In this document: positions 1-64,000 of the stretch, piece after piece
Position numbering within the stretch: the first letter of the stretch is position 1
How the letters are laid out: every line of letters starts with the position of its first letter
Assembly (NCBI GenBank): GCA_900617105.1
Contig: UYFQ01000001.1
Coordinates: forward strand, 1,426,001-1,490,000
Reading direction: 5' to 3'
Origin: Hydrurus foetidus
Lineage: Eukaryota
DNA length: 64,000 nucleotides
Translations under genes and position numbers: made by a program
Notes under the pieces: generated by a model
Database searches by the model: none
What the model was told of the DNA's origin: nothing
The model's input: only the letters and a program-made list of their open reading frames with translations

Positions 1-1
1 G

Positions 2-391
2 CTATGGGAACTGGAACAGCGCCTGCGGGCCTGCGGACTTGACCCCACCGCCGCTTACGACGAACGCGCAATGGTGGCACCGTTTGAGGCCGAAACCCAA
101 GCCTGGATTGCCCACGCGGCCCCGGCGCTGGCGCATTGCGTGGTCAGCGGCACGGCGTTTTTGGATTTGGACGCGGTGGTGATTGACGGCTCGTTTTGCC
201 GCCCGCTGTTGCAGCGCTTGATCGAAACCATCCGCGCCGCCCTGCCCGCCTACAGCTGGGAAGGGCTGTGGCCCGCCACCCTGGTCGAAGGCAGCATCGG
301 CTCAGATGCCCGCGCCTTGGGCGGTGCGCTGCTGCCACTTCACGCCAACTTTGCACCTGACCGGGATTTGTTTTTGAAGGCGGCGGTTTAA
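2..391 (+). CDS. ROK family protein/transcriptional regulator, C-terminal part (runs off left edge)
   Basis: Open frame from the window edge; C-terminal VVIDGS and GSDARALGGALLPL segments typical of the ROK family. Confidence 0.75.
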   Translation, partial: LWELEQRLRACGLDPTAAYDERAMVAPFEAETQAWIAHAAPALAHCVVSGTAFLDLDAVVIDGSFCRPLLQRLIETIRAALPAYSWEGLWPATLVEGSIGSDARALGGALLPLHANFAPDRDLFLKAAV

Positions 392-462
392 AAGTAAAGT
401 GGCTGCCTGCAATCATGGCCCCATCAGCCTCCACGAAATCCGGGGCGATTCACCAGAGACTT

Positions 463-1098
463 TCAGGCTTTGAGCAAGCCCCACACCATGCGTACCAACT
501 CGTCTTCAAACGCTGGCGTGCCCAGCAAAGGCGAGTCTTCCAGCGAGGCACTGCGGATCGTGCCAATCACGGCTCGGGTGATGACAAACATCATCACTGG
601 CGTGGGCGTGCGCAAGCCGCCACCGTTCAGTTGCCCCAGCGCAATCGCATTGCGCTCTGCCCCTTCCCGCAACGCTTGGGTCATAACCTCGTGGTGGTCC
701 ATCCGCCAAGCCATGCGGATCATGGCGCGGCGCAGCTTGGGGCCACTGCCAAAAGACTCTACCAAGGTATGGATCATCTCGCGCACCACCTGCTGAGGCT
801 CACGCTGCTCATGCACGGCCAAGGTAAGCGTCACCTGAAGTTGATCCATCACGCGGCGGCGCTCCCGGTTGATCATCGCCACAACAATCGCCTCTTTGGT
901 GGGGAAATACTGGTACAGCGTGCCAATCGAAAAACCGGCTTTCTTGGCCACCTTGTTGGTGGTCAAACCCTGCTCGCCATCTTGTTCCACAATCTGAGCA
1001 GTGGCTTGAAAAATAGCTTCGATCGTGCGCTGTGCCCGCTCTTGAAGGGGCTGTTTACGCATGCTTTCAGAGGGAGCAGCAGTATTTTGAGGTTTCAT
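463..1098 (-). CDS. TetR/AcrR family transcriptional regulator
   Basis: HTH signature LTTNKVAKKAGFSIGTLYQYFPTKEAI; start placed at MKPQ (alternative 1125). Confidence 0.9.
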   Translation of the reverse strand: MKPQNTAAPSESMRKQPLQERAQRTIEAIFQATAQIVEQDGEQGLTTNKVAKKAGFSIGTLYQYFPTKEAIVVAMINRERRRVMDQLQVTLTLAVHEQREPQQVVREMIHTLVESFGSGPKLRRAMIRMAWRMDHHEVMTQALREGAERNAIALGQLNGGGLRTPTPVMMFVITRAVIGTIRSASLEDSPLLGTPAFEDELVRMVWGLLKA

Positions 1099-1151
1099 AG
1101 TCAGTGCGCTTAAAAACTGAGCCATAGGCGAGTTGTCAGCTCTACAAAGAA

Positions 1152-1171
1152 ACTGAATAATACTCAGTATT
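1152..1171. promoter_or_regulatory. Candidate TetR operator in the divergent promoter
   Basis: Overlapping palindromes ACTGA-N7-TCAGT (1152-1168) and AATACTCAGTATT (1159-1171) between tetR and the hydrolase. Confidence 0.4.
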
Positions 1172-1213
1172 TCGGTCAGTATGGCTGAGCAACGAACATG
1201 AAATGGATTGACC

Positions 1214-2059
1214 ATGACCACGCAACACATCCCCGTGCGCAAGCTCGAAGTTGACCTGAGCCAAGGCTTTGCACGCCATTGGCATGGTGGTGACGCTTTT
1301 CGCAGCCAGTATTACAACGCGCTGTCCATGAGCTTCCCTGTGGGTGAGCAATCGTTTATCGACGCGGTGCGTGAAGGGGTGAAACTGCTGCCCGATACAC
1401 CCGAACACACCGCCTTGCGCCAAACCGTAACCCAGTTCATCGGCCAAGAAGCCACCCACCGCCATGTGCATGGGCTGTACAACGCGCAGCTTGAGAAGCA
1501 GGGTTTGGTGAACCGCTGGCAACATTGGGCCAATGGGCGTATCGCTTACGGACAAAAAAGGGGGGTTAACGTGCGGCACTTGCTGGCCATCACGGCGGCC
1601 TACGAGCATTGCACCGCTGTGTTTGCCGACGGCACGCTGCGCTATAACAGTTGGTTTGAAGCCGCTGACCCTGCCATGCGCACGCTGTGGCGCTGGCATG
1701 CCGCAGAAGAAACTGAACACCGCGCCGTCGCATTCGATGTCTACCAAGCCGTGGGTGGCGATCACACATGGCGGATTCGCTGGTACCTGTATGTGCTGGT
1801 GCTGTTCACTTTCGATGCGTTTCGGCAGACGGCGCTCAACCTGTGGCACGACGGCACGCTGTTCAAGCCCAGCACTTGGTGGAATGCGGCAACGTTCTTT
1901 TTAGGCCGAGACGGCATGGTGTGGCGCTGCACCGGCCCTTTGCTGACGTACTTTAAACGCGACTTTCACCCTGACCAAGAGCACGCCCTACCGACTGCGC
2001 AGGACTTGGCTCAGGGGTGGTTGGTGGCGAATGCGAGGAGTTACCGGGTGGTGCGGTAA
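1214..2059 (+). CDS. Predicted metal-dependent hydrolase
   Basis: Motifs SMSFPVGEQSFI, QEATHRHVH, AAYEHCTA, WHAAEETEHRAVAFDVY, DFHP. Confidence 0.85.
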   Translation: MTTQHIPVRKLEVDLSQGFARHWHGGDAFRSQYYNALSMSFPVGEQSFIDAVREGVKLLPDTPEHTALRQTVTQFIGQEATHRHVHGLYNAQLEKQGLVNRWQHWANGRIAYGQKRGVNVRHLLAITAAYEHCTAVFADGTLRYNSWFEAADPAMRTLWRWHAAEETEHRAVAFDVYQAVGGDHTWRIRWYLYVLVLFTFDAFRQTALNLWHDGTLFKPSTWWNAATFFLGRDGMVWRCTGPLLTYFKRDFHPDQEHALPTAQDLAQGWLVANARSYRVVR

Positions 2060-2096
2060 CGCGCAAGCGCAACCCCTATCCCCATCTCTATTCGCC

Positions 2097-2516
2097 TCAG
2101 CTCACCACAACCCGCATCCATTCGGGCATCGTCACCGCCTTTTGTGAAGGGAAGTCCACCCAGATCGTTGTGGCACCGCCTTCGGCATAAACCACATTCG
2201 GATCGTCCGCGCGGCTCAAAGTACACCAACTCTCGAACGTGGTGCGGCCTGGGTCGCTGACGTACATCTTGGCCAGCACAGTGCCAGGGTATTCCAACTG
2301 TTTGTAGAAGTTGCAAAACGCATTCACGATCACCGGGCCTTGGCCTTCGGGGCTGGGAGTAGCACCGATGCTGTACATCCAGTCGATACGCACTGTTTCC
2401 AAGTAACGGAAGTAGCTGCCGTTGTTGACGTGGCCCATCGCGTCCATGTCGCCCCAGCGGATGACGATGGTGGTTTCGTACACCAGCTTTTTGGTGTCAG
2501 GGATGACGATTCGCAT
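2097..2516 (-). CDS. Acyl-CoA thioesterase (4HBT/YbgC-like hotdog fold)
   Basis: RWGDMDAMGHVNNGSYFRYLE motif. Confidence 0.9.
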   Translation of the reverse strand: MRIVIPDTKKLVYETTIVIRWGDMDAMGHVNNGSYFRYLETVRIDWMYSIGATPSPEGQGPVIVNAFCNFYKQLEYPGTVLAKMYVSDPGRTTFESWCTLSRADDPNVVYAEGGATTIWVDFPSQKAVTMPEWMRVVVS

Positions 2517-2542
2517 GAAAAATCCTTTGGCGTGAAGTTCGG

Positions 2543-3532
2543 TTAAGGGCTGCGATGGGCGCGTACAGAGCTGAGGATGCCCAAGGTGAACAGCACACAG
2601 GCCAGGGCTTGCGTGGCACTGGGCCAGTGGCCATCCCAGAGAAAAGTGTAGAGCAAGGCAAACAGGGTTTCACTGACGATCAATTGGCCGCACAGGCTGG
2701 CACTCAAGCGCTGGCTGGCGATGTTCCAAAGCACCGTCGCCAGCCACGCAGAGCCTACGCCAATTGCTATGCAAACAATAGCTGCTAACGCCCATCCAGG
2801 TTGCGCAAGCAGCACTTTTGAGTCTGTTCCTACACCCCAAGCCAACAGCAAGGCACCCAAGCCGGTAGCTATGCCCAGCCAGTTGGCCCAGTCCGTCGCG
2901 CTGACCTCGGGGTGACGCTTGAGCCATGCAGCATTGAGCAGGCTGAACGCCGTCCATGAGGCCATCGCCAACACGGCCAGCAGCACGCCACGCCAAAAAT
3001 TCACAGGGCCGTCAACATGCAAAGCGGTCAACTCGGACTGTGCCATCAAGCCCAAGCCCGCCACCGTCAACACCACGCCGGGCAGCAAACCGCTCCAGCG
3101 CAAACCCTGCGGCTTGCCCAGCACCATCACCCACAGTGGGATGATGCCGATGATGAGGGTAGGCACGGTGACACCGGCATCGCGCAGGGCTAACACCAGC
3201 AGCAAGTAGTAGCCAGTAAACCCCAGCACGCTGAACCCCAAGGCCGCCAGCGCCTGCTGCACCGTGGGGAGGCGCACAGGTAAACCCAAGCGCCGCGAAC
3301 CCCAAGCAGCCCACAGCATGGCCACCACCGAGGCTGCACCAAACGCTAAGAACCGGCCAGCAGCCAGATCGACGGACGACAAACTGGGAACCATGCGGGG
3401 TGCCACGAACACCAAGCCCCAAAGCGCACCGGCGGCGATGCCAGCGGCTAAACCACCCATCACGCCGCCCGCTACACCACGGTGTACACCCGCATCAACA
3501 CGAACATCGGCAGCAGCTTGCGTCAAGCTCAA
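2543..3532 (-). CDS. DMT/EamA family transporter
   Basis: About 10 hydrophobic helices, ALWGLVFVAP and GQLIVSETLFALLY; start uncertain. Confidence 0.8.
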   Translation of the reverse strand: MSLTQAAADVRVDAGVHRGVAGGVMGGLAAGIAAGALWGLVFVAPRMVPSLSSVDLAAGRFLAFGAASVVAMLWAAWGSRRLGLPVRLPTVQQALAALGFSVLGFTGYYLLLVLALRDAGVTVPTLIIGIIPLWVMVLGKPQGLRWSGLLPGVVLTVAGLGLMAQSELTALHVDGPVNFWRGVLLAVLAMASWTAFSLLNAAWLKRHPEVSATDWANWLGIATGLGALLLAWGVGTDSKVLLAQPGWALAAIVCIAIGVGSAWLATVLWNIASQRLSASLCGQLIVSETLFALLYTFLWDGHWPSATQALACVLFTLGILSSVRAHRSP

Positions 3533-4311
3533 ACGCCAAATCCGTCGTCAGCCGCAATCACCGCGCCATTCATGAAATGGCTCTGCCCGCTGGCCAGCAG
3601 CACCAGCAAGGCATCCAGGTCTTCAGGCTTGCCAATGCGTTTGCGGGGCAACATCTGGATGAGTTTTTGCCCCTGCTCGGTGTGCCAGTGGTGGTGGTTG
3701 ATTTCGGTGTCGATGTAGCCAGGGCAGATGGCGTTGACGTTGATCCCGTACTTGCCCCATTCCAAAGCCATCGCCTTGGTCATTTGCACCACAGCGGCTT
3801 TGCTCATGGCGTAGACACCGATTTGCGGCAGCACTTTCAGGCCAGCCATCGACGCGATGTTGATGATGCGTCCGCCGGTGTAGCTGCCAGGTGCCGCACC
3901 TTTTGCACGGGCCAACATCCGTTTGCCCACCTCTTGAGCGACAAAGAACGCACCTTTGACGTTGGTGTTGAAGACGAAATCGTATTCCTCTTCCATCACG
4001 TCTTGCAGGCGCTGCGTGGTGCTGACACCCGCGTTGTTGACCAAAATATCAATCGAGCCGACTTCAGTTTCCGCGTGGGCCACGGCAGACTTGATGCTGG
4101 CGATGTCGGTCACGTCCATCTCGTAGACATGCGCATCACCACCCTCGCCTTCGATGTGGGCACGCAGGTCTTTGAGTTTTTCGATACGGCGGCTGGCCAA
4201 AATCACGGCAGCCCCAGCGCGGGAAAGCGTTTTAGCGAACTGTGCGCCCAGGCCGCCTGAAGCGCCGGTGATGAAGGCGACACGGCCTGATAAGTCAATG
4301 TTGTAAGCCAT
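3529..4311 (-). CDS. SDR family oxidoreductase
   Basis: TGASGGLG, NNAG, YAMSK catalytic motif, VNAICPG. Confidence 0.93.
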   Translation of the reverse strand: MAYNIDLSGRVAFITGASGGLGAQFAKTLSRAGAAVILASRRIEKLKDLRAHIEGEGGDAHVYEMDVTDIASIKSAVAHAETEVGSIDILVNNAGVSTTQRLQDVMEEEYDFVFNTNVKGAFFVAQEVGKRMLARAKGAAPGSYTGGRIINIASMAGLKVLPQIGVYAMSKAAVVQMTKAMALEWGKYGINVNAICPGYIDTEINHHHWHTEQGQKLIQMLPRKRIGKPEDLDALLVLLASGQSHFMNGAVIAADDGFGV

Positions 4312-4353
4312 GAAAAATTCTCTTTATAAGTAACACAGGTGCAAGACAACTTG

Positions 4354-4389
4354 AAAAAAAGGCCGATAGCGGGTGGGCTATCGGCCTTT
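4354..4389 (-). terminator. Intrinsic terminator after clpA
   Basis: 13-bp stem aaaggccgatagc/gctatcggccttt with an A-run on + (U-tail on -). Confidence 0.75.
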
Positions 4390-4425
4390 GGGTTTCATGC
4401 CGCCAAGGGTGTGGCGCTCAGCAGC

Positions 4426-6780
4426 TTAGCCTGCCGTCGCCTCTTCCGGCTCGTTAGGCTCCACTTTCGCAGCGCGGCCTTCCTTTTTAGGCAGTGGCTG
4501 AATGTCCAACAGCACCTCTGGCTTGGTCACGCCCTTGTCGTCTGTCTTGTCTTCGATGTCCACCGTCAGGCGGCCACCATCGATCAAACGGCCAAACAGT
4601 AACTCGTCGGCCAGGGCGCGGCGGATGGTGTCTTGGATCAAACGCTGCATTGGGCGAGCGCCCATCAAGGGGTCAAAGCCCGTCTTCGCCAAGTGCTTGC
4701 GCAGCTTGTCGGTGAAGGTGACTTCCACCTTCTTCTCGGCGAGTTGCGTTTCGAGTTGCAGCAAGAACTTATCGACCACCCGCATGATGATGGTTTCGTC
4801 CAGCGCCTTGAAGCTCACGGTCGCGTCCAGCCGGTTGCGGAACTCGGGGGTGAACAAGCGCTTGATGTCGCCCATTTCATCACCAGCCGCACGCGGGTTG
4901 GTGAAGCCGATGGTGGACTTGTTCATGGTCTCGGCACCCGCATTCGTCGTCATGATGATGATGATGTTGCGGAAATCAGCCTTGCGCCCGTTGTTGTCGG
5001 TCAGCGTGCCGTGGTCCATCACCTGCAACAGCACGTTGAAGATGTCGGGGTGGGCTTTTTCGATTTCGTCCAGAAGCAGCACGGCGTGCGGCTTCTTGGT
5101 GACGGCTTCGGTCAGCAAACCACCTTGGTCAAAACCGACGTAGCCGGGAGGCGCACCAATCAGGCGGCTCACAGCGTGGCGTTCCATGTACTCGGACATG
5201 TCAAAGCGCATCAGCTCAATGCCCATGATGTAGGCGAGCTGCTTGGCCGCTTCGGTCTTGCCCACGCCGGTCGGGCCGCTGAACAAGAAGGAGCCAATCG
5301 GCTTGTCACCCCGGCCCAAACCGGAGCGGGCCATCTTGACGGATGCAGCCAGCACTTCCAGCGCTTTGTCTTGGCCAAACACCACGCTCTTCAAATCACG
5401 TTCCAGCGTTTTGAGTTTGCCCCGGTCGTCATTGGACACGTTGGCGGGCGGAATGCGGGCAATTTTGGCGACGATCTCTTCGATTTCGGTCTTGGTGATC
5501 GTCTTTTTGCGTTTGCTGACAGGCAAGATGCGCTGCGCAGCACCGGCTTCGTCGATCACGTCAATTGCCTTGTCAGGCAACTGGCGGTCGTTGATGTACT
5601 TGGCAGACAACTCTGCAGCGGCTTGCAAGGCATTGGCCGCGTATTTCACGCTGTGGTGCTCTTCAAAGCGCGATTTCAGGCCTTTGAGGATGTCGATGGT
5701 TTCGGCCACGGTAGGCTCTACCACGTCCACTTTTTGGAAGCGGCGGCTCAATGCAGCGTCTTTCTCGAAGATGCCCCGGTACTCTTTGAACGTGGTCGCG
5801 CCAATACACTTCAGCTGGCCGTTAGAGAGCGCGGGCTTGAGCAGGTTGGACGCATCCAAGGTGCCACCTGAAGCAGCACCCGCACCGATCAGCGTGTGGA
5901 TCTCGTCGATGAACAAAATCGCATTGGGCTTGTCTTTGAGCGACTTCAGCACGCCCTTCAGACGCTGCTCAAAATCACCCCGGTACTTGGTGCCCGCCAA
6001 CAGCGCGCCCATGTCCAGCGAGTAGACGATGGCTTCCGCCAAGATCTCAGGCACTTCTTTTTGCGTGATGCGCCAAGCGAGACCTTCGGCAATCGCCGTT
6101 TTACCCACACCAGCCTCACCCACCAGCAGCGGGTTGTTTTTGCGGCGGCGGCACAGGATTTGGATGGTGCGCTCGACTTCGTATTCACGGCCAATCAGCG
6201 GATCGATCTTGCCGTCCTTGGCCATCTGGTTCAGATTCTGGGTGAACTGTTCCAGTGGAGACGCTTTTTCGCTCTTCTCATTGCCGCCTTCTTCGCCTTC
6301 CGCAGAGGGTGCGTCACCCGCTTTGGCGGGTTCTGGTGGCTCGCTCTTTTTGATGCCGTGGGCGATGAAATTCACCACATCCAAGCGGGTCACGCCTTGC
6401 TGGTGCAAGTAGTACACAGCGTGGGAGTCTTTTTCACCAAAAATGGCGACCAGCACGTTCGCGCCGGTGACTTCCTTTTTGCCGTTGCCGGTGCTCTGCA
6501 CATGCATGATGGCACGCTGAATAACGCGCTGGAAACCCAGCGTAGGCTGGGTATCCACATCGTCAACACCGGCCACTTGGGGCGTGTTGTCTTTGATGAA
6601 ATTGGTGAGCGACTTGCGCAAATCATCAATGCTGGCGGTGCAAGCACGCAGCACTTCGGCTGCGCTCGGGTTGTCAAGCAAGGCGAGCAACAAGTGCTCG
6701 ACGGTGATGAACTCGTGGCGCTGCTGTCTGGCTTCCACAAAAGCCATGTGCAGGCTGACTTCCAGTTCCTGGGCAATCAT
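4426..6780 (-). CDS. clpA: ATP-dependent Clp protease ATP-binding subunit ClpA
   Basis: Two AAA modules (GEAGVGKT, GPTGVGKT), RFDMSEYMERH, GAPPGYVG; adjacent to clpS. Confidence 0.97.
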   Translation of the reverse strand: MIAQELEVSLHMAFVEARQQRHEFITVEHLLLALLDNPSAAEVLRACTASIDDLRKSLTNFIKDNTPQVAGVDDVDTQPTLGFQRVIQRAIMHVQSTGNGKKEVTGANVLVAIFGEKDSHAVYYLHQQGVTRLDVVNFIAHGIKKSEPPEPAKAGDAPSAEGEEGGNEKSEKASPLEQFTQNLNQMAKDGKIDPLIGREYEVERTIQILCRRRKNNPLLVGEAGVGKTAIAEGLAWRITQKEVPEILAEAIVYSLDMGALLAGTKYRGDFEQRLKGVLKSLKDKPNAILFIDEIHTLIGAGAASGGTLDASNLLKPALSNGQLKCIGATTFKEYRGIFEKDAALSRRFQKVDVVEPTVAETIDILKGLKSRFEEHHSVKYAANALQAAAELSAKYINDRQLPDKAIDVIDEAGAAQRILPVSKRKKTITKTEIEEIVAKIARIPPANVSNDDRGKLKTLERDLKSVVFGQDKALEVLAASVKMARSGLGRGDKPIGSFLFSGPTGVGKTEAAKQLAYIMGIELMRFDMSEYMERHAVSRLIGAPPGYVGFDQGGLLTEAVTKKPHAVLLLDEIEKAHPDIFNVLLQVMDHGTLTDNNGRKADFRNIIIIMTTNAGAETMNKSTIGFTNPRAAGDEMGDIKRLFTPEFRNRLDATVSFKALDETIIMRVVDKFLLQLETQLAEKKVEVTFTDKLRKHLAKTGFDPLMGARPMQRLIQDTIRRALADELLFGRLIDGGRLTVDIEDKTDDKGVTKPEVLLDIQPLPKKEGRAAKVEPNEPEEATAG

Positions 6781-6830
6781 AAATTTTCCTTTTTGCCTTG
6801 CTGTTGTGAAAAGAGTGAAGAGTTACGGTC

Positions 6831-6866
6831 AAAAGTAACTGTAAAAGTAACTGTAAAAGTAACTGT
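6831..6866 (+). repeat. 12-bp tandem repeat x3 (AAAAGTAACTGT) between clpS and clpA
   Basis: Three exact copies at 6831, 6843 and 6855. Confidence 0.9.
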
Positions 6867-6902
6867 ATTACGAACGAAAGAGTACGTTGGGGCAATGGTG
6901 AT

Positions 6903-7265
6903 TTATTCCAGTGGCTCGGCCACACATTGCAGCGGATGCCCATTTTTGCGCGCCGCTTCGGTGACTTGATCCACCTTGGTCGCAGCCACATCTTTGGAAT
7001 ACACGCCGCAAATGCCTTTGCCGTCCAGATGGATCTTCAACATGATCTGGGTAGCGGTTTCACGGTCTTTGCTGAAAAATTCTTGAATAACGACCACCAC
7101 GAACTCCATAGGCGTGTAGTCGTCATTGAGCAGCACCACTTGGTACATCTGCGGAGGTTTGGTGCGCTCAGTGCGCCGCTCTAGCACCACCGCGCCACCG
7201 TCATCACGCTCGGGCGGCTGGACTTTGGGCTTGGTAGGAGGGTTGGGGGTTTTCGTAGCCATCAA
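6903..7265 (-). CDS. clpS: ATP-dependent Clp protease adaptor ClpS
   Basis: [39 protein letters not shown]. Confidence 0.97.
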
Positions 7266-7455
7266 ATCATTCTATAGGGAGGCGGGGTCGAGGTTTTTGG
7301 CTATGCTTCACTTGGTTGAACTTGGGCATGGGGGTGGGAATTTCAAGCGGTGGTGGCATTTGCTGAGGGCGATAATTCCGAATACCTCAGAAACCGCAGA
7401 ACACAGCGGACGCACAAGCGGCCCACTTACCATTTTCGCCCTTCTATCGCCAAGC

Positions 7456-7512
7456 ATGACCGCCCCTCTCCCCCACACCCCCATGATGGCCCACTACCCT
7501 CGGACGAATTAG
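7456..7512 (+). pseudogene. mutS: MutS N-terminal stub / putative attL of the integrated element
   Basis: Translates MTAPLPHTPMMAHYPRTN*, matching the MutS HTPMM(A/Q)QY motif; TACCAT -10-like hexamer at 7428; lies at the core/accessory boundary. Confidence 0.6.
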
Positions 7513-7554
7513 TTAGTGTTGTTTTTAAAGGTTTTTTTCTTATAAGTAATCCAC

Positions 7555-7655
7555 TAGTCCCCCTTTAGTCCCCATAAACAATGTAGGAACTTGACGGCAC
7601 TTGGGGGTGATTTTCGGCACTGTGCGGCAATGGTTTTGGGGGCTTCGGGGGACTA
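7555..7655. repeat. Integrase arm-type-like repeats
   Basis: TAGTCCCC at 7555 and 7566, inverted GGGGACTA at 7648, after an AT-rich spacer next to the putative att core. Confidence 0.5.
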
Positions 7656-7895
7656 AAAACGGGGTGTTTTTAACCCGGTTTTTGGGTGCTTTTGGGATCG
7701 CAAAACGATACCCAAATAACGAGTTGTTATCGCCGAATGGAGCCCAATGACCGGCGTTTGCAAGTTGCCATTTGAGCGGTCCACGGAAGGTTTTTCTTGC
7801 CTCGATTGCGACCGCCCGTGTAATGTGTTGAGTGGCCCGACTTATGCCGGCGACCTCATCGATAATTTCAAGAAAACCTACCAAGGAGACCCTCT

Positions 7896-9179
7896 GTGAT
7901 CCCATTCGAGCAAGCCAAAGAACTCAAAAAAGGCGATGTCGTCTTCGAGGGCAAATACACCGGCTACGTCGTCAAGACCAAAGTCGACGCGAAGGCGAAG
8001 AAGGTCACCATCACCTACACCGACGGCGCGCCCGGTGGCGACCAATTCGAGGGAACGAGCGAGAAGCTTTCGTTGGAAAAGGAAGGTGCTGCGCCTGAGA
8101 AGCCTCAGGCCGCTCCCACCCCGAAGGCCGTTAAACCCGGAAACAAGAAGGCTCGCAAGATATATCCAGAGCTCTCCCCACTCCCAAAGGCGACCGACGA
8201 ATTTTTGGTCCAGCTCAATGCTGGGCTCGCCCGTAACGCGCAGTGGGCCAGTCTGGAGTGTTTCGAAGAGGAACGCGCCCATATCGCCAAGACCCTTTCA
8301 GACAAGCTCGGCATTCCGCTGAAAGAGTTTGCCGACACCCCAGACACCGCATGCTTTCACTTCATGACGCTGGCGCTGGCGATCAGCAACTGGCTGCACA
8401 AATCGGCCTGGGCCGAGATAGAGGCGCGCGAAGAAAAGCCCATGAACCAATTCGAGGAATTGGCCCGGTCGAAGGCTATGGCTGCCATTCTTGTTCGCCT
8501 CTTCGGGCACTCTTATGTGCAAGACCTTGGGGAAATGGAAGGCTTGGGCCAGATGCTTAAAGCCTTCATCATGGCCTCGGGTGCCAATGAGACGATGCTC
8601 GGTCATATCCTCACGGCGCACACCTACGTTCGCCAATCGGCTCTATTGATGGCTGAATATCTTGCCGAAGGTTCCCCCGAGGGAGAGTCTCCCGTCAATG
8701 GAGCCTTCTTTGAGCCTTATGAATCCATGTTGGAGAACGACGAAGACGGTTTCATGCCGAAGGATGCAGTGATGGACGCGTCCATCCAAATCTACTCAAC
8801 CTTGGAATTCCTCAGCCAAAAGGCCAACCTACCGGTCTCTCTCGACAATTTGCCCGACGATGCTGCCAAGGCCCATCACTTTCTGCGCAACTACCTTATG
8901 TTTTCGGGGCTATACCGCACGCCTGCCACGCTCCAGCTCCGCAATCTGTCCTTCAAGGGCGCAAGCCTTGCTGCTGCGATTGATTCGTTGAGCGATGAAA
9001 AGCCGTTGGTTCTGATCGACTCCATTTTCCAAGATGGAGACGCGCTCAATATCGTCATCCCCTTCAACCCTATGTCCCATCAGCCGGACGCAAAGACATT
9101 TCCCCAACACCTGTCAAAAGAGTGCCAAAAGATGCCGACGATGCCGGCCATCGCCATCGCGTCCTATCCGATGTTTTAG
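7896..9179 (+). CDS. Hypothetical protein (427 aa)
   Basis: Long ORF with AAGGAG RBS before a GTG start; no recognisable family motif. Confidence 0.7.
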   Translation: MIPFEQAKELKKGDVVFEGKYTGYVVKTKVDAKAKKVTITYTDGAPGGDQFEGTSEKLSLEKEGAAPEKPQAAPTPKAVKPGNKKARKIYPELSPLPKATDEFLVQLNAGLARNAQWASLECFEEERAHIAKTLSDKLGIPLKEFADTPDTACFHFMTLALAISNWLHKSAWAEIEAREEKPMNQFEELARSKAMAAILVRLFGHSYVQDLGEMEGLGQMLKAFIMASGANETMLGHILTAHTYVRQSALLMAEYLAEGSPEGESPVNGAFFEPYESMLENDEDGFMPKDAVMDASIQIYSTLEFLSQKANLPVSLDNLPDDAAKAHHFLRNYLMFSGLYRTPATLQLRNLSFKGASLAAAIDSLSDEKPLVLIDSIFQDGDALNIVIPFNPMSHQPDAKTFPQHLSKECQKMPTMPAIAIASYPMF

Positions 9180-9221
9180 CTCGCTTTAACAATTAACTTA
9201 ATGGGCGGCATTCCCTGCCGC

Positions 9222-9833
9222 TCAGCGCAATTGAGAATTGCGAGTAAAAAGTCTGACTTTTTCTGCCGATTGGGCGACCTGATCAAACTCGTCGGTAAGG
9301 CTGATGTATTCGGAAACTTGCAGCATCTCCCCCACTTCATCACGGTCATCCATGTCTTCCGGCTGGCAGTCTTCGGGGATCGAAATGACCGCCAATACGT
9401 CAATGTCACCGAGGTCGGGCCGATCTGAGAGGTAGCTTCCGAACACATCAAGGCTCTCGACAAAAACCCTTGCCCCGCCCCTTCCGTTGGCGCTCTGTGC
9501 GGCGGCAATCAAGTCCTCGACGATCCGCTCGGCGTCAGCTCTGGGGAGGCGCGGCAGGTTCTTCTCATTTGCAAACGCCATCCCCTTGGACAATGGCGCG
9601 AGGCGATCGCGATCCAAAAAGCCGCCATCAATGAGTTCTGAAAGCAATCCGTTGGCTTGCGCCTGATCGCAACCGAAATGCTGCTCTATGAAGGCGCTGG
9701 TCAGTCGATTGGGAATGCGGATGAACTTGCCATCAACAAATTTATCGCCCGACTCCATAGCGATGAAGGCCAACAGAAGCTGTTGGACCTTGGCGGTCTC
9801 GAAATTTGAAAATGAAATTTGGGAGATATCCAT
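9222..9833 (-). CDS. Pol-beta-superfamily nucleotidyltransferase-like protein with N-terminal helical/wHTH-like region
   Basis: VFGSYLSDRPDLGDIDV (hGS..DxD) motif; last gene of the defence operon. Confidence 0.65.
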   Translation of the reverse strand: MDISQISFSNFETAKVQQLLLAFIAMESGDKFVDGKFIRIPNRLTSAFIEQHFGCDQAQANGLLSELIDGGFLDRDRLAPLSKGMAFANEKNLPRLPRADAERIVEDLIAAAQSANGRGGARVFVESLDVFGSYLSDRPDLGDIDVLAVISIPEDCQPEDMDDRDEVGEMLQVSEYISLTDEFDQVAQSAEKVRLFTRNSQLR

Positions 9834-9845
9834 CGATCGCAACCG

Positions 9846-10727
9846 TCAATTCGGAAAAAGGTCGCGCACCCGCGCGAAAGGCAAGCCAGTCTCGGCTGCC
9901 CTTCGCACCTTTCTTTCGAGAACATGGTTGAGCGGTAGCTCGCGACTCAGAGTATCGGAAAGGTCAAGACCATCCATGCAGATCACGCGCTTGCCCCGGC
10001 CAAACGCCGCAAGGCCGTCTTCGGTGAACCCGCTATTGCTCACAAAAAGGCCTCGCGTCCACGCTGCCTTCTGCTCGAGCTTTCCGTGAAAAGTATGCAA
10101 GTCCGCCGCGCCCGTCGGAGAGGCCTGCCACTTGGCCTCCACCAGATAAATTTCACCTTGAAGCACAAAGCTCCCATCGATCTGCTCGCCTTTAAGTCGA
10201 AAAGGATCACGGGCCTCAAGGCCATACACATTGAATAGATCGCGCAGCAAAGTTTCGAAGGCATAGCCGCGCGCTTGCGCCGCGAGCTGGGTTAAAGCAA
10301 CCAATTCGTTGCGCAAAGTGACGAGCCGGGGGCGATCAAACGCAGGTTCGGGGGCCTGCCCTATGGGCGATGCCCCCCCTGCTTTGCCTTCCAGGCGGTT
10401 GATCAAGGTCAGCAGTCGACCATGCGCGTTCTCCACCGAATCAACTTTTTGATTCGATGCTCGTCTGGCTTCACGGTATTCCCACAATGCCTTAAGCGTT
10501 CGAACCGCAGTCGGCGCGTCGACCTTTTGGAGGAAACAACGAAGCCTTTTGCCTTTGGATCGCCCGTTTTCCGCATAAACGGGGTCGTCGATGTCGCAGT
10601 TGAGCTCTTGCGCAAAAAATTGCCCAAATGTTCGATCTGAAAAATCCAAGACATAGCCTCCCCCCATCTCGAATAGGTCGTCGAGAAGGATGAAGTCAAT
10701 TGCTCTAATGCTCTGTATCACTGTCAA
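9846..10727 (-). CDS. AbiJ-N-terminal-like domain fused to Mrr-like PD-(D/E)xK endonuclease
   Basis: GGYVLDFSDRTF..FF N-terminus; RGYAFE...QIDGSF...LVEAKW nuclease core. Confidence 0.75.
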   Translation of the reverse strand: MTVIQSIRAIDFILLDDLFEMGGGYVLDFSDRTFGQFFAQELNCDIDDPVYAENGRSKGKRLRCFLQKVDAPTAVRTLKALWEYREARRASNQKVDSVENAHGRLLTLINRLEGKAGGASPIGQAPEPAFDRPRLVTLRNELVALTQLAAQARGYAFETLLRDLFNVYGLEARDPFRLKGEQIDGSFVLQGEIYLVEAKWQASPTGAADLHTFHGKLEQKAAWTRGLFVSNSGFTEDGLAAFGRGKRVICMDGLDLSDTLSRELPLNHVLERKVRRAAETGLPFARVRDLFPN

Positions 10728-10748
10728 TTTAATCCCTGTCCAGTCTGA

Positions 10749-12725
10749 TTAAGCCAACAGATTGTTATAGGCCTGCACAAGCTTTTCAAACCGATCAAGC
10801 GTTGCCACTACGGCCGGTGTTTCTTGGTCAAGAACGTCCGGGTTTTTGAGCAGCCACCTTGCTGGACCGAAGTGATCAAACTCGGTGACTTCGGCCGGCA
10901 TGAGCTTGAAGAGGGCCTCTGCCTTCTTGACCGACCTTGGTGTGTTGACATCAGCATTCATTAAGCTGTCAACCGATACTTGGTGGGTGCTCGGCGGCGC
11001 ATAGGCGCCGTTGAGTATCGCCACAAACAACTCCGGCTCAAATAGGTCCTCCACGTCGGCCTCGGATTGAGTCAGAAAATCGGCGACGGTGAAAAACTGT
11101 CCCGCCTTCATAATGTCTGACCTGCGCAGTTTGTCGATCTTGCCCAACTCACCCTTTGCAATATCTGAAAGAACCGCAACATTGATCTTGTTGCCGCCAA
11201 AGAGGCGCACAAAAGGCGCTATCTTGTCGATGCCTCCGACAGGACAAATCGTCCACTTGTCACTTAAACCTTCCTTGCCACGCTTTCTCAAGGCTTGCGA
11301 CACGACTTGCAGGTAGATGATGTCCGAGGCGCCTTCAACCAGCAGTGTGTTCGCTCCGATAAAGAGCGATTGGGTGATCTCATAGCCAAGAGCAGCTTGG
11401 AGCGGGAACAACGTGTCCTCGTTGACTTCCAACACGTCGGCATTGACCTTCGTCCCTTTAACCAACGGTCTGTTTCCACTGTGATCAATCACATCTTCAA
11501 CAATGCGCACGTCGGCGAGACGGTCCATGGGGACCATGAATGGCGAGTGTGTTGTGAAGATGACTTGGTGTTCAGGCAGCAACCGCTCGTTGATGTAGCG
11601 CAGCAAGTCGCCCTGTGCGCGACCATGAAGCGTCAAGCCTGGCTCATCCAACAGGATGATTGCATTGCCATTGCTTTTCTTGAGCTGTTTAAACTGGGCA
11701 AGAAAAGAGAAGAACCACACAAATCCTGCGCTGCGTTCAGACAGCGGCAAAGTGGCTTTGTGGTTTGTGTTTCGAATGCGAATCTGAGCGACCGTGCCGC
11801 TGTTAAACGGCGGCTTGTCAGCCGGCTTGCCCGGATCAAAGTCGATCACAACTTCAAGAGCATTGTTCTGGCTCCAAAAATTGAATATTTCATCAGTGAT
11901 GTCATTGCCCGCCGACTCGCAACGCGCTTTCAATGCTTCTCGTTTATCGGCGCCCACCAGTTCTTCCAAGGTTGTTCCCGAATATTCGAGAAAGTCGAGG
12001 AAAATCCGATCACCAACCGAAACCAAATTTGAGGCGCGGTCCTTCTGCAACTGCTCAATGGAGACCTCGCCAGACATTCTTTCAAAGTGTGATGTATAGA
12101 AGAATTGAGGCATTCTTGCGCTAAGAAGATCAAGGACTTCAAGAATGAATTTGGAATCACGGCAAGATCGGATGTCTTGCAACAAGGCCTCCTGACTTGG
12201 TGTCCTGGTCGCTAGCGCAGCCAACGCCGCATCTGCGCTCGGCCCATCTTTGGCTTCGTTCAGGGCACTCTTATCCTCATCGTCCAATTCATGCTTTGCG
12301 ACTAGGAACTCCAGACACTTTGCATCATTAATGCTGAGGTCCCACACGCGTTTATCGCCCTCGTAGCGAAAGCCAAAACTCGCTTGAAACACATCTCCAT
12401 TCAGCACGCCGGGACCAAATCGTTTTTCAATTTCTTCCTTATCACCATCGTCGAGTCTCCACCACGTTCTGACGACCTCCGCCTTTCCAGCGGGGTGTCG
12501 CTCGGAAAACCTCACGGCAAATCGGCGGGGATAGTCGGTGGTTTCGTCATATTTGAACGACTGCTGATTGGGCGACGGCTTAAGCCCACGCAAAGCGTTG
12601 AGCAATGCGGTTTTCCCAGCCTCGTTCTTACCGACAAGGCAGGTCATATCCCCGATGTCAAATTCCCCACTGTCTTCGACGGATCGATAATTCTGAACGC
12701 GCGCTTTGAATAGCTTCATGGTCAC
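10749..12725 (-). CDS. OLD-family-like ABC ATPase-TOPRIM nuclease
   Basis: VQNYRSV, GKNEAGKT, LLDEPGLTLH, TTHSPF, TOPRIM LLVEGASD and DVEDLF. Confidence 0.85.
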   Translation of the reverse strand: MTMKLFKARVQNYRSVEDSGEFDIGDMTCLVGKNEAGKTALLNALRGLKPSPNQQSFKYDETTDYPRRFAVRFSERHPAGKAEVVRTWWRLDDGDKEEIEKRFGPGVLNGDVFQASFGFRYEGDKRVWDLSINDAKCLEFLVAKHELDDEDKSALNEAKDGPSADAALAALATRTPSQEALLQDIRSCRDSKFILEVLDLLSARMPQFFYTSHFERMSGEVSIEQLQKDRASNLVSVGDRIFLDFLEYSGTTLEELVGADKREALKARCESAGNDITDEIFNFWSQNNALEVVIDFDPGKPADKPPFNSGTVAQIRIRNTNHKATLPLSERSAGFVWFFSFLAQFKQLKKSNGNAIILLDEPGLTLHGRAQGDLLRYINERLLPEHQVIFTTHSPFMVPMDRLADVRIVEDVIDHSGNRPLVKGTKVNADVLEVNEDTLFPLQAALGYEITQSLFIGANTLLVEGASDIIYLQVVSQALRKRGKEGLSDKWTICPVGGIDKIAPFVRLFGGNKINVAVLSDIAKGELGKIDKLRRSDIMKAGQFFTVADFLTQSEADVEDLFEPELFVAILNGAYAPPSTHQVSVDSLMNADVNTPRSVKKAEALFKLMPAEVTEFDHFGPARWLLKNPDVLDQETPAVVATLDRFEKLVQAYNNLLA

Positions 12726-12798
12726 CCTTTGTTGTTGATGTTTGTCTTATCCCTTGCTGTCACTCGCCTTTTGCTTTATTACATCCATTCTTAAACCT

Positions 12799-14880
12799 CT
12801 ATTCGAGGTCGTCCAAAAACTCGGACGCAGGCCCGCCGCTTGTGATCAACAAGTGATCGCGGGCGCGTGTGATCGCAACATAAAGCAAATGCCGCTCTGT
12901 GGCGTAGACCTCGGCAAGGTCTGCCTCATCTGTGATGTCGTCAATACGCTCTTGCAACGGCACGATATCGTCGTCGCAAGCCATGACAACGACTGACCTG
13001 AACTCCAAGCCTTTGGCCAGGTGCATCGTGCAGACGCAGACCTTGCCATTCGCGCTCGCGCTCTTTGAGTCAATGACCCGATAAGGCATCCCGGCGGCCG
13101 ACACCGCGTCTTGCGCGCGTTGCAACTCGGCCTCGGACCTAACGATCACACCGATCTCATGCGGAGCTACACCCTGCGCGGATATTTCTTTGATCCATTT
13201 CGCGACTTCATCGCGTTCTTGGCCCGCGTTTAACAATCGAAGAATGAGGGGATCAGGCCCATTGAATACGGAGACCGTGCCTTTGCGTGTCTCGGTATTG
13301 CCATCAATGTCCGACACGTCGGGACCAAGCAAACGGTCGGCCCGCTGCCGAATCTGATGCGACGTTCTGTAGTTCACCGTAAGCGTCCGCGACCTACCGC
13401 GTATATCGACTCCCACGGCCTTCCACGAGAACGGTAGCTGGAAAATCCGCTGCCCCAAGTCTCCCGCAAAGAAAAGCCCGTCGGGTTTGGCTCCCGCAAT
13501 CGTGGCAACAAACGAGAGCTGCATTGGGGTGATGTCTTGCGCCTCATCGATCACGACGAAATCGAACGGTGGACGCTGAGTCGCTTTGAAACGCTCCGTC
13601 AGAGCAGAGAACATTCCCGCATAGGTCACCCTTCCGCCTGCTGCCAAGTCCTTATTGACTTGCTCAAAAACCGACCAAAGGTCAAGACGCAACTTCTCGG
13701 AAAGACGCGTTTTGCGGCCCAACCTTTTGACATCACGATACCCTTCCCATGTCGCAAGCTGATTGGCGTCAACTATCTCCCACCATTCACTTGCAACGAA
13801 AGCATTGGAGAGCTTGACCTGAGGATGTTCCAAAATGGCTTTTTCAATAATAGGACCCAACACTTCCGGATCAGCAAGTTTGAGTTTCCCAAACTGTTGA
13901 ACATACAACCGCTCGGCCACCGCATTGAGCGCACCAACTTCCATGCGTTCAGCAAGCCTTGGTTCACTGCTCAATAGCCTTCGCAATCGGTCATGCAAGG
14001 CGTTGGCAAGCGTATCGGAGAAGGTTGCCAAGAGCGTCCTGCTCTCAGGAGACCTTTTGGCGAGAAAGACGGCCCGATGTAGCGCGACAATGGTCTTTCC
14101 AGTTCCCGCAGAGCCTGATACGCGCGCGGGGCCAGAATAATCCCGCTCGACAAGCTGCCGCTGCGCCGGGTGAAGAAAAACGGTCCACTTGTCCCAAGGG
14201 AAATCGAGAGCAGCTTTGAGCTCGTCAATGTCCGCCATGACCCTGAACCGGCGCAATGCATCTGGATGCTCGAAGGGGTCAGCGCCTTTGGGCGCCACAG
14301 GTGCAAACTTTGGCTCGTTGCCAGTCGCAAGCTCAAGCAGCGCTTCCGAGGCCTCGCTTGGTAGGCGTTCAGCGATTTCAAGCAAGGTGTCCTCATTGGC
14401 CGATTTCACCTCAGCAAGCCAATCAAGGGGAACACCATACGAAAGCAATTTGTCGTCCGAAATGCCCGCGAAAAGCAGTGGCTTCGGCTTGGCCTCGGGC
14501 GTCGAGACTTCCGGGCCATCCACATAGCGCGGTATGACTATTTCCTCGATCCGCTCACGCACTTCGACAAGTTGAGCCGCGCCAGTCTTGGGGTGAACCT
14601 CAAGCTTGCGGCGTTCGGCCCAGTCATACGCTTTGTCGTGATGGTCCACGTAGCAAAGCAAGAAGCTCGCATCCGTGCGATGGACGATGAGCCGGATGTC
14701 ATCATTGATGCGGATGGAGTGAAAATTTTTGTCCCGCGCCTTTTTCAAGGAATGAAAGCTCATGCCCGGCGTCATCGGGTTCATCTGGAGGTCGAAGGCC
14801 GTATTCTTGACGGCCTTCTGCTCGTCTGGCGTCATCCGCGCCAGGCTGTCGGTAAATGTGTCGGCAATTCGAAAGTCCAT
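12799..14880 (-). CDS. UvrD-like SF1 helicase with N-terminal RelE/ParE-like domain
   Basis: GSAGTGKT, IDEAQD, GDLGQRI, NYRTS, TMHLAKGLEF, YVAITRAR; N-terminal SIRINDDIRLIV...YVDHHDKAY. Confidence 0.85.
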   Translation of the reverse strand: MDFRIADTFTDSLARMTPDEQKAVKNTAFDLQMNPMTPGMSFHSLKKARDKNFHSIRINDDIRLIVHRTDASFLLCYVDHHDKAYDWAERRKLEVHPKTGAAQLVEVRERIEEIVIPRYVDGPEVSTPEAKPKPLLFAGISDDKLLSYGVPLDWLAEVKSANEDTLLEIAERLPSEASEALLELATGNEPKFAPVAPKGADPFEHPDALRRFRVMADIDELKAALDFPWDKWTVFLHPAQRQLVERDYSGPARVSGSAGTGKTIVALHRAVFLAKRSPESRTLLATFSDTLANALHDRLRRLLSSEPRLAERMEVGALNAVAERLYVQQFGKLKLADPEVLGPIIEKAILEHPQVKLSNAFVASEWWEIVDANQLATWEGYRDVKRLGRKTRLSEKLRLDLWSVFEQVNKDLAAGGRVTYAGMFSALTERFKATQRPPFDFVVIDEAQDITPMQLSFVATIAGAKPDGLFFAGDLGQRIFQLPFSWKAVGVDIRGRSRTLTVNYRTSHQIRQRADRLLGPDVSDIDGNTETRKGTVSVFNGPDPLILRLLNAGQERDEVAKWIKEISAQGVAPHEIGVIVRSEAELQRAQDAVSAAGMPYRVIDSKSASANGKVCVCTMHLAKGLEFRSVVVMACDDDIVPLQERIDDITDEADLAEVYATERHLLYVAITRARDHLLITSGGPASEFLDDLE

Positions 14881-14882
14881 GC

Positions 14883-17669
14883 TTATGCCCTAAACACTTT
14901 CATCACTTCATCACCAAGGTGGTTGATCACTTTGACTGCGATACGCCCAGTTTTAGGCTTGTCAAACGGCCTCGATGTGTCGCTGTTGAGGCTGTCCCAT
15001 GCGTCCCGGTCAATTTCGGCCTTAAGCGTGGTTTTCAATGAGCTGTAAGGGTCGTTGGCCCCAAGGAAATAGGCATGGCGCACAAAGAAGCTCTCCTCGT
15101 TGTAATCCGTATCGAGGAACCAGCAGGCTATGCCCTCGGGGCCGTCACTGCGCACTTCACCGGACTGCGGATGGAACACATCCACACCGTTGACTTTGAT
15201 TTTGAGGCGCCCGTCATCGAGCGTAATTAAGTCAATGTCGGGCTCCCCGAAGATCACGAACAGATTCCCCTTGCCGGTATTTTTCAAATCCTCCGCCATG
15301 TGGAGATCAGCATTCATGCGAGCCTTGAGGACTGGTATGCGGCCAAGGCTATTGAATTCGGTTGTGTGGGCCTCGAAGTTGAACGCGCAGGCGATGAGAA
15401 CGTCAAAGCCACTATCTGCTGCCTCACGTGCCGCCTCCACGAGGTCCGGGCGAGAAACGGTGCCAAATTCAGGGCCAATAAATATCGCAGCTCGACGCAT
15501 AGTTCCGAGGGCCTCGCCGTCGGTATATTGACCCTCGGCGCAAATGAATCGACCTGCCCACGCGTGCAACGCTACAAAATTGATCTTCGCATCCTTGGCA
15601 GCCTGTTGAACGCCAGATGATTTCAAGTTATCAAGGATGATTTGCGTGAAAGACTGCGCTGCTTCTCGCCCATCCTTTTGGGACACTGAGGGGTCAATGA
15701 TTTCATCATCCACGCCCACGGCGAGTGTGCGATGCGGGCTAAGGCTTTCGACAGTAAATGGACCCGCAACTCGAACCGTGTTGCGCTCCTCATACGGCCT
15801 GTCGTAGAGATATTCGAACTCAGCCTTGGCAGCGATGGATTTATCAATCTCGCGTTGTCGCTCGATTCGAGCTTTCCACCAGCGCGTATGAGCCTCTTTG
15901 ACACTTTCAGGCCACTTTCCATCGGCATCGCGAGGGACCTCCCAATCACGCCATTTTTTTCCAAGCGCCAGGTTGAGGTGCGTCCGACTCTCCTCGAGAT
16001 CGTTAGCCCACTTTTCCCAAATAACATCAATTTCGTGGTTGTTTGCAATGGACTTTAAGGTAATGTGAGGAACCCGCTCCACAACCAATCCCAATCGCAG
16101 GTTTCCATGGACCGGGGTGGTTTTTAGGGCTGTTCTCGAAATCTCAGCCTCCTTCATCTGTCCTGCCCTACTATCTGCAAGCACATAGTAGGGATATCTC
16201 GTGCCCATAATTCTGGAGCGAGCCAATGCTAAAGCGACGCGTGAAGTGTCAATGGTGATCCATCGGCGCCCCCACTGCTCGGAAACATTTGCGGTAGTGC
16301 CGGACCCACACGTGGGGTCGAGCACCAAGTCGCCCGGATCAGTCGCCATCAGAATGCAGCGCTGGACGATCTTTTCGTCGGTTTGAACTACGTAGACTTT
16401 GTTGAGGCCACTCCCGGTGCCAGTATCGGACCAGATATTGGTGATTGGAAATGCGCTCCAGTCGCTTAGGAGTCGCTGATAACTGATGGTCGACGCGGAG
16501 CCCTGAATTCGGTCTGCCTTGATGGCCCGCTCAAGTGCCTCCTTGGGCATACCCCACCAGCGCGACTTGCTGTTGTATACCTGCCCCTGAAACTCAATGT
16601 CGTATTTCGCTCCCGGACCTGGCTTGGTGAGGTCTCCATAACGCAGTGCGGTGAGGCCGGGCGGGATTGAGGATGGGTCTTCGATCTCGTCTTTGGTTAG
16701 TCTGCGAATCACACCATCGTCGGACTTTGCGTATTGGTAGGCTCCCGCTCCCTCACCATCCAGTGCTTTGGGTTTAAAAAGTTGGCGATATTTCAGCGAG
16801 CTTGCATTTTTGGCATACATCAAAATGAAATCGTTCTGGCGTGGCAGCGTGTTGGCGCCCATTCCTGATGACTTCACAACGACAATTTCAGAAATGAAAT
16901 TACCATCGCCAAAAACTTCGTCCATTACCGCCCTGACACGGTGAACATTTTCGTCGCCGATCTGCACAAAAATCGAACCGGACTCAGTAAGCAAATCCCG
17001 CGCGACAACCAACCGATCGCGCAAATATGTTAGGTAGCTGTGGATACCATCGCGCCATGTGTCTCGGAATGCTTTGACCTGCTCAGGTTCCCGTGTAATG
17101 TGGTCGCTCTTTCCATCCTTTACATCCTTGGTTGTGGTGGACCACTGGAAATTGCTATTGAACTTGATGCCGTATGGCGGGTCAAAATAAACGCATTGCA
17201 CCTTGCCTCTAAGCCCTTCGCGCTCAGACAGGCTCGCCATCACTTGCAGCGAGTCACCAAGAATCATTCGGTTGGTCCAATTTTGGTCGTGCTGATAGAA
17301 CTCCGTTTTATCGGCGTCTTTGGGAATGCCGTTGAAGTCCGAAAATAAGTCTGCTGTGATTTGGCCTTGCTCATGCTGCGCCTCGCGTGTATGCCGGAGC
17401 AAATCGTCGATCAGCGCTTTGGGGTGAACTTTCTCTTGAATGAATATAGGGGGCGCGTTCACAACCAAATCACCCATATCTTGCGCATCCTTGCCGCGCC
17501 AGACCAGTTGCGGATCGAGGTCCTTGTTTCTGCGATCGTAGGCGACTTGGACGGTCTGCTTTTGCGCAGTCCCCATCACCGACTGGAGCTCGGCGGTCGG
17601 AATATTCTTTCGCCGTTCTTCTTCGTGTTTGAAGACTTCAACGGTCTTTTGTATTGTTGGTTTGCTCAT
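14883..17669 (-). CDS. Site-specific DNA amino-methyltransferase (type III Mod-like, beta class)
   Basis: YFDPPYG precedes LDPTCGSGTT; C-terminal IAVKVINHLGDE; start overlaps the stop of the upstream Res-like gene. Confidence 0.9.
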   Translation of the reverse strand: MSKPTIQKTVEVFKHEEERRKNIPTAELQSVMGTAQKQTVQVAYDRRNKDLDPQLVWRGKDAQDMGDLVVNAPPIFIQEKVHPKALIDDLLRHTREAQHEQGQITADLFSDFNGIPKDADKTEFYQHDQNWTNRMILGDSLQVMASLSEREGLRGKVQCVYFDPPYGIKFNSNFQWSTTTKDVKDGKSDHITREPEQVKAFRDTWRDGIHSYLTYLRDRLVVARDLLTESGSIFVQIGDENVHRVRAVMDEVFGDGNFISEIVVVKSSGMGANTLPRQNDFILMYAKNASSLKYRQLFKPKALDGEGAGAYQYAKSDDGVIRRLTKDEIEDPSSIPPGLTALRYGDLTKPGPGAKYDIEFQGQVYNSKSRWWGMPKEALERAIKADRIQGSASTISYQRLLSDWSAFPITNIWSDTGTGSGLNKVYVVQTDEKIVQRCILMATDPGDLVLDPTCGSGTTANVSEQWGRRWITIDTSRVALALARSRIMGTRYPYYVLADSRAGQMKEAEISRTALKTTPVHGNLRLGLVVERVPHITLKSIANNHEIDVIWEKWANDLEESRTHLNLALGKKWRDWEVPRDADGKWPESVKEAHTRWWKARIERQREIDKSIAAKAEFEYLYDRPYEERNTVRVAGPFTVESLSPHRTLAVGVDDEIIDPSVSQKDGREAAQSFTQIILDNLKSSGVQQAAKDAKINFVALHAWAGRFICAEGQYTDGEALGTMRRAAIFIGPEFGTVSRPDLVEAAREAADSGFDVLIACAFNFEAHTTEFNSLGRIPVLKARMNADLHMAEDLKNTGKGNLFVIFGEPDIDLITLDDGRLKIKVNGVDVFHPQSGEVRSDGPEGIACWFLDTDYNEESFFVRHAYFLGANDPYSSLKTTLKAEIDRDAWDSLNSDTSRPFDKPKTGRIAVKVINHLGDEVMKVFRA

Positions 17670-20600
17670 GCTTTAAATCCCTTTTTTGCAGGCGCTTGCG
17701 TTGCCGCCTCAATCATTTTTTTGAACCGGCTCTCGACTTCTTTCTCGAAGTCGCTGCCCATCGTGTAAATATCGACGAATTCGGCAAACGCCCACCGTCC
17801 GAAACCTCCTAAGTGATTAACACCGGGGACCCAGTAGGTGTCCATGGTCTCTTTCTTGATCTTGGCATCCTCGCCACGGTAGCCCTTGATTTCGACGATC
17901 AGGTTGAGTAGGTCGTCCTCACCATGCCCATCGTCAACTCGCACAACGAAGTCCGGGATATACCGTCGCATTTCAGGACCGTAGCGATACGGAACCTCAA
18001 GACCAAGGCCTTGATTCTTGACATAGGACCGCACCAACGGATGCTTTTCGGCGATACGACAGAACTCGCCTTCCCACTCACTGTCCAACACTGCCCAATT
18101 GACGTGCGACTTGTCCGCGCTGGTCTGCCAACGCAAGAGCTTTGACGTGTTGAAGTTGACATCCGAAGTATTCCCCTCCGGGTTGTAGGGGTCCAAAACG
18201 GCCTCAATGGGACAAGTGCCGACAAATTCGGCAGTGATGCCCGCAATGATCTTGTTGCTCGCCATGTCTGCGAGCATCTTGTATTTGAGCTGAGCGGGGT
18301 AAGTCCCGCCCTTGCATACAAGGTATCCGTCAATCCATTGTTTGACGATTCGCTTGAGTTGCCCAAACTGATGAAGTCGTGGATCGCCATTGGCGTCTCG
18401 CCACTTCGTGAGGACAAGATGGGATGTGAGGTCGTAAATGACTTGGGATGGGCGCACATCCCCCGTGTGGACCAAATTGAGGTCCACCGCCTGGCCGATG
18501 ATCCCTGAGACGCGCGTCTCAGTGGCGCCCACCAAGTCCGGCGTCAATTCCAACGTCGAGTCGGAATTGAACGAGGCACGAAGCTCGTCCTTCGGAAGTT
18601 CGACCCGATACCCCTGGACCCGAGGGAATCGAATCTCCAACGCGTCACGATCGGGCCGAACCGCCTTGACTTGAATCGTCTCCCTTGGCGGTTGAGGCTT
18701 TGCAATCACTGGCTTGGCGGTGAAGTCGAAGGGAATGCCCAAGACGTCGGCGTATTCGACGTTGAAGAGCCCTTCGTCATTGAGTTCGTAGGACTGTCGG
18801 CGCAAGGCCCTGCCAATGACTTGTTCGCAAAGGAGCTGCGTGCCAAAAGCGCGCACGCCCAACACATGCGAAACGTTGTTGGCATCCCATCCCTCGGTAA
18901 GCATGGAAACCGACACCACGCACCGAATTTCGGCGCCGAGTCTGCCGTGTTTCCCAACGGTGTTCATCACCTCGCGCAGCAGCTCTTGGTCTGTCACGTT
19001 GTCAGCGGCGCGCTGGTCTCCGGTGCGCGCGATGATCTCTCGCCTAAACCGAGCGATCTCGTCCGATGCCGCACTGAGGAACGACGCGTCCAAAGCGTCG
19101 CCTGACTCAAGCTGCTCACTATCAATAAGCAAAGTCCGGGGCCGCGCGATAGGCTCCCCGTTGTCGTCAAAGTTCTGAAACAGTGGCAATCTGCCCTGTG
19201 TGAAGTGGGTGGAGCCGTCCTCCTTCTCGGTCATGCAACCAGCGATGTAGTCATAGACCAGCTTTGACGATGCGGTGTTATTGCACACGACAATGAAACA
19301 AGGCGGGACTGAAATGCCTTCCTTTTTCCAAAGCTCAAAGGTTTGCTTGTAGTGTCCATAGAGCGCGTCCAAGGCCGTTTGAAGCTGGGGCGGCATATCC
19401 GCCACGCTAAGCGTTCCCGCCTTCCCTCGACCCTTCTTCGGCATCTTCTTGCCAATGTGCTTCCACAGATTGCGGAACATCGGCATCTCTTCGCCGGGAA
19501 TGTTGTCGGCGATAGGCACTCGCGGCAGTTTGACAATGCCGCATTCGATGGCGTCCATAAGTGAAAAATCGCTCATCGTCCAAGGGAACAGAGTGCCTTC
19601 GGCATAGCCTGATCCTCGCAGAAAGAAAGGCGTGGCAGAAAGGTCGGCGACTCGCATCACGCCTATCTTGCGGTTTACCGCTTCAATGCCGGAAATCCAG
19701 AGGCGCGCCGCCTCGTTATTCTTCTTGGCTTCGTCTTTTTCTTCGCCTTTGAGGTCTGCTTCGGGCTCCGCCTGCGGCTTCTCTCGGTAGCAATGATGGG
19801 CCTCGTCGTTCAAGACAAAGACACTCTTCATGCCCATCAACTCGGGCATGACGCGCTGGATCATCTGCCCCTCGGTCTCTTCTGTGATCAGCTCGGGACC
19901 ATGGCCTTGCAGGAACGAGCGCGTCCCTTTGGAGATATCCACACGCTCGCGCAGCTTGAAGGCGTGATAGTTGGTCAAGACGATCTTGGCTTTCATGATG
20001 TCATCCATCATGTCGGCGGGCACCAGCTCGCGGCTCTTGTAGTAGCTGTCTGGATCGTTGGGCATCAGCACGCGCAACCGATCCTTGATCGTCAGACCGG
20101 GCGCAATGATCAAAAAGCCCTTGGTGAATCTCGTGCTTTGGGGATGACGCACCGCGTTGATTGTTTGCCAGGCAATGAGCATGGCCATCACGGTCGTTTT
20201 GCCCGCTCCGGTCGCAAGCTTCAATGCCAGTCGATTGAGACCGGGATTCGCGTCATTGTTTACTGCGCCAAGCTCGGCCAATAGTTGCTCTCCGACTTTG
20301 CCAAGCTGCGGAGCAACCTCGGTCAACCAAATAATGGTCTCGGCAGCTTCGACCTGACAAAAGAAGGGGCGAATGCTCGCGAACTTGTGGTTGCGCCAAT
20401 GTTCCAGAAGGCGGGCCGTCTCCGGCATCACTTTCCATTGGTTTTGCGGCAACTTTCGCCATTGGTCAACTTGTTGGCGCACGGCGTTGATCCGCGCGAT
20501 CTCGTAGCGCTGGCTGTCGGTGGACAGTCCCTCGGGGTCGCCGAAGTCAAGGCTTGTCTGCTTCTTGCCTTTGGGCTTGGGGATCGGCATGACAAACTCG

Positions 20601-20731
20601 GCCATGCGCCTCGATGGGACTACCTTTTGTGTCGGCTGCCCACTCTCGTCCAATTCCCAGTGACTGGCCGGATACGCATAGGGCGAGTTGAGAACCGGCT
20701 TCTCAAAAAATGCATTTGTCGGCGCGCTCAA
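17666..20731 (-). CDS. Type III Res-like helicase-endonuclease (BPTD_3080-like family)
   Basis: LATGAGKT, DEAHHCY, SATPF, MLTEGWDA, QVIGRALRR, C-terminal YIPDF...IVEIKG; TTG start at 20731 with GGAG RBS. Confidence 0.88.
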   Translation of the reverse strand: MSAPTNAFFEKPVLNSPYAYPASHWELDESGQPTQKVVPSRRMAEFVMPIPKPKGKKQTSLDFGDPEGLSTDSQRYEIARINAVRQQVDQWRKLPQNQWKVMPETARLLEHWRNHKFASIRPFFCQVEAAETIIWLTEVAPQLGKVGEQLLAELGAVNNDANPGLNRLALKLATGAGKTTVMAMLIAWQTINAVRHPQSTRFTKGFLIIAPGLTIKDRLRVLMPNDPDSYYKSRELVPADMMDDIMKAKIVLTNYHAFKLRERVDISKGTRSFLQGHGPELITEETEGQMIQRVMPELMGMKSVFVLNDEAHHCYREKPQAEPEADLKGEEKDEAKKNNEAARLWISGIEAVNRKIGVMRVADLSATPFFLRGSGYAEGTLFPWTMSDFSLMDAIECGIVKLPRVPIADNIPGEEMPMFRNLWKHIGKKMPKKGRGKAGTLSVADMPPQLQTALDALYGHYKQTFELWKKEGISVPPCFIVVCNNTASSKLVYDYIAGCMTEKEDGSTHFTQGRLPLFQNFDDNGEPIARPRTLLIDSEQLESGDALDASFLSAASDEIARFRREIIARTGDQRAADNVTDQELLREVMNTVGKHGRLGAEIRCVVSVSMLTEGWDANNVSHVLGVRAFGTQLLCEQVIGRALRRQSYELNDEGLFNVEYADVLGIPFDFTAKPVIAKPQPPRETIQVKAVRPDRDALEIRFPRVQGYRVELPKDELRASFNSDSTLELTPDLVGATETRVSGIIGQAVDLNLVHTGDVRPSQVIYDLTSHLVLTKWRDANGDPRLHQFGQLKRIVKQWIDGYLVCKGGTYPAQLKYKMLADMASNKIIAGITAEFVGTCPIEAVLDPYNPEGNTSDVNFNTSKLLRWQTSADKSHVNWAVLDSEWEGEFCRIAEKHPLVRSYVKNQGLGLEVPYRYGPEMRRYIPDFVVRVDDGHGEDDLLNLIVEIKGYRGEDAKIKKETMDTYWVPGVNHLGGFGRWAFAEFVDIYTMGSDFEKEVESRFKKMIEAATQAPAKKGFKA

Positions 20732-20762
20732 TTTCGCACTCCAATTGCTGCTTGTTCTAATT

Positions 20763-21656
20763 TCATACGTTCTTCCCTTTTCCCTGTGCCGGAGCCTTCT
20801 GGCTCTCGGCAAATCCCGGAGCGAGCGCTGCGCTCTCCACTCCATAAAGTGTTTGTGGATTTCTAAGCCACAAATGATGCGCGGCATGATCAAGCCTGTG
20901 ATCCGGGGTCGAGTCAATCGACCATCTGCGCAGCACATAGCCAGCCAGCGCTGCCCTTGCTTTGATTTTCAAGACGCCTTCTTGCATCCCATAGTCCGAC
21001 TCGATCGCTCTGGGCCAAGCAATGCCAGGATGCGGCACGAGCTCCATGTCGACGATCCGAGCCCACTGCTCATCGGCCGCTAGCGTTTCTGTGTCGGCCA
21101 CCGGCCCTTCGACCTCGCTTGCAGCCTCGATCCTGGTAAGCACAAAGTCTGAAAAGCGCTCGCGGTTTCGGTCATAAGCGCGGACATGCCAACGGAGGCC
21201 GTTGTCGGCCAAGGCAACTGGCACGATCTCCCGACTCTTTGCTCCCGACGATAACGACAGGTAGCTCACCGTCAAGGCGCGCTTCGCGCAGAGAGCCCTC
21301 GTAATGGCTCCAAGCACCCTCAGATCAGGCTTGACTAAATGACCCGGCCCCTCGCAAGGCGCGGCCTGCTTCAAGCCAAGATTAAGCCCGTCGCCATAGC
21401 CCTCCAACAGCCACGAGAGCACCCGTTCGGGTTGAAAGTCAAACACGGCCTTGAACGCTTCGGAGGGCCGGTAACAGCGCGCAACGGCGTCATAGTCAAG
21501 ATTTGTGGGAGCCAAATCGCGGTAGGCGCTTAGGTCTCGCGATGCGGCAGCCGGCTTGATGCCAAAACGGGCTTCCAGGTCTGCCCGCCTCAGCTCTCCG
21601 GTGAAAAACGCGCGCAGCTCAAGGAAGGCTAGCCGTTCCTGCTGCGTCTGCGACAT
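20763..21656 (-). CDS. WYL-domain transcriptional regulator (CapW/BrxR-like wHTH-WYL-WCX)
   Basis: wHTH RRADLEARFGIKPAAASRDL; WYL RWHVRAYDR...FSDFVLTRI; heads the defence operon. Confidence 0.88.
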   Translation of the reverse strand: MSQTQQERLAFLELRAFFTGELRRADLEARFGIKPAAASRDLSAYRDLAPTNLDYDAVARCYRPSEAFKAVFDFQPERVLSWLLEGYGDGLNLGLKQAAPCEGPGHLVKPDLRVLGAITRALCAKRALTVSYLSLSSGAKSREIVPVALADNGLRWHVRAYDRNRERFSDFVLTRIEAASEVEGPVADTETLAADEQWARIVDMELVPHPGIAWPRAIESDYGMQEGVLKIKARAALAGYVLRRWSIDSTPDHRLDHAAHHLWLRNPQTLYGVESAALAPGFAESQKAPAQGKGKNV

Positions 21657-21742
21657 CTCCAAATCGTTGTCCAAAGTCCCCTTTCCCGGGCCATGAAGCC
21701 CATGCGCGAAGCAAGGATCGCGCCTACAAGAAAGAGAATACC

Positions 21743-21789
21743 ACACTCATCATTTTGATGCGCTATTGTTTCGAAAAATAGACGAGTGT
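21743..21789. promoter_or_regulatory. Candidate operator of the WYL regulator
   Basis: Imperfect inverted repeat acactcatcatttt...aaaatagacgagtgt about 90-130 bp upstream of the WYL start. Confidence 0.4.
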
Positions 21790-21906
21790 TGCTCATCGGC
21801 CAGCCCAAGCGTGAGAACCTCGAAGCTAAGAGGATTTGAGGATGGCAACAAAAAAGCATAAATGCTTGCGAGTGCTGAGGATGGTGAATCCTTCTGTGCT
21901 TTCGTC

Positions 21907-23544
21907 TCAATCATCAAAAGGCGGCTTGTCGTTGCCTGTGGAAATTTCAATGTGAGCATCGCCGTCATCAAACTGGTTGTAAGCGAGGTAGACGCAGCGC
22001 GGTCGTCCTTCCTCTCGTCCGCGCGGTGCCTCGATAGACCCCACATTCAAGTGTGAGATGAGGCGCTTATAAAAGCTGGGTTGAGCCAATGGTTTCATTC
22101 CTTGACCCTCGGTCCACTCCACATAGTCCCTATACACCTGGTCTTTCTGCATAGCGCTTTCGAAAGAAAACACAACTCCAAATTCGCGAATAAATCCGAG
22201 GGTGGCATCGGATGCCTCGACCGCCTCACCGTTCATCTTGCGGCAGATGTCTGGCAAATTGTCATAGTCGAAGCTGCGACGGCCGACGACGCGAGTGGCC
22301 CCGGTCAACGCCCAGTCGAAAAATGCCTTTGCCTCATTGGCGATGATCATGTCTTCAAGGTTGGCGATACGATCCTTCACCGATAGCCTTGCGGTAAATG
22401 GAACGAAAAGAAATCGCCGCCCAAGCGCTGCCGCTCCGCCATGATCGAAACGCGGCAAGTCGTTTCCACAAATCAGAAAGCGCGCCTTTGGACGCACGGT
22501 GATGCGTCTTTTGCCCTTGCGATTGATCGACATGGGGTCGCCGGTTACCGCCGACTTTATGTCCTTCGATTGAATGGCCTCGTTGATGGGCAGCTCGTCC
22601 ACAGTTGCAAGGGAAACGCCGCACTCGATTCCCTCAAGGCTAAAACCATCTTTAGATCCAATATCAAACGCCATGGTCGATTTCCGATGAAGGATTCGCG
22701 ATGTCAATGATGAGAGCAATCCCTTGCCATCTCCGCCACCTCCAATCATCACTAGTGCAACGCCAAGATTCAACGCTGAAGGCGGGATCATGGTGTAGCC
22801 GATGAAATCCTGGACGACTGTTCGCACCCCGACATCGGCAAGGCTTAGCTTCAAATACTCGCTGAAAATCGGTGCGCCATCCAAGGTTCCCGGCTTGTAT
22901 TCTTCTCCGACTTTCCCCCCAAGCTTCACCGGAACACAGCTTGTAAAGCCAAGTTTTGGATCAGGCGCGAAGCGCATCCAACGAACGCCATCCTCCTCGT
23001 TCTTAGCCTCGAGGTAAAAATCCTCGCACGCCACCAAAGTGCGTTGAGCATCTTGGTCGGGCAAAAGGTAGGGCGAATGATGAAGAGTCGCCGCGCACTG
23101 TCGGGCCATAGAGTCATTCGCTTCATTGCCAAAGAATACCGTCAACCATCTCCAAGCGTCGAGCACCAGTTTCACTTCATCTACTAATTCCCAAAATGAG
23201 CCATTCCAAAAATGAAGGTCGCCCACAGAATTGACCGCCCAGCGGCCCGTCGCCTGTTGCGCTAGCGTGAAGGTTTGCGCAATTTTCTCGTTGGGGTCCC
23301 GAGGCAGTGGCGGAGCATCCGTCTTCCAGTCAGGATTTAAACCGTTGATGCGAGCCGCGAGCTCAACGCTTTGCTGAAAGCTCGGCGAGCTCATTGGTGT
23401 TGCAGGCAACTTCTTGCGCTGTTCGGCTTTGGACGAATTACCTTGTTCGGACGCGCGCCCCTTGCCCTTCGGAGTCGATTGCAACACCGATATTTGATCA
23501 GCGTGGACGGGGGCGTGAATAAGGTTGTGTGAACTGAACGCCAT
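21907..23544 (-). CDS. P4/D5-family SF3 replicative helicase (no evident primase domain)
   Basis: D5_N-like LHFWNGSFW; Walker A GGGGDGKG; VDEL; IKSAVTGDPMSINRKGK; ICGNDLP; RRFLFVPF; AGGAGG RBS at 23553-23558. Confidence 0.8.
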   Translation of the reverse strand: MAFSSHNLIHAPVHADQISVLQSTPKGKGRASEQGNSSKAEQRKKLPATPMSSPSFQQSVELAARINGLNPDWKTDAPPLPRDPNEKIAQTFTLAQQATGRWAVNSVGDLHFWNGSFWELVDEVKLVLDAWRWLTVFFGNEANDSMARQCAATLHHSPYLLPDQDAQRTLVACEDFYLEAKNEEDGVRWMRFAPDPKLGFTSCVPVKLGGKVGEEYKPGTLDGAPIFSEYLKLSLADVGVRTVVQDFIGYTMIPPSALNLGVALVMIGGGGDGKGLLSSLTSRILHRKSTMAFDIGSKDGFSLEGIECGVSLATVDELPINEAIQSKDIKSAVTGDPMSINRKGKRRITVRPKARFLICGNDLPRFDHGGAAALGRRFLFVPFTARLSVKDRIANLEDMIIANEAKAFFDWALTGATRVVGRRSFDYDNLPDICRKMNGEAVEASDATLGFIREFGVVFSFESAMQKDQVYRDYVEWTEGQGMKPLAQPSFYKRLISHLNVGSIEAPRGREEGRPRCVYLAYNQFDDGDAHIEISTGNDKPPFDD

Positions 23545-23695
23545 GATGCAATCCTCCTGTTTTGCGCCTTCGGACGCTCTTGTGGAGGGGATTGACAGCG
23601 GCAAAGGAAAATGTTTTAAAGAAGATGTCTGTCTGCTGTTCAGCGCCAACTGAACTTTTCCTCGGCCACCGGTTCGCCCCCGGTGGTTGTTTTTT

Positions 23696-23905
23696 TTAGA
23701 CTGATGCTTTTGATGATTGCTTTGGCTTACGGCCCGGCTTTCTCTCTTCCTCGGACAACGCCAATGCTTTGCGCACATAGTTGCTGATCGAAACTCCCGA
23801 CTCTTTCACGCTCCGACGCAGTTGTGCGTCCTCGTCCGGGGTCACTCGAAAACCAATGAAGATATAGGTTTGGCCGTTGCTTGTGTCGTTCTTAACGCTT
23901 TCCAT
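23696..23905 (-). CDS. Small ribbon-helix-helix DNA-binding protein
   Basis: IFIGFRVTPDEDAQLRRSVKESGVSISNYVRKAL; AGGAGG RBS. Confidence 0.65.
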   Translation of the reverse strand: MESVKNDTSNGQTYIFIGFRVTPDEDAQLRRSVKESGVSISNYVRKALALSEEERKPGRKPKQSSKASV

Positions 23906-24011
23906 TGAAGCCTCCTGCGGTGATGTCTCCTTTTGTTTAATCATTTCGCCACCGCCTTGGCAATACCCTTTCGTCGGGAATTGATTTAACAAAACGGTAA
24001 ACCAAATGCCT

Positions 24012-24300
24012 GTCCGGGTGTCCGGGCAGGTCCGGGTGCGTCCGGGTAGGAAAAACCGACCTCGGACAAGGTTTTTTTAAGTGTTTTCATTGGGGAAAGC
24101 CATCGCGGACTTTCCCCTTGTCCAGGTAAATTTCAAATTTCAGCTGATCGGCCTCGAGCGCGTGCATGCGCACATGTGCGTGCACATGTGCGTATAGTCA
24201 TATCTATATGGACACCCCGGACAGAGGACTTGTTTTCATTGGGAAAAATGTTGTCCGGGGTCCAAAAAAGCGACCCGGACGCACCCGGACGAGCCCGGAC
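24012..24300. repeat. Putative replication origin: convergent GTCCGGG iterons around a purine-pyrimidine tract
   Basis: GTCCGGG at 24012, 24020, 24030, 24040, 24253; CCCGGAC at 24216, 24274, 24284, 24294; GTTTTCATTGGG at 24082 and 24232. Confidence 0.7.
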
Positions 24301-24672
24301 AGGAAAGTTGGGTCTAGCCCTTTTCTGAAGAGAAGGATTCGCTTCAGAAAGGGAAATTGAAGTTATGGCCTAGGACGGCCTAACACCGTTTTGGCGTTGG
24401 GCCAAGTGTTAGGCCAGAAATTGCAGGATCAAGTTGACGCCATCACCGATCGCTGCATGCCGGCAAAGAGATGTCTCGGCTTTCCGAGCTCGCAAGTATT
24501 TATGCGAGTTGATGTTTCGAGAATAAGTCCTCAACACGAAGCTTAGTCGACGACCATCCCCGCATGCCGAAAACTCCCGATATTGCTTTTGGGAGCCATG
24601 GCATGTGGAGATGGTCGTTGGTGCCCATGAAGGCCGAAAAACCAGTTACCAAGACGTTGTTTCCGTGGCGAT

Positions 24673-26808
24673 TCAGACCATGGACTGGCCGTCTTCTGGC
24701 CCATCCTGCTGATTGCCACTGCGTTCTTTCAATTTCTCATCTTGGAGCCTTTGTTGCTGATCCAGCGCAGCTTGCAGCATTTCCTTTTCCTCATCGCTTA
24801 TATCGATGACCGCAGGCGGATCGTTGATCAAAGGAGCCTCGCGTTCAAGCCATGATGTATAGGCCTTGAACCCCATCTTTCTGCACTGTTCTTTCTGCTC
24901 GTCGTCGAAATACTTAAAAGCGTGCAGAAGCTCAAGCAGTTCGTAGTCGCTAACGCTGAATTTGTGTCTTCGAATCTCCGACTGGGTGTTTCTGATGCGC
25001 TGGGCAAGCGTTGCGTTGCCGCGCCCCAGCATTTCTTTGACAGCCATGGCAAGCTTGTGTTGCGATGGCAAAGGTTTAGGCGCCTTGCGCACTTCATCGT
25101 AAGGAATCAAAGGCCAGTCCAGCTTGTAAATGTCGCCCGACATGGGCGCCAGCAACGCCCGTATGGCGGAAGGCCGAAACCCGCCCTTGCCGTCGGAGAC
25201 TTTGCCGACGGGTCCGATTTCTGTTCCAAGCTGTCCAGGCAAAATCACAGGAATTGTTTTTTCCTGGCTTGCAGTCGATGAGTTCAATCCGCCCGCGCTG
25301 GCGGATTGCGAGATGTTCTTGAAGCTGACCTCCCTGTTGCCAAAGCTTTGCGCGATATGCGCCTGCGCCTGCGAGGCAGTTGTCCTTGCGATGACCTTGA
25401 TGGACGCATTTGAATAGAGGACTTCGGCCACTTGCTTGCCGTATAGAAGTTCGAGCTGCGCATAGTCCTGGCAAGCAATGATGGTCATGATGCCTCGGCT
25501 GCGGCCGACCTCGTAATACTCTCTCAAACTGTTGACAGGTGCCGGAAGCTGCGCGACTTCATCAAGGAAAAAGGTTCTGGGAGTTTTAGTGTTGTTCGGC
25601 AAACCGGAAATCATCGTTCCGATGTAATCGAGCACAAACGGAATGAGAAAGCCGACCGCTCCCTCATTCTCGCGGTCGAAGGTAAGAACCACGCCTTTGA
25701 TGGGGTAATCGTTTTCGGTCATCCATCTGCGGATGCTAAAGAGTTGCCCGCCGAGTTCTTTGCCCTCCACAAAAAGTTCTGCAATCGCACCTAGCTTGCG
25801 AAGATCGGTGGCGATATTGAAGGCCACCGACGATTGAACGGAAGCGGCGGTGTCGAGGATTTTCACAAGATCGGGGGCATCCTCGCGCAATATTTGGAGC
25901 CATTCGGTTATGGGTTGAGCCAATAGCTCGGCCAAATCCTGCCATGTCCATTTGAGGGGCTTTGTCTTGACCAATCGTTTCACCAGCGCGGCAAACACCG
26001 CGTTGGCTGCCGCCTCCCAAACTTTGCCATGTCCGCTCGCGCTCACACGCACCAAGTTGTTTGCGAAAGCTTCTGCTTGCGCAAAAGTGGTGATATCCAA
26101 ACCAATGTCGAGAATGAGGGAACCGCGGAGCCATGGCGCCAAGAAATGCGCCTTGGGTCCGAGCTTTTGTATTTGCTCCTTCTTCACATCAAGAGACATA
26201 AAGAACTCGTCGCGTTCGAGAGCAGCCTTGATCTGTGGAAGCCAGATTGAAGTCTTGCCAGAACCCGGCGAACCAAAACAAAGAACGCCATTTCCAAGCT
26301 CGGCTCGCGACACTTTGAAATCAGGATGGAAAAACGGTTCCATGCCCGGAGTAAGTGTCCGGCGCAGCATCGCTGGAGCGTCATCGCCGTCGTATAGCCG
26401 CGCACCGCGGATATGTTCGTATGCATCCCTTGGGACAAGAGCGCCCTTGGACGCGAACCAAGCCAGCGTCCCGCTGATCCCCGCGCAGACGACAGCCTTG
26501 CATGCCAGCGCAATTGCAAGGCCGGCTGCTGAGATGTTCTGGAGAACGCCTTGGGCGAATTGAGGGAATAGGACACCTCCGCTCAATCCCCAAGCGGCAA
26601 GCTTGCCTCCAATGCTCCACGCTTGCCAAAAGTTCGCGCTAGCGGGCACGGGCCATTTGCCAGCCCACGCCGCCCAAAGGGATATCCCAACGCCAAAGAA
26701 CAGAATGGCAAAAACAACGATAAAGGACATGGGCCTTCGGCGCTTGATGTGCGGCGACATCAAGGCGTCGGCTGTTCCTCCAAAGACATTCCGAATAGGT
26801 TGAGACAT
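24673..26808 (-). CDS. Type IV coupling protein (TrwB/TraD-like)
   Basis: N-terminal TM helices, GSPGSGKTS, FFLDEVAQL, GRSRG, QDYAQL; downstream of the relaxase. Confidence 0.88.
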   Translation of the reverse strand: MSQPIRNVFGGTADALMSPHIKRRRPMSFIVVFAILFFGVGISLWAAWAGKWPVPASANFWQAWSIGGKLAAWGLSGGVLFPQFAQGVLQNISAAGLAIALACKAVVCAGISGTLAWFASKGALVPRDAYEHIRGARLYDGDDAPAMLRRTLTPGMEPFFHPDFKVSRAELGNGVLCFGSPGSGKTSIWLPQIKAALERDEFFMSLDVKKEQIQKLGPKAHFLAPWLRGSLILDIGLDITTFAQAEAFANNLVRVSASGHGKVWEAAANAVFAALVKRLVKTKPLKWTWQDLAELLAQPITEWLQILREDAPDLVKILDTAASVQSSVAFNIATDLRKLGAIAELFVEGKELGGQLFSIRRWMTENDYPIKGVVLTFDRENEGAVGFLIPFVLDYIGTMISGLPNNTKTPRTFFLDEVAQLPAPVNSLREYYEVGRSRGIMTIIACQDYAQLELLYGKQVAEVLYSNASIKVIARTTASQAQAHIAQSFGNREVSFKNISQSASAGGLNSSTASQEKTIPVILPGQLGTEIGPVGKVSDGKGGFRPSAIRALLAPMSGDIYKLDWPLIPYDEVRKAPKPLPSQHKLAMAVKEMLGRGNATLAQRIRNTQSEIRRHKFSVSDYELLELLHAFKYFDDEQKEQCRKMGFKAYTSWLEREAPLINDPPAVIDISDEEKEMLQAALDQQQRLQDEKLKERSGNQQDGPEDGQSMV

Positions 26809-26837
26809 GGTGCCCTCCGAGAGATGGTGATGTTTCC

Positions 26838-26891
26838 ACCATCTCAAATCGAGCGCGACACGACAATGACGTCAACCGACCGACAGTCGGA
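26838..26891 (-). promoter_or_regulatory. Element-type promoter with GTCG-N5-CGAC-like box, upstream of T4CP
   Basis: On -: cggtcggttgacgtca-TTGTCG-17 bp (ending TGA)-GATGGT. Confidence 0.65.
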
Positions 26892-26925
26892 TGGCAGGCA
26901 AGCAAAAGGGCCTTCGAGTTTGGTA

Positions 26926-29900
26926 TTAGACCAACCTCCGCTGTCCCAGCTCCCGTTCTTGCGCCAACTCCCTCTGCTTGCGCAATTCGATTTCTTGGCT
27001 GCTGCTCCGAGCGATGGCCTCGGAGCGGGTCATCGTGGCGTTTGCTCCCTCGACTTGGTAGGCGCCGTTCTTTGCGCGGGAGACGGCGAGTTCCTTAGAT
27101 GCGGACGGATCACTTTCAGCGGCGGGGTTAGTGATGAACGCGCGCTTTGGCGCGCCCGACTCCACCTGAATCTTGATAGGTCTATCCTTGGCATCCACCT
27201 CCATGCCTAGCTCGCCGCGGTTGCCGAATAATTCGGTTCGCGGGAGTTTGTAGTAGGTCGTGTTTTTACCCTCCGTCATTTGGAAAAGCACGGTGTCGTG
27301 GTCGACATGAATGACATAGCCATCGAGTATCTTGCCGTCGGCAATGTTTTCTGCCTGGATCGGCTTGCGGGGGAATAGGCCGTCCTGCTTGATCGCCGAC
27401 AGCTTCTCTTCCCAAAGCGCATTCCTGGCGTCAGCGGTGGCCTGAGCTTTGACTAGCATTTGGGATGGCGTCTTGTTGTTGTCATCAAGAATATCCATGG
27501 CGTCCGCGCCTGCTTTTGAAGTAACGATATTCATGGCTTGTTTGGCGTCCATGGTGATTCCGTTTTTAAGCAAGACGGTTTCCATGTGCGGAACGGCCTG
27601 CGCCATATAGTGGACCAGCGTGCTTCCGGCCCACTTCGCTTTTGGATCGAACCCGCCTTCGTTGATCTTCTCCACGGCTTCGCGCCAGAATCGGTGAGCC
27701 GTGTCGGAAGACTTGTTGATGGATAGGACAGCTCCATTGACCGCGTTGATGATCTCGCAGCCTTTGTCGGTCGCGAGCTGGGCTCTGCGCGCCGCTTCGC
27801 GCTCGGCGCGCTCTTTGAGCACGCGCTCGCCTTCGGCGCGAAGCCTAGCTTCGATGGCTTCTTGCGACTCCACCCCCACTGCTCGGGCGACTGCCGCGCC
27901 AAGACCTGTCACAGCGCTGGCCGCCTTGGAGAAAAAGCCGGTTTTTTCGGAAGCGTTCGAGACGGGTTCGCCGCTCTGAGCTGCTTTGACTTCCGGGGCT
28001 TTCTTGATTTCGGGAGTCCTCACCGCCGATTCAAGTGCGCTCCTGCGAGCCTCATCACTTGGTGCGATAGCTCTGCCATCGATTTCCACCCAGCCCAACG
28101 CCCCATTTGCTTCGCGCTTGACCAACATGCTGTGAGCGCGACCCATTTTTTTGGCCGCATCCAATTTGCTGATGTCTTCTTTGATTTCATGAGAACCGAC
28201 AAAGGCGGCAATAAAGACTTCCTGCCCGGCTGCGTTTGCCTTCATCACAATGTATTCTTTTCCAGAGCCTGGCATGGCACGGGAACACTCATAGGTTGCC
28301 GACAATTGCCCTTCCCGATTGAAGAATCGATCCGGCAATAGTTTCAATGAAACAGCGGGAGTATTGCTGGTTCCAATTTTTCCGTCTGCGATTTGATGCT
28401 CGATTTTCGCAAGCGCATCTGCGCGCTCTTGATCGGCTGCATTGGGGACCAAGACTGCCGCTTGGGCTTGCACCATTTGCTTTTCCCACTTTGAGAAATC
28501 GGCAAGTTGATCCGGTGTCGAACCGATTGGCGCATACCATGTTTTGGCTTCCTCGTCCCACCTGGCTCCGAGCTCTTTGGCTTGCTTGATTTCATCGATG
28601 TTGTTGGGAACATTAAGGTTCTTGCGCTCCTGCGAGCAAGCCCAACGGCTAAATGGTTTCGTTGAGACTCCTTCGGGCACATGCCAAACCTTATTGTCGA
28701 TATCGAACTTCGCGCCCGCAGCTTTTGCCGCTGCTCTTTCATGAATCGGGACCATCAGAATCACTGATTCAGCGGCCCGCTCGGCCCATGATCTCTCTTG
28801 CGCCTTTTTTGCTGCATGCTTGATCTGTTCAGGATCGATTCCCACCAAAGCAGCGATCTCGTCGCTCGATGTATCAAGCGCCTGACCCGACTCGTTGATG
28901 GCTTCGATTTGGCCTCTGTCGCCGAGTTTTAGGTAGGCCGCGCAGCCCTGATACTCCACGGACGCTCCCACTGCCTTGCCTTGGATGATGTCAAGATTGA
29001 CCTCAACTCCTGCCCATCCCACATCGACGATTTTTTCGCCGAGCGATTGCGTCCAGCCCGGCGCCTTGGCCGCCAGAAGGCCTTCGGCTGCATTGAGCAA
29101 AAAGTGCTTCCCCTGCTCGGTGTCGTTCCAAGCAATCATTCCGCTTTGGCTGCGGTGCTCGGCTTGTCCTGTCAGCCTCGCGGTCAACTTCGAGACGAGG
29201 AAAGGCCTGTGGCGCGAACCGTCCGGCTCGGTCGACTTGGGTTTCCAAAGATTCAGCCATTCTTTTGGCAAATCCTTTGGCGCAACCGAGGACCGCAGGT
29301 CGTGGTCCCATGCCACCCCAAGTTTTCTCGCGATTTCGCGATCGGCATAAGGCACATCCAGAAGGTTGCGCCCCAGCTTGTCCAATCCGGGCATCTCGTC
29401 GGCTGGGAGGTATTTGGCGACAAGCGCCAATGCGGTTCCCGGCTCCGCGATATAGGCTCGCTCTTCTTTGCTCCAGTGAATGCCTTTGATCTTCGCTTTC
29501 GTGATCTCATTGCCTTGGTCGTAGGGCACTTTGAACGACAAGGGAACTTGCAACGCCTCCCATTTGGACAGGATCGCCATGTTTGCATCTTTGGGCGCAT
29601 ACCAGACATCGGCTGAGCGGTCGTATTCGGCGCCTGCCCTGAGGGCTTCATCGGCTTGCTTTGGCGGAACCGACAACAAGATCGAAACCTTGGATCGCTC
29701 GGACAAAGCTTGCGCTTTATGCTCCCTTGCCTTTGCGAGCTGCTGGGTTTTGCGATCCTCATTGGCGTTCTTGTATTGAGCTTTTAGCACCGATTCGTTG
29801 ATCCCGACGGTGGCCGCAAGGCCGCGGCGATCCAAAATGATGGCGGAGCCGTTCACGCGTCCAGCCAGACGGCCATGCTCATCAATATGCCACTCAAAGG

Positions 29901-32900
29901 ACTGTCCCTTCGATTCAATCGCCACCTTGTTGGCGTGATCGTTAAGAAGGTCGATCCTGACCTGCGCGCCTTGCAGTTTGCTCAACCGAATTCCGAATGA
30001 TTCCGAGTGTGACCATTTGTCGCCTTTGGCTGTGGCTTTGAGAATCGACGATGCCATGGGGACGGCGATGCAAACGCCTTGTGCGTTCCATACCAAGAGC
30101 GATTTGCGATCTCCCGACAGACCAGCGATCGTGCCCTCCACGGCCGCAAGGCCTTCGACACTGGCCGGAAGCGAACGGCAGCCTTCGGTGAGGTTGCGTT
30201 CCTTAAACATGGATAGAAGAGCCGCCTCGTGCTCTGTGGGCGCAACCCATGCGTTGCGATCAGGCATCCAAACGGCCCCGGCCGATTTGGCTTTGGCATG
30301 TTGGCCGAAGGGGACTTGCAAAGCCTTATAGGCTCCGATCTCGGCTTTTGCTTGCTCGACAAGCTTCTTGACCGCAAGGTCTTCGGAAGACTCAACCTTT
30401 GCTCCGACCTTGATGCGTTCAAGCCTCTGTTCAACATAGGCGCGAAGCGCGCGCGCTGCGTGTTGCTCCAACTTCGATGTGACGGCCGCCGCTCGCGCAA
30501 AGAACTGGTCGAGAGCGTTGCCGTTGCCAGCCCGAGCAGAGGCAAACTGCGCTCCGCCAAACTGGCGGGCAAGCTTTGCCAAAGCAGCATTGGCGCCCAT
30601 GAGCGATTCTGATGCGCCGGCCAAATCCCTGCCCCGGACCTTTTCTGTTTTGTTTGCTGCGGCAGCCTCCAAGGACTCGCGTTCCTTTTCCAAACAAAAC
30701 ATCTTGAACGAGTAGCGGTGGCGCGAGGCGCCCACCAGCAAGGATTCCGCGCCACTCATGGCGTTGAAAAAATAGCCCGACAGGTCTACCGTCATGCCTT
30801 GGCTGCGGTGGGTAGTCATGACATACGCATGTTCGAGCCTGGCTCCAGCCTTCGAGTCGAACTCGACAATTCCTTTGCCATCGACCGCTACTTTGAAATG
30901 CACCGACTTGCCGTCTTCTGCAACCTTGACGGATAGAACCGTTCCGGTATCGGAGGTGTCCACCAGCGCGATCGGTTTGCCGCGCTCGTCAAGCCCTGCC
31001 TTTTCGTCGGCAATGCCTTTGATGAAAAGCATGCGGTCACCCACCCTAAATTCACGTTGGCTCGTCTCGCCGCCCGCGGTTTCGCACATCAATGTCGCGC
31101 CTTCCTTTCCGAGCGTGCCGTTTTCAATGAGTCGCTTGCGGATCATTGCGTTGAGCGATGCGCAGTCGGAGTTTGTGCCTGCTAACATTTCCTTCTCTTC
31201 GAGCTTGCAATCCTTTGAAAAGAAGAAGTCGACAAACGCTTTCTGTTTGGCTTCTAGCGTGTCGAAAGTCGCAATCACGCCTTGCGCCTCCATGCTGCTT
31301 ACAAAGTCTTCGTGGCGCCCTTCATATTGCGCCATGATGAATTCCCGATGTTTTTCCGCCTCGTTCTTCTGGCGCGTGATGGCCGTAAGATCGCAGACTA
31401 CGCCCGGAGCAATTTCTTGCACCCGCGCCATGGGATCGCCGCGCCCCACGGCAGCCAATTGTTTGGTGTCGCCGAACAGGACGACGCGACCACCGCGCTC
31501 CTCGACCTCTTGAACCAATCTGAGCATGTCAGGCATATCCACCATCGAACTCTCGTCGACAAAGATCATTGTTCCTTTCTTGATTTGCTTGAGCGCTTCC
31601 TTGTCGCCAACAAAACCTTGTATGGCATAGCCCATTTGCATCTCGGCGTCTTTCTTGGCGCCGCCGACCGCCTTCCAACTCGGAGCCAAGATCACATGAT
31701 CGATACCCTCATCCTTGGCGAAGGCGACAACGGCGCTCAACGCGGTTGTCTTGCCAGAGCCTGGCGGCGCTTTGACGACCATGACGCGCGCGTCGCTGGT
31801 CAAAATGGATTCGATGACGTCCTTTTGGTCGTCGCGCCAAGCAAAGCCTGGTTTTTGCCCCTTCGCAATCTGCGCTGCGTTTCTCTTGTCCTCGGTCTTT
31901 TGAATGATCGCCTTGGCTTGCTCGGGCGTGGCAGCACGCACTCCTCCTGTCACCATGCGCCCGACTGCTTTGTCGAATTCCATCTCTTCGCGGATAGCCT
32001 GCGACAAGACATAGACCCGTTCATTGTCTTTTGCCGCGGTCATCTTGCCGTCGGTAACCAATGCAGCCATTTTGTTCGTGTCGGCCTCTATCGCCAAAAC
32101 CGGATTGTTCAAGATGCGCTCCATGCGCTCATCTATATTGAAATCGCCATGGCCGATTGCATCAACCCAAAGAGCCTGCCTGAGTTCATTTGGCGTGAAA
32201 GTAGTCTTGTGCGCGCAGATACCATCAAGAAGATTGAAGTCCGTGATCATCGGTGCTTCCGTAAGCGCGCGGCGCCTTTGGGCACGCGCTTCATCCACCG
32301 CCCTCTGCTCTTCGATGCCTTCGGCTCCCATCCCAAGCTTCTCGCGCGTCAACCCGCGCTCCTCAAGGTGGTCAATCCATGCTTTGTAGGTTTCGGCGAT
32401 ATCGCCATCATCGGCCTTGGCCTCCCTGGTCTCCAGCTTGCCGTATGAGTAGTCGGTTTTTTTGCCTTCCTGCGCAGCCTTGTCTCTAAGGGCTTGGATC
32501 GCCAGCGCGCGGCCTGACATGCTTTCCACATCAGCGCGGTCAATGCCTGGCGCTTTGATCCCGACCACGGCCTTGCCGTGCGGAGCGCCAACATCGAATG
32601 CGCAAAAACGATCGCCTGCGGCATTGCGCAGACCATTGAACCGTTCAAGCACGCGCGCATGAAACTCGGCATCCATTTCTTTGCGCATGTCTTCGAGTTC
32701 TTCCGTCGACAAGGACCTGTGCCGGCCTTGCTCGTCGACGGTAATGTTGATGGCGACCGCATGACCGTGCAGGCCAGGCGCCATTCCTTGCAAGACTTTT
32801 TCGCCCACAAATTGCTGCGCGCCTTCTGCACCATCCAATTCGGCAGCATCATTGACTTGCCCGCCATCTTTGACGACGCGCGTGGTGTCGTGAACAATCA

Positions 32901-33717
32901 CCGAGGCCATACCTGCCGCACGGATCACGGTCGGCTTCTCCCCTCGATTAACACCCTTAAAGTCACGCGTTTGCGCGTGGGCGTTTAATCGCCTATCCAC
33001 AACGCCAGAGGTCTCCTCTTGAAACGCTGCGCGCATCAACGCCTTTTCTTCGTCGGTTGCGCGCGCATAGACAATGCTCATCTCTTTGCAGAGGCTGAAT
33101 GTGAAATCGACCGCCTGCCTTTGTCCGCCCGGCATACTAGCCAAATCTTTACCCAACTTCTCGCGCCGTTCTTCATGCACCTTGCCATAGACAAGGAAGC
33201 TCTTGGTTTCTTCATCCCAAATCTTTCCTGCGCGCTTGCCTGCCATCAAGACGTCGTGTTCTCTGACAAGTTCTTGGGTTTCTTTAAGTTTGCCGTTCCA
33301 AACTTTGAGCACGGCGCTGCCTTCGCGCAAATAGTCGATCTCCGAGCGGGTCAAGTCACGTGATTTTTCCGCTTTGCGGATCAAGCGCATTTCGCGCGAA
33401 AGCAAACACATGCCCAACGCTTCGGCATCGGCCGACTTGCGCAAGGGAACAAGTTGCCCCTTACTAATCTGCGTTAACAAAGATGTGCCAGGCGCGAGGC
33501 GACTGCGAGGATCAAATCCGTTGAGCAAATACAAAGAGTCTTCTGCGGTCATCAACTTGCCCTCAAGGCCAAGCTCCTTTGCTAGACCGCCTACCCAACG
33601 CGGCGCGTCGGGTTTGGCGTGCGCCTCAGCATCTGATCCGATGTAGTAATCCAAGGAATCTTCCAGATCGTCCTGGTAGTAGTCGGGGTTGTGAACAATC
33701 GCAATGGAGACTGTCAT
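26926..33717 (-). CDS. MOBF (TrwC/TraI-like) relaxase-helicase with extended C-terminus (DUF5710-like repeats, KfrB-like end)
   Basis: DYY..DYY tyrosines, VDFTFS, HDTTR, PGLHGHAV (HUH); helicase PPGSGKTT, VDESSM, GDTKQL, HAYVMTTHRSQGMTV. Confidence 0.92.
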   Translation of the reverse strand: MTVSIAIVHNPDYYQDDLEDSLDYYIGSDAEAHAKPDAPRWVGGLAKELGLEGKLMTAEDSLYLLNGFDPRSRLAPGTSLLTQISKGQLVPLRKSADAEALGMCLLSREMRLIRKAEKSRDLTRSEIDYLREGSAVLKVWNGKLKETQELVREHDVLMAGKRAGKIWDEETKSFLVYGKVHEERREKLGKDLASMPGGQRQAVDFTFSLCKEMSIVYARATDEEKALMRAAFQEETSGVVDRRLNAHAQTRDFKGVNRGEKPTVIRAAGMASVIVHDTTRVVKDGGQVNDAAELDGAEGAQQFVGEKVLQGMAPGLHGHAVAINITVDEQGRHRSLSTEELEDMRKEMDAEFHARVLERFNGLRNAAGDRFCAFDVGAPHGKAVVGIKAPGIDRADVESMSGRALAIQALRDKAAQEGKKTDYSYGKLETREAKADDGDIAETYKAWIDHLEERGLTREKLGMGAEGIEEQRAVDEARAQRRRALTEAPMITDFNLLDGICAHKTTFTPNELRQALWVDAIGHGDFNIDERMERILNNPVLAIEADTNKMAALVTDGKMTAAKDNERVYVLSQAIREEMEFDKAVGRMVTGGVRAATPEQAKAIIQKTEDKRNAAQIAKGQKPGFAWRDDQKDVIESILTSDARVMVVKAPPGSGKTTALSAVVAFAKDEGIDHVILAPSWKAVGGAKKDAEMQMGYAIQGFVGDKEALKQIKKGTMIFVDESSMVDMPDMLRLVQEVEERGGRVVLFGDTKQLAAVGRGDPMARVQEIAPGVVCDLTAITRQKNEAEKHREFIMAQYEGRHEDFVSSMEAQGVIATFDTLEAKQKAFVDFFFSKDCKLEEKEMLAGTNSDCASLNAMIRKRLIENGTLGKEGATLMCETAGGETSQREFRVGDRMLFIKGIADEKAGLDERGKPIALVDTSDTGTVLSVKVAEDGKSVHFKVAVDGKGIVEFDSKAGARLEHAYVMTTHRSQGMTVDLSGYFFNAMSGAESLLVGASRHRYSFKMFCLEKERESLEAAAANKTEKVRGRDLAGASESLMGANAALAKLARQFGGAQFASARAGNGNALDQFFARAAAVTSKLEQHAARALRAYVEQRLERIKVGAKVESSEDLAVKKLVEQAKAEIGAYKALQVPFGQHAKAKSAGAVWMPDRNAWVAPTEHEAALLSMFKERNLTEGCRSLPASVEGLAAVEGTIAGLSGDRKSLLVWNAQGVCIAVPMASSILKATAKGDKWSHSESFGIRLSKLQGAQVRIDLLNDHANKVAIESKGQSFEWHIDEHGRLAGRVNGSAIILDRRGLAATVGINESVLKAQYKNANEDRKTQQLAKAREHKAQALSERSKVSILLSVPPKQADEALRAGAEYDRSADVWYAPKDANMAILSKWEALQVPLSFKVPYDQGNEITKAKIKGIHWSKEERAYIAEPGTALALVAKYLPADEMPGLDKLGRNLLDVPYADREIARKLGVAWDHDLRSSVAPKDLPKEWLNLWKPKSTEPDGSRHRPFLVSKLTARLTGQAEHRSQSGMIAWNDTEQGKHFLLNAAEGLLAAKAPGWTQSLGEKIVDVGWAGVEVNLDIIQGKAVGASVEYQGCAAYLKLGDRGQIEAINESGQALDTSSDEIAALVGIDPEQIKHAAKKAQERSWAERAAESVILMVPIHERAAAKAAGAKFDIDNKVWHVPEGVSTKPFSRWACSQERKNLNVPNNIDEIKQAKELGARWDEEAKTWYAPIGSTPDQLADFSKWEKQMVQAQAAVLVPNAADQERADALAKIEHQIADGKIGTSNTPAVSLKLLPDRFFNREGQLSATYECSRAMPGSGKEYIVMKANAAGQEVFIAAFVGSHEIKEDISKLDAAKKMGRAHSMLVKREANGALGWVEIDGRAIAPSDEARRSALESAVRTPEIKKAPEVKAAQSGEPVSNASEKTGFFSKAASAVTGLGAAVARAVGVESQEAIEARLRAEGERVLKERAEREAARRAQLATDKGCEIINAVNGAVLSINKSSDTAHRFWREAVEKINEGGFDPKAKWAGSTLVHYMAQAVPHMETVLLKNGITMDAKQAMNIVTSKAGADAMDILDDNNKTPSQMLVKAQATADARNALWEEKLSAIKQDGLFPRKPIQAENIADGKILDGYVIHVDHDTVLFQMTEGKNTTYYKLPRTELFGNRGELGMEVDAKDRPIKIQVESGAPKRAFITNPAAESDPSASKELAVSRAKNGAYQVEGANATMTRSEAIARSSSQEIELRKQRELAQERELGQRRLV

Positions 33718-33719
33718 GA

Positions 33720-34343
33720 TCAGGCTCCCGGTTGAAGATCAACAAGCATGTCAGCCAAGCGCTCGACAGCGGCGGCGATATTTTGCGCAGGTTCATCAAT
33801 GGACACTTGAATCATTTCAAGACGGTCGACCATTTCGGCAGCTTCGTCGCGCGCTCTAGCAACATCGAGCAGGCGATCGCTCAAAAGTTGAGTTGCCAAT
33901 TCGCTTGCGCGCACGTCGTCCGACAATTTATTGATGGCGCGATCCGAGTCTTGGATATATGTCCACATGCTGTCGAGTTGCGGTTGAACCACCGCAAACT
34001 CTTGCGCGGTGTGGTCAATGGCGCGCCGCATTTTTTCGATTTCCATCATCGCGAACACGAGGCCCGAGGTGGCGCCGATGCGAATCTTGATCAAGTCGGT
34101 AAGAGAAATGCCAAGCCGGTCAGCTTCGGCTTGAAACTGCGCCTTTTCCGCAACTGGGATGCGCAATCCAACAAAGGATGTCCCCGACTCGTCAGGATGA
34201 TCGTCCTTGGCGCCGCGCGGGCGGCCTGCCTTCTTATTCGCGCCCACAGTGCTCACGATGGCGCTAGGGTCTTTGCGGGGCCTTCCCCGCTTCTTTTGAA
34301 CAGCTTGCTCGCTGTCGATTGATGGGGTATTTGGGTGGTCCAT
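33720..34343 (-). CDS. Relaxosome accessory protein-like (AT-hook + RHH + coiled coil; MobC/TrwA-like role)
   Basis: KKRGRPRK and AGRPRG, FVGLRIPVAEKAQFQAEADRLGISLTDLIK; directly upstream of the relaxase. Confidence 0.65.
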   Translation of the reverse strand: MDHPNTPSIDSEQAVQKKRGRPRKDPSAIVSTVGANKKAGRPRGAKDDHPDESGTSFVGLRIPVAEKAQFQAEADRLGISLTDLIKIRIGATSGLVFAMMEIEKMRRAIDHTAQEFAVVQPQLDSMWTYIQDSDRAINKLSDDVRASELATQLLSDRLLDVARARDEAAEMVDRLEMIQVSIDEPAQNIAAAVERLADMLVDLQPGA

Positions 34344-34374
34344 CGCCGTCTCCCGGTCTTCTTGTTATGAACCT

Positions 34375-34403
34375 ACCTTCTCAAAACGAAAATCTGAAGT
34401 CAA
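34375..34403 (-). promoter_or_regulatory. Element-type promoter of the mob operon
   Basis: TTGACT-17 bp (ending TGA)-GAAGGT. Confidence 0.6.
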
Positions 34404-35780
34404 CCTGATTTTTGTTTAATAACAAGAAAACACCCTTCCCAGAGGGGAAAGCCTATTTTTGGGTATTTATTTTGAATTGTTTTTTTAACAAATTAAAGGA
34501 TCAGCGACTGTCTGATGAAAATTTATGCTTTTGACCTTTGCTTTTGGTCTTACAGAATTCAAAGAAAGCAATGCAAGATGAGCTTGATGAGAATTTCCTC
34601 GATGCTTTGTTTAAGCGACCTTAGGAGGGTTTTAAGTAAACCTTTATTGTTTTCTTTGTCTTCTGAAAGCCTTCAAATTTATAGATTGCGAACCTTGGTT
34701 TCCAGAGAAGGCAGCCTTCATTTGCGGGCGAACATTGCTCATATTTAAGAGAAACAACATTGCTTTTGAAAATCTCGATGAGCGAACATTGGGAAGAGAG
34801 CCGACCCTTCTTGGAGTTGTATGCCCACATTTGCCGATTTTTTTTGATGACTTTGGGTCTCAAAAACAACAAAGCCAAGGGAGGTCCGCAAACGTTTTTC
34901 ACTGGGAAATTCGTGCTTTCTTGGAGACCCAAAGTCGACAAACGATGTTTAGATCATGTTGGCTTTTTTCTATATCAACATTACAAGCAGAATACATTGG
35001 AAATACATTGATCACACATTCATCACACATCGAAATGCCATGAATTTTGACGCTCATAAACTTTGTTTGCCATTCCTTTGACTTTGCCTGCCTCTTCTTG
35101 CCCTTTTTTGCCCTTTTAGTCATATTCATTCCATATTGAATAGCAGGCCTACGCTGGGAGAACTACGGTTTTAAAAGCAGTTTTGGCTATTTCTTCCAGG
35201 TGGCCTTTTCTTTGCTCATGGAGAACCTAGTAAGAGCCTATGCGCCGGACGCGCGACGGTTTCGTAGGTTAGAGTCCCGTCGCGCGTCCATGCCATTAGT
35301 GGAGATAGCCACGCGTTTTTTGGATAAGTGGCATCCACAATTGCGAGAATGCCCAGCAATTTATTTCGCCAAGGCGACGACCTCTTTGCGCGCAATAGTT
35401 GGCAGCCGTTGAAGTAATTTTTGAATCTTCTGCGCGCTGATTGGTGTTGAATATGCGCGCGCCGCCCTGAATTTTTCTGCGCGCTCGAGCGCGCAATTGG
35501 GGCGGATTTTCTCAATATCTTGGAACCGCGCGCGGAGCGTTCTAGTCGGATTTTGGCTTAGTGCATTGGACGATGTTTTGCAATTCGGACGAGCCGATTG
35601 TTTTGCCCTTATGGCTCGCCGTGGCGTAAACCTAACTTGCATAATCGCGGCGGCTTCGTTTGAAACTCGCCGCCGATGTCGCACTCCATTTCGAAAAAGG
35701 ACGCGAGCTTTTTGGTTCCGTTTGTCGGATATGAGTCCGCAGGTTTTAAGCTATTTTGAACCAACCGGTAAGGTTTTATG
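34404..35780. other. Long non-coding region, probable oriT
   Basis: Position upstream of the mobC-like/relaxase operon; AT-rich block then palindrome-rich block; no credible ORF; nic site not identified. Confidence 0.45.
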
Positions 35781-35842
35781 AATGGCTTATCAACATATTT
35801 ATCGTTGAGAGGTGCTGTTTGCGAAACGATGAGCCTGAGCTA

Positions 35843-36064
35843 ATGCAAGAGAAAGGGGCCATTGAAACGACCGTTTTTCGTGAGGCGAAAAGTGAAGCCG
35901 TGCGAGGTCTGATTGAAAGCCAATCGAAAGAACTTTGCATGCTCGGAGCTTCGAGGTCGGTTGACAACAAAAGAAAAGCGCGCTTTATTTTAGAGAACCC
36001 CGAAGGGATGATCGCGCTGCTTCTTTGTGTGTTGCTCATCATTTGGATCGTGAAATCGCAATAG
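35843..36064 (+). CDS. Small hypothetical protein with C-terminal TM helix
   Basis: Ends GMIALLLCVLLIIWIVKSQ; 16 bp before the next gene. Confidence 0.4.
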   Translation: MQEKGAIETTVFREAKSEAVRGLIESQSKELCMLGASRSVDNKRKARFILENPEGMIALLLCVLLIIWIVKSQ

Positions 36065-36080
36065 GATTAGGAGAAAACTC

Positions 36081-36524
36081 ATGGCAAGAAAGGACACATC
36101 GAGCAACGATCTTGGAGCCGAGCTTGACGGCTTCTTAGAGAAAAATATGACCGAGCTGGAGGAGCAAGGCAAGGCCGCAACCTTAGCCTCTTCGCGCAGA
36201 TCAGGAGCGCGCAAGCGCAGGCCTACGGCAAAGACGCAAGTCCGAGCCGATGAGTTCACGGAGGGAACCGAAGAAATAAGCGCCACCGAATTCGCATCGA
36301 AATTGGGTGATTGCGTGCGCGAGAAGAAAGCGAAGCAAGAGCGCGTATTCAACCTGCTCAACAATAAGACGGTGCGTTCCGCCCTCAAAGAATTTATTGA
36401 TGAAATTGGCGGAATCGACCGTGCCTATGAACGCTTAATCATCGTTGCACCCGACGTTCGGAAAAGCACTTTTGTTAAAGCATGGAAAGAATGCGGTTAC
36501 GGATCGAGCAATGCAACGGAATGA
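36081..36524 (+). CDS. Hypothetical protein (147 aa)
   Basis: AGGAG RBS; followed by a terminator-like hairpin. Confidence 0.7.
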   Translation: MARKDTSSNDLGAELDGFLEKNMTELEEQGKAATLASSRRSGARKRRPTAKTQVRADEFTEGTEEISATEFASKLGDCVREKKAKQERVFNLLNNKTVRSALKEFIDEIGGIDRAYERLIIVAPDVRKSTFVKAWKECGYGSSNATE

Positions 36525-36545
36525 TCCTGCGCTTTTCAACGAATC

Positions 36546-36574
36546 AAGGCCGCCACAAGGCGGCCTTACCTTTT
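36546..36574 (+). terminator. Intrinsic terminator
   Basis: aaggccgcc-acaa-ggcggcctt then a short T-run. Confidence 0.6.
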
Positions 36575-36871
36575 GAGAGAACGATGCATCTATGCGCGTC
36601 TGGCGCATATGCAATATGTTCGGCGCGCGTATGCGCGCAGTGATTCAAATGTGGCTTCGCATCGATTGCAGCGCCACAACTTTGACTCTATAGCCAAAGC
36701 AGAAAGAATGGCGCGCAATGCAGCCATCCTTGGTTATGAATTTAAGGCAACGGAGAGAAGTGCGTGAGCACAATGAAGCGCCGCAAGCGCGGCCCTTTCA
36801 AGCCCGGAAGAAGCGAAAGTCCTCTTGAGAGATGAGGTTTCGGTCAAACCTCATGCCCATGTCCGAGCACA

Positions 36872-37105
36872 TCACTTCAAAGCCTTGATCATCGTCACGC
36901 CGGTTGGCGCTGAGGTTTTGTCGGTCATTTTTGTGATGTGAGTAGTCGCGCGGTCGAATGCGTCCGTCGCATTTGTTGGAATCCCAAAGCTGACGAAAAT
37001 GCCAGCAGCTATCGCAAGCGCGACTGCGATTCCGCTTGTGCCTTGCCCGTCTTCACCCATAACGCGCAACATGAAGAATGCTGCAGAAAGTCCACTGATG
37101 ATCAT
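36872..37105 (-). CDS. Small membrane protein
   Basis: AAGGAG RBS, two hydrophobic segments. Confidence 0.55.
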   Translation of the reverse strand: MIISGLSAAFFMLRVMGEDGQGTSGIAVALAIAAGIFVSFGIPTNATDAFDRATTHITKMTDKTSAPTGVTMIKALK

Positions 37106-37122
37106 GATTCGCTCCTTGAGAT

Positions 37123-37293
37123 TTAGTATGCGCGGGCCATTTTTAGGCTTGCAAGGTGATTGGCTTCGACTCGTTTTAGCGCAGCGCTTGCGAGCTCTAG
37201 CCTGATCCTTGTGCTTTCCTTGCGAGCGCGTTTTTCGGCTTCTGCGGACTTGCGCGCCATGTATTCTTTTTGGGTTTCAAACAGGCTAATCAT
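37123..37293 (-). CDS. Small helical hypothetical protein (MISLFETQKEY...)
   Basis: GGAGG RBS and element-type promoter at 37324-37352. Confidence 0.55.
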   Translation of the reverse strand: MISLFETQKEYMARKSAEAEKRARKESTRIRLELASAALKRVEANHLASLKMARAY

Positions 37294-37838
37294 GAGGGCC
37301 TCCGTGTAATTGTTTATAGATTCATCCTCGCGCAGGCGCCATTCAAGCGCAAGAGTTTGGCTCGACCGTCCATCGAATTTTTGTATTTTTTTAATACAAA
37401 AGCCGAGCGTTTTTGCCACCGTTTTGAAGGCGCAATTGGAGAAGTAGTTGCATATTTTTTGCCTCAAATGCTCGCAGATTGAAGGCTATTATTGAAACGG
37501 AATCGGCCAAAATAGTTGGACTCTGTTGCCTTCCGAATGGCGAAATAGACTAGCACTAGACTCCTCGCTCGGCTGGGTCTTTCTGCGCAAATGCCGCATG
37601 ACTCCGGGTGAGTTTGGAGTGGGCTGCTGGCACAATCAATCCTGGGGAGCGGCCTGACTTCGTGCAAAAACCATGTTGAATCCACGCGCGCATCAAGAAG
37701 TTGGCGAAGCATGTTTCAGGCGCGCTGCCACAAATCCCAAAAGCTTGCGAGTGCAATTTGGCTCTCGACATCCGACATGTGCATCGGCCTTGACGATGGC
37801 GCAAGATGCTTCCATTTCGCCAGAACGAAACGGCCAAG

Positions 37839-38093
37839 TCAGAGCGCGTCTCTTTCGATCATCAACTCAAGAAGTTCAATGAACTTGACATCACCGAGCA
37901 AAGTGAGTTCTACAACTCCGTCATGAATTGCAACATATCGCTTTTGCGCAAGGTCGATGAGCGCTTCTTGGTAAATCGGATTGATCTGAGCAATCTCTTC
38001 AAAGCGAATCGGCTGAAGATAAGCCATGAGTTCCATGGACTGGTTAAAAAGCAACCATCTTTCCTCGCTTGATTTCTCTGTCTTGTGATCCAT
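37839..38093 (-). CDS. Hypothetical protein, possible winged helix
   Basis: GGGAG RBS; ALIDLAQKRYV...VELTLLG wHTH-like ending. Confidence 0.5.
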   Translation of the reverse strand: MDHKTEKSSEERWLLFNQSMELMAYLQPIRFEEIAQINPIYQEALIDLAQKRYVAIHDGVVELTLLGDVKFIELLELMIERDAL

Positions 38094-38208
38094 GTTTTCT
38101 CCCGGATTGTTAGGCACCGCGCCATATATATATATCTATACATTCGCCACCCAAACAAACTCCAGGCCGCCCATCAGATTTGTCTTTTTTAAATACAAAA
38201 GTGGTATT

Positions 38209-38880
38209 TCACAGTCGACGGGATTCCCTTCGCTCGCTTGAAATTCCTTCATTTGAGACTTCTATGGCAGCCAACAAGACTTTGCGTTCTCGATTGACAA
38301 TGAAGGTATCAATGAGATTCACGACGTCGCTGTGCTCTTCCCCAAGGGCATAGTCGCGTGCGCTGCTGCCCGTTTTGTCTTTTGAACAGATGTCTGCGAG
38401 AGGCAACAACTTTTCGACCATTTGTAGGTTCCCATCGCTTGCCGCTAAGCGCAGCGCTTCGGTGGCATGCCACATGTGCGTCCTTGGTTCACAGTGATCC
38501 AAAAGCAAGAAGAATGTCCGTGCGTCAGCAGCCATCATCAAAGCGGTCCATCCCGCCTTGTCGCGCGCTTCGAGATCGCAATGCCCAGCCAGGGTCTTGA
38601 CCGATTCGAACTTATTGCTTGTGACTGCCCACGACATTGCTGTCATGCCGTAGCAATCGGCGGCATCCACCTCGCTCAACGGTAGCAATAGTTTGATGCA
38701 GTTCAGGCTCCCAAGTCGCGCAGCGTTCATGAGAGGCGTCATCCCTTCTGGATCACACCTTTTCGCAAGTTGTGCATCGCCGCGAGCAATCAGCGCAGAT
38801 AGGCCATTGACATCATCCCACTCGATGGCGGAGAGGATCAATCCGAATGCGCCATATTCGGACAGTTCAGTGGCATTCAT
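38209..38880 (-). CDS. Ankyrin repeat protein with basic C-terminal tail
   Basis: GMTPLMNAA, GMTAMSWAV, GWTALMMAA, EALRLAA repeats; ends ERRESRRL. Confidence 0.88.
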   Translation of the reverse strand: MNATELSEYGAFGLILSAIEWDDVNGLSALIARGDAQLAKRCDPEGMTPLMNAARLGSLNCIKLLLPLSEVDAADCYGMTAMSWAVTSNKFESVKTLAGHCDLEARDKAGWTALMMAADARTFFLLLDHCEPRTHMWHATEALRLAASDGNLQMVEKLLPLADICSKDKTGSSARDYALGEEHSDVVNLIDTFIVNRERKVLLAAIEVSNEGISSERRESRRL

Positions 38881-39176
38881 TTTTCGTTGACGGAGCCCGC
38901 AGCGAGTTTGGCGTTCAAACGCGCAACCTCGTCCTTAAGGGCCTTGACAATCGAAACTTTGCGCTTTCCTGCCGCTCGCTGCGCCGCAATGAGCGCACAG
39001 ATATGCTCGCGCACCGCGACGCCAAGTCCTTGTTCTTTCCAGGCCTTCGGAACGTAGACCGAAAGCATGTATTGCTCAAGCTTTCGCGACTCGTCGTAGT
39101 GCTTGCGAATTTCTGCTTTGCGAATTTTGCGCGCTTCCAGCGCGGCCGGATCGGTGACCTTTGTGTTGCTGCTCAT
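38877..39176 (-). CDS. Small basic hypothetical protein, possible DNA-binding
   Basis: 4-bp overlap with the ankyrin gene; YMLSVYVPK strand followed by helices. Confidence 0.6.
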   Translation of the reverse strand: MSSNTKVTDPAALEARKIRKAEIRKHYDESRKLEQYMLSVYVPKAWKEQGLGVAVREHICALIAAQRAAGKRKVSIVKALKDEVARLNAKLAAGSVNEK

Positions 39177-39221
39177 GATGTTCCCCTGTTGTGAAAGATT
39201 GATTCATATGGCTCTTTGTTT

Positions 39222-39926
39222 TTATGCCTTTGCTTTGGTGATCGAATACCACGCGCCGGGCGGGATGCCGCGAGTGAGATCGCGCCCTTGCTTGAGGTCG
39301 GACAAAAACTCGAGCGCCTCGTGATGGAGATTCGCATTGCGCAAGCAGTTGCGAGCATCAATCAAAACATCTTGCGCGGCCTGCCATTCGGCAATTTCAG
39401 CGCGTGAGATGGAGCTATCAAAGCGTTTCATCGTCGCAAACGCGGCGGAAAGAGTCGGCTGATCGACGATGCCGGCGAGCGTCTCGTCAATCTCGTCCTT
39501 CTTCGCCTTTTCATCAGCGGCCTCCATCTCCATCTCGGCTTTTTGAGCGTCGATGAAATCCCTCATGTTCACGAGCGTCGCGCGGGATTTGGCAAGCTTT
39601 GCTTTAAGCTCTTCGATGTCTTGCCGCATTTTCTGAATTCCGGCAAGCTTTGTTGTCGCCTCGGCTATGGCAGCTTCGGTCCTGGCAAGTTCTTTTTCCG
39701 TCATCAAGCAAGAGTCGGTGGCGGCCTGGTTGCCGACAAGGCTGCTTTTGCGCACGGCTTCGCACCACTGCTCCAAACGATCGCGGGCTTCAAGGGCTAC
39801 GGTCCACTGTTTGCTCTCTGGATTCCACTTCGCCTTCGGAAAATTGATCCGCAAGTCGTCCTTAGCAGCAAAGGGTATGAGCACAAAAAGCGCGCCGTTT
39901 CTTTCTTCAATTTTTAGCATTCCCAT
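39222..39926 (-). CDS. Coiled-coil protein with N-terminal DUF5710-like motif
   Basis: IPFAAKDDLR..FPKAKWNPESKQW; GGAG RBS; element-type promoter at 40051-40094. Confidence 0.7.
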   Translation of the reverse strand: MGMLKIEERNGALFVLIPFAAKDDLRINFPKAKWNPESKQWTVALEARDRLEQWCEAVRKSSLVGNQAATDSCLMTEKELARTEAAIAEATTKLAGIQKMRQDIEELKAKLAKSRATLVNMRDFIDAQKAEMEMEAADEKAKKDEIDETLAGIVDQPTLSAAFATMKRFDSSISRAEIAEWQAAQDVLIDARNCLRNANLHHEALEFLSDLKQGRDLTRGIPPGAWYSITKAKA

Positions 39927-40213
39927 GTCTCCATATCCCCGTTGAAGTTCTGAGCGCGCGCCATGTTTTCGAGGCGAATAGCAGCAATAACCAAAGCTGC
40001 CTCGTTCTCGAATAAGTTCATTGCCTCGTGCCTTTGAAAAACTCAGGGTCACCATCTCAAAGCCCGCTCCGAAAAGCAAGCCGTCAACCGACCGCATGTC
40101 CGAATAGGAGGCGTCAAGACGCTGCGCCCGTCGCCCTAATAAAAGGCCTTAGCGAAGGATCGAATGAAGAATGAAAGAGCCTGCCCAATCGGACGCGCCA
40201 GAGTGGCTCCTGC

Positions 40214-40441
40214 TTACTTTTTTGCGCGAGCCCTGCTCTTTGCTTTGGCGGCCAGCGCAGCCCGCAGCAAGCTCACAACGGTTGCCGACATGCTGCAAGA
40301 TTTCCCCTCTTCGGCTTCGTCGAACTGCTTTTGAATCAAGATGGCGTGTCCGACATCGGCGGGGAGACGAAAGGTGATTGATACGGCGTCAGGGCCAAGC
40401 GTCGCGGGGCGCCCTTTCTTTGCAACTTTTTGGGTTTTCAT
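40214..40441 (-). CDS. Small RHH-like DNA-binding protein
   Basis: KKGRP...SITFRLPADV...SMSATVVSLLRAAL; AAGGAG RBS. Confidence 0.6.
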   Translation of the reverse strand: MKTQKVAKKGRPATLGPDAVSITFRLPADVGHAILIQKQFDEAEEGKSCSMSATVVSLLRAALAAKAKSRARAKK

Positions 40442-40682
40442 GCTGTTCTCCTTTTTGTGGCCGCCACGCAGTCTTTTGCATTGCGAGCTTCACCATTTCT
40501 CGCATTTAAAAATACAAAATGCAAGGCGTAGCAACCACGCAAAAATGGCGGTGGATGTGTATCGGACGGACGGTCGGCTGACGACCGCCTTTGCCGTCGT
40601 GCTTCCTTGATTTTTGCCATTACCAGAGAGATGCTGAGGTGAAGATGGCAAAGCCATTTCATTCACACCTTTGGAGCGCAAC

Positions 40683-41798
40683 ATGGGATTCCTTGATAGC
40701 TACACCAAACTCGTTGACGGGCTCTTTGGAGCAAAGCCCAACGAGCCAATTCGTCTGCGTGACTACGATTATTGGAGCGCCGATTTCATTCAAAGAGATG
40801 CGGACAAGCACGCGAAAAATGCTGCCGCCGCTGCTGGCAAGATGCAGCAGGCCATCGATCGAGGAGATCATGACGCCGCGATGCGCCACCTGGCAAAAGT
40901 TGGCGAAGAGTCTGCAAAATCGGCCTATGCGGCGACAGAGGCCGCAATGGCTCGCGACGAGCAGGGCCGGCAAGAAACCGAGCGTTATCCGCGAGATTTC
41001 GAAACAGGACATCAAAAAGAGCGCGCCCCGCATGCCGCAGTCTCCAGCTTTACAAGGGGCACGGATGTCAAACCGCCTGACCCCATGTATTTGGACATGG
41101 CGATGAATGGGAGCATGGCTGCACAGGCCTTGTATGTCAGGTATGCCGAGCGCTTGGATTTGAAGAATAGGAATGCCGGCATGAAGCTCGAACCAGGCGC
41201 GCCAACGATCAAGCAGCAAATGGTGGCTAAACTGGCTGAATGGAATGCAGCCGGGCCACAAAAGCTTCCCAAGCTCGATCACACCAACGCGCCTCGATTG
41301 CCGAAGCTCAACCTTGGGGAGAAGCCCTATTCCCGCGAGGAGATAACCGCCAATCAAGAAGCATTGTCCAAGTTCACTGCGCAGGCGCGCAAAGAACAGC
41401 TCAACGCCCTCTTCCCGTTCCTTGCTGATTCAGCGAAGCCTAAGACGGCCATCGTCCGCCATAAAGCGGCGGACACGCAAGCATCACAATCGAACCAGCA
41501 AAAGATGGAACCGGTCCAAAAGCAACTTCCTGGGCAGCGGCAAGGCATTTCGCCATCCCAACACGCGCAGCTCAAGCAAGGAGCAGGCGGAGCGCTCTAC
41601 GAACGGGGTGTTCAAGATGTGCAAGAGGCGAAGCGGCGAGCCGATTCCATGTCTCCGCAAGAGCTAGCCAACAGCAAGGAAAAATACAAAGCGGGCGCCG
41701 TCGATCTCACGCTGCTTTTAGCCTCAATGGATCAAGCGCCACTGGTGGCGCAGCAACAAAAGAAAAAGCAGGCAGGCGATCAAGGAATGAGCCTCTAG
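40683..41798 (+). CDS. Hydrophilic hypothetical protein (Q/K/A-rich, ends KKKQAGDQGMSL)
   Basis: GGAG RBS, element-type promoter at 40607-40635, terminator downstream. Confidence 0.75.
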   Translation: MGFLDSYTKLVDGLFGAKPNEPIRLRDYDYWSADFIQRDADKHAKNAAAAAGKMQQAIDRGDHDAAMRHLAKVGEESAKSAYAATEAAMARDEQGRQETERYPRDFETGHQKERAPHAAVSSFTRGTDVKPPDPMYLDMAMNGSMAAQALYVRYAERLDLKNRNAGMKLEPGAPTIKQQMVAKLAEWNAAGPQKLPKLDHTNAPRLPKLNLGEKPYSREEITANQEALSKFTAQARKEQLNALFPFLADSAKPKTAIVRHKAADTQASQSNQQKMEPVQKQLPGQRQGISPSQHAQLKQGAGGALYERGVQDVQEAKRRADSMSPQELANSKEKYKAGAVDLTLLLASMDQAPLVAQQQKKKQAGDQGMSL

Positions 41799-41820
41799 AC
41801 CAGGACTAAGCCGACCACAG

Positions 41821-41845
41821 AAAGCCCGCGGTTGCGGGCTTTTCT
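41821..41845. terminator. Intrinsic terminator between convergent genes
   Basis: aaagcccgc-ggtt-gcgggcttt. Confidence 0.7.
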
Positions 41846-41897
41846 CTTGGTTGGATGGGTAGGCCTTGTTTGGCGCTTGAGCCACCACCAAAGTCCG

Positions 41898-42365
41898 TTA
41901 AAGCCGTGTGCTGGACGCTTGAAATGCCAAGGGTGCTTTGGCTGCTTTGGAGATCGCCACAACATCGTCTGCTATGGCTTTGGCGGTGTTGAAATCGCGA
42001 ATCTGGAATTCAATCATGAAGTCGCCCACGCTGGTCGATGGCTGCTCATGTTGAAAACGGAGCCGTATCCGGGGAGCGTTTCCCCAAAAAAAAGAGACGG
42101 CCGATACAACTTTTTGGCTATCGAACAACTCTTGCACAGTCACAAGGTAATTCCGAAGAGTAAAACCGAAGGTGGACCCGGTAGGCCATACACCCTCCGT
42201 CGACAGGGATTGCTTGAAGTCCGCAAAGTCGATAGCAGCTTGCACGAACGGCCCATTCGGATCGTGCGATTTAATGTGAGTTATATTCGCCCCCACTGCC
42301 TTCATGAGCCATTTGAGGTCTTCAAGGTCCTTGGTTTCGAGTGCTCCCGTATGTGCCGATTTCAT
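41898..42365 (-). CDS. Hypothetical protein
   Basis: ATGA overlap with the upstream gene. Confidence 0.55.
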   Translation of the reverse strand: MKSAHTGALETKDLEDLKWLMKAVGANITHIKSHDPNGPFVQAAIDFADFKQSLSTEGVWPTGSTFGFTLRNYLVTVQELFDSQKVVSAVSFFWGNAPRIRLRFQHEQPSTSVGDFMIEFQIRDFNTAKAIADDVVAISKAAKAPLAFQASSTRL

Positions 42366-42757
42366 AATCGGATCGTTGCCTTTCGGGTGGTTGAAGGGAT
42401 TCGAACGCAACGCTCAAGAGCCTTGCGTTCTCGTGCGATAGATGCTGCGCGCCGAAGCTCCGGGAGGGGTTTTGCCCGCCATGTCCACCGATTTGTTCCG
42501 ATCCGTGCAATCCAAGTGGAACAATCGAACTGGCTGGAGGCCCCTTTGCGGTCCTCATATTTGACTTCTTCAAACTTTTGAAACATTGCCTTCAGGTCGT
42601 CATCGTTTTTCGACCAACGCTGGAACCATTCGTCGCTCAAATTTGGCCCAATGAGGACCTGTTTTTCGGACGCGTCGATGTGTTCAAAGACTTGCTTGGC
42701 GCCCTCCAGAGAGGCTAAGAAGAGGCCCGATTTGAGAGATATGTTCTTGAGTTTCAT
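42362..42757 (-). CDS. Hypothetical protein with ERKAL...IRL C-terminal tail
   Basis: Ends IARERKALERCVRIPSTTRKATIRL; conserved upstream element at 42766-42820. Confidence 0.65.
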   Translation of the reverse strand: MKLKNISLKSGLFLASLEGAKQVFEHIDASEKQVLIGPNLSDEWFQRWSKNDDDLKAMFQKFEEVKYEDRKGASSQFDCSTWIARIGTNRWTWRAKPLPELRRAASIARERKALERCVRIPSTTRKATIRL

Positions 42758-42847
42758 AGAGAAAGAGTGTGACACTGATCGACTTTTGTGTGTAAATAAT
42801 CGATTTACCGGTATGGTTTACAAACACGAAGTCAACGCTTCCAGAAG

Positions 42848-44005
42848 TTAGAGTCCGATTCTCTTGGTCGCAATCGCGGCCCATGCTGCGAACGAGAACG
42901 CCGCACCGATTGCCAGGCATAACAGCGCGGCGCCCTTCCATGGATACTCCGGGGCCTGATGCCCTAAGCCATGAAAGTCGGGCGCGGGCATCGGAAGGAA
43001 CGCGACGAAGACGCCACCTTCTGGCATTGGCACGCTGACCGATTCGCAAAGCAGCCCTATAAAGCCGCATGCGGCCGGAGACTTAGAAATGACTCCCGTT
43101 TTTAGGGCCTTGCCGGCAGAGCTTGGCAAGGGAGCTTGGCTCAGCCAGCCGTCGTATCCCCCTGTTTCGTGTTTAACCTGCCCGTCCCCACCCATGATCA
43201 AGACGGCAGACATGTCGCTTCGCTCGGTTGTCGATACAAGCAGTTTGAAAGTGGAGTCGCCGCGGCCATCGGTCCAAGCAGGCAGACCCGCCTCGAAAAT
43301 CGCCCACGACGTCCCCATTTGCGAGACGCGCAAATCAGCCAAAGAATTCACTGCTTGGTCAATTGCCGCGATGGCTGATGTATCGCGGGAGATCGCGACA
43401 TCCCGAACAAGCATGCAGGCAAAAGATGCAGCCAAGGCGCCGAAGGCCAGAGCGATCGGCAAGCGCATCCTCATCGGATAGGCAAGCGCCAAGGTGGCTA
43501 GGCCAACTGCCAACGCAGACATGGCAATGATGAATCCAGGCCGCGTTCCTTCGATTTGGAAGACTGGCGAGCTGAGAGGGGGAGCCACGACCTCGGCATA
43601 GACTTTGCCGTTGTCCGTTTCCATCGATCGTTGCGCGCGCAACATATCGGGGGCCGGAAGAGTGTTTTTTGCCCCCGTTTCGCTCAAATAGACTTGAAGT
43701 CCATACGCTTTCTCAAACGATGAAACAAGGCCATTCCATTCGGCGCGATCGACCTGCTTTGCAGCGACTGCCATAGATTGCGCCGCCACGCCGAGCTCGT
43801 CTTCCACGCGGGTTTGCGCCGCGCGCTCGCGCGCTGCAAGCCCAGCCAAGGGCGCCTTCTGCGCCTCTGCTTGATCGGCCTCCACGCGTGCTCCAACGAT
43901 GGAATTGAGAAGGAATGAAAAAGTGACGATCACGAAGATCAATGAGGCGAGCGATGCGCGCGATGTGGATCGATTGGTATCAAGCGTTTCATCTGAGGTG
44001 TCCAT
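42848..44005 (-). CDS. Multi-pass membrane protein with extracytoplasmic sensor-like segments
   Basis: Four hydrophobic stretches flanking two soluble domains; AAGGA RBS; element-type promoter at 44033-44061. Confidence 0.65.
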   Translation of the reverse strand: MDTSDETLDTNRSTSRASLASLIFVIVTFSFLLNSIVGARVEADQAEAQKAPLAGLAARERAAQTRVEDELGVAAQSMAVAAKQVDRAEWNGLVSSFEKAYGLQVYLSETGAKNTLPAPDMLRAQRSMETDNGKVYAEVVAPPLSSPVFQIEGTRPGFIIAMSALAVGLATLALAYPMRMRLPIALAFGALAASFACMLVRDVAISRDTSAIAAIDQAVNSLADLRVSQMGTSWAIFEAGLPAWTDGRGDSTFKLLVSTTERSDMSAVLIMGGDGQVKHETGGYDGWLSQAPLPSSAGKALKTGVISKSPAACGFIGLLCESVSVPMPEGGVFVAFLPMPAPDFHGLGHQAPEYPWKGAALLCLAIGAAFSFAAWAAIATKRIGL

Positions 44006-44191
44006 GAATGTCCTTGGGAGTAATCTATGAATAACTTCCCAAAACGGCGCCAAATCCGCAAGTAATTCTTACTTACAAAACGGGTGATCTGCTGGACGGT
44101 CGGTTGCCGATCTAGCGCAGGCTCCACACCAAAGCAAAACCCCTCTTTCAAGGGGTCTTGCAGGATTAGGATTCTTTGCTTGAACGTCGTC

Positions 44192-45475
44192 TTAGCGTTT
44201 TGGTTTAGGCAAAGGTGGATGCTGCGGACTCTGTGTGACGACATCCCCTGGATTGCCCGAAGCCGGGCCGTTCACCCAAAGCGGACCGGTGTTGTAGTTC
44301 TTGGGGATGGGGCCAAGCAGAGCAAAGAATGCTTTGGGATAGATCGCTGTCCATCCTCCGCCATCGAGTGCGCTGAACTTTACGAGCGAAGGATGATTGA
44401 CAAGTTGATCCTCCAGGTCCATGCGTGCCTTATTGGATTCGGATGCAGCAATCATTCTTCGAAACTCTACCGTCACCGATCGGCGCGCCACAGGCAGCGG
44501 CAAGGCATCTGCGCCAGGAATGCCAACCTTGGCGGCAATGTAGTTCCATGGAGCAGCGTATTCATACGCAAAAGGAACGAAATAAGCACCAAAGGCAATG
44601 AGTAGCGTCAAAGCATTCCAACGACCGCGATAGCGGCGTGGGATCACATGTTTTGCAACCACCCTCATGGATTCCGACTTCACAAGGTCACCGTTGCCTC
44701 TGGCTAGGAAACTGAGCACCCCCAAACCAAACAACCCAATGGCAAACGCCTGCGACCACCAATAGGCGAAATAAGCTCCGCCGCCGCTCAATCTGCTCAT
44801 TCCGGCCGCAGCAAGGATCAACGCAAGGGGAAGTGCGGTTTTCTTAATTGAAATTGTGGTCAGTCGCGCCCAAAGAGCTGCGGCCGGAATGAGCAGCAAT
44901 GCAAGGCCAGGATCGGCCATCAAACTCATGAACGCCGATGCGGGCAGCGCCAAAACCGCAACGGCAGAAAACCAAAAATTGCGAATTCGAATGCGCTCAG
45001 CAATCTGCAACATATTGCACTTGACAGACATCGCGCTCCCAAGCGCGACGCGGCGCTCGTTCATCTCAACGCCCACTCTTGCATCTTTGAGTTCGATTTG
45101 ACCCCTCGCGATGCGGGCATCAAGCTCGCCGCTTTCAAAGAGCGCGGCATCGACTTCGTATTCTTTTCTTGCCATCATCTCGGCATGGCTTTCGGAGCCC
45201 ATTCCAAGGAGACCAAAGAAGGCCGGCGCCCCGTCGCGGATTTTTTGGCTTGCAATTTTTGGAGAACCCTGTTCGGACCCATCAAAGCGTGCTCCGTCAA
45301 TCACCGCAACGGGCCGTTCCGCTTCGGCGTTGGCTTTGGCCGATTTTTCCCGCGCCACTTCCATGGCAAACAAGGCGCTCTCAGCCTCTCGCTCTGCCCT
45401 TTGCGCTTCGCTCTCTCCCGTGATTTTGTGGCGCAATTTCGCCAGCAATGATGTGCTTTGTTCTGTTGTGCTCAT
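44192..45475 (-). CDS. Hypothetical multi-pass membrane protein
   Basis: GGAGG RBS; charged N-terminus, about 5 TM helices; element-type promoter at 45503-45546. Confidence 0.7.
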   Translation of the reverse strand: MSTTEQSTSLLAKLRHKITGESEAQRAEREAESALFAMEVAREKSAKANAEAERPVAVIDGARFDGSEQGSPKIASQKIRDGAPAFFGLLGMGSESHAEMMARKEYEVDAALFESGELDARIARGQIELKDARVGVEMNERRVALGSAMSVKCNMLQIAERIRIRNFWFSAVAVLALPASAFMSLMADPGLALLLIPAAALWARLTTISIKKTALPLALILAAAGMSRLSGGGAYFAYWWSQAFAIGLFGLGVLSFLARGNGDLVKSESMRVVAKHVIPRRYRGRWNALTLLIAFGAYFVPFAYEYAAPWNYIAAKVGIPGADALPLPVARRSVTVEFRRMIAASESNKARMDLEDQLVNHPSLVKFSALDGGGWTAIYPKAFFALLGPIPKNYNTGPLWVNGPASGNPGDVVTQSPQHPPLPKPKR

Positions 45476-46528
45476 GGCGACCTCCAAGATGTGGTTAAAG
45501 ACACCATCTCAAAGCACAAGGAACAATGCAAGTCGGTTACCGACCGACCATCGGAGAGGTTTAAAGAGCGACTCAAATGCGCGTCGGCGCCGATTCTTCC
45601 TCTTCTGCTAGGGTCGAGTCTCTTTCGATTGCATTGGCGCGATTAATGAGCACATAGCAACACACAGCGCCCAGAATAGCGAAGGCGGCGCTTGGCGCCA
45701 CTGCATAGGCGGGCGGGAGAAAACCTTGCATGAGCTGACTGAACCCTGCAACAATTGCCATCCCGCAGTTTGCAGTCGCCGTGACGGACGCTCTAGATTC
45801 GGGCTCGGAGAATAGATCAAGAGTCGAATACAGGTTCACATAGGACCCCGACGCAAAGCCCAGAGCCACGAAAATCGCACCCAGCAATAATGGGGAAGTA
45901 GGCGCGGCAAACAGCAAGACAAGCCAAAGCACCGCCGAAGCCAGTGAAGCATCAATGCCGATCGGGCGACGCATATTGCGAGCATCGGCCATCCGACCAA
46001 GAACGGCGCCACCCAAAGCGAAGCCGCCCATCATGGCGGTGGTGAGCCAGCCGATCATCTCGGCGGAAAGTCCCATTCTTGTCCCGAGCATGAAAGCCCC
46101 AAATCCAACAAAAGCGTGAAGCGATCCAGCAAGGCCGCCCATCACGCCGGCCCCAAGATAGACATGGGGCTTTTGAAGAGCGTGGCCGAGCGCTGGAAGC
46201 GCGCGGCGCAAAGCCCCAATGAATGAACTGGGAGAGTCTTTGGGTGATAGAAAAAGAGTGGAAAGCCCTATCGCAACCGCGATGAATGCGGCACCCAAAG
46301 AGGCATCGCGCCACGACACCGATTCAAGAAGAATCGCCAAGGGAATGCCTGCGAGCATGCCTCCCCCGTTGCCGATGGCCATGCCAGTGCCTATGGCTCC
46401 GCGGACGCCATGGTGATAGTTAGCGCGGCACTGCGCAACCATCGACACGAACACGGCCACAGCGCCCATTGCCGTTATGGCTCTTGCGCATGCAAAAGCC
46501 CACGGCGCATCGGCAAAAGCAAATATAA

Positions 46529-47819
46529 GGGCAGTTCTATAAATCGACGTTAACCACCCCAAGCCTTGCCTGGGACGCTAAACATTTCACAATGCGAATT
46601 TGTTTTGTGTTTTTTCGCATTTTTGGTGATTTCGAGGCGCTTCAAGGGGGGTTTTGCCCCCATTTCAGGCCACTTGGCCCATTTTGGGCGTGAGCAGGCG
46701 AGAGAAGCTAAAAACCTTGTTGCGCATGAGTATCTCAATGCGGCTGATGTTGTAGGTGAGGTTCATCAACGCCACGCCCACTTTGGCGCGAGCGAGTCCG
46801 ATGGTGCGCAGGCCCATGCCGCCCATTGTGTTTTCCATGTGCCCAAAGACATGCTCAACGCGAGCGCGTACTTTGGACTTGGTTTTGTTGGTGGCCTTTT
46901 GTTCCTCCGTCAGAGGATGGTTGCGATACGCCCGCTCATGGATGTGGCTGCTGTGTTGGCTGGCCTGGAGCGCCTTTTCCTGCTCCTCTGAGCGGTAGGC
47001 GCTGTCTGCCCACGTGTCTTTGCCACCCTCTTCTGGTGTGCGCAGCACGGTATCAAGCTCTTGGCTGTCGTGAACGCTGGCATCTGTACACGCATGCGCC
47101 GTGATCAGCTTGGTGTCTTTGTCGATGTTGATGTGGTTCTTGTAGCCGTAGTGGCTTTGCCCGCTTTTCTTTGTCCAGCGGGCATCTACGTCTTTGTGCC
47201 GTAGCTTGTTTGCGTTGTCCATCCACTCTTCGGGGGTCTTGCCTGCTTTGAGTTGGGCATTCTCTTCGCGCCCATTGCGCTGGATGGGTACGGGGATAAA
47301 GCTGGCATCTATGATTTGCCCACTTTTGAGTTCCACGCCCATATCCCCTAGCGCTTGGGTCAGCTTGTCCAGCAGGGGCTGCATCAGGTCGCTCTTCTTG
47401 AGCGCTTCGCGAAAGGCCCAGACGGTTCTTGAGTCAGGTACAAGTCCAGCCAACTCCAACCCTAAAAACCGCATGAACGACAGCCGGTCCGTCACTTGGT
47501 ATTCCAAGCGCTCGTCTGAGAGTTGATGCAGGCGCTGGAGCAGCAGCATCTTGAACATCACGATTCGGCAGGTTGGTGGACGTCCTGCTGCGCTTTTGCG
47601 TGGCTTTACATCTATGCGCTCGAGCGTCGTGCGAAACATCTCCCAGTCAATTGCCTCATTCAACCGCTCCAGCGGATCTCCGGCCTCGCTCAACTTCGCG
47701 TACCTCTTGTCGAGGTCAAAAAACTGCTTTGCATCATGGCTTGTGATTAGGAGGCTTCTTAGATAAACGATTTATATCGTTTATGCGTTGACTGGATTTG
47801 GGAATTTATAGGACTGCCC
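46529..47819 (-). mobile_element. IS5-family insertion sequence, 1291 bp
   Basis: 16-bp terminal IRs GGGCAGTTCTATAAAT / ATTTATAGGACTGCCC (15/16 match); 4-bp target duplication ATAA. Confidence 0.93.
46665..47737 (-). CDS. IS5-family DDE transposase with apparent 5' frameshift
   Basis: QIIDAS, DVDARWTKK, YGYKNH, WADSAY, RARVEHVFG; ATG at 47737 is out of frame by one base at a T6 run. Confidence 0.88.
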
Positions 47820-48305
47820 ATAAAGCAGCCAAGGGCCATCGCAAAGCTGCCTGATGCGCTCACTTTTCGCGGACCTGCCGCATCGATCAAAAGACCGACA
47901 GGAATTTGAAAGAGCAAGTAAGCCCAAAAGAAGCAAGACCCGATCATGGATAGGGCTGCGGCATCAAGGCCGATGTCTGCTTGCATGCTTGGGGCGAGCG
48001 CGCCAAACGCTGCTCGGTGGAACATTGCGACGGAATAGGCCGCGCTCATGATGTTGACGGACAATGCGCCCAGTCGAGTGGTATGTTGCATCGGGAGACC
48101 TCGTGTTTTAGTTCTTGTGGAAGCTAAAACAACCCTCTCAAAGGTGCGATCAAGGCGCAAGTCGTCAACCGACCGACTGTCGGAGGAAACGGTAAATATC
48201 AAACGGAAAGTGATTTCTAGCCATGCGAACCACCGCGAGGTCGTGAACCGACCGGAAATGGAAATATTCGACACTGCCAAGCCGCTGCTGGTCCTCTAAG
48301 AAAAA

Positions 48306-48956
48306 TCAGATTCTTGAAACTCTGCGCTTCAAGCACGACATTCCAGGATTGGAGACTTCTTCGAGTGCTTTGCGCTCGATATGGGCGGCATGCCGGCGCA
48401 AGCTCGTCAAGACCGTCTTGCGTTGTCCCTTGATGGCAATGTCCTCGGCGCGCTCGCCACTGCAATTGGTCGCGTCGATTTCACTATGAGGCAGCAAGAC
48501 GTCGACGCAGCCTTCGTTGTCCTGCGAGCACGCCCGCATTAAAGGCGTGTAACCATGCTTGCATGATGCTTTTGCGTCGCTGTGCTCAAGCAAGGCTTTC
48601 ACGCAGGCCGTCCATCCAAAGGCGGCAGCGAACATCAATGCCGTGGTGCCGTCGTAGGTGGCCGCATTGGCATCGCTATGCGGCAGCAACATCGTCAACA
48701 ACTCAATCTGTCCGTGTTCTGCGGCAACCATCAGAGGCGTCTTGCCCTCAAAGTCGCATTCCAATGCGCCGTCACGAGCCAAAAGACTCTTGGCAAGGTC
48801 GTAGTGTCCGTGCTCAATGGCGAACATTAAGTCGGTTCGGCCGTAAAGCCGGTCATTTGAGGGCAAGCCTTTCCATGCCGACGCGACCATGGATTCCGCG
48901 GCGATGTTTTTCACCGCTGATTGGAAGAGTTTGAATACGCCAAAGAGGTTGTTCAT
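48306..48956 (-). CDS. Ankyrin repeat protein with basic C-terminal tail
   Basis: GRTDLMFAI, GKTPLMVAA, GTTALMFAA, GYTPLMRAC; ends IERKALEE...KRRVSRI. Confidence 0.9.
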   Translation of the reverse strand: MNNLFGVFKLFQSAVKNIAAESMVASAWKGLPSNDRLYGRTDLMFAIEHGHYDLAKSLLARDGALECDFEGKTPLMVAAEHGQIELLTMLLPHSDANAATYDGTTALMFAAAFGWTACVKALLEHSDAKASCKHGYTPLMRACSQDNEGCVDVLLPHSEIDATNCSGERAEDIAIKGQRKTVLTSLRRHAAHIERKALEEVSNPGMSCLKRRVSRI

Positions 48957-48967
48957 CGTAGTCCCCG

Positions 48968-49019
48968 TTTTGTAAGTGCTTAATACAAAAACACTCTCAA
49001 AGCCGCTCCTCCACGTCAA
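48968..49019 (-). promoter_or_regulatory. Element-type promoter followed by TTTTGTA-N9-TACAAAA operator
   Basis: TTGACG-17 bp-GAGTGT (49019-48991) abutting perfect 7-bp palindromic arms at 48968-48990. Confidence 0.65.
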
Positions 49020-49226
49020 GCAAAAGGCTTGATGGCTCGACGCGCTTCGGATGGGCGGCAATCAAACGACGCTGAAAATCAAACACGGATCGCTGCCTTG
49101 TCGCGAATCAAAAACCTGCGATCCGCTGGACGGTCGGTTGTCGACCTTGATACTGAGCCCGCCACGTGGGAGAACTTAGAGAACGCCGCGCTACGCCGGT
49201 CCATTCAATAAGTCGGGAGAGAAATC

Positions 49227-50417
49227 ATGAAGAGCGAACCACTTCAAAACAACGGCGGCGATGCTTCGCGCCAACGCACCCATGCGGAAATCCGCTTGCG
49301 CGCGCAAAAGCTATTGGATGAGCAAAACGCGCGTCTCGGATTTGACGCAGCGGCAAGGAAGAAGCGATCAAAGCTCGAAGGAGGCGCGCCCATTGGGGCG
49401 TATGTGTTTGGGTTCTTGGTTTCAGGATTTGTAGCGGTGACCGGAATCTCTGGCTATGCCGAGCTTAAGACAGCGACCGACATGGCGCAAAAGGCGACCG
49501 ATGCTCAAATTCAATCTGAGTCTGCAAGGTCGGTCGCTCTATTAGCCCAGTGGATCGAAGCAAACATGGCTCCGGCTCGCGCAGCAGTCAACTCAACCGA
49601 CCTGCTTGGCATGGACCAAAGCCGGGGTCAAAGATACCTTGTGGACATAGGCAAACAGCAAAGGCAAATTCAGGCTCTTGCTCTCATTTCGCACAACGGT
49701 CAGCAAATAGCCCGAAGCGATGGCAAGCCAACATTGGACAATGCAGACCGATTGTTCTACAAGAAGGGAATAATGGGGCAAGAGGTTTACGACTTTGAGG
49801 TTTCGAAAACCAGCGGACGTCCCGCACTGTTCACAGGAGTTCCCATTGTTTCCGAGGATAAGGTGGTCGGAGTCCTCATGAGCAACTCTGATTTGAGCTC
49901 AGCCACCGACACCATCTTCCCGAAATTCGGAAGGACAGGCGCAAGTGTCCTGGTCGATGCGGACAGCAAAGTTCTATTCGCCGAGGACAAAAAGCTGATC
50001 GGCAAAAAGCTTCCATACCTTGGCTCCGCCGTCGCTCATGACATGAAGATTCCCCGAGCGGTCAGCATGTCAAGAAAGGAACTTGACGACCGTTTCGCCA
50101 TCATTTCGATGATCGACGAAGAAGAAGCCTATGAACCGGTCGCCCGCGTCAAGGATGCCGTGCTCTACAACTTCGGCATCGGCCTGGCTGGCTCGCTTGC
50201 AATCGCGCTCATGCTAGGGTTCATCGCATCGCGCTCCATGCGCGCCATTGCCTCTCTCATTGAAGACGCGAGTCGCGCCGGAAGCGTTGAAAAGCTTGTG
50301 GAAATCGAAAGGGAGCTGGACAAGACGGCCAATGCGTCGGAAGTTCGCATGCTGGTCCGCTCTATCAAGCGTCTCATCTCTTCCATCAAGATCAGCATCC
50401 TCACTCGCAAGGCATAA
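49227..50417 (+). CDS. Cache-domain membrane sensor without evident output domain
   Basis: TM, then DNADRLFYKKG...VSKTSGRPALFTGVPI...VVGVL (Cache-like), TM and a short HAMP-like tail. Confidence 0.75.
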   Translation: MKSEPLQNNGGDASRQRTHAEIRLRAQKLLDEQNARLGFDAAARKKRSKLEGGAPIGAYVFGFLVSGFVAVTGISGYAELKTATDMAQKATDAQIQSESARSVALLAQWIEANMAPARAAVNSTDLLGMDQSRGQRYLVDIGKQQRQIQALALISHNGQQIARSDGKPTLDNADRLFYKKGIMGQEVYDFEVSKTSGRPALFTGVPIVSEDKVVGVLMSNSDLSSATDTIFPKFGRTGASVLVDADSKVLFAEDKKLIGKKLPYLGSAVAHDMKIPRAVSMSRKELDDRFAIISMIDEEEAYEPVARVKDAVLYNFGIGLAGSLAIALMLGFIASRSMRAIASLIEDASRAGSVEKLVEIERELDKTANASEVRMLVRSIKRLISSIKISILTRKA

Positions 50418-50433
50418 AGAAAGGAGACCCACC

Positions 50434-50736
50434 ATGAGCAAGATGTCGGCAATCGAAAAAGAGCAACTCCGCGTTGCAGCAGAGGATGCCTACGGGCCGT
50501 TCGGCGCTGAATACGTCGTCAAATTGATGGAGGCGAACCCAACTTTCGACCTCGCGGATGTCGTCGACGTGACTATGAATGCGCTAACGGCCAATGAGGA
50601 ATTCTTGGAAGCTGTTGTTGCGATACATGAATTGCGAAAAGCGCACCCGAGTCCTTCCGTTCAATTCGAGGTTCCAAGACGGGAGTTTAAATCTCGCGTC
50701 AAAGCGCTAAGCTTTGGATCGGATACAACAAAGTAG
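50434..50736 (+). CDS. Hypothetical protein (100 aa)
   Basis: AAGGAG RBS 16 bp after the sensor gene; terminator follows. Confidence 0.65.
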   Translation: MSKMSAIEKEQLRVAAEDAYGPFGAEYVVKLMEANPTFDLADVVDVTMNALTANEEFLEAVVAIHELRKAHPSPSVQFEVPRREFKSRVKALSFGSDTTK

Positions 50737-50753
50737 TCGGATATGGCAAGACG

Positions 50754-50778
50754 AAGGCCTCCATGCGAGGCCTTTTTT
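50754..50778 (+). terminator. Intrinsic terminator
   Basis: aaggcctc-catgc-gaggcctt then T-run. Confidence 0.7.
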
Positions 50779-50798
50779 CATTGCGTCGGCCGGTGGTG

Positions 50799-53024
50799 TC
50801 AATTCCTGCTTTGTTTCGCCTTGGCGCGCCAAGCGTGCAGCAAAGGCTCGGTGTAGCCATTGGGTTGCTCCATGCCTTTTAAAACCAGCTCGACGGCGGC
50901 CTGGTAAGCCAGGCTTGTATCGAAGTTTCCCGCCATCTGCTTGTATAGCGGGTCCTTGGCGTTTTGGCGATCGACGATCGATGCCATGCGCTCAAAAGCC
51001 TCGGTGACTTGCGCGTGGGTCACGATGCCATGGCGCAGCCAGTTGGCGATGTGTTGGCTGCTGATGCGCAGGGTCGCGCGGTCTTCCATCAGGCCGACAT
51101 TGTGGATGTCAGGAACCTTGGAGCATCCAATGCCTTGGTCCACCCAGCGCACGACATAGCCAAGAATGCCTTGGGCGTTGTTGTCGAGCTCTTGCTGGAT
51201 TTCATTCTGCGACCAGCAGGGTGTCTCCACAACCGGGATGGTAAGCAAGTCTGCAAGGATGCTTTCGCGAGCCGCTGCCGATCGCGCCTTCTGAATCTCG
51301 GCTTGGACGGCTGCGACATCGACCTGGTGATAGTGCAATGCGTGGAGCGTCGCGCCCGTGGGGCTCGGCACCCAAGCCGTGGTTGCGCCCGACTTCGGGT
51401 GCGCGATCTTTTGCCGCATCATGTCGGCCATCATGTCGGGCATCGCCCACATGCCCTTGCCGATTTGAGCCTTCCCGCGCATGCCGCAAGAGAGTCCGAC
51501 CAAAACATTGCTTTTCTCATAGGCTGCGATCCACGCGCTTGCCTTCATGTCCCCTTTGCGCAGAACCGGACCGGCCTGCATGCATGTGTGCATCTCATCG
51601 CCCGTGCGGTCAAGGAATCCCGTGTTGATGAATGCCAGGCGGTTCTTGGCCGCTGCGATGCAAGCTTTGAGGTTGGTGCTTGTCCTGCGCTCTTCGTCCA
51701 TGATCCCCAGTTTGACGGTGCCCAGGCGCAAGCCAAGGGCCGTTTCGACGCGCCCAAAGAGCTCGTCAGCAAAGGCGACTTCGGCGGGCCCGTGCATCTT
51801 TGGTTTGACGATGTAGATGGATCGCGCGAGGGAGTTGCGCGGCCCACTGCCCTTCTTCAAGTCGTGCATTCCAATGGCGGTTGTAACCATGGCATCCATG
51901 ATCCCTTCCGGGATTTCCATCGTCGACCCATCCGCCGCCTCGTAGAGGATGGCGGGGTTGGTCATCAAATGTCCAACATTGCGAATGAACATGAGCGATC
52001 GGCCTTGGAGCGCAATGTCTTTGCCCCCTCGCGCCGATTTGTAAACGCGATCCGGGTTTAGCGACCGCTCGACCATCTTGCCGTCCTGCCCAAAGGTGGC
52101 CGACAATGAACCTTGCATCAAACCGAGCCAGTTGGCGTAGGCCGCCACCTTATCCTCGGCATCGATGGCCGCCACAGAATCTTCAAGATCGAGAATCGTT
52201 GACAAGGCAGCTTCAACGATTACATCGCTGACCCCCGCGGCGTCCTGCATCCCTATGTCCGAAGACTCCGAATTGATTTGAATTTCCACATGGAGCGCGT
52301 TGTGGACCAGAAGAACAGCCGAGGGCTTTGCGGCCATGCCTTGGTAGCCGACAAACTGAACGGAGTTCGCAAGCGTGGTCGATTCCCCGCTGGCAAGCTC
52401 AACGACGAGCTCTCCCCCGACGATCGAATACCCGCATGATCCGACATGCGATCCGTATTTGAGTGGCGCCACTCGATCGAGCACATTGCGAGCATATTCG
52501 ACAACTAAGGCGCCGCGAGCGGGGTTATAAATCCTGCCGCGCCTCTCGCAACCACCGGCTTCGGCAATGACATCCGAGCCATAGAGCGCGTCATAGAGCG
52601 AACCCCAACGGGCGTTCGCGGCGTTGAGCGCATAGCGCGCATTCATCACCGGGACAACAAGCTGCGGCCCCGATTGTTTGCTCAGTTCCCTATCGACGCG
52701 CGTGGTCTGGACCTTGACGGTCTTCGGCCGATCAACGAGGTATCCGATCGAGCGCAAGAACTCTTTGTATGACGCCATGTCGGCAATCGGTCCGGGATGA
52801 GCCATGTGCCATGCATCAAGCTCGGACTGCAATCGGTCGCGTTCTTTGAGAAGAGCGATGTTGCGCGGCGCCATGTCGCCTACGATTGAATCAAAGCCAG
52901 ACCAAAATTCTGCGCTGGAAATTCCGATGCCAGGCAAAACATTGCTTTCGACGAAATCGAAGAGTTGCTTGTCGATGTGCAGCTTGTTTAGGACAATGCG
53001 AAGGGAAGACTTTGGCGAGTTCAT
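50799..53024 (-). CDS. glcB: Malate synthase G
   Basis: [71 protein letters not shown]. Confidence 0.97.
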
Positions 53025-53169
53025 GTCGGTCCTTTAAAGTGGTTTGTTGATTCACACTCTCAAAACCGCCGTCGACTCGCAAGGCTTTTTTGCTTACAAA
53101 ACAAATGATCCGCCAAGCGGTCGGCAGACGACCTTAAGGTTTTTGCAGGCGCCTCTAGACTTTCACCAA

Positions 53170-54066
53170 TCAATGGGCGACGCCAATGCGCTTGATCGCT
53201 ATGGCGCGGTATTCCGGGTCTTTCTCGAATCCGATAAAACGCCTCCCGGCTTTAAGGGCCGCAACTGCATGCGACCCCGAGCCTGAGAATGGGTCAAGCA
53301 TTACTTGACCTTCGGTGCTGAACAAGCGCAGCAAGTGTTCGATAAGGCTGACAGGCTTGACGGTCAGGTGTTCGTTCCCCTCCCCCTTCTCTGCAACGCC
53401 AGGCTTTGCCACTGGCATCAGGTTCCCGGGAAATTTATCGTCGAGGCGTGCAGTCGTATCGACAAGTCCAGTCCCGTGCGCGAACCAGTTTTCGGCAAAG
53501 GTGCCATCCTTCGGCTTTTGGGCAAGCACCATGGGTTCAATGCACGGGCGCAGTTGCGGGGTCTTGCGCCCCCCAATCGCCGCAATTCGCGCCGCCTTTT
53601 CGGCATCGGAGAGCGAGCCGTCTTTGCAGATGATGTGATCCAAGCCGAACGCTTTGGCTTGCCCTGAATAGGTCCACCCGAGCATGTCGCGCAGTTCAAA
53701 GCCGGAGTCCTCGACGGCAACCCCAAGGCGATGGTAGAGGCGCGCCTGCGAGAAGCAGATGAAAAACGCGCCAGGCTTTAGGACCCTGTAAACTTCGGGC
53801 GCGACCTTGCGCATAAACGCCTCGAAGGCAATGCCCTGTTTGGGGTCGAACTTCATGCCGACGGGCATGGACTTTATCACTCCCGCCTTCTTGGTTTTAT
53901 CGGCAAGCTTCGCCTTGCTCCACTGGTCCCCCATGCCATCAATAAAATACGGTGGATCGGTGATGCAGATGTCGATCGATTGGTCGGGTATGCGCTTCAT
54001 GCCGAGCAGGCAGTCCTCGCAAACAATCTGGTTCTCAAGGCCTGCCGGCAGCACGATCTTTTGCAT
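53170..54066 (-). CDS. Orphan N6-adenine/N4-cytosine DNA methyltransferase (beta class)
   Basis: ITDPPYF, HLTVKPV, LDPFSGSGS, FIGFEKD. Confidence 0.9.
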   Translation of the reverse strand: MQKIVLPAGLENQIVCEDCLLGMKRIPDQSIDICITDPPYFIDGMGDQWSKAKLADKTKKAGVIKSMPVGMKFDPKQGIAFEAFMRKVAPEVYRVLKPGAFFICFSQARLYHRLGVAVEDSGFELRDMLGWTYSGQAKAFGLDHIICKDGSLSDAEKAARIAAIGGRKTPQLRPCIEPMVLAQKPKDGTFAENWFAHGTGLVDTTARLDDKFPGNLMPVAKPGVAEKGEGNEHLTVKPVSLIEHLLRLFSTEGQVMLDPFSGSGSHAVAALKAGRRFIGFEKDPEYRAIAIKRIGVAH

Positions 54067-54190
54067 GGTGGTTGCCCCACTCTTTTTGTTTTTCTCCCTT
54101 TAAATTGCCGGGTGCGGCGGCGCATGGCAAGGCCATTGGTCGGTTTACGTCCGATCGTCGAAAGATAGGTTGCGCCAGGCGCGTGAACAG

Positions 54191-54472
54191 TTAAGTTCTT
54201 GCGTCTTCTTGCGATGACTCGCGCGCGTCTTCGCCCCCATCAACATGCTGCGCCAAGTTGGCAAAGAATGTCCTGATGGCCTCGTGCTTGCGAAGTTCGA
54301 CTGCGGCCTTGGCGAACAATTGCGCTGTGAGGGGATAGAAGTAGACGTCTGGCAAAGTTTCAAAGCGACTCTCACCGTTCTCGGTGATGGAGATGGCTGA
54401 AACAAAGCCTTCCGGGACCTCCAAGACCGCTGCCCGGAATTCAGGTATTGGTCTTATGGTTCGCGCGCCCAT
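54191..54472 (-). CDS. Hypothetical protein (93 aa)
   Basis: GGGGG RBS-like run; element-type promoter at 54504-54532. Confidence 0.55.
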   Translation of the reverse strand: MGARTIRPIPEFRAAVLEVPEGFVSAISITENGESRFETLPDVYFYPLTAQLFAKAAVELRKHEAIRTFFANLAQHVDGGEDARESSQEDART

Positions 54473-54552
54473 GTGGCCCCCGATGAAGGAAATGGATACA
54501 TTGACCATCGCAAAGGACTTGCGATGCGTCAACGCCATTGGTCGGTAACCGA

Positions 54553-55131
54553 CTAAATACGGATCGCGCGCGCCGAAGGCGCAACTCTTTCATCAACATG
54601 GGACGCAATCAGCGACGCCTCGCGCGCGGCAAACAACGACTCAACGGATTCATCGAATGGAACATAAAAGATGCTGTCCAAGATCGGCGACGGCTGCCGC
54701 GGATGAAGTCGCAGCGCCACGATTGTTTCCTCTTCATCCAGCCTGAAACGATCGAAGGATGAATGTGCGTTAAATGCGCGCCCCCAGTTTTTTTCGAGCG
54801 CATCGATGAGAGGCTTTTTGTATTCGCCGCTCATCTCGCGCCGAACGCTTGTCCAACGCCATCGCGCCAGCTCGCCATGGCCCGCGGGGCCGCAAAGCTG
54901 AACGCTGCCGCAGTCATACTCGTAAAGATCGATCATTCCATCGAACGAGCCCGTCGAAAACTGGTGGACGATCGGCGCCACCTCGGATTCAGGCGGGCCT
55001 TCCACCCACTCGACGGCAAGCCGTTCCCACTTTCTGATTTGAATGTTGAAATTCACACCGGGCCACGCCTCTTTGAGGCCCCGGGCCAACAGATTTTTTG
55101 TTTGAATTGGAGAGAATTTTTGGTCGGACAT
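54553..55131 (-). CDS. LPD29-like domain protein with C-terminal tail
   Basis: LKEAWPGVNFNI...VEWVEGPP...GSFDGMIDLYEY; AAGGAGG RBS; ends RAIRI. Confidence 0.7.
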   Translation of the reverse strand: MSDQKFSPIQTKNLLARGLKEAWPGVNFNIQIRKWERLAVEWVEGPPESEVAPIVHQFSTGSFDGMIDLYEYDCGSVQLCGPAGHGELARWRWTSVRREMSGEYKKPLIDALEKNWGRAFNAHSSFDRFRLDEEETIVALRLHPRQPSPILDSIFYVPFDESVESLFAAREASLIASHVDERVAPSARAIRI

Positions 55132-55253
55132 GGGAACCTCCTTTCAGCAATTTTTGAGAGAATGAAAGTGTGCCACCGATCGACTTTTGTATGTCAAAAA
55201 TCGATTTATCGCTTTGGTTTATGACGAAAATTGCGCGCTCGCCTATCCTAGGG

Positions 55254-56027
55254 TTAGACGTCTTTTCGTCCGCGCTTGACGGGGCCGACGGTTGCGATGC
55301 CGTTGATATCCGAAGGATAGGAGATGCGAACCGTTTCGCCCTTTTGCGGGAGCGGCGAAGGCAGCAAAGCCTTCTCGTGAACGATAAGGCTGCGTCCGCT
55401 CTTTTGGAATACGACGTGGGTGTCGTATCCGTAGATGGCGCCGCTGTAGGTCTGCCCTGCTGCGGCCCATCGTGCGCTTTTGCCTGTTCCCGCCAAAGCC
55501 TTGGCGGCCTTTGCCTCGTAGGCGGATACGCGGGGGCGCTCACGCAGAGGCTGCGGGGGTGTCTCGCGCTCATGCTCAAAATCCAGTGAAACCTTGGTGG
55601 CAGTGATCGTGACATTCAGTCGCTTGGCACCCATATCGATCGCCTTTTTCACGAAGTCAAGATTGATCGATTCCACGAAGTCATCGCCACCAAGAATCTG
55701 CCACGCGTCCCATCCGTCCTCCGGGGTCATGCCCTTGGCATAGACCACAAGGGAGCGCTGGCCAGTGGGGTCGGCCGGGTCCATTAGGCGCGGTGTGCCG
55801 GATGAGAGCAGGTAAACACCGTGATCTTTGGCAAGCTGGAGATGTGCCGGGATTTTGGAATAGTCGAGGTCTTCGGTCTTGGCCCATCCGCCAACGTGCG
55901 GTGTGATGCCCTCCTTCCAGTAGGCCGGGTCCGCCATCATGTTGTAAGTCGGCGAATGGGTCGCGCTGGCGAGAGCGTGGGCGACGATGGGTTTGAGGGC
56001 TTCGACATCAAAAACAAGTTTAGCCAT
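55254..56027 (-). CDS. DUF3085-like domain fused to KfrB-like domain
   Basis: LAKDHGVYLLS, VYAKG, GGDDFVESI; C-terminal GQTYSGAI...QKSGRSLIVHEK...GETVRISY. Confidence 0.7.
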   Translation of the reverse strand: MAKLVFDVEALKPIVAHALASATHSPTYNMMADPAYWKEGITPHVGGWAKTEDLDYSKIPAHLQLAKDHGVYLLSSGTPRLMDPADPTGQRSLVVYAKGMTPEDGWDAWQILGGDDFVESINLDFVKKAIDMGAKRLNVTITATKVSLDFEHERETPPQPLRERPRVSAYEAKAAKALAGTGKSARWAAAGQTYSGAIYGYDTHVVFQKSGRSLIVHEKALLPSPLPQKGETVRISYPSDINGIATVGPVKRGRKDV

Positions 56028-56077
56028 GGTGTTTCTCCTTAAGTTGGCGTGGTGGGTGGTTTGGCAATGGCTGCCGA

Positions 56078-56647
56078 TTAGCAGCAAGCGGCGTTTGTGA
56101 CCGTGTAGGTCGTGCCGGCAAATTCAAATTCGGTCATGTCTCCGCCAAGCTCGCAATCGCGGGCAAAGGCTGCGTAGTCGATGTAGTTGCGGACCGACTC
56201 GGGGATGTCCGACAAGTAGCATTCATCGAAAAGCTCTTCGGCTGCATCCTTGAGTTCGCCTTCGTAAATGCTGGGTTCGTCGATCTTCTCGATGGCCTGC
56301 TCGATCGAGCAATTGAGGACACTGGTCAAATAGAAAAATGCGGGCTTCTGGTGGTCGTCGATGGTCAACACCTCGTCGAAGAATTGCTCTAGGTTGGCTT
56401 GGTTCACGCCGCAAGCGTTAAAGAGATCAATCTCTTCGGCGTCGCCATCAATCACTTGAATTTCGAATTCCTCCACAGGGTTGCCAAAGCTGTCGCGCAA
56501 GGCCTCGGCCTTGGCTGTGTAGTCCTCATAGTCCGAGAAGTAGAAGCCGCGAGCATCAAGGCTGTAAGGCTGCGCAAAGCAAGAAAGCCCAGAAGACATA
56601 GGGAAATCGGTGGCTTTGCTGGAAGTTTGGTTTTGGGTGGTGTTCAT
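56078..56647 (-). CDS. ardA: Antirestriction protein ArdA (acidic DNA mimic)
   Basis: AQPYSLDARGFYF, VEEFEIQVIDGD, YIDYAAFARD; very acidic. Confidence 0.85.
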   Translation of the reverse strand: MNTTQNQTSSKATDFPMSSGLSCFAQPYSLDARGFYFSDYEDYTAKAEALRDSFGNPVEEFEIQVIDGDAEEIDLFNACGVNQANLEQFFDEVLTIDDHQKPAFFYLTSVLNCSIEQAIEKIDEPSIYEGELKDAAEELFDECYLSDIPESVRNYIDYAAFARDCELGGDMTEFEFAGTTYTVTNAACC

Positions 56648-56747
56648 GATTTGGTTCTCCGGTAGTTTGAAAAGTGATCCTCTCGTTCGAACCTCTTCGC
56701 TCCCTTTAGGGCGGGGGGCATGTCTTTAAGGAGTGCGAAAAAAACAA

Positions 56748-56850
56748 AAAACCGGCTTTCGCCAGTGTTCGGTTTGCATCCCCAAGTAAGTCCCCTTCGC
56801 TCAATCGTGAGGGGCTTACCTTGGGGTTTGAACATTGGCGATCCGGTTTT
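56748..56850. repeat. About 100-nt imperfect hairpin upstream of ardA
   Basis: Nested arms aaaaccgg/ccggtttt, tcgccagtgttc/gaacattggcga, ccccaag/cttgggg, gtaagtcccct/aggggcttac. Confidence 0.8.
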
Positions 56851-57143
56851 CAAGAGCTGCAACGACGCGGCATTCGAGCCCGTCGCCGTGCGAACGCCGC
56901 GCCACAAAGCGAAGCAACTGGCGCTGCTTTCGTCCAGCAGAGGGCTTGGGTTTTGTGCGTTCGGAAATCGCATGGCAAATGCCATGGGCTTGCCCTTGGC
57001 GTGCGACAGGCCCGAGCGGACCGTCTTTCAGGTGAGAGGCCCACGTAGGCTCCCGCAGCAAGCGATTTGAGCGCCTTTGGCATAGCCTTGGCGCGAGACT
57101 CGCCCTCTCAACCTCACAACGATGCAATCGTTGCGTCTTTTGA

Positions 57144-57344
57144 TTAGAAAAGCCAAATGGCGATCGCGATGGCGACCAGGGCAAATTGAGCTCCCAAAAG
57201 AATATTTGCAGAGCGGGGCGATACGCCCTGAGATGCCATTCCGTCCTCAAGGTCGAGCATCGCTTGATCGGCTCCGTCGTCGATCAGGTGCGACACAGAG
57301 CTTGCGCGCTTGGCCTTTGTTTTGTCAGTGGTGTCGTTGTTCAT
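57144..57344 (-). CDS. Small protein with C-terminal TM anchor
   Basis: AGGAG RBS; ends FALVAIAIAIWLF; element-type promoter at 57395-57423. Confidence 0.6.
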   Translation of the reverse strand: MNNDTTDKTKAKRASSVSHLIDDGADQAMLDLEDGMASQGVSPRSANILLGAQFALVAIAIAIWLF

Positions 57345-57562
57345 GGTGCTCTCCTGGTGGTTACTGGGCTTCAAGTTATCGAGCCCTCAAACCCACCCTC
57401 CCAAACCGTGGGACTGAAGTCCAGGTCTTTCACGTCGTTTTGTATTAAAAAAAGCGCGAACTGACCGGCGGTCGACAACTTGGGCCGGCAACCGACCGTC
57501 GGCATAGCAATCAAATGCAAACAGCGCCAAGCTGGATTTAGAAACTCCACCACGAGGCGCGC

Positions 57563-59200
57563 ATGTCCACACTTCCAAACCCCAAAACAACCGTCGCATC
57601 ACACGCAGGCCCCGCCATCGAGGCGGTGGAGCTTCGCGAGCGTCGGATAAAAAGACGACCTCAACAGCTAGACCCTAAGAGTCAAGAAGGCCGAGAGGAT
57701 GCGAAGCGCCGCAAATGGGCCTGGTTGACCATCGGCATCCTCCTGATGTCCACTGCACTTGCTGGATTGTTCAATGCGCGCGGCGCATACGATCGCCTTG
57801 ATGAAGCCCGCGAAAAGACAGCTCAACAGGTGCAGGTTTATTCAAAAATGGTGGCTGCCCATGATCGATTCGAGATCGCGATGGCAGACCAAATCATCAA
57901 AAGCTTGATCGATCACATCGACGACGGAATAGCCAACGGCGTCACCGAGGGCGACGCGCGCAAAGCCTTCGAGGCAGTGATGGCGGACCATCGCTCGCGC
58001 CTGCCTGGCATTGCTTCGTTCTCGATCATCGGCGCCGACGGCATCCGGCGCTTTGGCGTCGCGGGAAAGAATTTCACCGACCTAAACTCCCGCCCTTATT
58101 TCAAATATTTAAAAGCGGGCAAGGGTGAACTTTTTGTAAGCGCCGCTGAGGATGGACTGGCCTCTGGCAAGCAAGGCGTGCATGTCGCGCGCCGCCTATC
58201 CAAGCCTGATGGCTCGTTTGGCGGCGTTGTGGTGATAAATTTGGCGGTCGAGGATGTCTTCAAGCCCTACTACCAGTCGCTGGGATTAAAAGGAGACGTG
58301 CGCATTCAATTGCGCACCGACAACAAGCTGATCATGGAATTTCCAGAAGCGAAGCAAGCCACGCTTTCGGCGATCGCCAGCGACCTCATCAACAGTGGCA
58401 AGGCGAGTGGGTTGGTTGCGGAAAAACAAAATGGCGAGAAATGGGTTCAGGCCATTGAGCGCTTGCCCGACACGATGATTTTCGCCCAAGCAAGCATGTC
58501 GGAAGACGAAGCGTTAAAGGCTCCGATTGAAGGCGCATGGCAAGCAGCCCTGCTCTTTGCGGTTGCAGCTCTCGGCGCCGGCTTTGCGATCTTCTCGATG
58601 CGTTCGGCAATCAAGAGCGGCACAGCCCTCGCCATGGCTTATGTTTCAATGCGCCGCATGGCAACTCACGACAAGCTCACGGACTTGCCGAACCGTGCCT
58701 ATCTCGGGCAACACTTTGTTGAACGCTGCAAGGCGATCGTTGATCGCGGCGAGGTCGCAGGCGTAGTTTTCATCGACCTTGACAAGTTCAAGAGCGTCAA
58801 TGACACCTACGGTCACAAAGCGGGCGACGCCCTGCTCAAACAAGTGTCCGCCCGATTCATTGAAGCGTCAGGCGAAAATGCCCTGGTGGCTCGCCTGGCT
58901 GGCGACGAATTCATGATTTTGGCGAGCCTAGGAAAGGATTTAGGCGCTGCACGCGATGGAGAGGCGCAAGCCAAGGTTCTCTGCGAAGCCGTGCTTGAAC
59001 AAATGGGTGGGAAATTCGACCTTGGCTCGGCCATCATCAAAAGCGGCGCTTCGCTAGGGGTCGCCCGCTTTGGTCGCGATGGAAATGACTTGGACGCCCT
59101 ATCGAACAAGGCCGACAAAGCGATGTATCGGGCTAAGCAACAAGGACGAGGCCAGTTCGCAATCTACGACCCCGAAAAAGACGAAGACATCAATCATTGA
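57563..59200 (+). CDS. Sensor (Cache-like) diguanylate cyclase
   Basis: HDKLTDLPNR, FIDLDKFKSVNDTYGHKAGD, ARLAGDEF, ADKAMYRAKQQGR. Confidence 0.92.
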   Translation: MSTLPNPKTTVASHAGPAIEAVELRERRIKRRPQQLDPKSQEGREDAKRRKWAWLTIGILLMSTALAGLFNARGAYDRLDEAREKTAQQVQVYSKMVAAHDRFEIAMADQIIKSLIDHIDDGIANGVTEGDARKAFEAVMADHRSRLPGIASFSIIGADGIRRFGVAGKNFTDLNSRPYFKYLKAGKGELFVSAAEDGLASGKQGVHVARRLSKPDGSFGGVVVINLAVEDVFKPYYQSLGLKGDVRIQLRTDNKLIMEFPEAKQATLSAIASDLINSGKASGLVAEKQNGEKWVQAIERLPDTMIFAQASMSEDEALKAPIEGAWQAALLFAVAALGAGFAIFSMRSAIKSGTALAMAYVSMRRMATHDKLTDLPNRAYLGQHFVERCKAIVDRGEVAGVVFIDLDKFKSVNDTYGHKAGDALLKQVSARFIEASGENALVARLAGDEFMILASLGKDLGAARDGEAQAKVLCEAVLEQMGGKFDLGSAIIKSGASLGVARFGRDGNDLDALSNKADKAMYRAKQQGRGQFAIYDPEKDEDINH

Positions 59201-59216
59201 TCGGCCGCCAGAAAGC

Positions 59217-59247
59217 AACAAAGCCCGCCGCCAGCGGGCTTTGTTTT
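59217..59247. terminator. Terminator between convergent genes
   Basis: aacaaagcccgc-cgcca-gcgggctttgtt. Confidence 0.7.
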
Positions 59248-59267
59248 GAGGCGAAGCGTTGCTGGCA

Positions 59268-59924
59268 TTAGATCGGACCGCCATTGCGCCCCCCAGTGGG
59301 AAGCTCCGGCAACAGACCTCCATCGCCCGTCAAGCCTGACCGAATGTCGGTCGCCTCGACGCCTTGCTCTGCTGCGCGCATAGCTTGATGCAAAACGCGT
59401 TGAACATTCGACGCAAACTCTTTGTGCCTTGGCAAATTCGACCATGCGCGGCCTGCTGCTTCGACGGGTGTCATCCAAACGATATCCCACTGGCCTATGC
59501 GGTCGACGACGGTGCCGAGAAGGTTTTCTTCAACCATGCTTTCAACATGGCCGTCAGCAGTAATGTAGAACGCCTCTTGGCCTGCAAGATCGGTGATAGA
59601 TGAGAAAAGCTGCCCTTTGCGGATAGCAGCCTCTTTGAGACTGGTGACCTTGTTTTTCTCCACCCATTCAAGCAGGTCGCCTTTGGCATACATGCAGGCC
59701 TGATTAGTTCCTTTGGCTTCGATGCCGCCACCTTGGTGATAGGTGGGTCCTGTGCCCTTTTTGCGGAGCCTCTCGACATAGGTGACGGATGATCGCAAGA
59801 AAATCGCAACCTCGCTGGTGGTAAGAAGGTCCTCGGGCGACAGGGCCTTAATTGCGGCGAGCACTTCGACGACCTTCATTTGTTCGCCGTTGTAAGTGAC
59901 CGTCGCAAGCAGTGATTGAGCCAT
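59268..59924 (-). CDS. Excisionase/AlpA-like HTH protein with C-terminal extension
   Basis: EDLLTTSEVAIFLRSSVTYVERLRKKGTGPTY...YAKGDLLEW. Confidence 0.7.
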   Translation of the reverse strand: MAQSLLATVTYNGEQMKVVEVLAAIKALSPEDLLTTSEVAIFLRSSVTYVERLRKKGTGPTYHQGGGIEAKGTNQACMYAKGDLLEWVEKNKVTSLKEAAIRKGQLFSSITDLAGQEAFYITADGHVESMVEENLLGTVVDRIGQWDIVWMTPVEAAGRAWSNLPRHKEFASNVQRVLHQAMRAAEQGVEATDIRSGLTGDGGLLPELPTGGRNGGPI

Positions 59925-59967
59925 TGTGATCTTTCAAAAAGACAAGGGTTGTTCTTGGAGCCAGCCG

Positions 59968-60786
59968 TCAAAAACTATTGTGGTCAAAAGCTACGCAACC
60001 CGCCTTGGCCGCCGCTGCCTCGATCGTGTCAACGGGCAAATAGGCGTTGAATTCAACAACTGGCTCATCGTCCAAATCGCCCGCCAAGCAAAATTTCAAA
60101 AGTATGCGGGCCACGCCTTCGTCTGGACTAAATTCGGCAAGCCACATGAGATGCAAAGCAGGGTTTTTTAAATTTGCTAGAACCCTCTTCGGCGAAACAA
60201 TCTTCGCCTTCCATTCCCGCCCGGCGCCATCCACTGAATTCATGGTGAACTCACGGCTTGACTCGACATAGGCCAATGCCTTTGCCTGCTTCGTTCCAAG
60301 CTTTGGAGGCCAAATCGCAGCTGCCTTTCTATTGGCAAGGGCGTTGGCATTCGGCTTCGAATCGATGCGCTTTAAGCGTTTGTTTGCCACGAACGCGCAC
60401 GGGACAGGCTTCTCGCCTGCGATCGCCTTGGCCTCCGCCAAGAGCATCCGATCAAACACCAACTTGGGCTGCAAGCTTTCAAAGGTGATGGAGTCTCCCG
60501 CCGGGCTTTCTGCGACGATCCACCGCCTATCGTCGATCAGATCGCCGTTCATGAAGTGTTGCTCCAAGACGAATACCGTTCGATTAGTCCAAGTCTGTAG
60601 CATTGTCAATGCTGCGTCGTTGGCCTTCAATGCCTCTTCAAATGGCCTGCGCCTGTTGCCGACACCATCTTTGGCGCTTGGCGTGCGTTTGATAATTCGC
60701 ACATTGCCACCAAGGGCAAGCGCATAAGACAAGAATCGAGCATCGGCGAAGTCAATCGTGTCGAATGTAAGTGTTGTGCTGGTCAC
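59968..60786 (-). CDS. Hypothetical protein, paralog of 61325-62134
   Basis: Shared blocks FLSYALALGGNVRIIKRTP and WPPKLGTKQAKA; GGAGG RBS. Confidence 0.7.
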   Translation of the reverse strand: MTSTTLTFDTIDFADARFLSYALALGGNVRIIKRTPSAKDGVGNRRRPFEEALKANDAALTMLQTWTNRTVFVLEQHFMNGDLIDDRRWIVAESPAGDSITFESLQPKLVFDRMLLAEAKAIAGEKPVPCAFVANKRLKRIDSKPNANALANRKAAAIWPPKLGTKQAKALAYVESSREFTMNSVDGAGREWKAKIVSPKRVLANLKNPALHLMWLAEFSPDEGVARILLKFCLAGDLDDEPVVEFNAYLPVDTIEAAAAKAGCVAFDHNSF

Positions 60787-60794
60787 TGCGCCTC

Positions 60795-61316
60795 CTAGCT
60801 GGACTTGAACGAATGGGTTATCTCTGCCGATTCGAGGTAGTCAGCCATTTCATTATTGCCAGCCCATCGCGCATAGCCGGCGGCGGTCCTGCCTTCGACG
60901 TTCTTTGCCATGGGGTCGCTGGATGGGAGCAAGACGTTGACTATTTCGAAGTTATTGGAAGCGGCCGCTCCCATCAATACGGTGTTTTGAAGCTTCCCGA
61001 TTCGCGCTTTGAAATCGATTTTCTTTTCGATGCCTGCGAGCACGACTTCAAGAGCAAGAAGCCCAAGCCCACCAGCAGTCGCTCCTGGCGCGGCCTTTCC
61101 AGCGCTGTTCACCAACATGCCGATCATTTCCACATTGTCAAACATGTCTGGATTGTCGGCCCACATAGAGCGCAACAGCGGCTCGTTGCCCGACTCCATC
61201 GCATCGGCAGAAGCCTTCATTGCTTCAATTTTAGCCATCAGCGCTGCTGCTTGTTGCGCGCTCATACGGGGGTTTCTCCCTGCGGGATTCGAGGTGCTTT
61301 TTTTTGCTTTTGCCAT
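60795..61316 (-). CDS. Ankyrin repeat protein
   Basis: NTVLMGAAASNNFEIVNVLLPSSD...GRTAAGYA. Confidence 0.75.
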   Translation of the reverse strand: MAKAKKSTSNPAGRNPRMSAQQAAALMAKIEAMKASADAMESGNEPLLRSMWADNPDMFDNVEMIGMLVNSAGKAAPGATAGGLGLLALEVVLAGIEKKIDFKARIGKLQNTVLMGAAASNNFEIVNVLLPSSDPMAKNVEGRTAAGYARWAGNNEMADYLESAEITHSFKSS

Positions 61317-61324
61317 GGGGTCTC

Positions 61325-62134
61325 CTATTCTCTTTTTCCGGCGAACATGAACGATACGACGGGGGCGTTCTTAGGATCGTTTGCGACGCAAAGCACGGCG
61401 TGCGCAATGAAATCGCCCATCGAGAAATCACGCACAACATCCTCCCCCGGCTCTTCTGCGTATTCGAAAACCGCCAACGAGCTGTCTTTCAAGCATTTGG
61501 CAAAAGTCTTCAACCCGACCACTTTCCATTTACTCCACAGTCCATATTTGCCGACAGGGTTCTTGCGCATGATGTATTTGCACTGTTGGGCCGCCTCGAA
61601 GGCTTTGGCCGCGTGAGTGCCCGCAGCAGGCGGGAAAGCATGGGTTTTCGTGCGGTTCTCGACCTCGGCCTTGGCCTTCTCGTCTTTGACGACATCCATG
61701 CGCACGCCCGCCATCACGACGGGAGGGAAAAGAGGGTCCTTCCAGGCGCAGTGCCCTTCCGCGTCGGACATCTTCGCTTTAACGGCCTTGAGCTGCTCAC
61801 TTAGAAAAACGACCTCATCGCGCGTTGTATCGTTGGTGATGGCCCACCAGCTTTTGAAGTCGTTGAACGCCTTGACCTTGATCGTCTTCGCCGTCCAGTT
61901 GCGCGCGATGAAGTAAGCACCGCCGCTTGTGAGGTTCTGTTTGTAGCGGTCCTTGTTTTTAAATCCTTGGGGCGTCTTCTCCACCAAATCAAAGTTGGAC
62001 CCCAGCGCCATGGCGTAAGCCAGCAGGGTGTCGTCAATCGCGCTCGGAGCCGGGGCCGATTTTGGGACAGACTTCGCCGAAGGCTTTGATGCAGACTTTG
62101 GGGTCGCCTTGATTGTTTTTGCTACTTTCGCCAT
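61325..62134 (-). CDS. Hypothetical protein with K/A/P-rich N-terminus, paralog of 59968-60786
   Basis: LLAYAMALGSNFDLVEKTP and FPPAAGTHAAKA; AGGAG RBS. Confidence 0.7.
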   Translation of the reverse strand: MAKVAKTIKATPKSASKPSAKSVPKSAPAPSAIDDTLLAYAMALGSNFDLVEKTPQGFKNKDRYKQNLTSGGAYFIARNWTAKTIKVKAFNDFKSWWAITNDTTRDEVVFLSEQLKAVKAKMSDAEGHCAWKDPLFPPVVMAGVRMDVVKDEKAKAEVENRTKTHAFPPAAGTHAAKAFEAAQQCKYIMRKNPVGKYGLWSKWKVVGLKTFAKCLKDSSLAVFEYAEEPGEDVVRDFSMGDFIAHAVLCVANDPKNAPVVSFMFAGKRE

Positions 62135-62143
62135 CGCAGTCTC

Positions 62144-63142
62144 CTATTGTTTCCCTGCTTTTTTGCTTTTCGCAGTTTTCGATTTGGGCTTTGCCAGTGC
62201 TGCCGCCTTGGCTTTGATTGACTCAATGCCTTCGGGCGTCAAGAAAGGCTCGATTCGGCGGTGCCAGCCTCTTTGCGGCCCCACCTCCGCGCGCAGGGCC
62301 TCCATGAATGCCTTGTCTTCGTCACTTTCGCCAAACTCGCCGAACTGCTCGCCGCCGTATGTAAAAAAGGGACTGCCGCCTTTGCGCAGGCAAGTGAGGA
62401 TATCGTCCAAACCCTGATAACCGCCATTGAAGAACTCAAGGGCAATCAGGTCTCCCTCCCAATTCTTTTGTCCGTCCAACACAGGGTCTTCAGGGCTTGG
62501 CATGTCGCCAAGGCGCCCCGCTTTTTTGGCGGCCACAAACATCTTCCAAAGCTCAGCCTCCGTGGCGTCCACTTTGAATTTGAAATCGAATCCCACAACG
62601 CGCTTGTCGCCTTTCCATTCGGCGGCGAAATCCATGGAAACAACGGACGGTTTGCCATCCTCGCCGTAGTTGCATCCGGGTTTGCGGATCAAGTCATGTT
62701 TTCTTTCGATCAAACGAACAGCCGCCTTGACGGAATTGATGGGGCGGATGGGGCTCCCAAGCCGAACGCTTGAGACTGGATCGGTTTGGCCGCCAAAGTC
62801 ATATCCGCGCATCGCCACATAAACGAGAAAGTCCAACGTCCATTTGGGGTTGTCGTCCTTCCGCTCCCCGCGTAGTTTCGTTTTCTTTGGAGAAGTCGCC
62901 TCCGCTTGGCTGCTTGAGATATCGGCCGATTGCTCATTGCCGAGCCTTTGCAAGGCAGAAGTCTCAAGCAATTCGATGAGGCTGCGTTTTAACGGCCGGA
63001 GTGTTCCGAACATGAACTTGACTTTTTCTCTCGAGTCCGCATCGTAGGCGACGAAATCGTTACGCGCCATGCGGCACCATGACTCCACGCTTTCCACCAT
63101 TTCCAAAAATTCAGCGTCCGTTTCAGCTTCTCTAATGCTCAC
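62144..63142 (-). CDS. Hypothetical protein (332 aa)
   Basis: Long ORF, GGGAG RBS, tight operon spacing. Confidence 0.7.
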   Translation of the reverse strand: MSIREAETDAEFLEMVESVESWCRMARNDFVAYDADSREKVKFMFGTLRPLKRSLIELLETSALQRLGNEQSADISSSQAEATSPKKTKLRGERKDDNPKWTLDFLVYVAMRGYDFGGQTDPVSSVRLGSPIRPINSVKAAVRLIERKHDLIRKPGCNYGEDGKPSVVSMDFAAEWKGDKRVVGFDFKFKVDATEAELWKMFVAAKKAGRLGDMPSPEDPVLDGQKNWEGDLIALEFFNGGYQGLDDILTCLRKGGSPFFTYGGEQFGEFGESDEDKAFMEALRAEVGPQRGWHRRIEPFLTPEGIESIKAKAAALAKPKSKTAKSKKAGKQ

Positions 63143-63173
63143 ATCTATCTCCCTAGGTTAGTTTTGTTTATCA

Positions 63174-63968
63174 TCAAAGCGGCCCATGAGGCTCCGGGCC
63201 TACGAATCCCGGAGGCAGGTCCGAAAAGGCGGCCTGCTCTTCGCGCGCAAGCAAATATGAGGCAATGCAATCCGGCACCGCATCAAGCTGTGCCGGATCG
63301 GCGCCAGCTTCGATTAGAGCAATGGCAATTTCGCGGAAACCGTCCTCGTCCAGGCCACCTTCCGAATACGATTCCCCAGCCCTAAACAAAGGGGTTTGTC
63401 CTTTGCAGGCAACCCCGTAGGCCTCGGAGTTGGGATCGACGCCTCGCGCTAGCAGTTCTTTGATGATTGCCGGAGAGTCATAGGCCAAATACCAAATCAG
63501 CGGACCACTGATGCACCGCAGGTTGGGGTCCATGCCGGCGTCAAGCATTGCAAGAACGGCTTCATCGTAGCCGTTGCTGTTGGCATATTCCGCTGGGGTC
63601 AACGCATCCTTGTCGTAAAGACTCGGGTTCGCCCCCGCCTTGATCAGAAAGCGCGCCATCGCCCAATCGTCGCCCTCAGGGCCTTCACTTTCGACCGACC
63701 GAGCCAAGGCCGTGCAGTCGTAGTCGCCCTGATAGTCAATTTCAGCTCCCACCTTGATCAGAGCTTTGGCGATGGACAATGCATTGTTGCCCTTGAATCT
63801 CGCCACGGTTTGAAGTGGTCGGTCGCAGTCCTGGGTGATATCCCAAACATCAGGATCAACACCATAGGAAAGCAGCGATTGCACACGGGAGACATTCAAT
63901 GCGCTCACGGCAACATGCATCTGTGCAGCCAGATCGTCCATTTCGTCGTCTGTGAATGCCTTCCCCAT
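63174..63968 (-). CDS. Ankyrin repeat protein (acidic)
   Basis: ALIKVGAEID, FLIKAGANP, MLDAGMDPN, LLARGVDPN, GQTPLFRA. Confidence 0.85.
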   Translation of the reverse strand: MGKAFTDDEMDDLAAQMHVAVSALNVSRVQSLLSYGVDPDVWDITQDCDRPLQTVARFKGNNALSIAKALIKVGAEIDYQGDYDCTALARSVESEGPEGDDWAMARFLIKAGANPSLYDKDALTPAEYANSNGYDEAVLAMLDAGMDPNLRCISGPLIWYLAYDSPAIIKELLARGVDPNSEAYGVACKGQTPLFRAGESYSEGGLDEDGFREIAIALIEAGADPAQLDAVPDCIASYLLAREEQAAFSDLPPGFVGPEPHGPL

Positions 63969-64000
63969 AACCGTCCTTAAAAAATTAATGCGGCGAATGC

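Follow-up and report, generated by a model that had tools for sequence, protein, structure and literature searches.

Element-restricted promoters in described systems

The sigma factor SigN (ZpdN) of Bacillus subtilis plasmid pBS32 reads promoters of the form TTTACG...GATA(T/A)A that are almost confined to its plasmid (PMC6751061). According to the same text, this factor has been identified and shown in vitro, is weakly ECF-like, and recognises a -10, GATA(T/A)A, with neither T-7 nor a TG extension. The sites described here resemble the SigN regulon in forming an element-restricted class with a housekeeping-like -35 and a GA-starting -10, spread over many operons. They differ in their Gram-negative host and in a -10 that keeps A-11 and T-7 and adds TTTG; moreover, no sigma factor gene was found in the window (the whole 64,000-nt stretch of DNA analysed) or in the related island L004.

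A second parallel is offered by SGI1 and IncC plasmids, where a small integrated island with partial transfer genes has promoters that answer to a helper factor, AcaCD (PMC5389848). The islands considered here also carry partial transfer genes (TraY/DotA-like, type IV coupling protein or T4CP, and pilin-like), and their promoters may likewise answer to a helper's factor; unlike SGI1/IncC, the present system is of the MOBF type and has a component resembling type IVB systems. The activator complex AcaCD has a box of its own, which lies upstream, whereas the feature common to the present family lies inside the -10. In the Kor/Ard-type global operator networks of IncP, IncN and IncW plasmids, repeated operators flank backbone promoters. 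The present element is similar in that repeated operator-like motifs flank the sites and small candidate DNA-binding proteins are encoded on it; the motifs differ, however, their binding is here predicted, and Kor/Ard promoters are canonical sigma70 promoters.

A promoter-like class shared by transfer and cargo genes

The host of the mobile island found next to clpS (Table 1) is a Comamonadaceae-like bacterium. A related copy in run X3 matches the island from 7474 onward but not the host side. The malate synthase (glcB) cargo of the island is Burkholderiales-type, the best plasmid match being 65% identical, in Comamonas; the Atlas gave no usable match for 7896-9179.

The initial annotation described 14 sites with a TTG-type -35, a 17-bp spacer and a GA-starting -10 as one element-wide class. 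All 14 hexamer pairs were confirmed in position, strand and spacer (17 bp in each), and ten form a tight core sharing the motif T(T/G)G-N15-TTTG-N-GAnnnT, with the consensus TTG(A/C)nn-12 bp-TTTGn-GAnnnT. Within the core the -35 is TTG in nine sites and TGG in one; the 17-bp spacer, A-11, T-7 and an extended -10 (T-15 G-14, with TTTG at -17 to -14) are present in all ten, and an SD-led ATG follows 27-50 nt downstream. The remaining four sites (37324, 40496, 40607 and 49147) are weak members. The class is also only in part element-wide: a core site heads 9 of 26 operon leaders and a weak site 4 more, all within 26.8-57.4 kb. One conserved promoter-like class common to transfer genes and cargo is nevertheless supported, its motif standing upstream of the T4CP gene, the mob operon and cargo genes.

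Table 1. Promoter-like sites, operator-like motifs and associated genes (window positions unless an element is named).
Feature	Position	Strand	Remarks
Mobile island adjoining clpS	7474..64000		right end beyond window; from gene content
T4CP gene	24673..26808	-	PF10412, E 8e-40
MOBF (TrwC) relaxase-helicase with DUF5710 repeats	26926..33717	-	
Mob accessory gene	33720..34343	-	first in relaxase operon; 46% identical to L002 gene at same position
Core site TTGTCG-17-GATGGT	26838..26866	-	29 nt upstream of T4CP start; L002 orthologue at 9944, TTGACG-18-GAAGGT
Core site TTGACT-17-GAAGGT	34375..34403	-	heads mob accessory and MOBF relaxase operon; L002 orthologue at 1825, TTGACT-17-GATGGT
Core site TTGCTT-17-GATGGT	40051..40079	-	upstream of 35-aa ORF coupled to coiled-coil gene (39222-39926)
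Orthologues of 40051 site, TTGCGC-17-GATGCT	L003:573, L004:1658		~29% protein identity
Core site TTGCGG-17-GAAGTT	44033..44061	-	upstream of membrane-protein gene
Core site TTGCAT-17-GATGGT	45503..45531	-	upstream of 427-aa membrane-protein gene
Core site TTGCGC-17-GAGGGT	48132..48160	-	upstream of MFS gene, interrupted by IS5
Core site TTGACG-17-GAGTGT	48991..49019	-	upstream of ankyrin gene
Core site TTGCGA-17-GAGTGT	53054..53082	-	upstream of malate synthase G (glcB)
Core site TTGACG-17-GATGGT	54504..54532	-	upstream of 93-aa ORF, itself 5' of DNA methyltransferase
Core site TGGACT-17-GAGGGT	57395..57423	-	upstream of 66-aa ORF, itself 5' of ardA/DUF3085/LPD29 genes
Weak site TTGCGC-17-GAGGAT	37324..37352	-	no TTTG
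Weak site TTGCAT-17-GAGAAA	40496..40524	-	no TTTG, no T-7; overlaps TTTTGTA motif
Weak site TTGATT-17-GATGCT	40607..40635	+	no TTTG, no TG
Weak site TTGATA-17-GAGAAC	49147..49175	+	no TTTG, no T-7
Operator-like motif A, palindrome CCGACnGTCGG	26880..26890		just upstream of -35
Motif A, related copies	near 37370, 40093, 40567, 44095, 45554, 48173-48183, 49129, 54540, 57492-57502		
Operator-like motif B, inverted TTTTGTA(A/T) pair	48968..48990		directly downstream of -10
Motif B, copies	near 37379-37401, 38200, 40519, 44080, 53101, 57438		
Candidate ribbon-helix-helix regulator, 75 aa	40214..40441	-	lead only; Atlas row, MetJ family at 0.92

Enrichment, specificity and conservation

The proposed excess over shuffled DNA was borne out: nine matches to the tight pattern occur in the window where 0.25 +/- 0.52 are expected, and in 100 shuffles this count was never attained. 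A weight matrix, trained on the same ten core sites, scores them at 21.1-26.7 bits against 14.6 for the best unrelated sequence. Since the pattern had been picked on the same window, less circular tests were run. With the RpoD features fixed (TTG, 17 bp, TG, A-11, T-7) and -12 left free, nine matches are obtained in the window, and all nine have G at -12, TT at -17/-16, and an SD and ATG 27-40 nt downstream. Among the 100-nt regions preceding 48 element genes, 12 copies of TTGnnn-17-GAnnnT were counted; with T, C or A at -12 and the spacer kept at 17 the counts are 0, 1 and 1, and G-12 combined with any other spacer between 13 and 22 gives 0-4. Core sites number 8 in 47 such upstream regions against a shuffle mean of 0.26 (maximum 3 in any of 2000 shuffles), or 9 in 48 with refined gene starts. 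Recent duplication of the sites was rejected, as identity among them over the variable 12 bp is 29% on average and 50% at most, and a link to GANTC-type methylation was dropped by eye, the consensus not being GANTC. Canonical sigma70 matches are if anything depleted between 39 and 58 kb (2 against 7.8 +/- 3.0), and gene-proximal TTG-17-TAnnnT sites were found in none of four elements (this island, L002, L003 and L004).

As first reported, neither the host genes nor the defence operon of the window are preceded by the class, with 0 matches at a host sample of only seven genes. Comparison was made with ten other replicons totalling 5.08 Mb (eight Burkholderiales, one Xanthomonas and one Pseudomonas; the host chromosome is not among them). 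These hold 60 matches to the loose pattern, or 11.8 per Mb against 159 per Mb in the window, and an SD and ATG accompany 8 of the 60 against 9 of 9 in the window (Fisher p=4e-7). The tight pattern has four matches in 3.9 Mb of these controls; the remaining 1.18 Mb contain 20 loose matches, with TTTG in none as judged by eye. The controls contain the tight motif at a density about 200-fold lower (0.8 against 159 per Mb), so that, relative to these ten replicons rather than to the host chromosome, the promoter consensus is largely restricted to the element.

Recurrence of the class at orthologous promoters in three related elements (L002, L003 and L004) indicates that it is real and conserved, and it persists over 29-48% protein identity. 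By Markov nulls, the tight motif occurs 4 times in L003 and 3 times in L004, a nearly complete 22-kb island, against 0.03 expected in each, and the loose motif 4 times in L002 against 0.6, a count that 1 of 100 nulls reaches. Independent replicates are few, because L003 owes three of its four sites to copies of a single module and the L004 sites are orthologous to those in L003. Both of the latter elements have a TraY/DotA-like gene and a T4CP of their own without a full mating apparatus.

Searches of species genomes gave no close relative, L001 being only 25% identical, and PLSDB no family member by relaxase, T4CP, primase, HTH_17 gene, 62144-63100 or the L004 relaxase; an Ahniella plasmid matched there has 0 tight motifs. 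No close relative was found in IMG/VR, where 12 pattern matches had no homology to window proteins and another pattern scan gave 120 matches, near chance level by estimate. The MPF_I plasmids W02, W03, W08, W09 and W10, considered as candidate helpers, showed no motif enrichment; Polaromonas plasmid W11 has 13 loose matches against 2 for a reversed control, with TTTG in none. One T4CP cluster member is labelled Acidithiobacillus, and the element family may therefore cross host groups. The open-licence literature yielded no account of the motif or of the element family.

Position -12 and the RpoD background

Sigma70 prefers T at -12 (TATAAT). A hand count of 48 Cupriavidus housekeeping promoters gives 32 T, 12 C and 4 G at this position, the word counts of the Cupriavidus Table S1 are 1518 T, 732 C and 336 G, and about 13% of Cupriavidus G-14 start sites carry G-12. 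The T-12 preference is not seen on the element (T in 0 of 9 window matches against 32 of 48 in Cupriavidus), and at a 13% background the probability of G in nine of nine is 1e-8. Calling the -10 non-canonical nevertheless overstated the case, as the other conserved bases (TTG, 17-bp spacer, T-15/G-14, A-11, T-7) are RpoD contacts, G-12 occurs in 4 of the 48 housekeeping promoters, and one start of the same shape has been mapped. PMC2613000, which lists these contacts, adds that -15T or -14G may make up for the non-canonical -12 of T7A1 and lambda PR, and gives galP1 as TGnTATGGT. The mapped start (TSS_1022829+3) is a weak one from C. metallidurans, which lacks the element, and lies 7 nt downstream of TTGACA-17-TGC-GAGTAT. 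Scored by the RpoD box published for Cupriavidus, without position penalties, each of the 14 sites obtains 10-13 out of 17, where 'strong' means >6.35.

RpoD -35/extended -10 promoters with a non-T at -12 (T7A1 and lambda PR; ihfA and Rmet_4428 of C. metallidurans) are like the core sites in all conserved contacts except -12, and in Burkholderiales G-12 promoters of core-site shape have mapped starts. What differs is that G-12 is in hosts an 8-13% minority scattered among T and C, whereas in the element family it is present in every core site and conserved.

Operator-like motifs and the search for a reader

Motif A is also present in L002 (9920, 12189 and 13293); it is missing at core sites 34375, 48991 and 53054, and L003 and L004 have a different repeat in its place. 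Ten of 14 motif B matches are intergenic, while intergenic DNA makes up 13% of the element. A relative of the 75-aa candidate regulator, 87% identical, lies on a contig of 37,485 bp, a length shared by the contig with relatives of the T4CP and relaxase; the regulator's fold model is of low confidence (mean pLDDT 58.7) and gave no fold or PDB match.

A sigma factor or FlhDC/AcaCD-like activator, suggested earlier as the reader of the class, was not found among the 131 window ORFs scanned with Pfam; the element extends past the window. Neither Pfam nor NCBIfam gave an FlhDC/AcaCD-like match in the window or L004, and no Pfam sigma domain was detected in the 80 of 117 L004 ORFs scanned. The other 37 lie inside the T4CP, relaxase, TraY and integrase spans, whose genes were themselves scanned or identified by homology. 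NCBIfam matches to the MzaA 'sigma factor' are ankyrin-repeat matches far below cut-off. This would place any dedicated reader either outside the window or on a helper element.

Candidate modes of expression

It seems to us an even question whether the core sites are promoters with a preferred reader of their own, a dedicated RpoD-like sigma factor that favours G-12 and is encoded in one of those two places. In more general terms, the sequence comparisons suggest a dedicated transcription factor as the likely switch for these islands, although host polymerase can make weak use of such promoters. G-12 is invariant in nine of nine sites chosen on other features only, and a dedicated reader of G-12 is favoured because mere detuning should also use C; against it, every other conserved base matches RpoD. 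Under such control, transcription would start about 7 nt after the -10, and G-12 would be read by a specific protein with a changed region 2.4. Element-encoded ribbon-helix-helix regulators that bind motifs A and B may add a further level of control. Almost no expression of transfer, leading-region and cargo genes would be expected before the factor appears, and small islands that lack the sigma gene would borrow the factor, in the way that SGI1 relies on AcaCD.

Doubtful, though the main rival and with several observations in its favour, is the reading in which host RpoD uses the -35 and extended -10, G-12 weakens an otherwise very strong design, and element-encoded repressors acting on motifs A and B give coordinated control that is lifted when the element enters a new cell. 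A model for such control is found in the Kor regulons of IncP plasmids. The operator-like motifs do abut the -35 or follow the -10, and the nearly complete island L004 has the class without a sigma gene. The RpoD contacts and the tolerance of a non-T -12 at T7A1 and lambda PR (PMC2613000, as above) agree with it, as do the Cupriavidus G-12 start sites and the mapped TTG-17-TGnGAnnnT site; horizontally acquired genes in C. metallidurans are mostly RpoD-driven (PMC9045368). Left unexplained are the use of G and never C, in the nine window sites and in relatives, and the same design on cargo such as glcB.

An improbable variant has an RNAP-binding activator of the element or a helper (AcaCD-like, or acting by sigma appropriation) redirect host RpoD, either recognising TTTGnGA or making up for it. 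Helper AcaCD induces island tra promoters in SGI1/IncC (PMC5389848). At several sites motif A immediately precedes the -35, a usual position for an activator, and the partial transfer gene sets of L003 and L004 would suit a helper, but the -35 is already good and the variable positions (-13, -10) follow the sigma contact pattern, not an activator box. Regulons of the AcaCD/SetCD type have one conserved upstream box at all regulated promoters, whereas motif A stands at some sites only and differs in L003 and L004.

We consider it quite improbable that G-12 is the preference of an alternative sigma factor on the chromosome of the present host lineage, or of an earlier host's RpoD. The Acidithiobacillus label would fit such an origin; against it stand the rarity of the tight motif in the control replicons and the TAGAAT -10 of the host clpS leader, and none of the Cupriavidus sigma consensus sequences listed in Table 4 of PMC13492112 fits the motif. 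The polymerase of an ancestral host is the weakest of the readers first put forward, as the Burkholderiales-type glcB also bears an element-type promoter. It is very improbable that the sites are no promoters but chance matches, repressor boxes, ribosome-site look-alikes or sigma54 elements: the -10 is purine-rich and SD-like and a GG-N10-GC geometry occurs at 3 of 14 sites, but enrichment, strand, fixed spacer and distance to the ATG argue otherwise, the true SD lies 15-35 nt further downstream, which led us to reject the look-alike, and sigma54 (-24 TGGCAC, -12 TTGC) was rejected with TGGCAC in 0 of 14 upstream 20-mers.

Implications for the island family

If host RpoD is the reader, the class would be a clean and testable, but ordinary, case of element-wide promoter tuning. 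A dedicated sigma factor would instead make it a near-orthogonal promoter/sigma pair, and the single-base -12 shift, conserved throughout a family of Gram-negative islands, would be a natural case for testing the evolution of specificity in sigma region 2.4; in the open-licence literature, papers on plasmid-encoded sigma factors mostly concern Bacillus. The motif would then also serve as a sequence tag for locating family members and helpers. It is tempting to speculate, and possible, that a betaproteobacterial MOBF island family runs a private programme through a G-12-retuned RpoD-like sigma factor, which the 22-kb satellites hijack from a larger helper. If true, this would be a sigma-factor version of SGI1/AcaCD parasitism in an uncatalogued island family.

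Promoter-like sites and their enrichment

All 14 sites listed in the initial annotation, with a TTG-type -35 box and a -10 box beginning GA, were recovered as described. As a single class they stand in part: T(T/G)G-N15-TTTG-N-GAnnnT is common to ten (hereafter core sites), while the other four, whose status is uncertain, lack TTTG, and two of these also lack T at -7. The label "element-wide" likewise fits a part of the island only, with core sites in 9 of 26 operon leaders and a weak site in four more; the tenth core site, outside this count, precedes a gene just under the gap threshold. The reported absence of the motif before the defence operon was borne out, no GA promoter being present in that block.

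The tight pattern matches nine times in the window versus 0.25 expected. Because this pattern was derived from the window itself, a second test was run in which only known features of RpoD, the main host sigma factor, were fixed and -12, the first base of the -10 box, was left free. Nine matches were again obtained, all with G at -12 (probability 1e-8 at a base rate of 13%) and all with a ribosome-binding site and ATG 27-40 nt downstream. Upstream of 48 island genes, TTGnnn-17-GAnnnT occurs 12 times, and the same spacer with T, C or A at -12 occurs 0, 1 and 1 times, respectively. For the host comparison suggested in the initial annotation, ten control replicons (5.08 Mb) stood in for the host: there the tight pattern is about 200-fold rarer than in the window and a loose pattern, without the TTTG demand, 13-fold rarer, with a ribosome-binding site and ATG following only 8 of 60 loose matches.

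Two operator-like repeats, absent from the initial annotation, may form a second layer. Several sites carry motif A (CCGACnGTCGG and related GACGGTCGG) immediately 5' of the -35 box; 9 of 12 and 5 of 6 matches to its two forms are intergenic, in an element with 13% intergenic DNA, and it is present again in the related element L002. Motif B (TTTTGTA(A/T), often an inverted pair) flanks the -35 box or follows the -10 box, with 10 of 14 matches intergenic. Three proteins are candidates for binding these repeats: a NikA-like one, the mob accessory protein and one of 75 aa for which Atlas gives a lead to the MetJ family. The 69-nt repeats upstream of two genes without a GA promoter are possibly a second promoter class.

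The island and its relatives

The genes of window 1-7265 point to a Comamonadaceae-like host bacterium. A freshwater-metagenome relative aligns from window 7474 onwards and has no match to the host side, so the island begins near 7474, and it extends beyond 64000. Besides defence genes it carries a primase, a NikA-like gene, a type IV coupling protein (T4CP), a MOBF relaxase, ArdA, DUF3085-KfrB, LPD29, ankyrins, an IS5-split MFS gene, malate synthase G and a GGDEF protein. The AT-rich stretch upstream of the mob operon is a candidate oriT region, and the tail shared by six proteins may be a signal for export by type IV secretion. The family is rare: PLSDB plasmids include no close relative, and the ten T4CP relatives are nearly all metagenomic, one coming from Massilia sp. 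NP310.

Features of the window and of related elements
Sequence	Position	Feature	Details
Window	1-7265	Host genes, Burkholderiales type	tetR, thioesterase, EamA, SDR PRK06949, clpA, clpS
Window	6829-6866	12-nt unit	Three near-tandem copies between clpS and clpA
Window	7896-9179	First island gene	427 aa; no Pfam, NCBIfam or Atlas match; leader TTGCCT-18-TAATGT, sole canonical-looking pair heading an island gene besides a weak overlap in the mob leader
Window	9222-21746	Defence-like block	Co-oriented: WYL, type III R-M (BPTD_3080-family Res, Mod), UvrD-like helicase, OLD/AAA-TOPRIM, Mrr
Window	26926-33717	MOBF relaxase	2263 aa; five DUF5710 repeats; only five close relatives found
Window	34400-36080	Region upstream of mob operon	~1.7 kb, AT-rich, apparently non-coding; short block conserved in L002
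Window	38209-38880, 41898-42365, 42362-42757, 45573-46562, 48306-48956, 54553-55131	Six unrelated proteins with similar C-terminal tail	Charged stretch, then R-L or R-I at end
Window	42752-42820, 55153-55221	69-nt repeat pair	80% identical; internal inverted repeat
Window	45573-48091	MFS transporter gene	Split by IS5-family transposase
Window	46665-47693	IS5-family transposase	
L002	12217-14347	EcoRI-type methylase genes	Tandem duplicated; both copies have the same GA-type promoter as well as motif A
L003	1-21560	~22-kb island at tRNA-Arg(TCT)	Apparently uncatalogued
L004	1-21760	~22-kb island at tRNA-Arg(TCT)	Apparently uncatalogued
L004	129-203	Full tRNA-Arg	Preceded by canonical TAAAAT

In L002 (T4CP 48% identical) the mob promoter reads TTGACT-17-GATGGT, and that of the T4CP gene, TTGACG-18-GAAGGT, is preceded by the palindrome also present in the window; three further gene-proximal GA sites include two duplicates. 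L003 and L004 (T4CP ~44% identical) have four and three extended sites versus 0.03 expected, one preceding the orthologue of window gene 39222-39926. Few replicates are independent: the L004 sites have orthologues among those of L003, where a single module, copied, accounts for three sites. Gene-proximal TTG(A/C)-17-TAnnnT was found in none of the four elements, a result weak alone as the expectation is below one per element. On these sequence comparisons the promoter-like class is real, conserved and specific to one element family; no description of the motif or family was found in the open-licence literature.

In L004 the left end holds a tRNA-Arg with arm-like repeats, and the right end an integrase; visible in L003 are the start of the integrase, arm-like repeats and, by eye, a presumed 3' half of tRNA-Arg. 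In our reading this type is a mobilizable island of 22 kb that is nearly complete, its left junction lying outside the view. An Xis-like gene comes first, and besides the integrase the island has a T4CP, a MOBF relaxase, pilin-like genes and a TraY/DotA-like gene of its own; a full mating apparatus is absent from the gene content. The island could remodel its helper's pore, as SGI1 does.

The factor reading the promoters

We give about even chances to a dedicated RpoD-like sigma factor encoded on the island or a helper. In its favour stands the G in all nine matches obtained with -12 left free. Core sites are not recent copies, since the variable part shows only 29% identity. The occurrence of the same design before Burkholderiales-type cargo argues for current selection rather than an old-host relic, and thus against the ancestral-host polymerase also proposed initially.

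Appreciably less probable is that host RpoD, with repressors, reads the core sites. Every conserved position other than -12 is an RpoD contact. As to the element-encoded sigma factor of the initial annotation, no sigma domain was found among 131 window ORFs, the island extending past the window; the nearly complete L004 island has the promoter class too, and of its 117 ORFs the 80 covered include none with a Pfam sigma domain. The base at -12 is G in T7A1 and lambda PR. Tolerance of a non-canonical -12 in these promoters, and TGnTATGGT in galP1, are described in PMC2613000. Compatibility of the G-12 design with RpoD is shown in a related host, C. metallidurans, where a low-scoring start has been mapped 7 nt downstream of the control match TTGACA-17-TGC-GAGTAT. 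Host polymerase can thus use such promoters. G-12 occurs in 4 of 48 housekeeping promoters of that species (our count from PMC9045368), and among motifs with G-14 in its Table S1 the word counts, which cover G, C and T at -12 and include a few words from other columns, are 336 G, 732 C and 1518 T. Detuning of -12 for host RpoD would, however, be expected to yield C too, two to three times commoner than G in host-type sets. An activator or appropriator is improbable, another host sigma factor slightly more so, and it is highly improbable that the sites are not promoters.

For a dedicated sigma factor, PMC6751061 offers a precedent in SigN of pBS32, with a plasmid-restricted class whose -10 begins GA. 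AcaCD, as PMC5389848 reports, acts in trans on SGI1; a trans-acting factor would similarly fit a small island without a sigma gene, and the ~22-kb islands would receive theirs in this way, as SGI1 does AcaCD.

Follow-up and report, generated by a model that had tools for sequence, protein, structure and literature searches.

The stretch of DNA analysed here (the window) is 64,000 nucleotides long and carries genes for a relaxase, a type IV coupling protein (T4CP) and an excisionase-like HTH protein (59268) (Table 1; genes are named by their lowest coordinate). An integrative mobilisable element would combine a relaxase and a T4CP with an integrase, but would have no full mating pore. Mating-pore genes were not found among the 51 window proteins scanned, nor an integrase within the 64 kb, and the element extends past position 64000. 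This gene content suggests that the element would be mobilisable rather than self-transmissible. The cargo includes four ankyrin genes.

Table 1. Tailed proteins and element genes of the window.
Feature	Position	Strand	Remarks
DUF5906 primase/helicase-type protein	21907..23778	-	48% identity to the L002 copy
TrwB/TraD-like T4CP, proposed tail reader	24673..26847	-	Pfam TrwB_AAD_bind, 8e-40
MOBF (TrwC) relaxase-helicase, four DUF5710 repeats	26926..33717	-	2263 aa; no tail, profile score -8.3
Small gene upstream of relaxase	33720..34343	-	Kept in L002 (46%); probable relaxosome accessory protein
Ankyrin-repeat protein, tailed	38209..38880	-	223 aa; Glu anchor -26; end RRL; profile score 7.7
Coiled-coil gene, untailed, family marker	39222..39926	-	Common to L003/L004
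Orphan soluble protein, degenerate tail, candidate fifth member	41898..42365	-	155 aa; D-x3-I...TRL; profile score 5.0
Orphan protein, tailed	42362..42757	-	131 aa; Glu anchor -22; end IRL; profile score 6.4
Ankyrin-repeat protein, tailed	48306..48956	-	216 aa; Glu anchor -23; end SRI; profile score 17.1
LPD29-domain protein, tailed	54553..55131	-	192 aa; Glu anchor -22; end IRI; profile score 4.2
DUF3085-KfrB protein and ArdA anti-restriction protein	55254..56647	-	Adjoin the LPD29 gene; both untailed
Ankyrin-repeat protein, partial or decayed tail, not counted as member	63174..63968	-	Profile score -4.1

Four cargo proteins, namely the ankyrins 38209 and 48306, the orphan 42362 and the LPD29-like protein 54553, end in the same arrangement: an E-x3-[LI] block with its Glu anchor between -22 and -26, then a basic, variable spacer and, directly before the stop codon, R-[LI]. 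All four tails are encoded on the minus strand, and their positions and sequences had been quoted correctly in the first-pass annotation, as had their occurrence on at least three unrelated protein types. Indeed, the ankyrins, 42362 and 54553 are unrelated to one another; the two ankyrins share 31% identity, neither 42362 nor 54553 has any match in the protein set, and when the sister loci described below are included at least six unlinked bodies bear the tail, as judged by BLAST. The likely starts of the 42362 gene (42757) and the 48306 gene (48956) were set by homologue lengths. No DNA repeat is common to the tail coding sequences, and a DNA-level repeat or hairpin as the source of the tail was rejected. 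In a model of a protein 98% identical to 48306, the Glu block is predicted to lie on a prolonged, protruding last helix (residues 180-202), and the last 16 residues have low confidence and are probably flexible; the AlphaFold model of 42362 (pLDDT 37) was unusable. The degenerate tail of the 41898 protein had been missed in the earlier reading. The start of this gene overlaps the 42362 stop codon, and its product has no Pfam, NCBIfam or PHROG match.

The motif was written as E-x3-[LI]-x13-20-[RS][LI]-stop, with S at -2 allowed on the basis of sister tails. Among the 182 window ORFs of at least 90 aa in all frames it matches exactly the four proteins named above; a looser initial expression additionally matched two shadow ORFs among 600. 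In the sister loci it matches 8/273 ORFs (seven cargo genes and one shadow frame; six remain with R only), and in control ORFs 3/3,662. Next to this expression, a two-block profile was trained on 17 non-window tails, which had been chosen by visual inspection with knowledge of the window motif. At a mark of 4, fixed only once the scores were known, this profile retrieves 6/30 window cargo genes compared with 0/2,128 phage-contig genes and 0/273 plasmid genes, so that 0/2,401 control genes (phage contigs and four plasmids) are at or above the mark. When the profile was instead trained on the window, the top seven of 273 sister ORFs were all tailed cargo, and the best eight matches on the control side were shadow frames.

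Weaker cases had also been put forward in the first-pass annotation. The 40671/40683 protein does score 4.5, yet it is without a Glu anchor and ends in GMSL. The 63174 ankyrin retains the Glu helix and, as in an ankyrin of the sister locus L002, a spacer with LPPG, but it ends in PL without the terminal Arg and falls well below the mark. The excisionase-like protein 59268 (score 2.7) and the relaxase are not confirmed as members of the set.

Could the likeness be a chance effect of composition, or a remnant of gene shuffling that has no function? The motif is short, 54553 lies barely above the mark, scores of -1.0 and 1.5 are obtained for two of the 42362 homologues, and 21/6,145 internal truncation points reach 4. 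However, the motif is anchored at the protein end, and window and sister loci predict each other's tails. Moreover, across five homologues of 42362 the invariant positions number 17/18 in the Glu helix, 1/11 in the spacer and 2/2 in the last two residues, set against 64/100 in the body. Helix and end are more conserved than the protein that carries them, and this pattern indicates that selection acts on these two parts and spares the spacer. Chance is largely refuted and is, in our estimate, highly improbable.

Three metagenome loci with the same T4CP clade were found (T4CP 44-48% identical to that of the window), and all three are tailed, with 3, 5 and 3 tailed ORFs (11 in total). Co-occurrence with this T4CP/relaxase clade had been proposed as a check on the tail, and it is borne out in 3/3 loci, with phage contigs and other plasmids lacking it. 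Two of the loci (L003 and L004) are closely related to each other, which leaves only three independent lineages with genomic context, the window counted. Both encode, in about 21.6 kb, DotA/TraY (NCBIfam, 2.9e-115) and a type IV pilin alongside the T4CP, relaxase and integrase; an integrase is present in L003. More distant T4CP loci, namely L001, L005 and L006 with 25-27% across short segments, were left out of the sister set, and L006 has no match to the motif expression.

The sister loci also bear on a reading without export, in which the tail serves to dock on another partner, a chaperone, scaffold or regulator encoded by the element or its helper, or forms a shared oligomerisation helix. 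The long helix predicted for the Glu block, protruding as it does in the model, would suit such a role, and several conserved family genes of no known function, for example 39222, could encode a partner. However, the genes common to the window and all three sisters by tblastn are those for the T4CP and the relaxase, with 39222 shared with L003 and L004 only in the DNA examined, and the strict end position fits a threading machine. Docking is unlikely on this balance.

The window T4CP clade comprises nine relatives at 45-75% identity. GTDB scans returned no clade member, although a protein of Massilia sp. NP310 belongs to the clade, and PLSDB held no close relative of the T4CP or the relaxase. 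The tail is also present on 7/23 other ankyrin matches (records without genomic context), so that it may reach beyond this T4CP clade. On a weakly supported tree the tailed ankyrins group together (2 changes compared with a shuffled mean of 8.4) and are accordingly counted as about one acquisition.

Searches with the tail itself were of limited reach. Against 1.84 billion representatives the tail profile, which at 36 positions is too short for a threshold of E 0.001, returned one protein at E <=0.001, and this was the L003 training protein itself. Tail-only tblastn gave two matches, both chance, and the ESM Atlas gave no usable match for the 42362 tail and generic ankyrins for P0026. A phage link was rejected: in IMG/VR, two back-translated DNA patterns produced matches at chance level (in frame in 13/69 and 22/123) and no convincing tail, the second pattern being an assumed AT-rich one run over 18/64 parts; two tailed ankyrins had no tblastn match in phages, and viral contigs scanned at the protein level yielded no relative either. 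A general feature of T4SS plasmids was likewise rejected, as no tailed gene lies on the plasmid stretches examined: an entire Ahniella plasmid (149 kb), 50 kb of the DotA/TraY plasmid pBVIE04 (107 kb in total), and 40 and 6 kb of plasmids from Burkholderia and Sphingobium, respectively. The tail is absent from both plasmid LPD29 homologues fetched (2/2), and 0/300 such records span 80% of the 54553 query.

Taken over the window and its relatives, 23 tailed proteins were available for comparison with known signals. All 23 are soluble, with a maximum 19-residue hydropathy of <=1.57 and no strongly hydrophobic segment, and the five cargo proteins of highest hydropathy (>=1.89) have tail scores of <=-6. 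A terminal L or I is found in 23/23 tails (partly by selection of the set) and a hydrophobic residue within the last three in 23/23 (partly a selection criterion); 2/23 tails have an acidic residue among the last six, the end being depleted of acidic residues in 21/23. This make-up agrees with the features of T4SS signals given in the available parts of two reviews (PMC12981334, PMC10025392).

Two families of type IV signal invite comparison with the tail. The VirB/VirD4 signal (Agrobacterium VirF type; the C-terminal 48 aa of MobA) is alike in its positive last ten residues, the net charge here being +1 to +4 in 23/23 tails; both are short, portable and end-anchored, and the element carries a T4CP of the VirD4 superfamily. 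The VirB/D4 arginine consensus is R-x7-R-x-R-x-R near the end. It fits 1/23 tails, and the tail differs further in adding a conserved upstream helix and the R-[LI] end. The Dot/Icm (type IVB) signal of Legionella and Coxiella, with its E-block read by DotM, is alike in upstream Glu, few acidic residues at the end, small residues near the end and a terminal L or I. Its ExxE block occurs in 13/23 tails overall and in 1/5 window tails. Here, however, one or two Glu sit in a fixed E-x3-[LI] helix and not in a Glu-rich block, the end is strongly basic, and the island bears a relaxase; FxxxLxxxK, the Dot/Icm LvgA signal, occurs in 0/23 tails.

The Dot/Icm likeness raises the question of whether the signal might be aimed at eukaryotic cells (protists, algae or plants), with the ankyrins as host-directed effectors leaving via a type IVB helper. 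The hydrophobic end, the upstream Glu, the four ankyrin genes of the cargo and the DotA/TraY genes of two sister elements would all be in keeping with this. Set against it, the T4CP matches TrwB/TraD models and adjoins the relaxase, DotA, DotL and DotM have no match among the window proteins scanned, and the ankyrin-only proteins have no catalytic or eukaryote-type Pfam domain. Moreover, the LPD29 passenger belongs to a set of polyvalent proteins of plasmids and phages, according to the part of the source available (PMC5512222). A eukaryotic target is very unlikely.

A different reading of the same end is that of a degradation tag, in which ClpXP would recognise the terminus in the manner of C-motif-2 degrons, with an adaptor bound to the Glu helix, keeping early-acting proteins short-lived. 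The MuA degron likewise has a basic run followed by a terminal aliphatic residue, with Glu upstream, as far as the accessible text describes it (PMC12723719). The tailed proteins are cytoplasmic, the end is probably flexible in the ankyrin model, and a tag of this kind would not require the relaxase to match. However, C-motif-2 has no known need for a helix at least 20 residues upstream, so that a plain degron leaves the conserved helix unnecessary, and no tail of the 23 ends in AA. A host protease tag would also be expected often on phage and plasmid genes, which is at odds with the control counts and with confinement to one element lineage. A degron is rather unlikely but a serious rival, and if real it would act as an element-wide timer for early genes.

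The motif, selectively conserved, spread over unrelated bodies and linked to one T4CP clade, has about an even chance of being a lineage-specific type IV translocation signal, which the element's own T4CP would read. The tail would then be a portable two-part peptide, a helix with E-x3-[LI] joined by a short basic spacer to R/S-[LI] at the free end, in which the helix supplies specificity and threading starts at the unstructured basic-hydrophobic end. Cargo proteins might enter the recipient together with the element DNA through the mating pore of a helper element, and could there help the element to settle in its new host. Several observations count against this signal. The relaxase, the sole certain T4CP substrate, is without it in all three elements compared (window, L002 and L003), although MOBF relaxases, TrwC and TraI among them, use internal signals. 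ArdA and DUF3085-KfrB, which are known establishment proteins, are untailed in the window. The small number of independent lineages, the grouping of the tailed ankyrins and the poor fit to the VirB/D4 consensus also count against it. Co-folding of the cytoplasmic part of the T4CP (residues 118-660) with the 48306 tail, in which alignments were not used, gave a score of 0.00 and carries no weight either way.

Export of this kind has precedents. Conjugation machines translocate plasmid maintenance proteins in a T4CP-dependent manner: in pED208 (ParA, ParB, SSB, PsiB and PsiA) and the F 'conjutome', element-encoded soluble proteins are sent with the DNA, and in the parts of these reports available the signals vary, some C-terminal and others internal, with no single sequence motif in common (PMC8406263, PMC11288057). 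In contrast, a single motif is found here on unrelated bodies, and the element's own mating pore is absent from the DNA examined. The XVIPCD of Xanthomonas and the BID of Bartonella are likewise portable C-terminal modules on unrelated passengers and are bound by the T4CP; those are folded domains of at least about 120 residues, whereas the tail is about 25 residues long and contains no such Pfam domain. We suggest, more tentatively, that the window represents a family of mobilisable islands with a private T4CP and a dedicated tail, which would inject their own proteins (ankyrins, LPD29 and orphans) via a hijacked helper channel, genes gaining the tail by shuffling.

To our knowledge, it is not well established how coupling proteins choose their protein substrates during conjugation, since a clear common motif is missing from most of the substrates known; the present motif was not found in the literature searched. 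A motif of 25 residues associated with a single T4CP clade would offer a small, directly testable pair of signal and reader. If the translocation reading is true, the element's passenger list becomes readable from sequence, and the motif would predict orphan proteins that reach the recipient before any gene expression, as candidate establishment or counter-defence factors. It could also serve as a compact tag for delivering proteins from bacterium to bacterium. As to gene order and expression, a sigma-70 scan was uninformative (3 sites compared with 10.0 in shuffles), and the tailed genes of L002 are found past the primase, outside the presumed leading region, which counts against the translocation reading.

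The C-terminal tail described here consists of an E-x3-[LI] helix, a basic spacer and a terminal R/S-[LI]. Four strong examples, reported by the first-pass annotation on the ankyrin proteins 38209 and 48306, the orphan 42362 and the LPD29-like protein 54553 (handles are window positions), are present as described in the window sequence. In these the Glu lies at -22 to -26, the spacer varies and has many basic and small residues, and the stop directly follows R-[LI]; among 182 window ORFs of at least 90 aa the pattern matches precisely these four. When a two-block position profile was trained on 17 tails, all from outside the window, the top scores among window genes went to 48306 (17.1), 38209 (7.7), 42362 (6.4), the orphan 41898 (5.0), 40671 (4.5) and 54553 (4.2), and one shadow ORF (a non-gene frame) scored 5.2. 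Scores of 4 or more were reached by 6/30 cargo genes versus 0/2,128 phage-contig and 0/273 plasmid genes; the corresponding p-value of 2e-12 is too strong, because the mark of 4 was chosen post hoc and the phage set is partly AT-rich. That the likeness is due to chance is barely credible. The profile adds 41898 as a weak candidate absent from the first-pass annotation, and gives no backing to three weak cases proposed there, the relaxase (-8.3), the ankyrin protein 63174 (-4.1) and 59268 (2.7). A fourth, 40671, passes the mark of 4 but lacks the Glu anchor and ends differently. It terminates in GMSL, and the coupling protein of the sister locus L002 in GLGMG; both are unlike the tail under study, and we take them to be of a kind found in mobilisation proteins.

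BLAST comparison of the proteins with tails removed linked the ankyrins together and most L003/L004 proteins together, and left 42362, 54553, 41898 and two L002 proteins without links; judged by sequence, the tail thus occurs on at least six unrelated protein bodies. It is also portable, because LPD29 homologues on plasmids are tail-less. Of 23 other ankyrin matches, seven, which are sequences without genomic context, carry the tail, some with longer spacers, and the tailed ankyrins group together on a weakly supported tree. That the tail carriers are effectors directed at eukaryotes is very unlikely. No tail was found in the phage collections or in four plasmid stretches, one of which encodes DotA/TraY, and no common DNA repeat was found among the tails.

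Across five homologues of 42362, invariant positions make up 17/18 of the Glu-helix stretch, 1/11 of the spacer, 2/2 of the last two residues and 64/100 of the body, a pattern of sequence conservation which indicates that the tail is subject to constraint of its own. For the 98% twin of 48306, the AlphaFold model (mean pLDDT 86) puts the Glu block on an extended terminal helix (residues 180-202); confidence is low for the final 16 residues.

The left part of the window is chromosome of a possibly betaproteobacterial host, including clpA, clpS and metabolic genes, and is followed by a long integrated element that leaves the window on the right before its own end (see table). The defence cluster comprises a WYL regulator, a type III restriction-modification pair, a UvrD helicase, an OLD/GajA-like ATPase-TOPRIM and an Mrr-type nuclease; in L002 another restriction cluster occupies the matching position. 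The AT-rich gap is likely the transfer origin region. Beyond it lies ∼28 kb of cargo, mostly on the minus strand, with ArdA, DUF3085-KfrB, LPD29 and four ankyrin genes. Also among the cargo are a complete malate synthase G, a Cache-GGDEF diguanylate cyclase and an MFS transporter gene that is apparently interrupted by an IS transposase. Mating-pore genes were absent from the 51 window proteins scanned, and the element continues past the window.

Features of the window and of the metagenome sister loci L002, L003 and L004
Feature	Locus	Position	Remark
clpA	window	4426-6780	host
clpS	window	6903-7265	host
Defence cluster	window	9846-21746	between host clpS and primase gene
DUF5906 primase/helicase-type gene	window		in element, after defence cluster
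TrwB/TraD-like coupling protein (T4CP)	window	24673-26847	
MOBF relaxase	window	26926-33717	2263 aa
AT-rich gap	window	34343-36000	upstream of relaxase operon
Inverted repeat	window	34843-34942	29 nt
40671	window	40671-41798	
69-nt repeat	window	42752-42820, 55153-55221	copies 80% identical
MFS transporter gene	window	45573-48280	
IS transposase	window	46665-47693	
Malate synthase G	window	50799-53024	
Cache-GGDEF diguanylate cyclase	window	57563-59200	
GACNGTCGGT(C/T)G	window	26864-26891, 40076-40103, 44077-44113, 45540-45552, 48157-48184, 49111-49147, 53098-53134, near 57500	
GACNGTCGGT(C/T)G	L002	near 9922, 12197, 13301, 15572, 19998	
Tailed genes	L003	2017-6135	
Tailed genes	L004	3177-6476	
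Type IV pilin	L003	7110-7550	
DotA/TraY	L003	17871-20045	lone
DotA/TraY	L004	17888-20068	lone

Relatives of the window T4CP number ten: nine are 45-75% identical to it (one of these is from Massilia sp. NP310), and one is 28% identical. An alignment-based metagenome scan, covering 47 of 64 parts, returned at least five loci, three of them with close T4CPs: L002 (48% identity to the window T4CP), which shares the window's relaxase architecture and its primase, and L003 and L004 (44-45%). The co-occurrence of tail and T4CP clade raised by the first-pass annotation holds in all three (3/3), with three, five and three tailed ORFs, respectively. A reverse profile, trained only on the four window tails and three 42362 homologues, gave its seven highest scores among 273 sister ORFs to tailed ORFs. 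A score of at least 4 was reached by 7/273 sister versus 4/3,662 control ORFs, and shadow frames made up the best matches among the controls. Given that L003 and L004 are closely related, the loci with genomic context, window included, represent three independent lineages. The L003/L004 tailed genes are diverged paralogues lying in a row, similar in N-terminal appearance and with a GSPLD motif ahead of the tail; they have no Pfam match.

By tblastn, T4CP and relaxase were the only window genes recovered in all three sister loci. The compact L003/L004 islands carry DotA/TraY and type IV pilin alongside T4CP, relaxase and integrase, which suggests that they replace components of a type IVB helper, by analogy with SGI1 and IncC, where the island reportedly swaps parts of the helper machinery. 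This shared gene pair and these additions suggest that the islands use a helper's channel for transfer; the island's T4CP would recognise the tail on cargo proteins.

The composition of the tail bears on this scheme. All 23 tailed proteins are without a strongly hydrophobic segment, the last ten residues have a net positive charge, acidic residues seldom occur among the final six, and ExxE occurs upstream in 13/23. Type IVA signals carry positive charge at their ends, whereas those of type IVB finish in a hydrophobic residue and show Glu enrichment further upstream (passages in PMC12981334 and PMC10025392); the tail combines features of both. Plasmid proteins are carried by conjugation machines in a T4CP-dependent manner, according to sections of PMC8406263 and PMC11288057. 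Together with island gene content, these points give about an even chance that the tail is a translocation signal specific to this lineage and recognised by the T4CP of the island. One argument against such a signal is that the relaxases, ArdA and DUF3085-KfrB are tail-less; another is that the L002 tailed genes lie outside the presumed leading region. The ClpXP C-motif-2 degron has an end resembling that of the tail (part of PMC12723719); a degradation role of this type is unlikely; a docking peptide with no part in export is quite unlikely. The tail itself is a real feature, and it is the mechanism behind it that we infer.

If it is a translocation signal, the tail is predicted to resemble known C-terminal T4SS signals in its working, and would fall outside the particular signal types tested. 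Among the window proteins scanned there was no DotL/DotM match, and ExxE, as in the Dot/Icm E-block, is present in just 1/5 window tails. The FxxxLxxxK motif occurs in 0/23 tails and the VirB/D4 consensus, taken as R-x7-R-x-R-x-R, in 1/23. No Pfam domain of the XVIPCD/BID type, as described in parts of PMC10432156, was found with the tail. Neither the motif nor the island family was found in the full-text literature searched (mostly non-subscription papers, main text).

The 69-nt repeat lies directly upstream of 42362 and 54553, both tailed and mutually unrelated, as if these were cassettes with a common leader. Intergenic copies of a motif with the form GACNGTCGGT(C/T)G recur upstream of both tailed and untailed element genes; the motif is a candidate operator or element-specific promoter.
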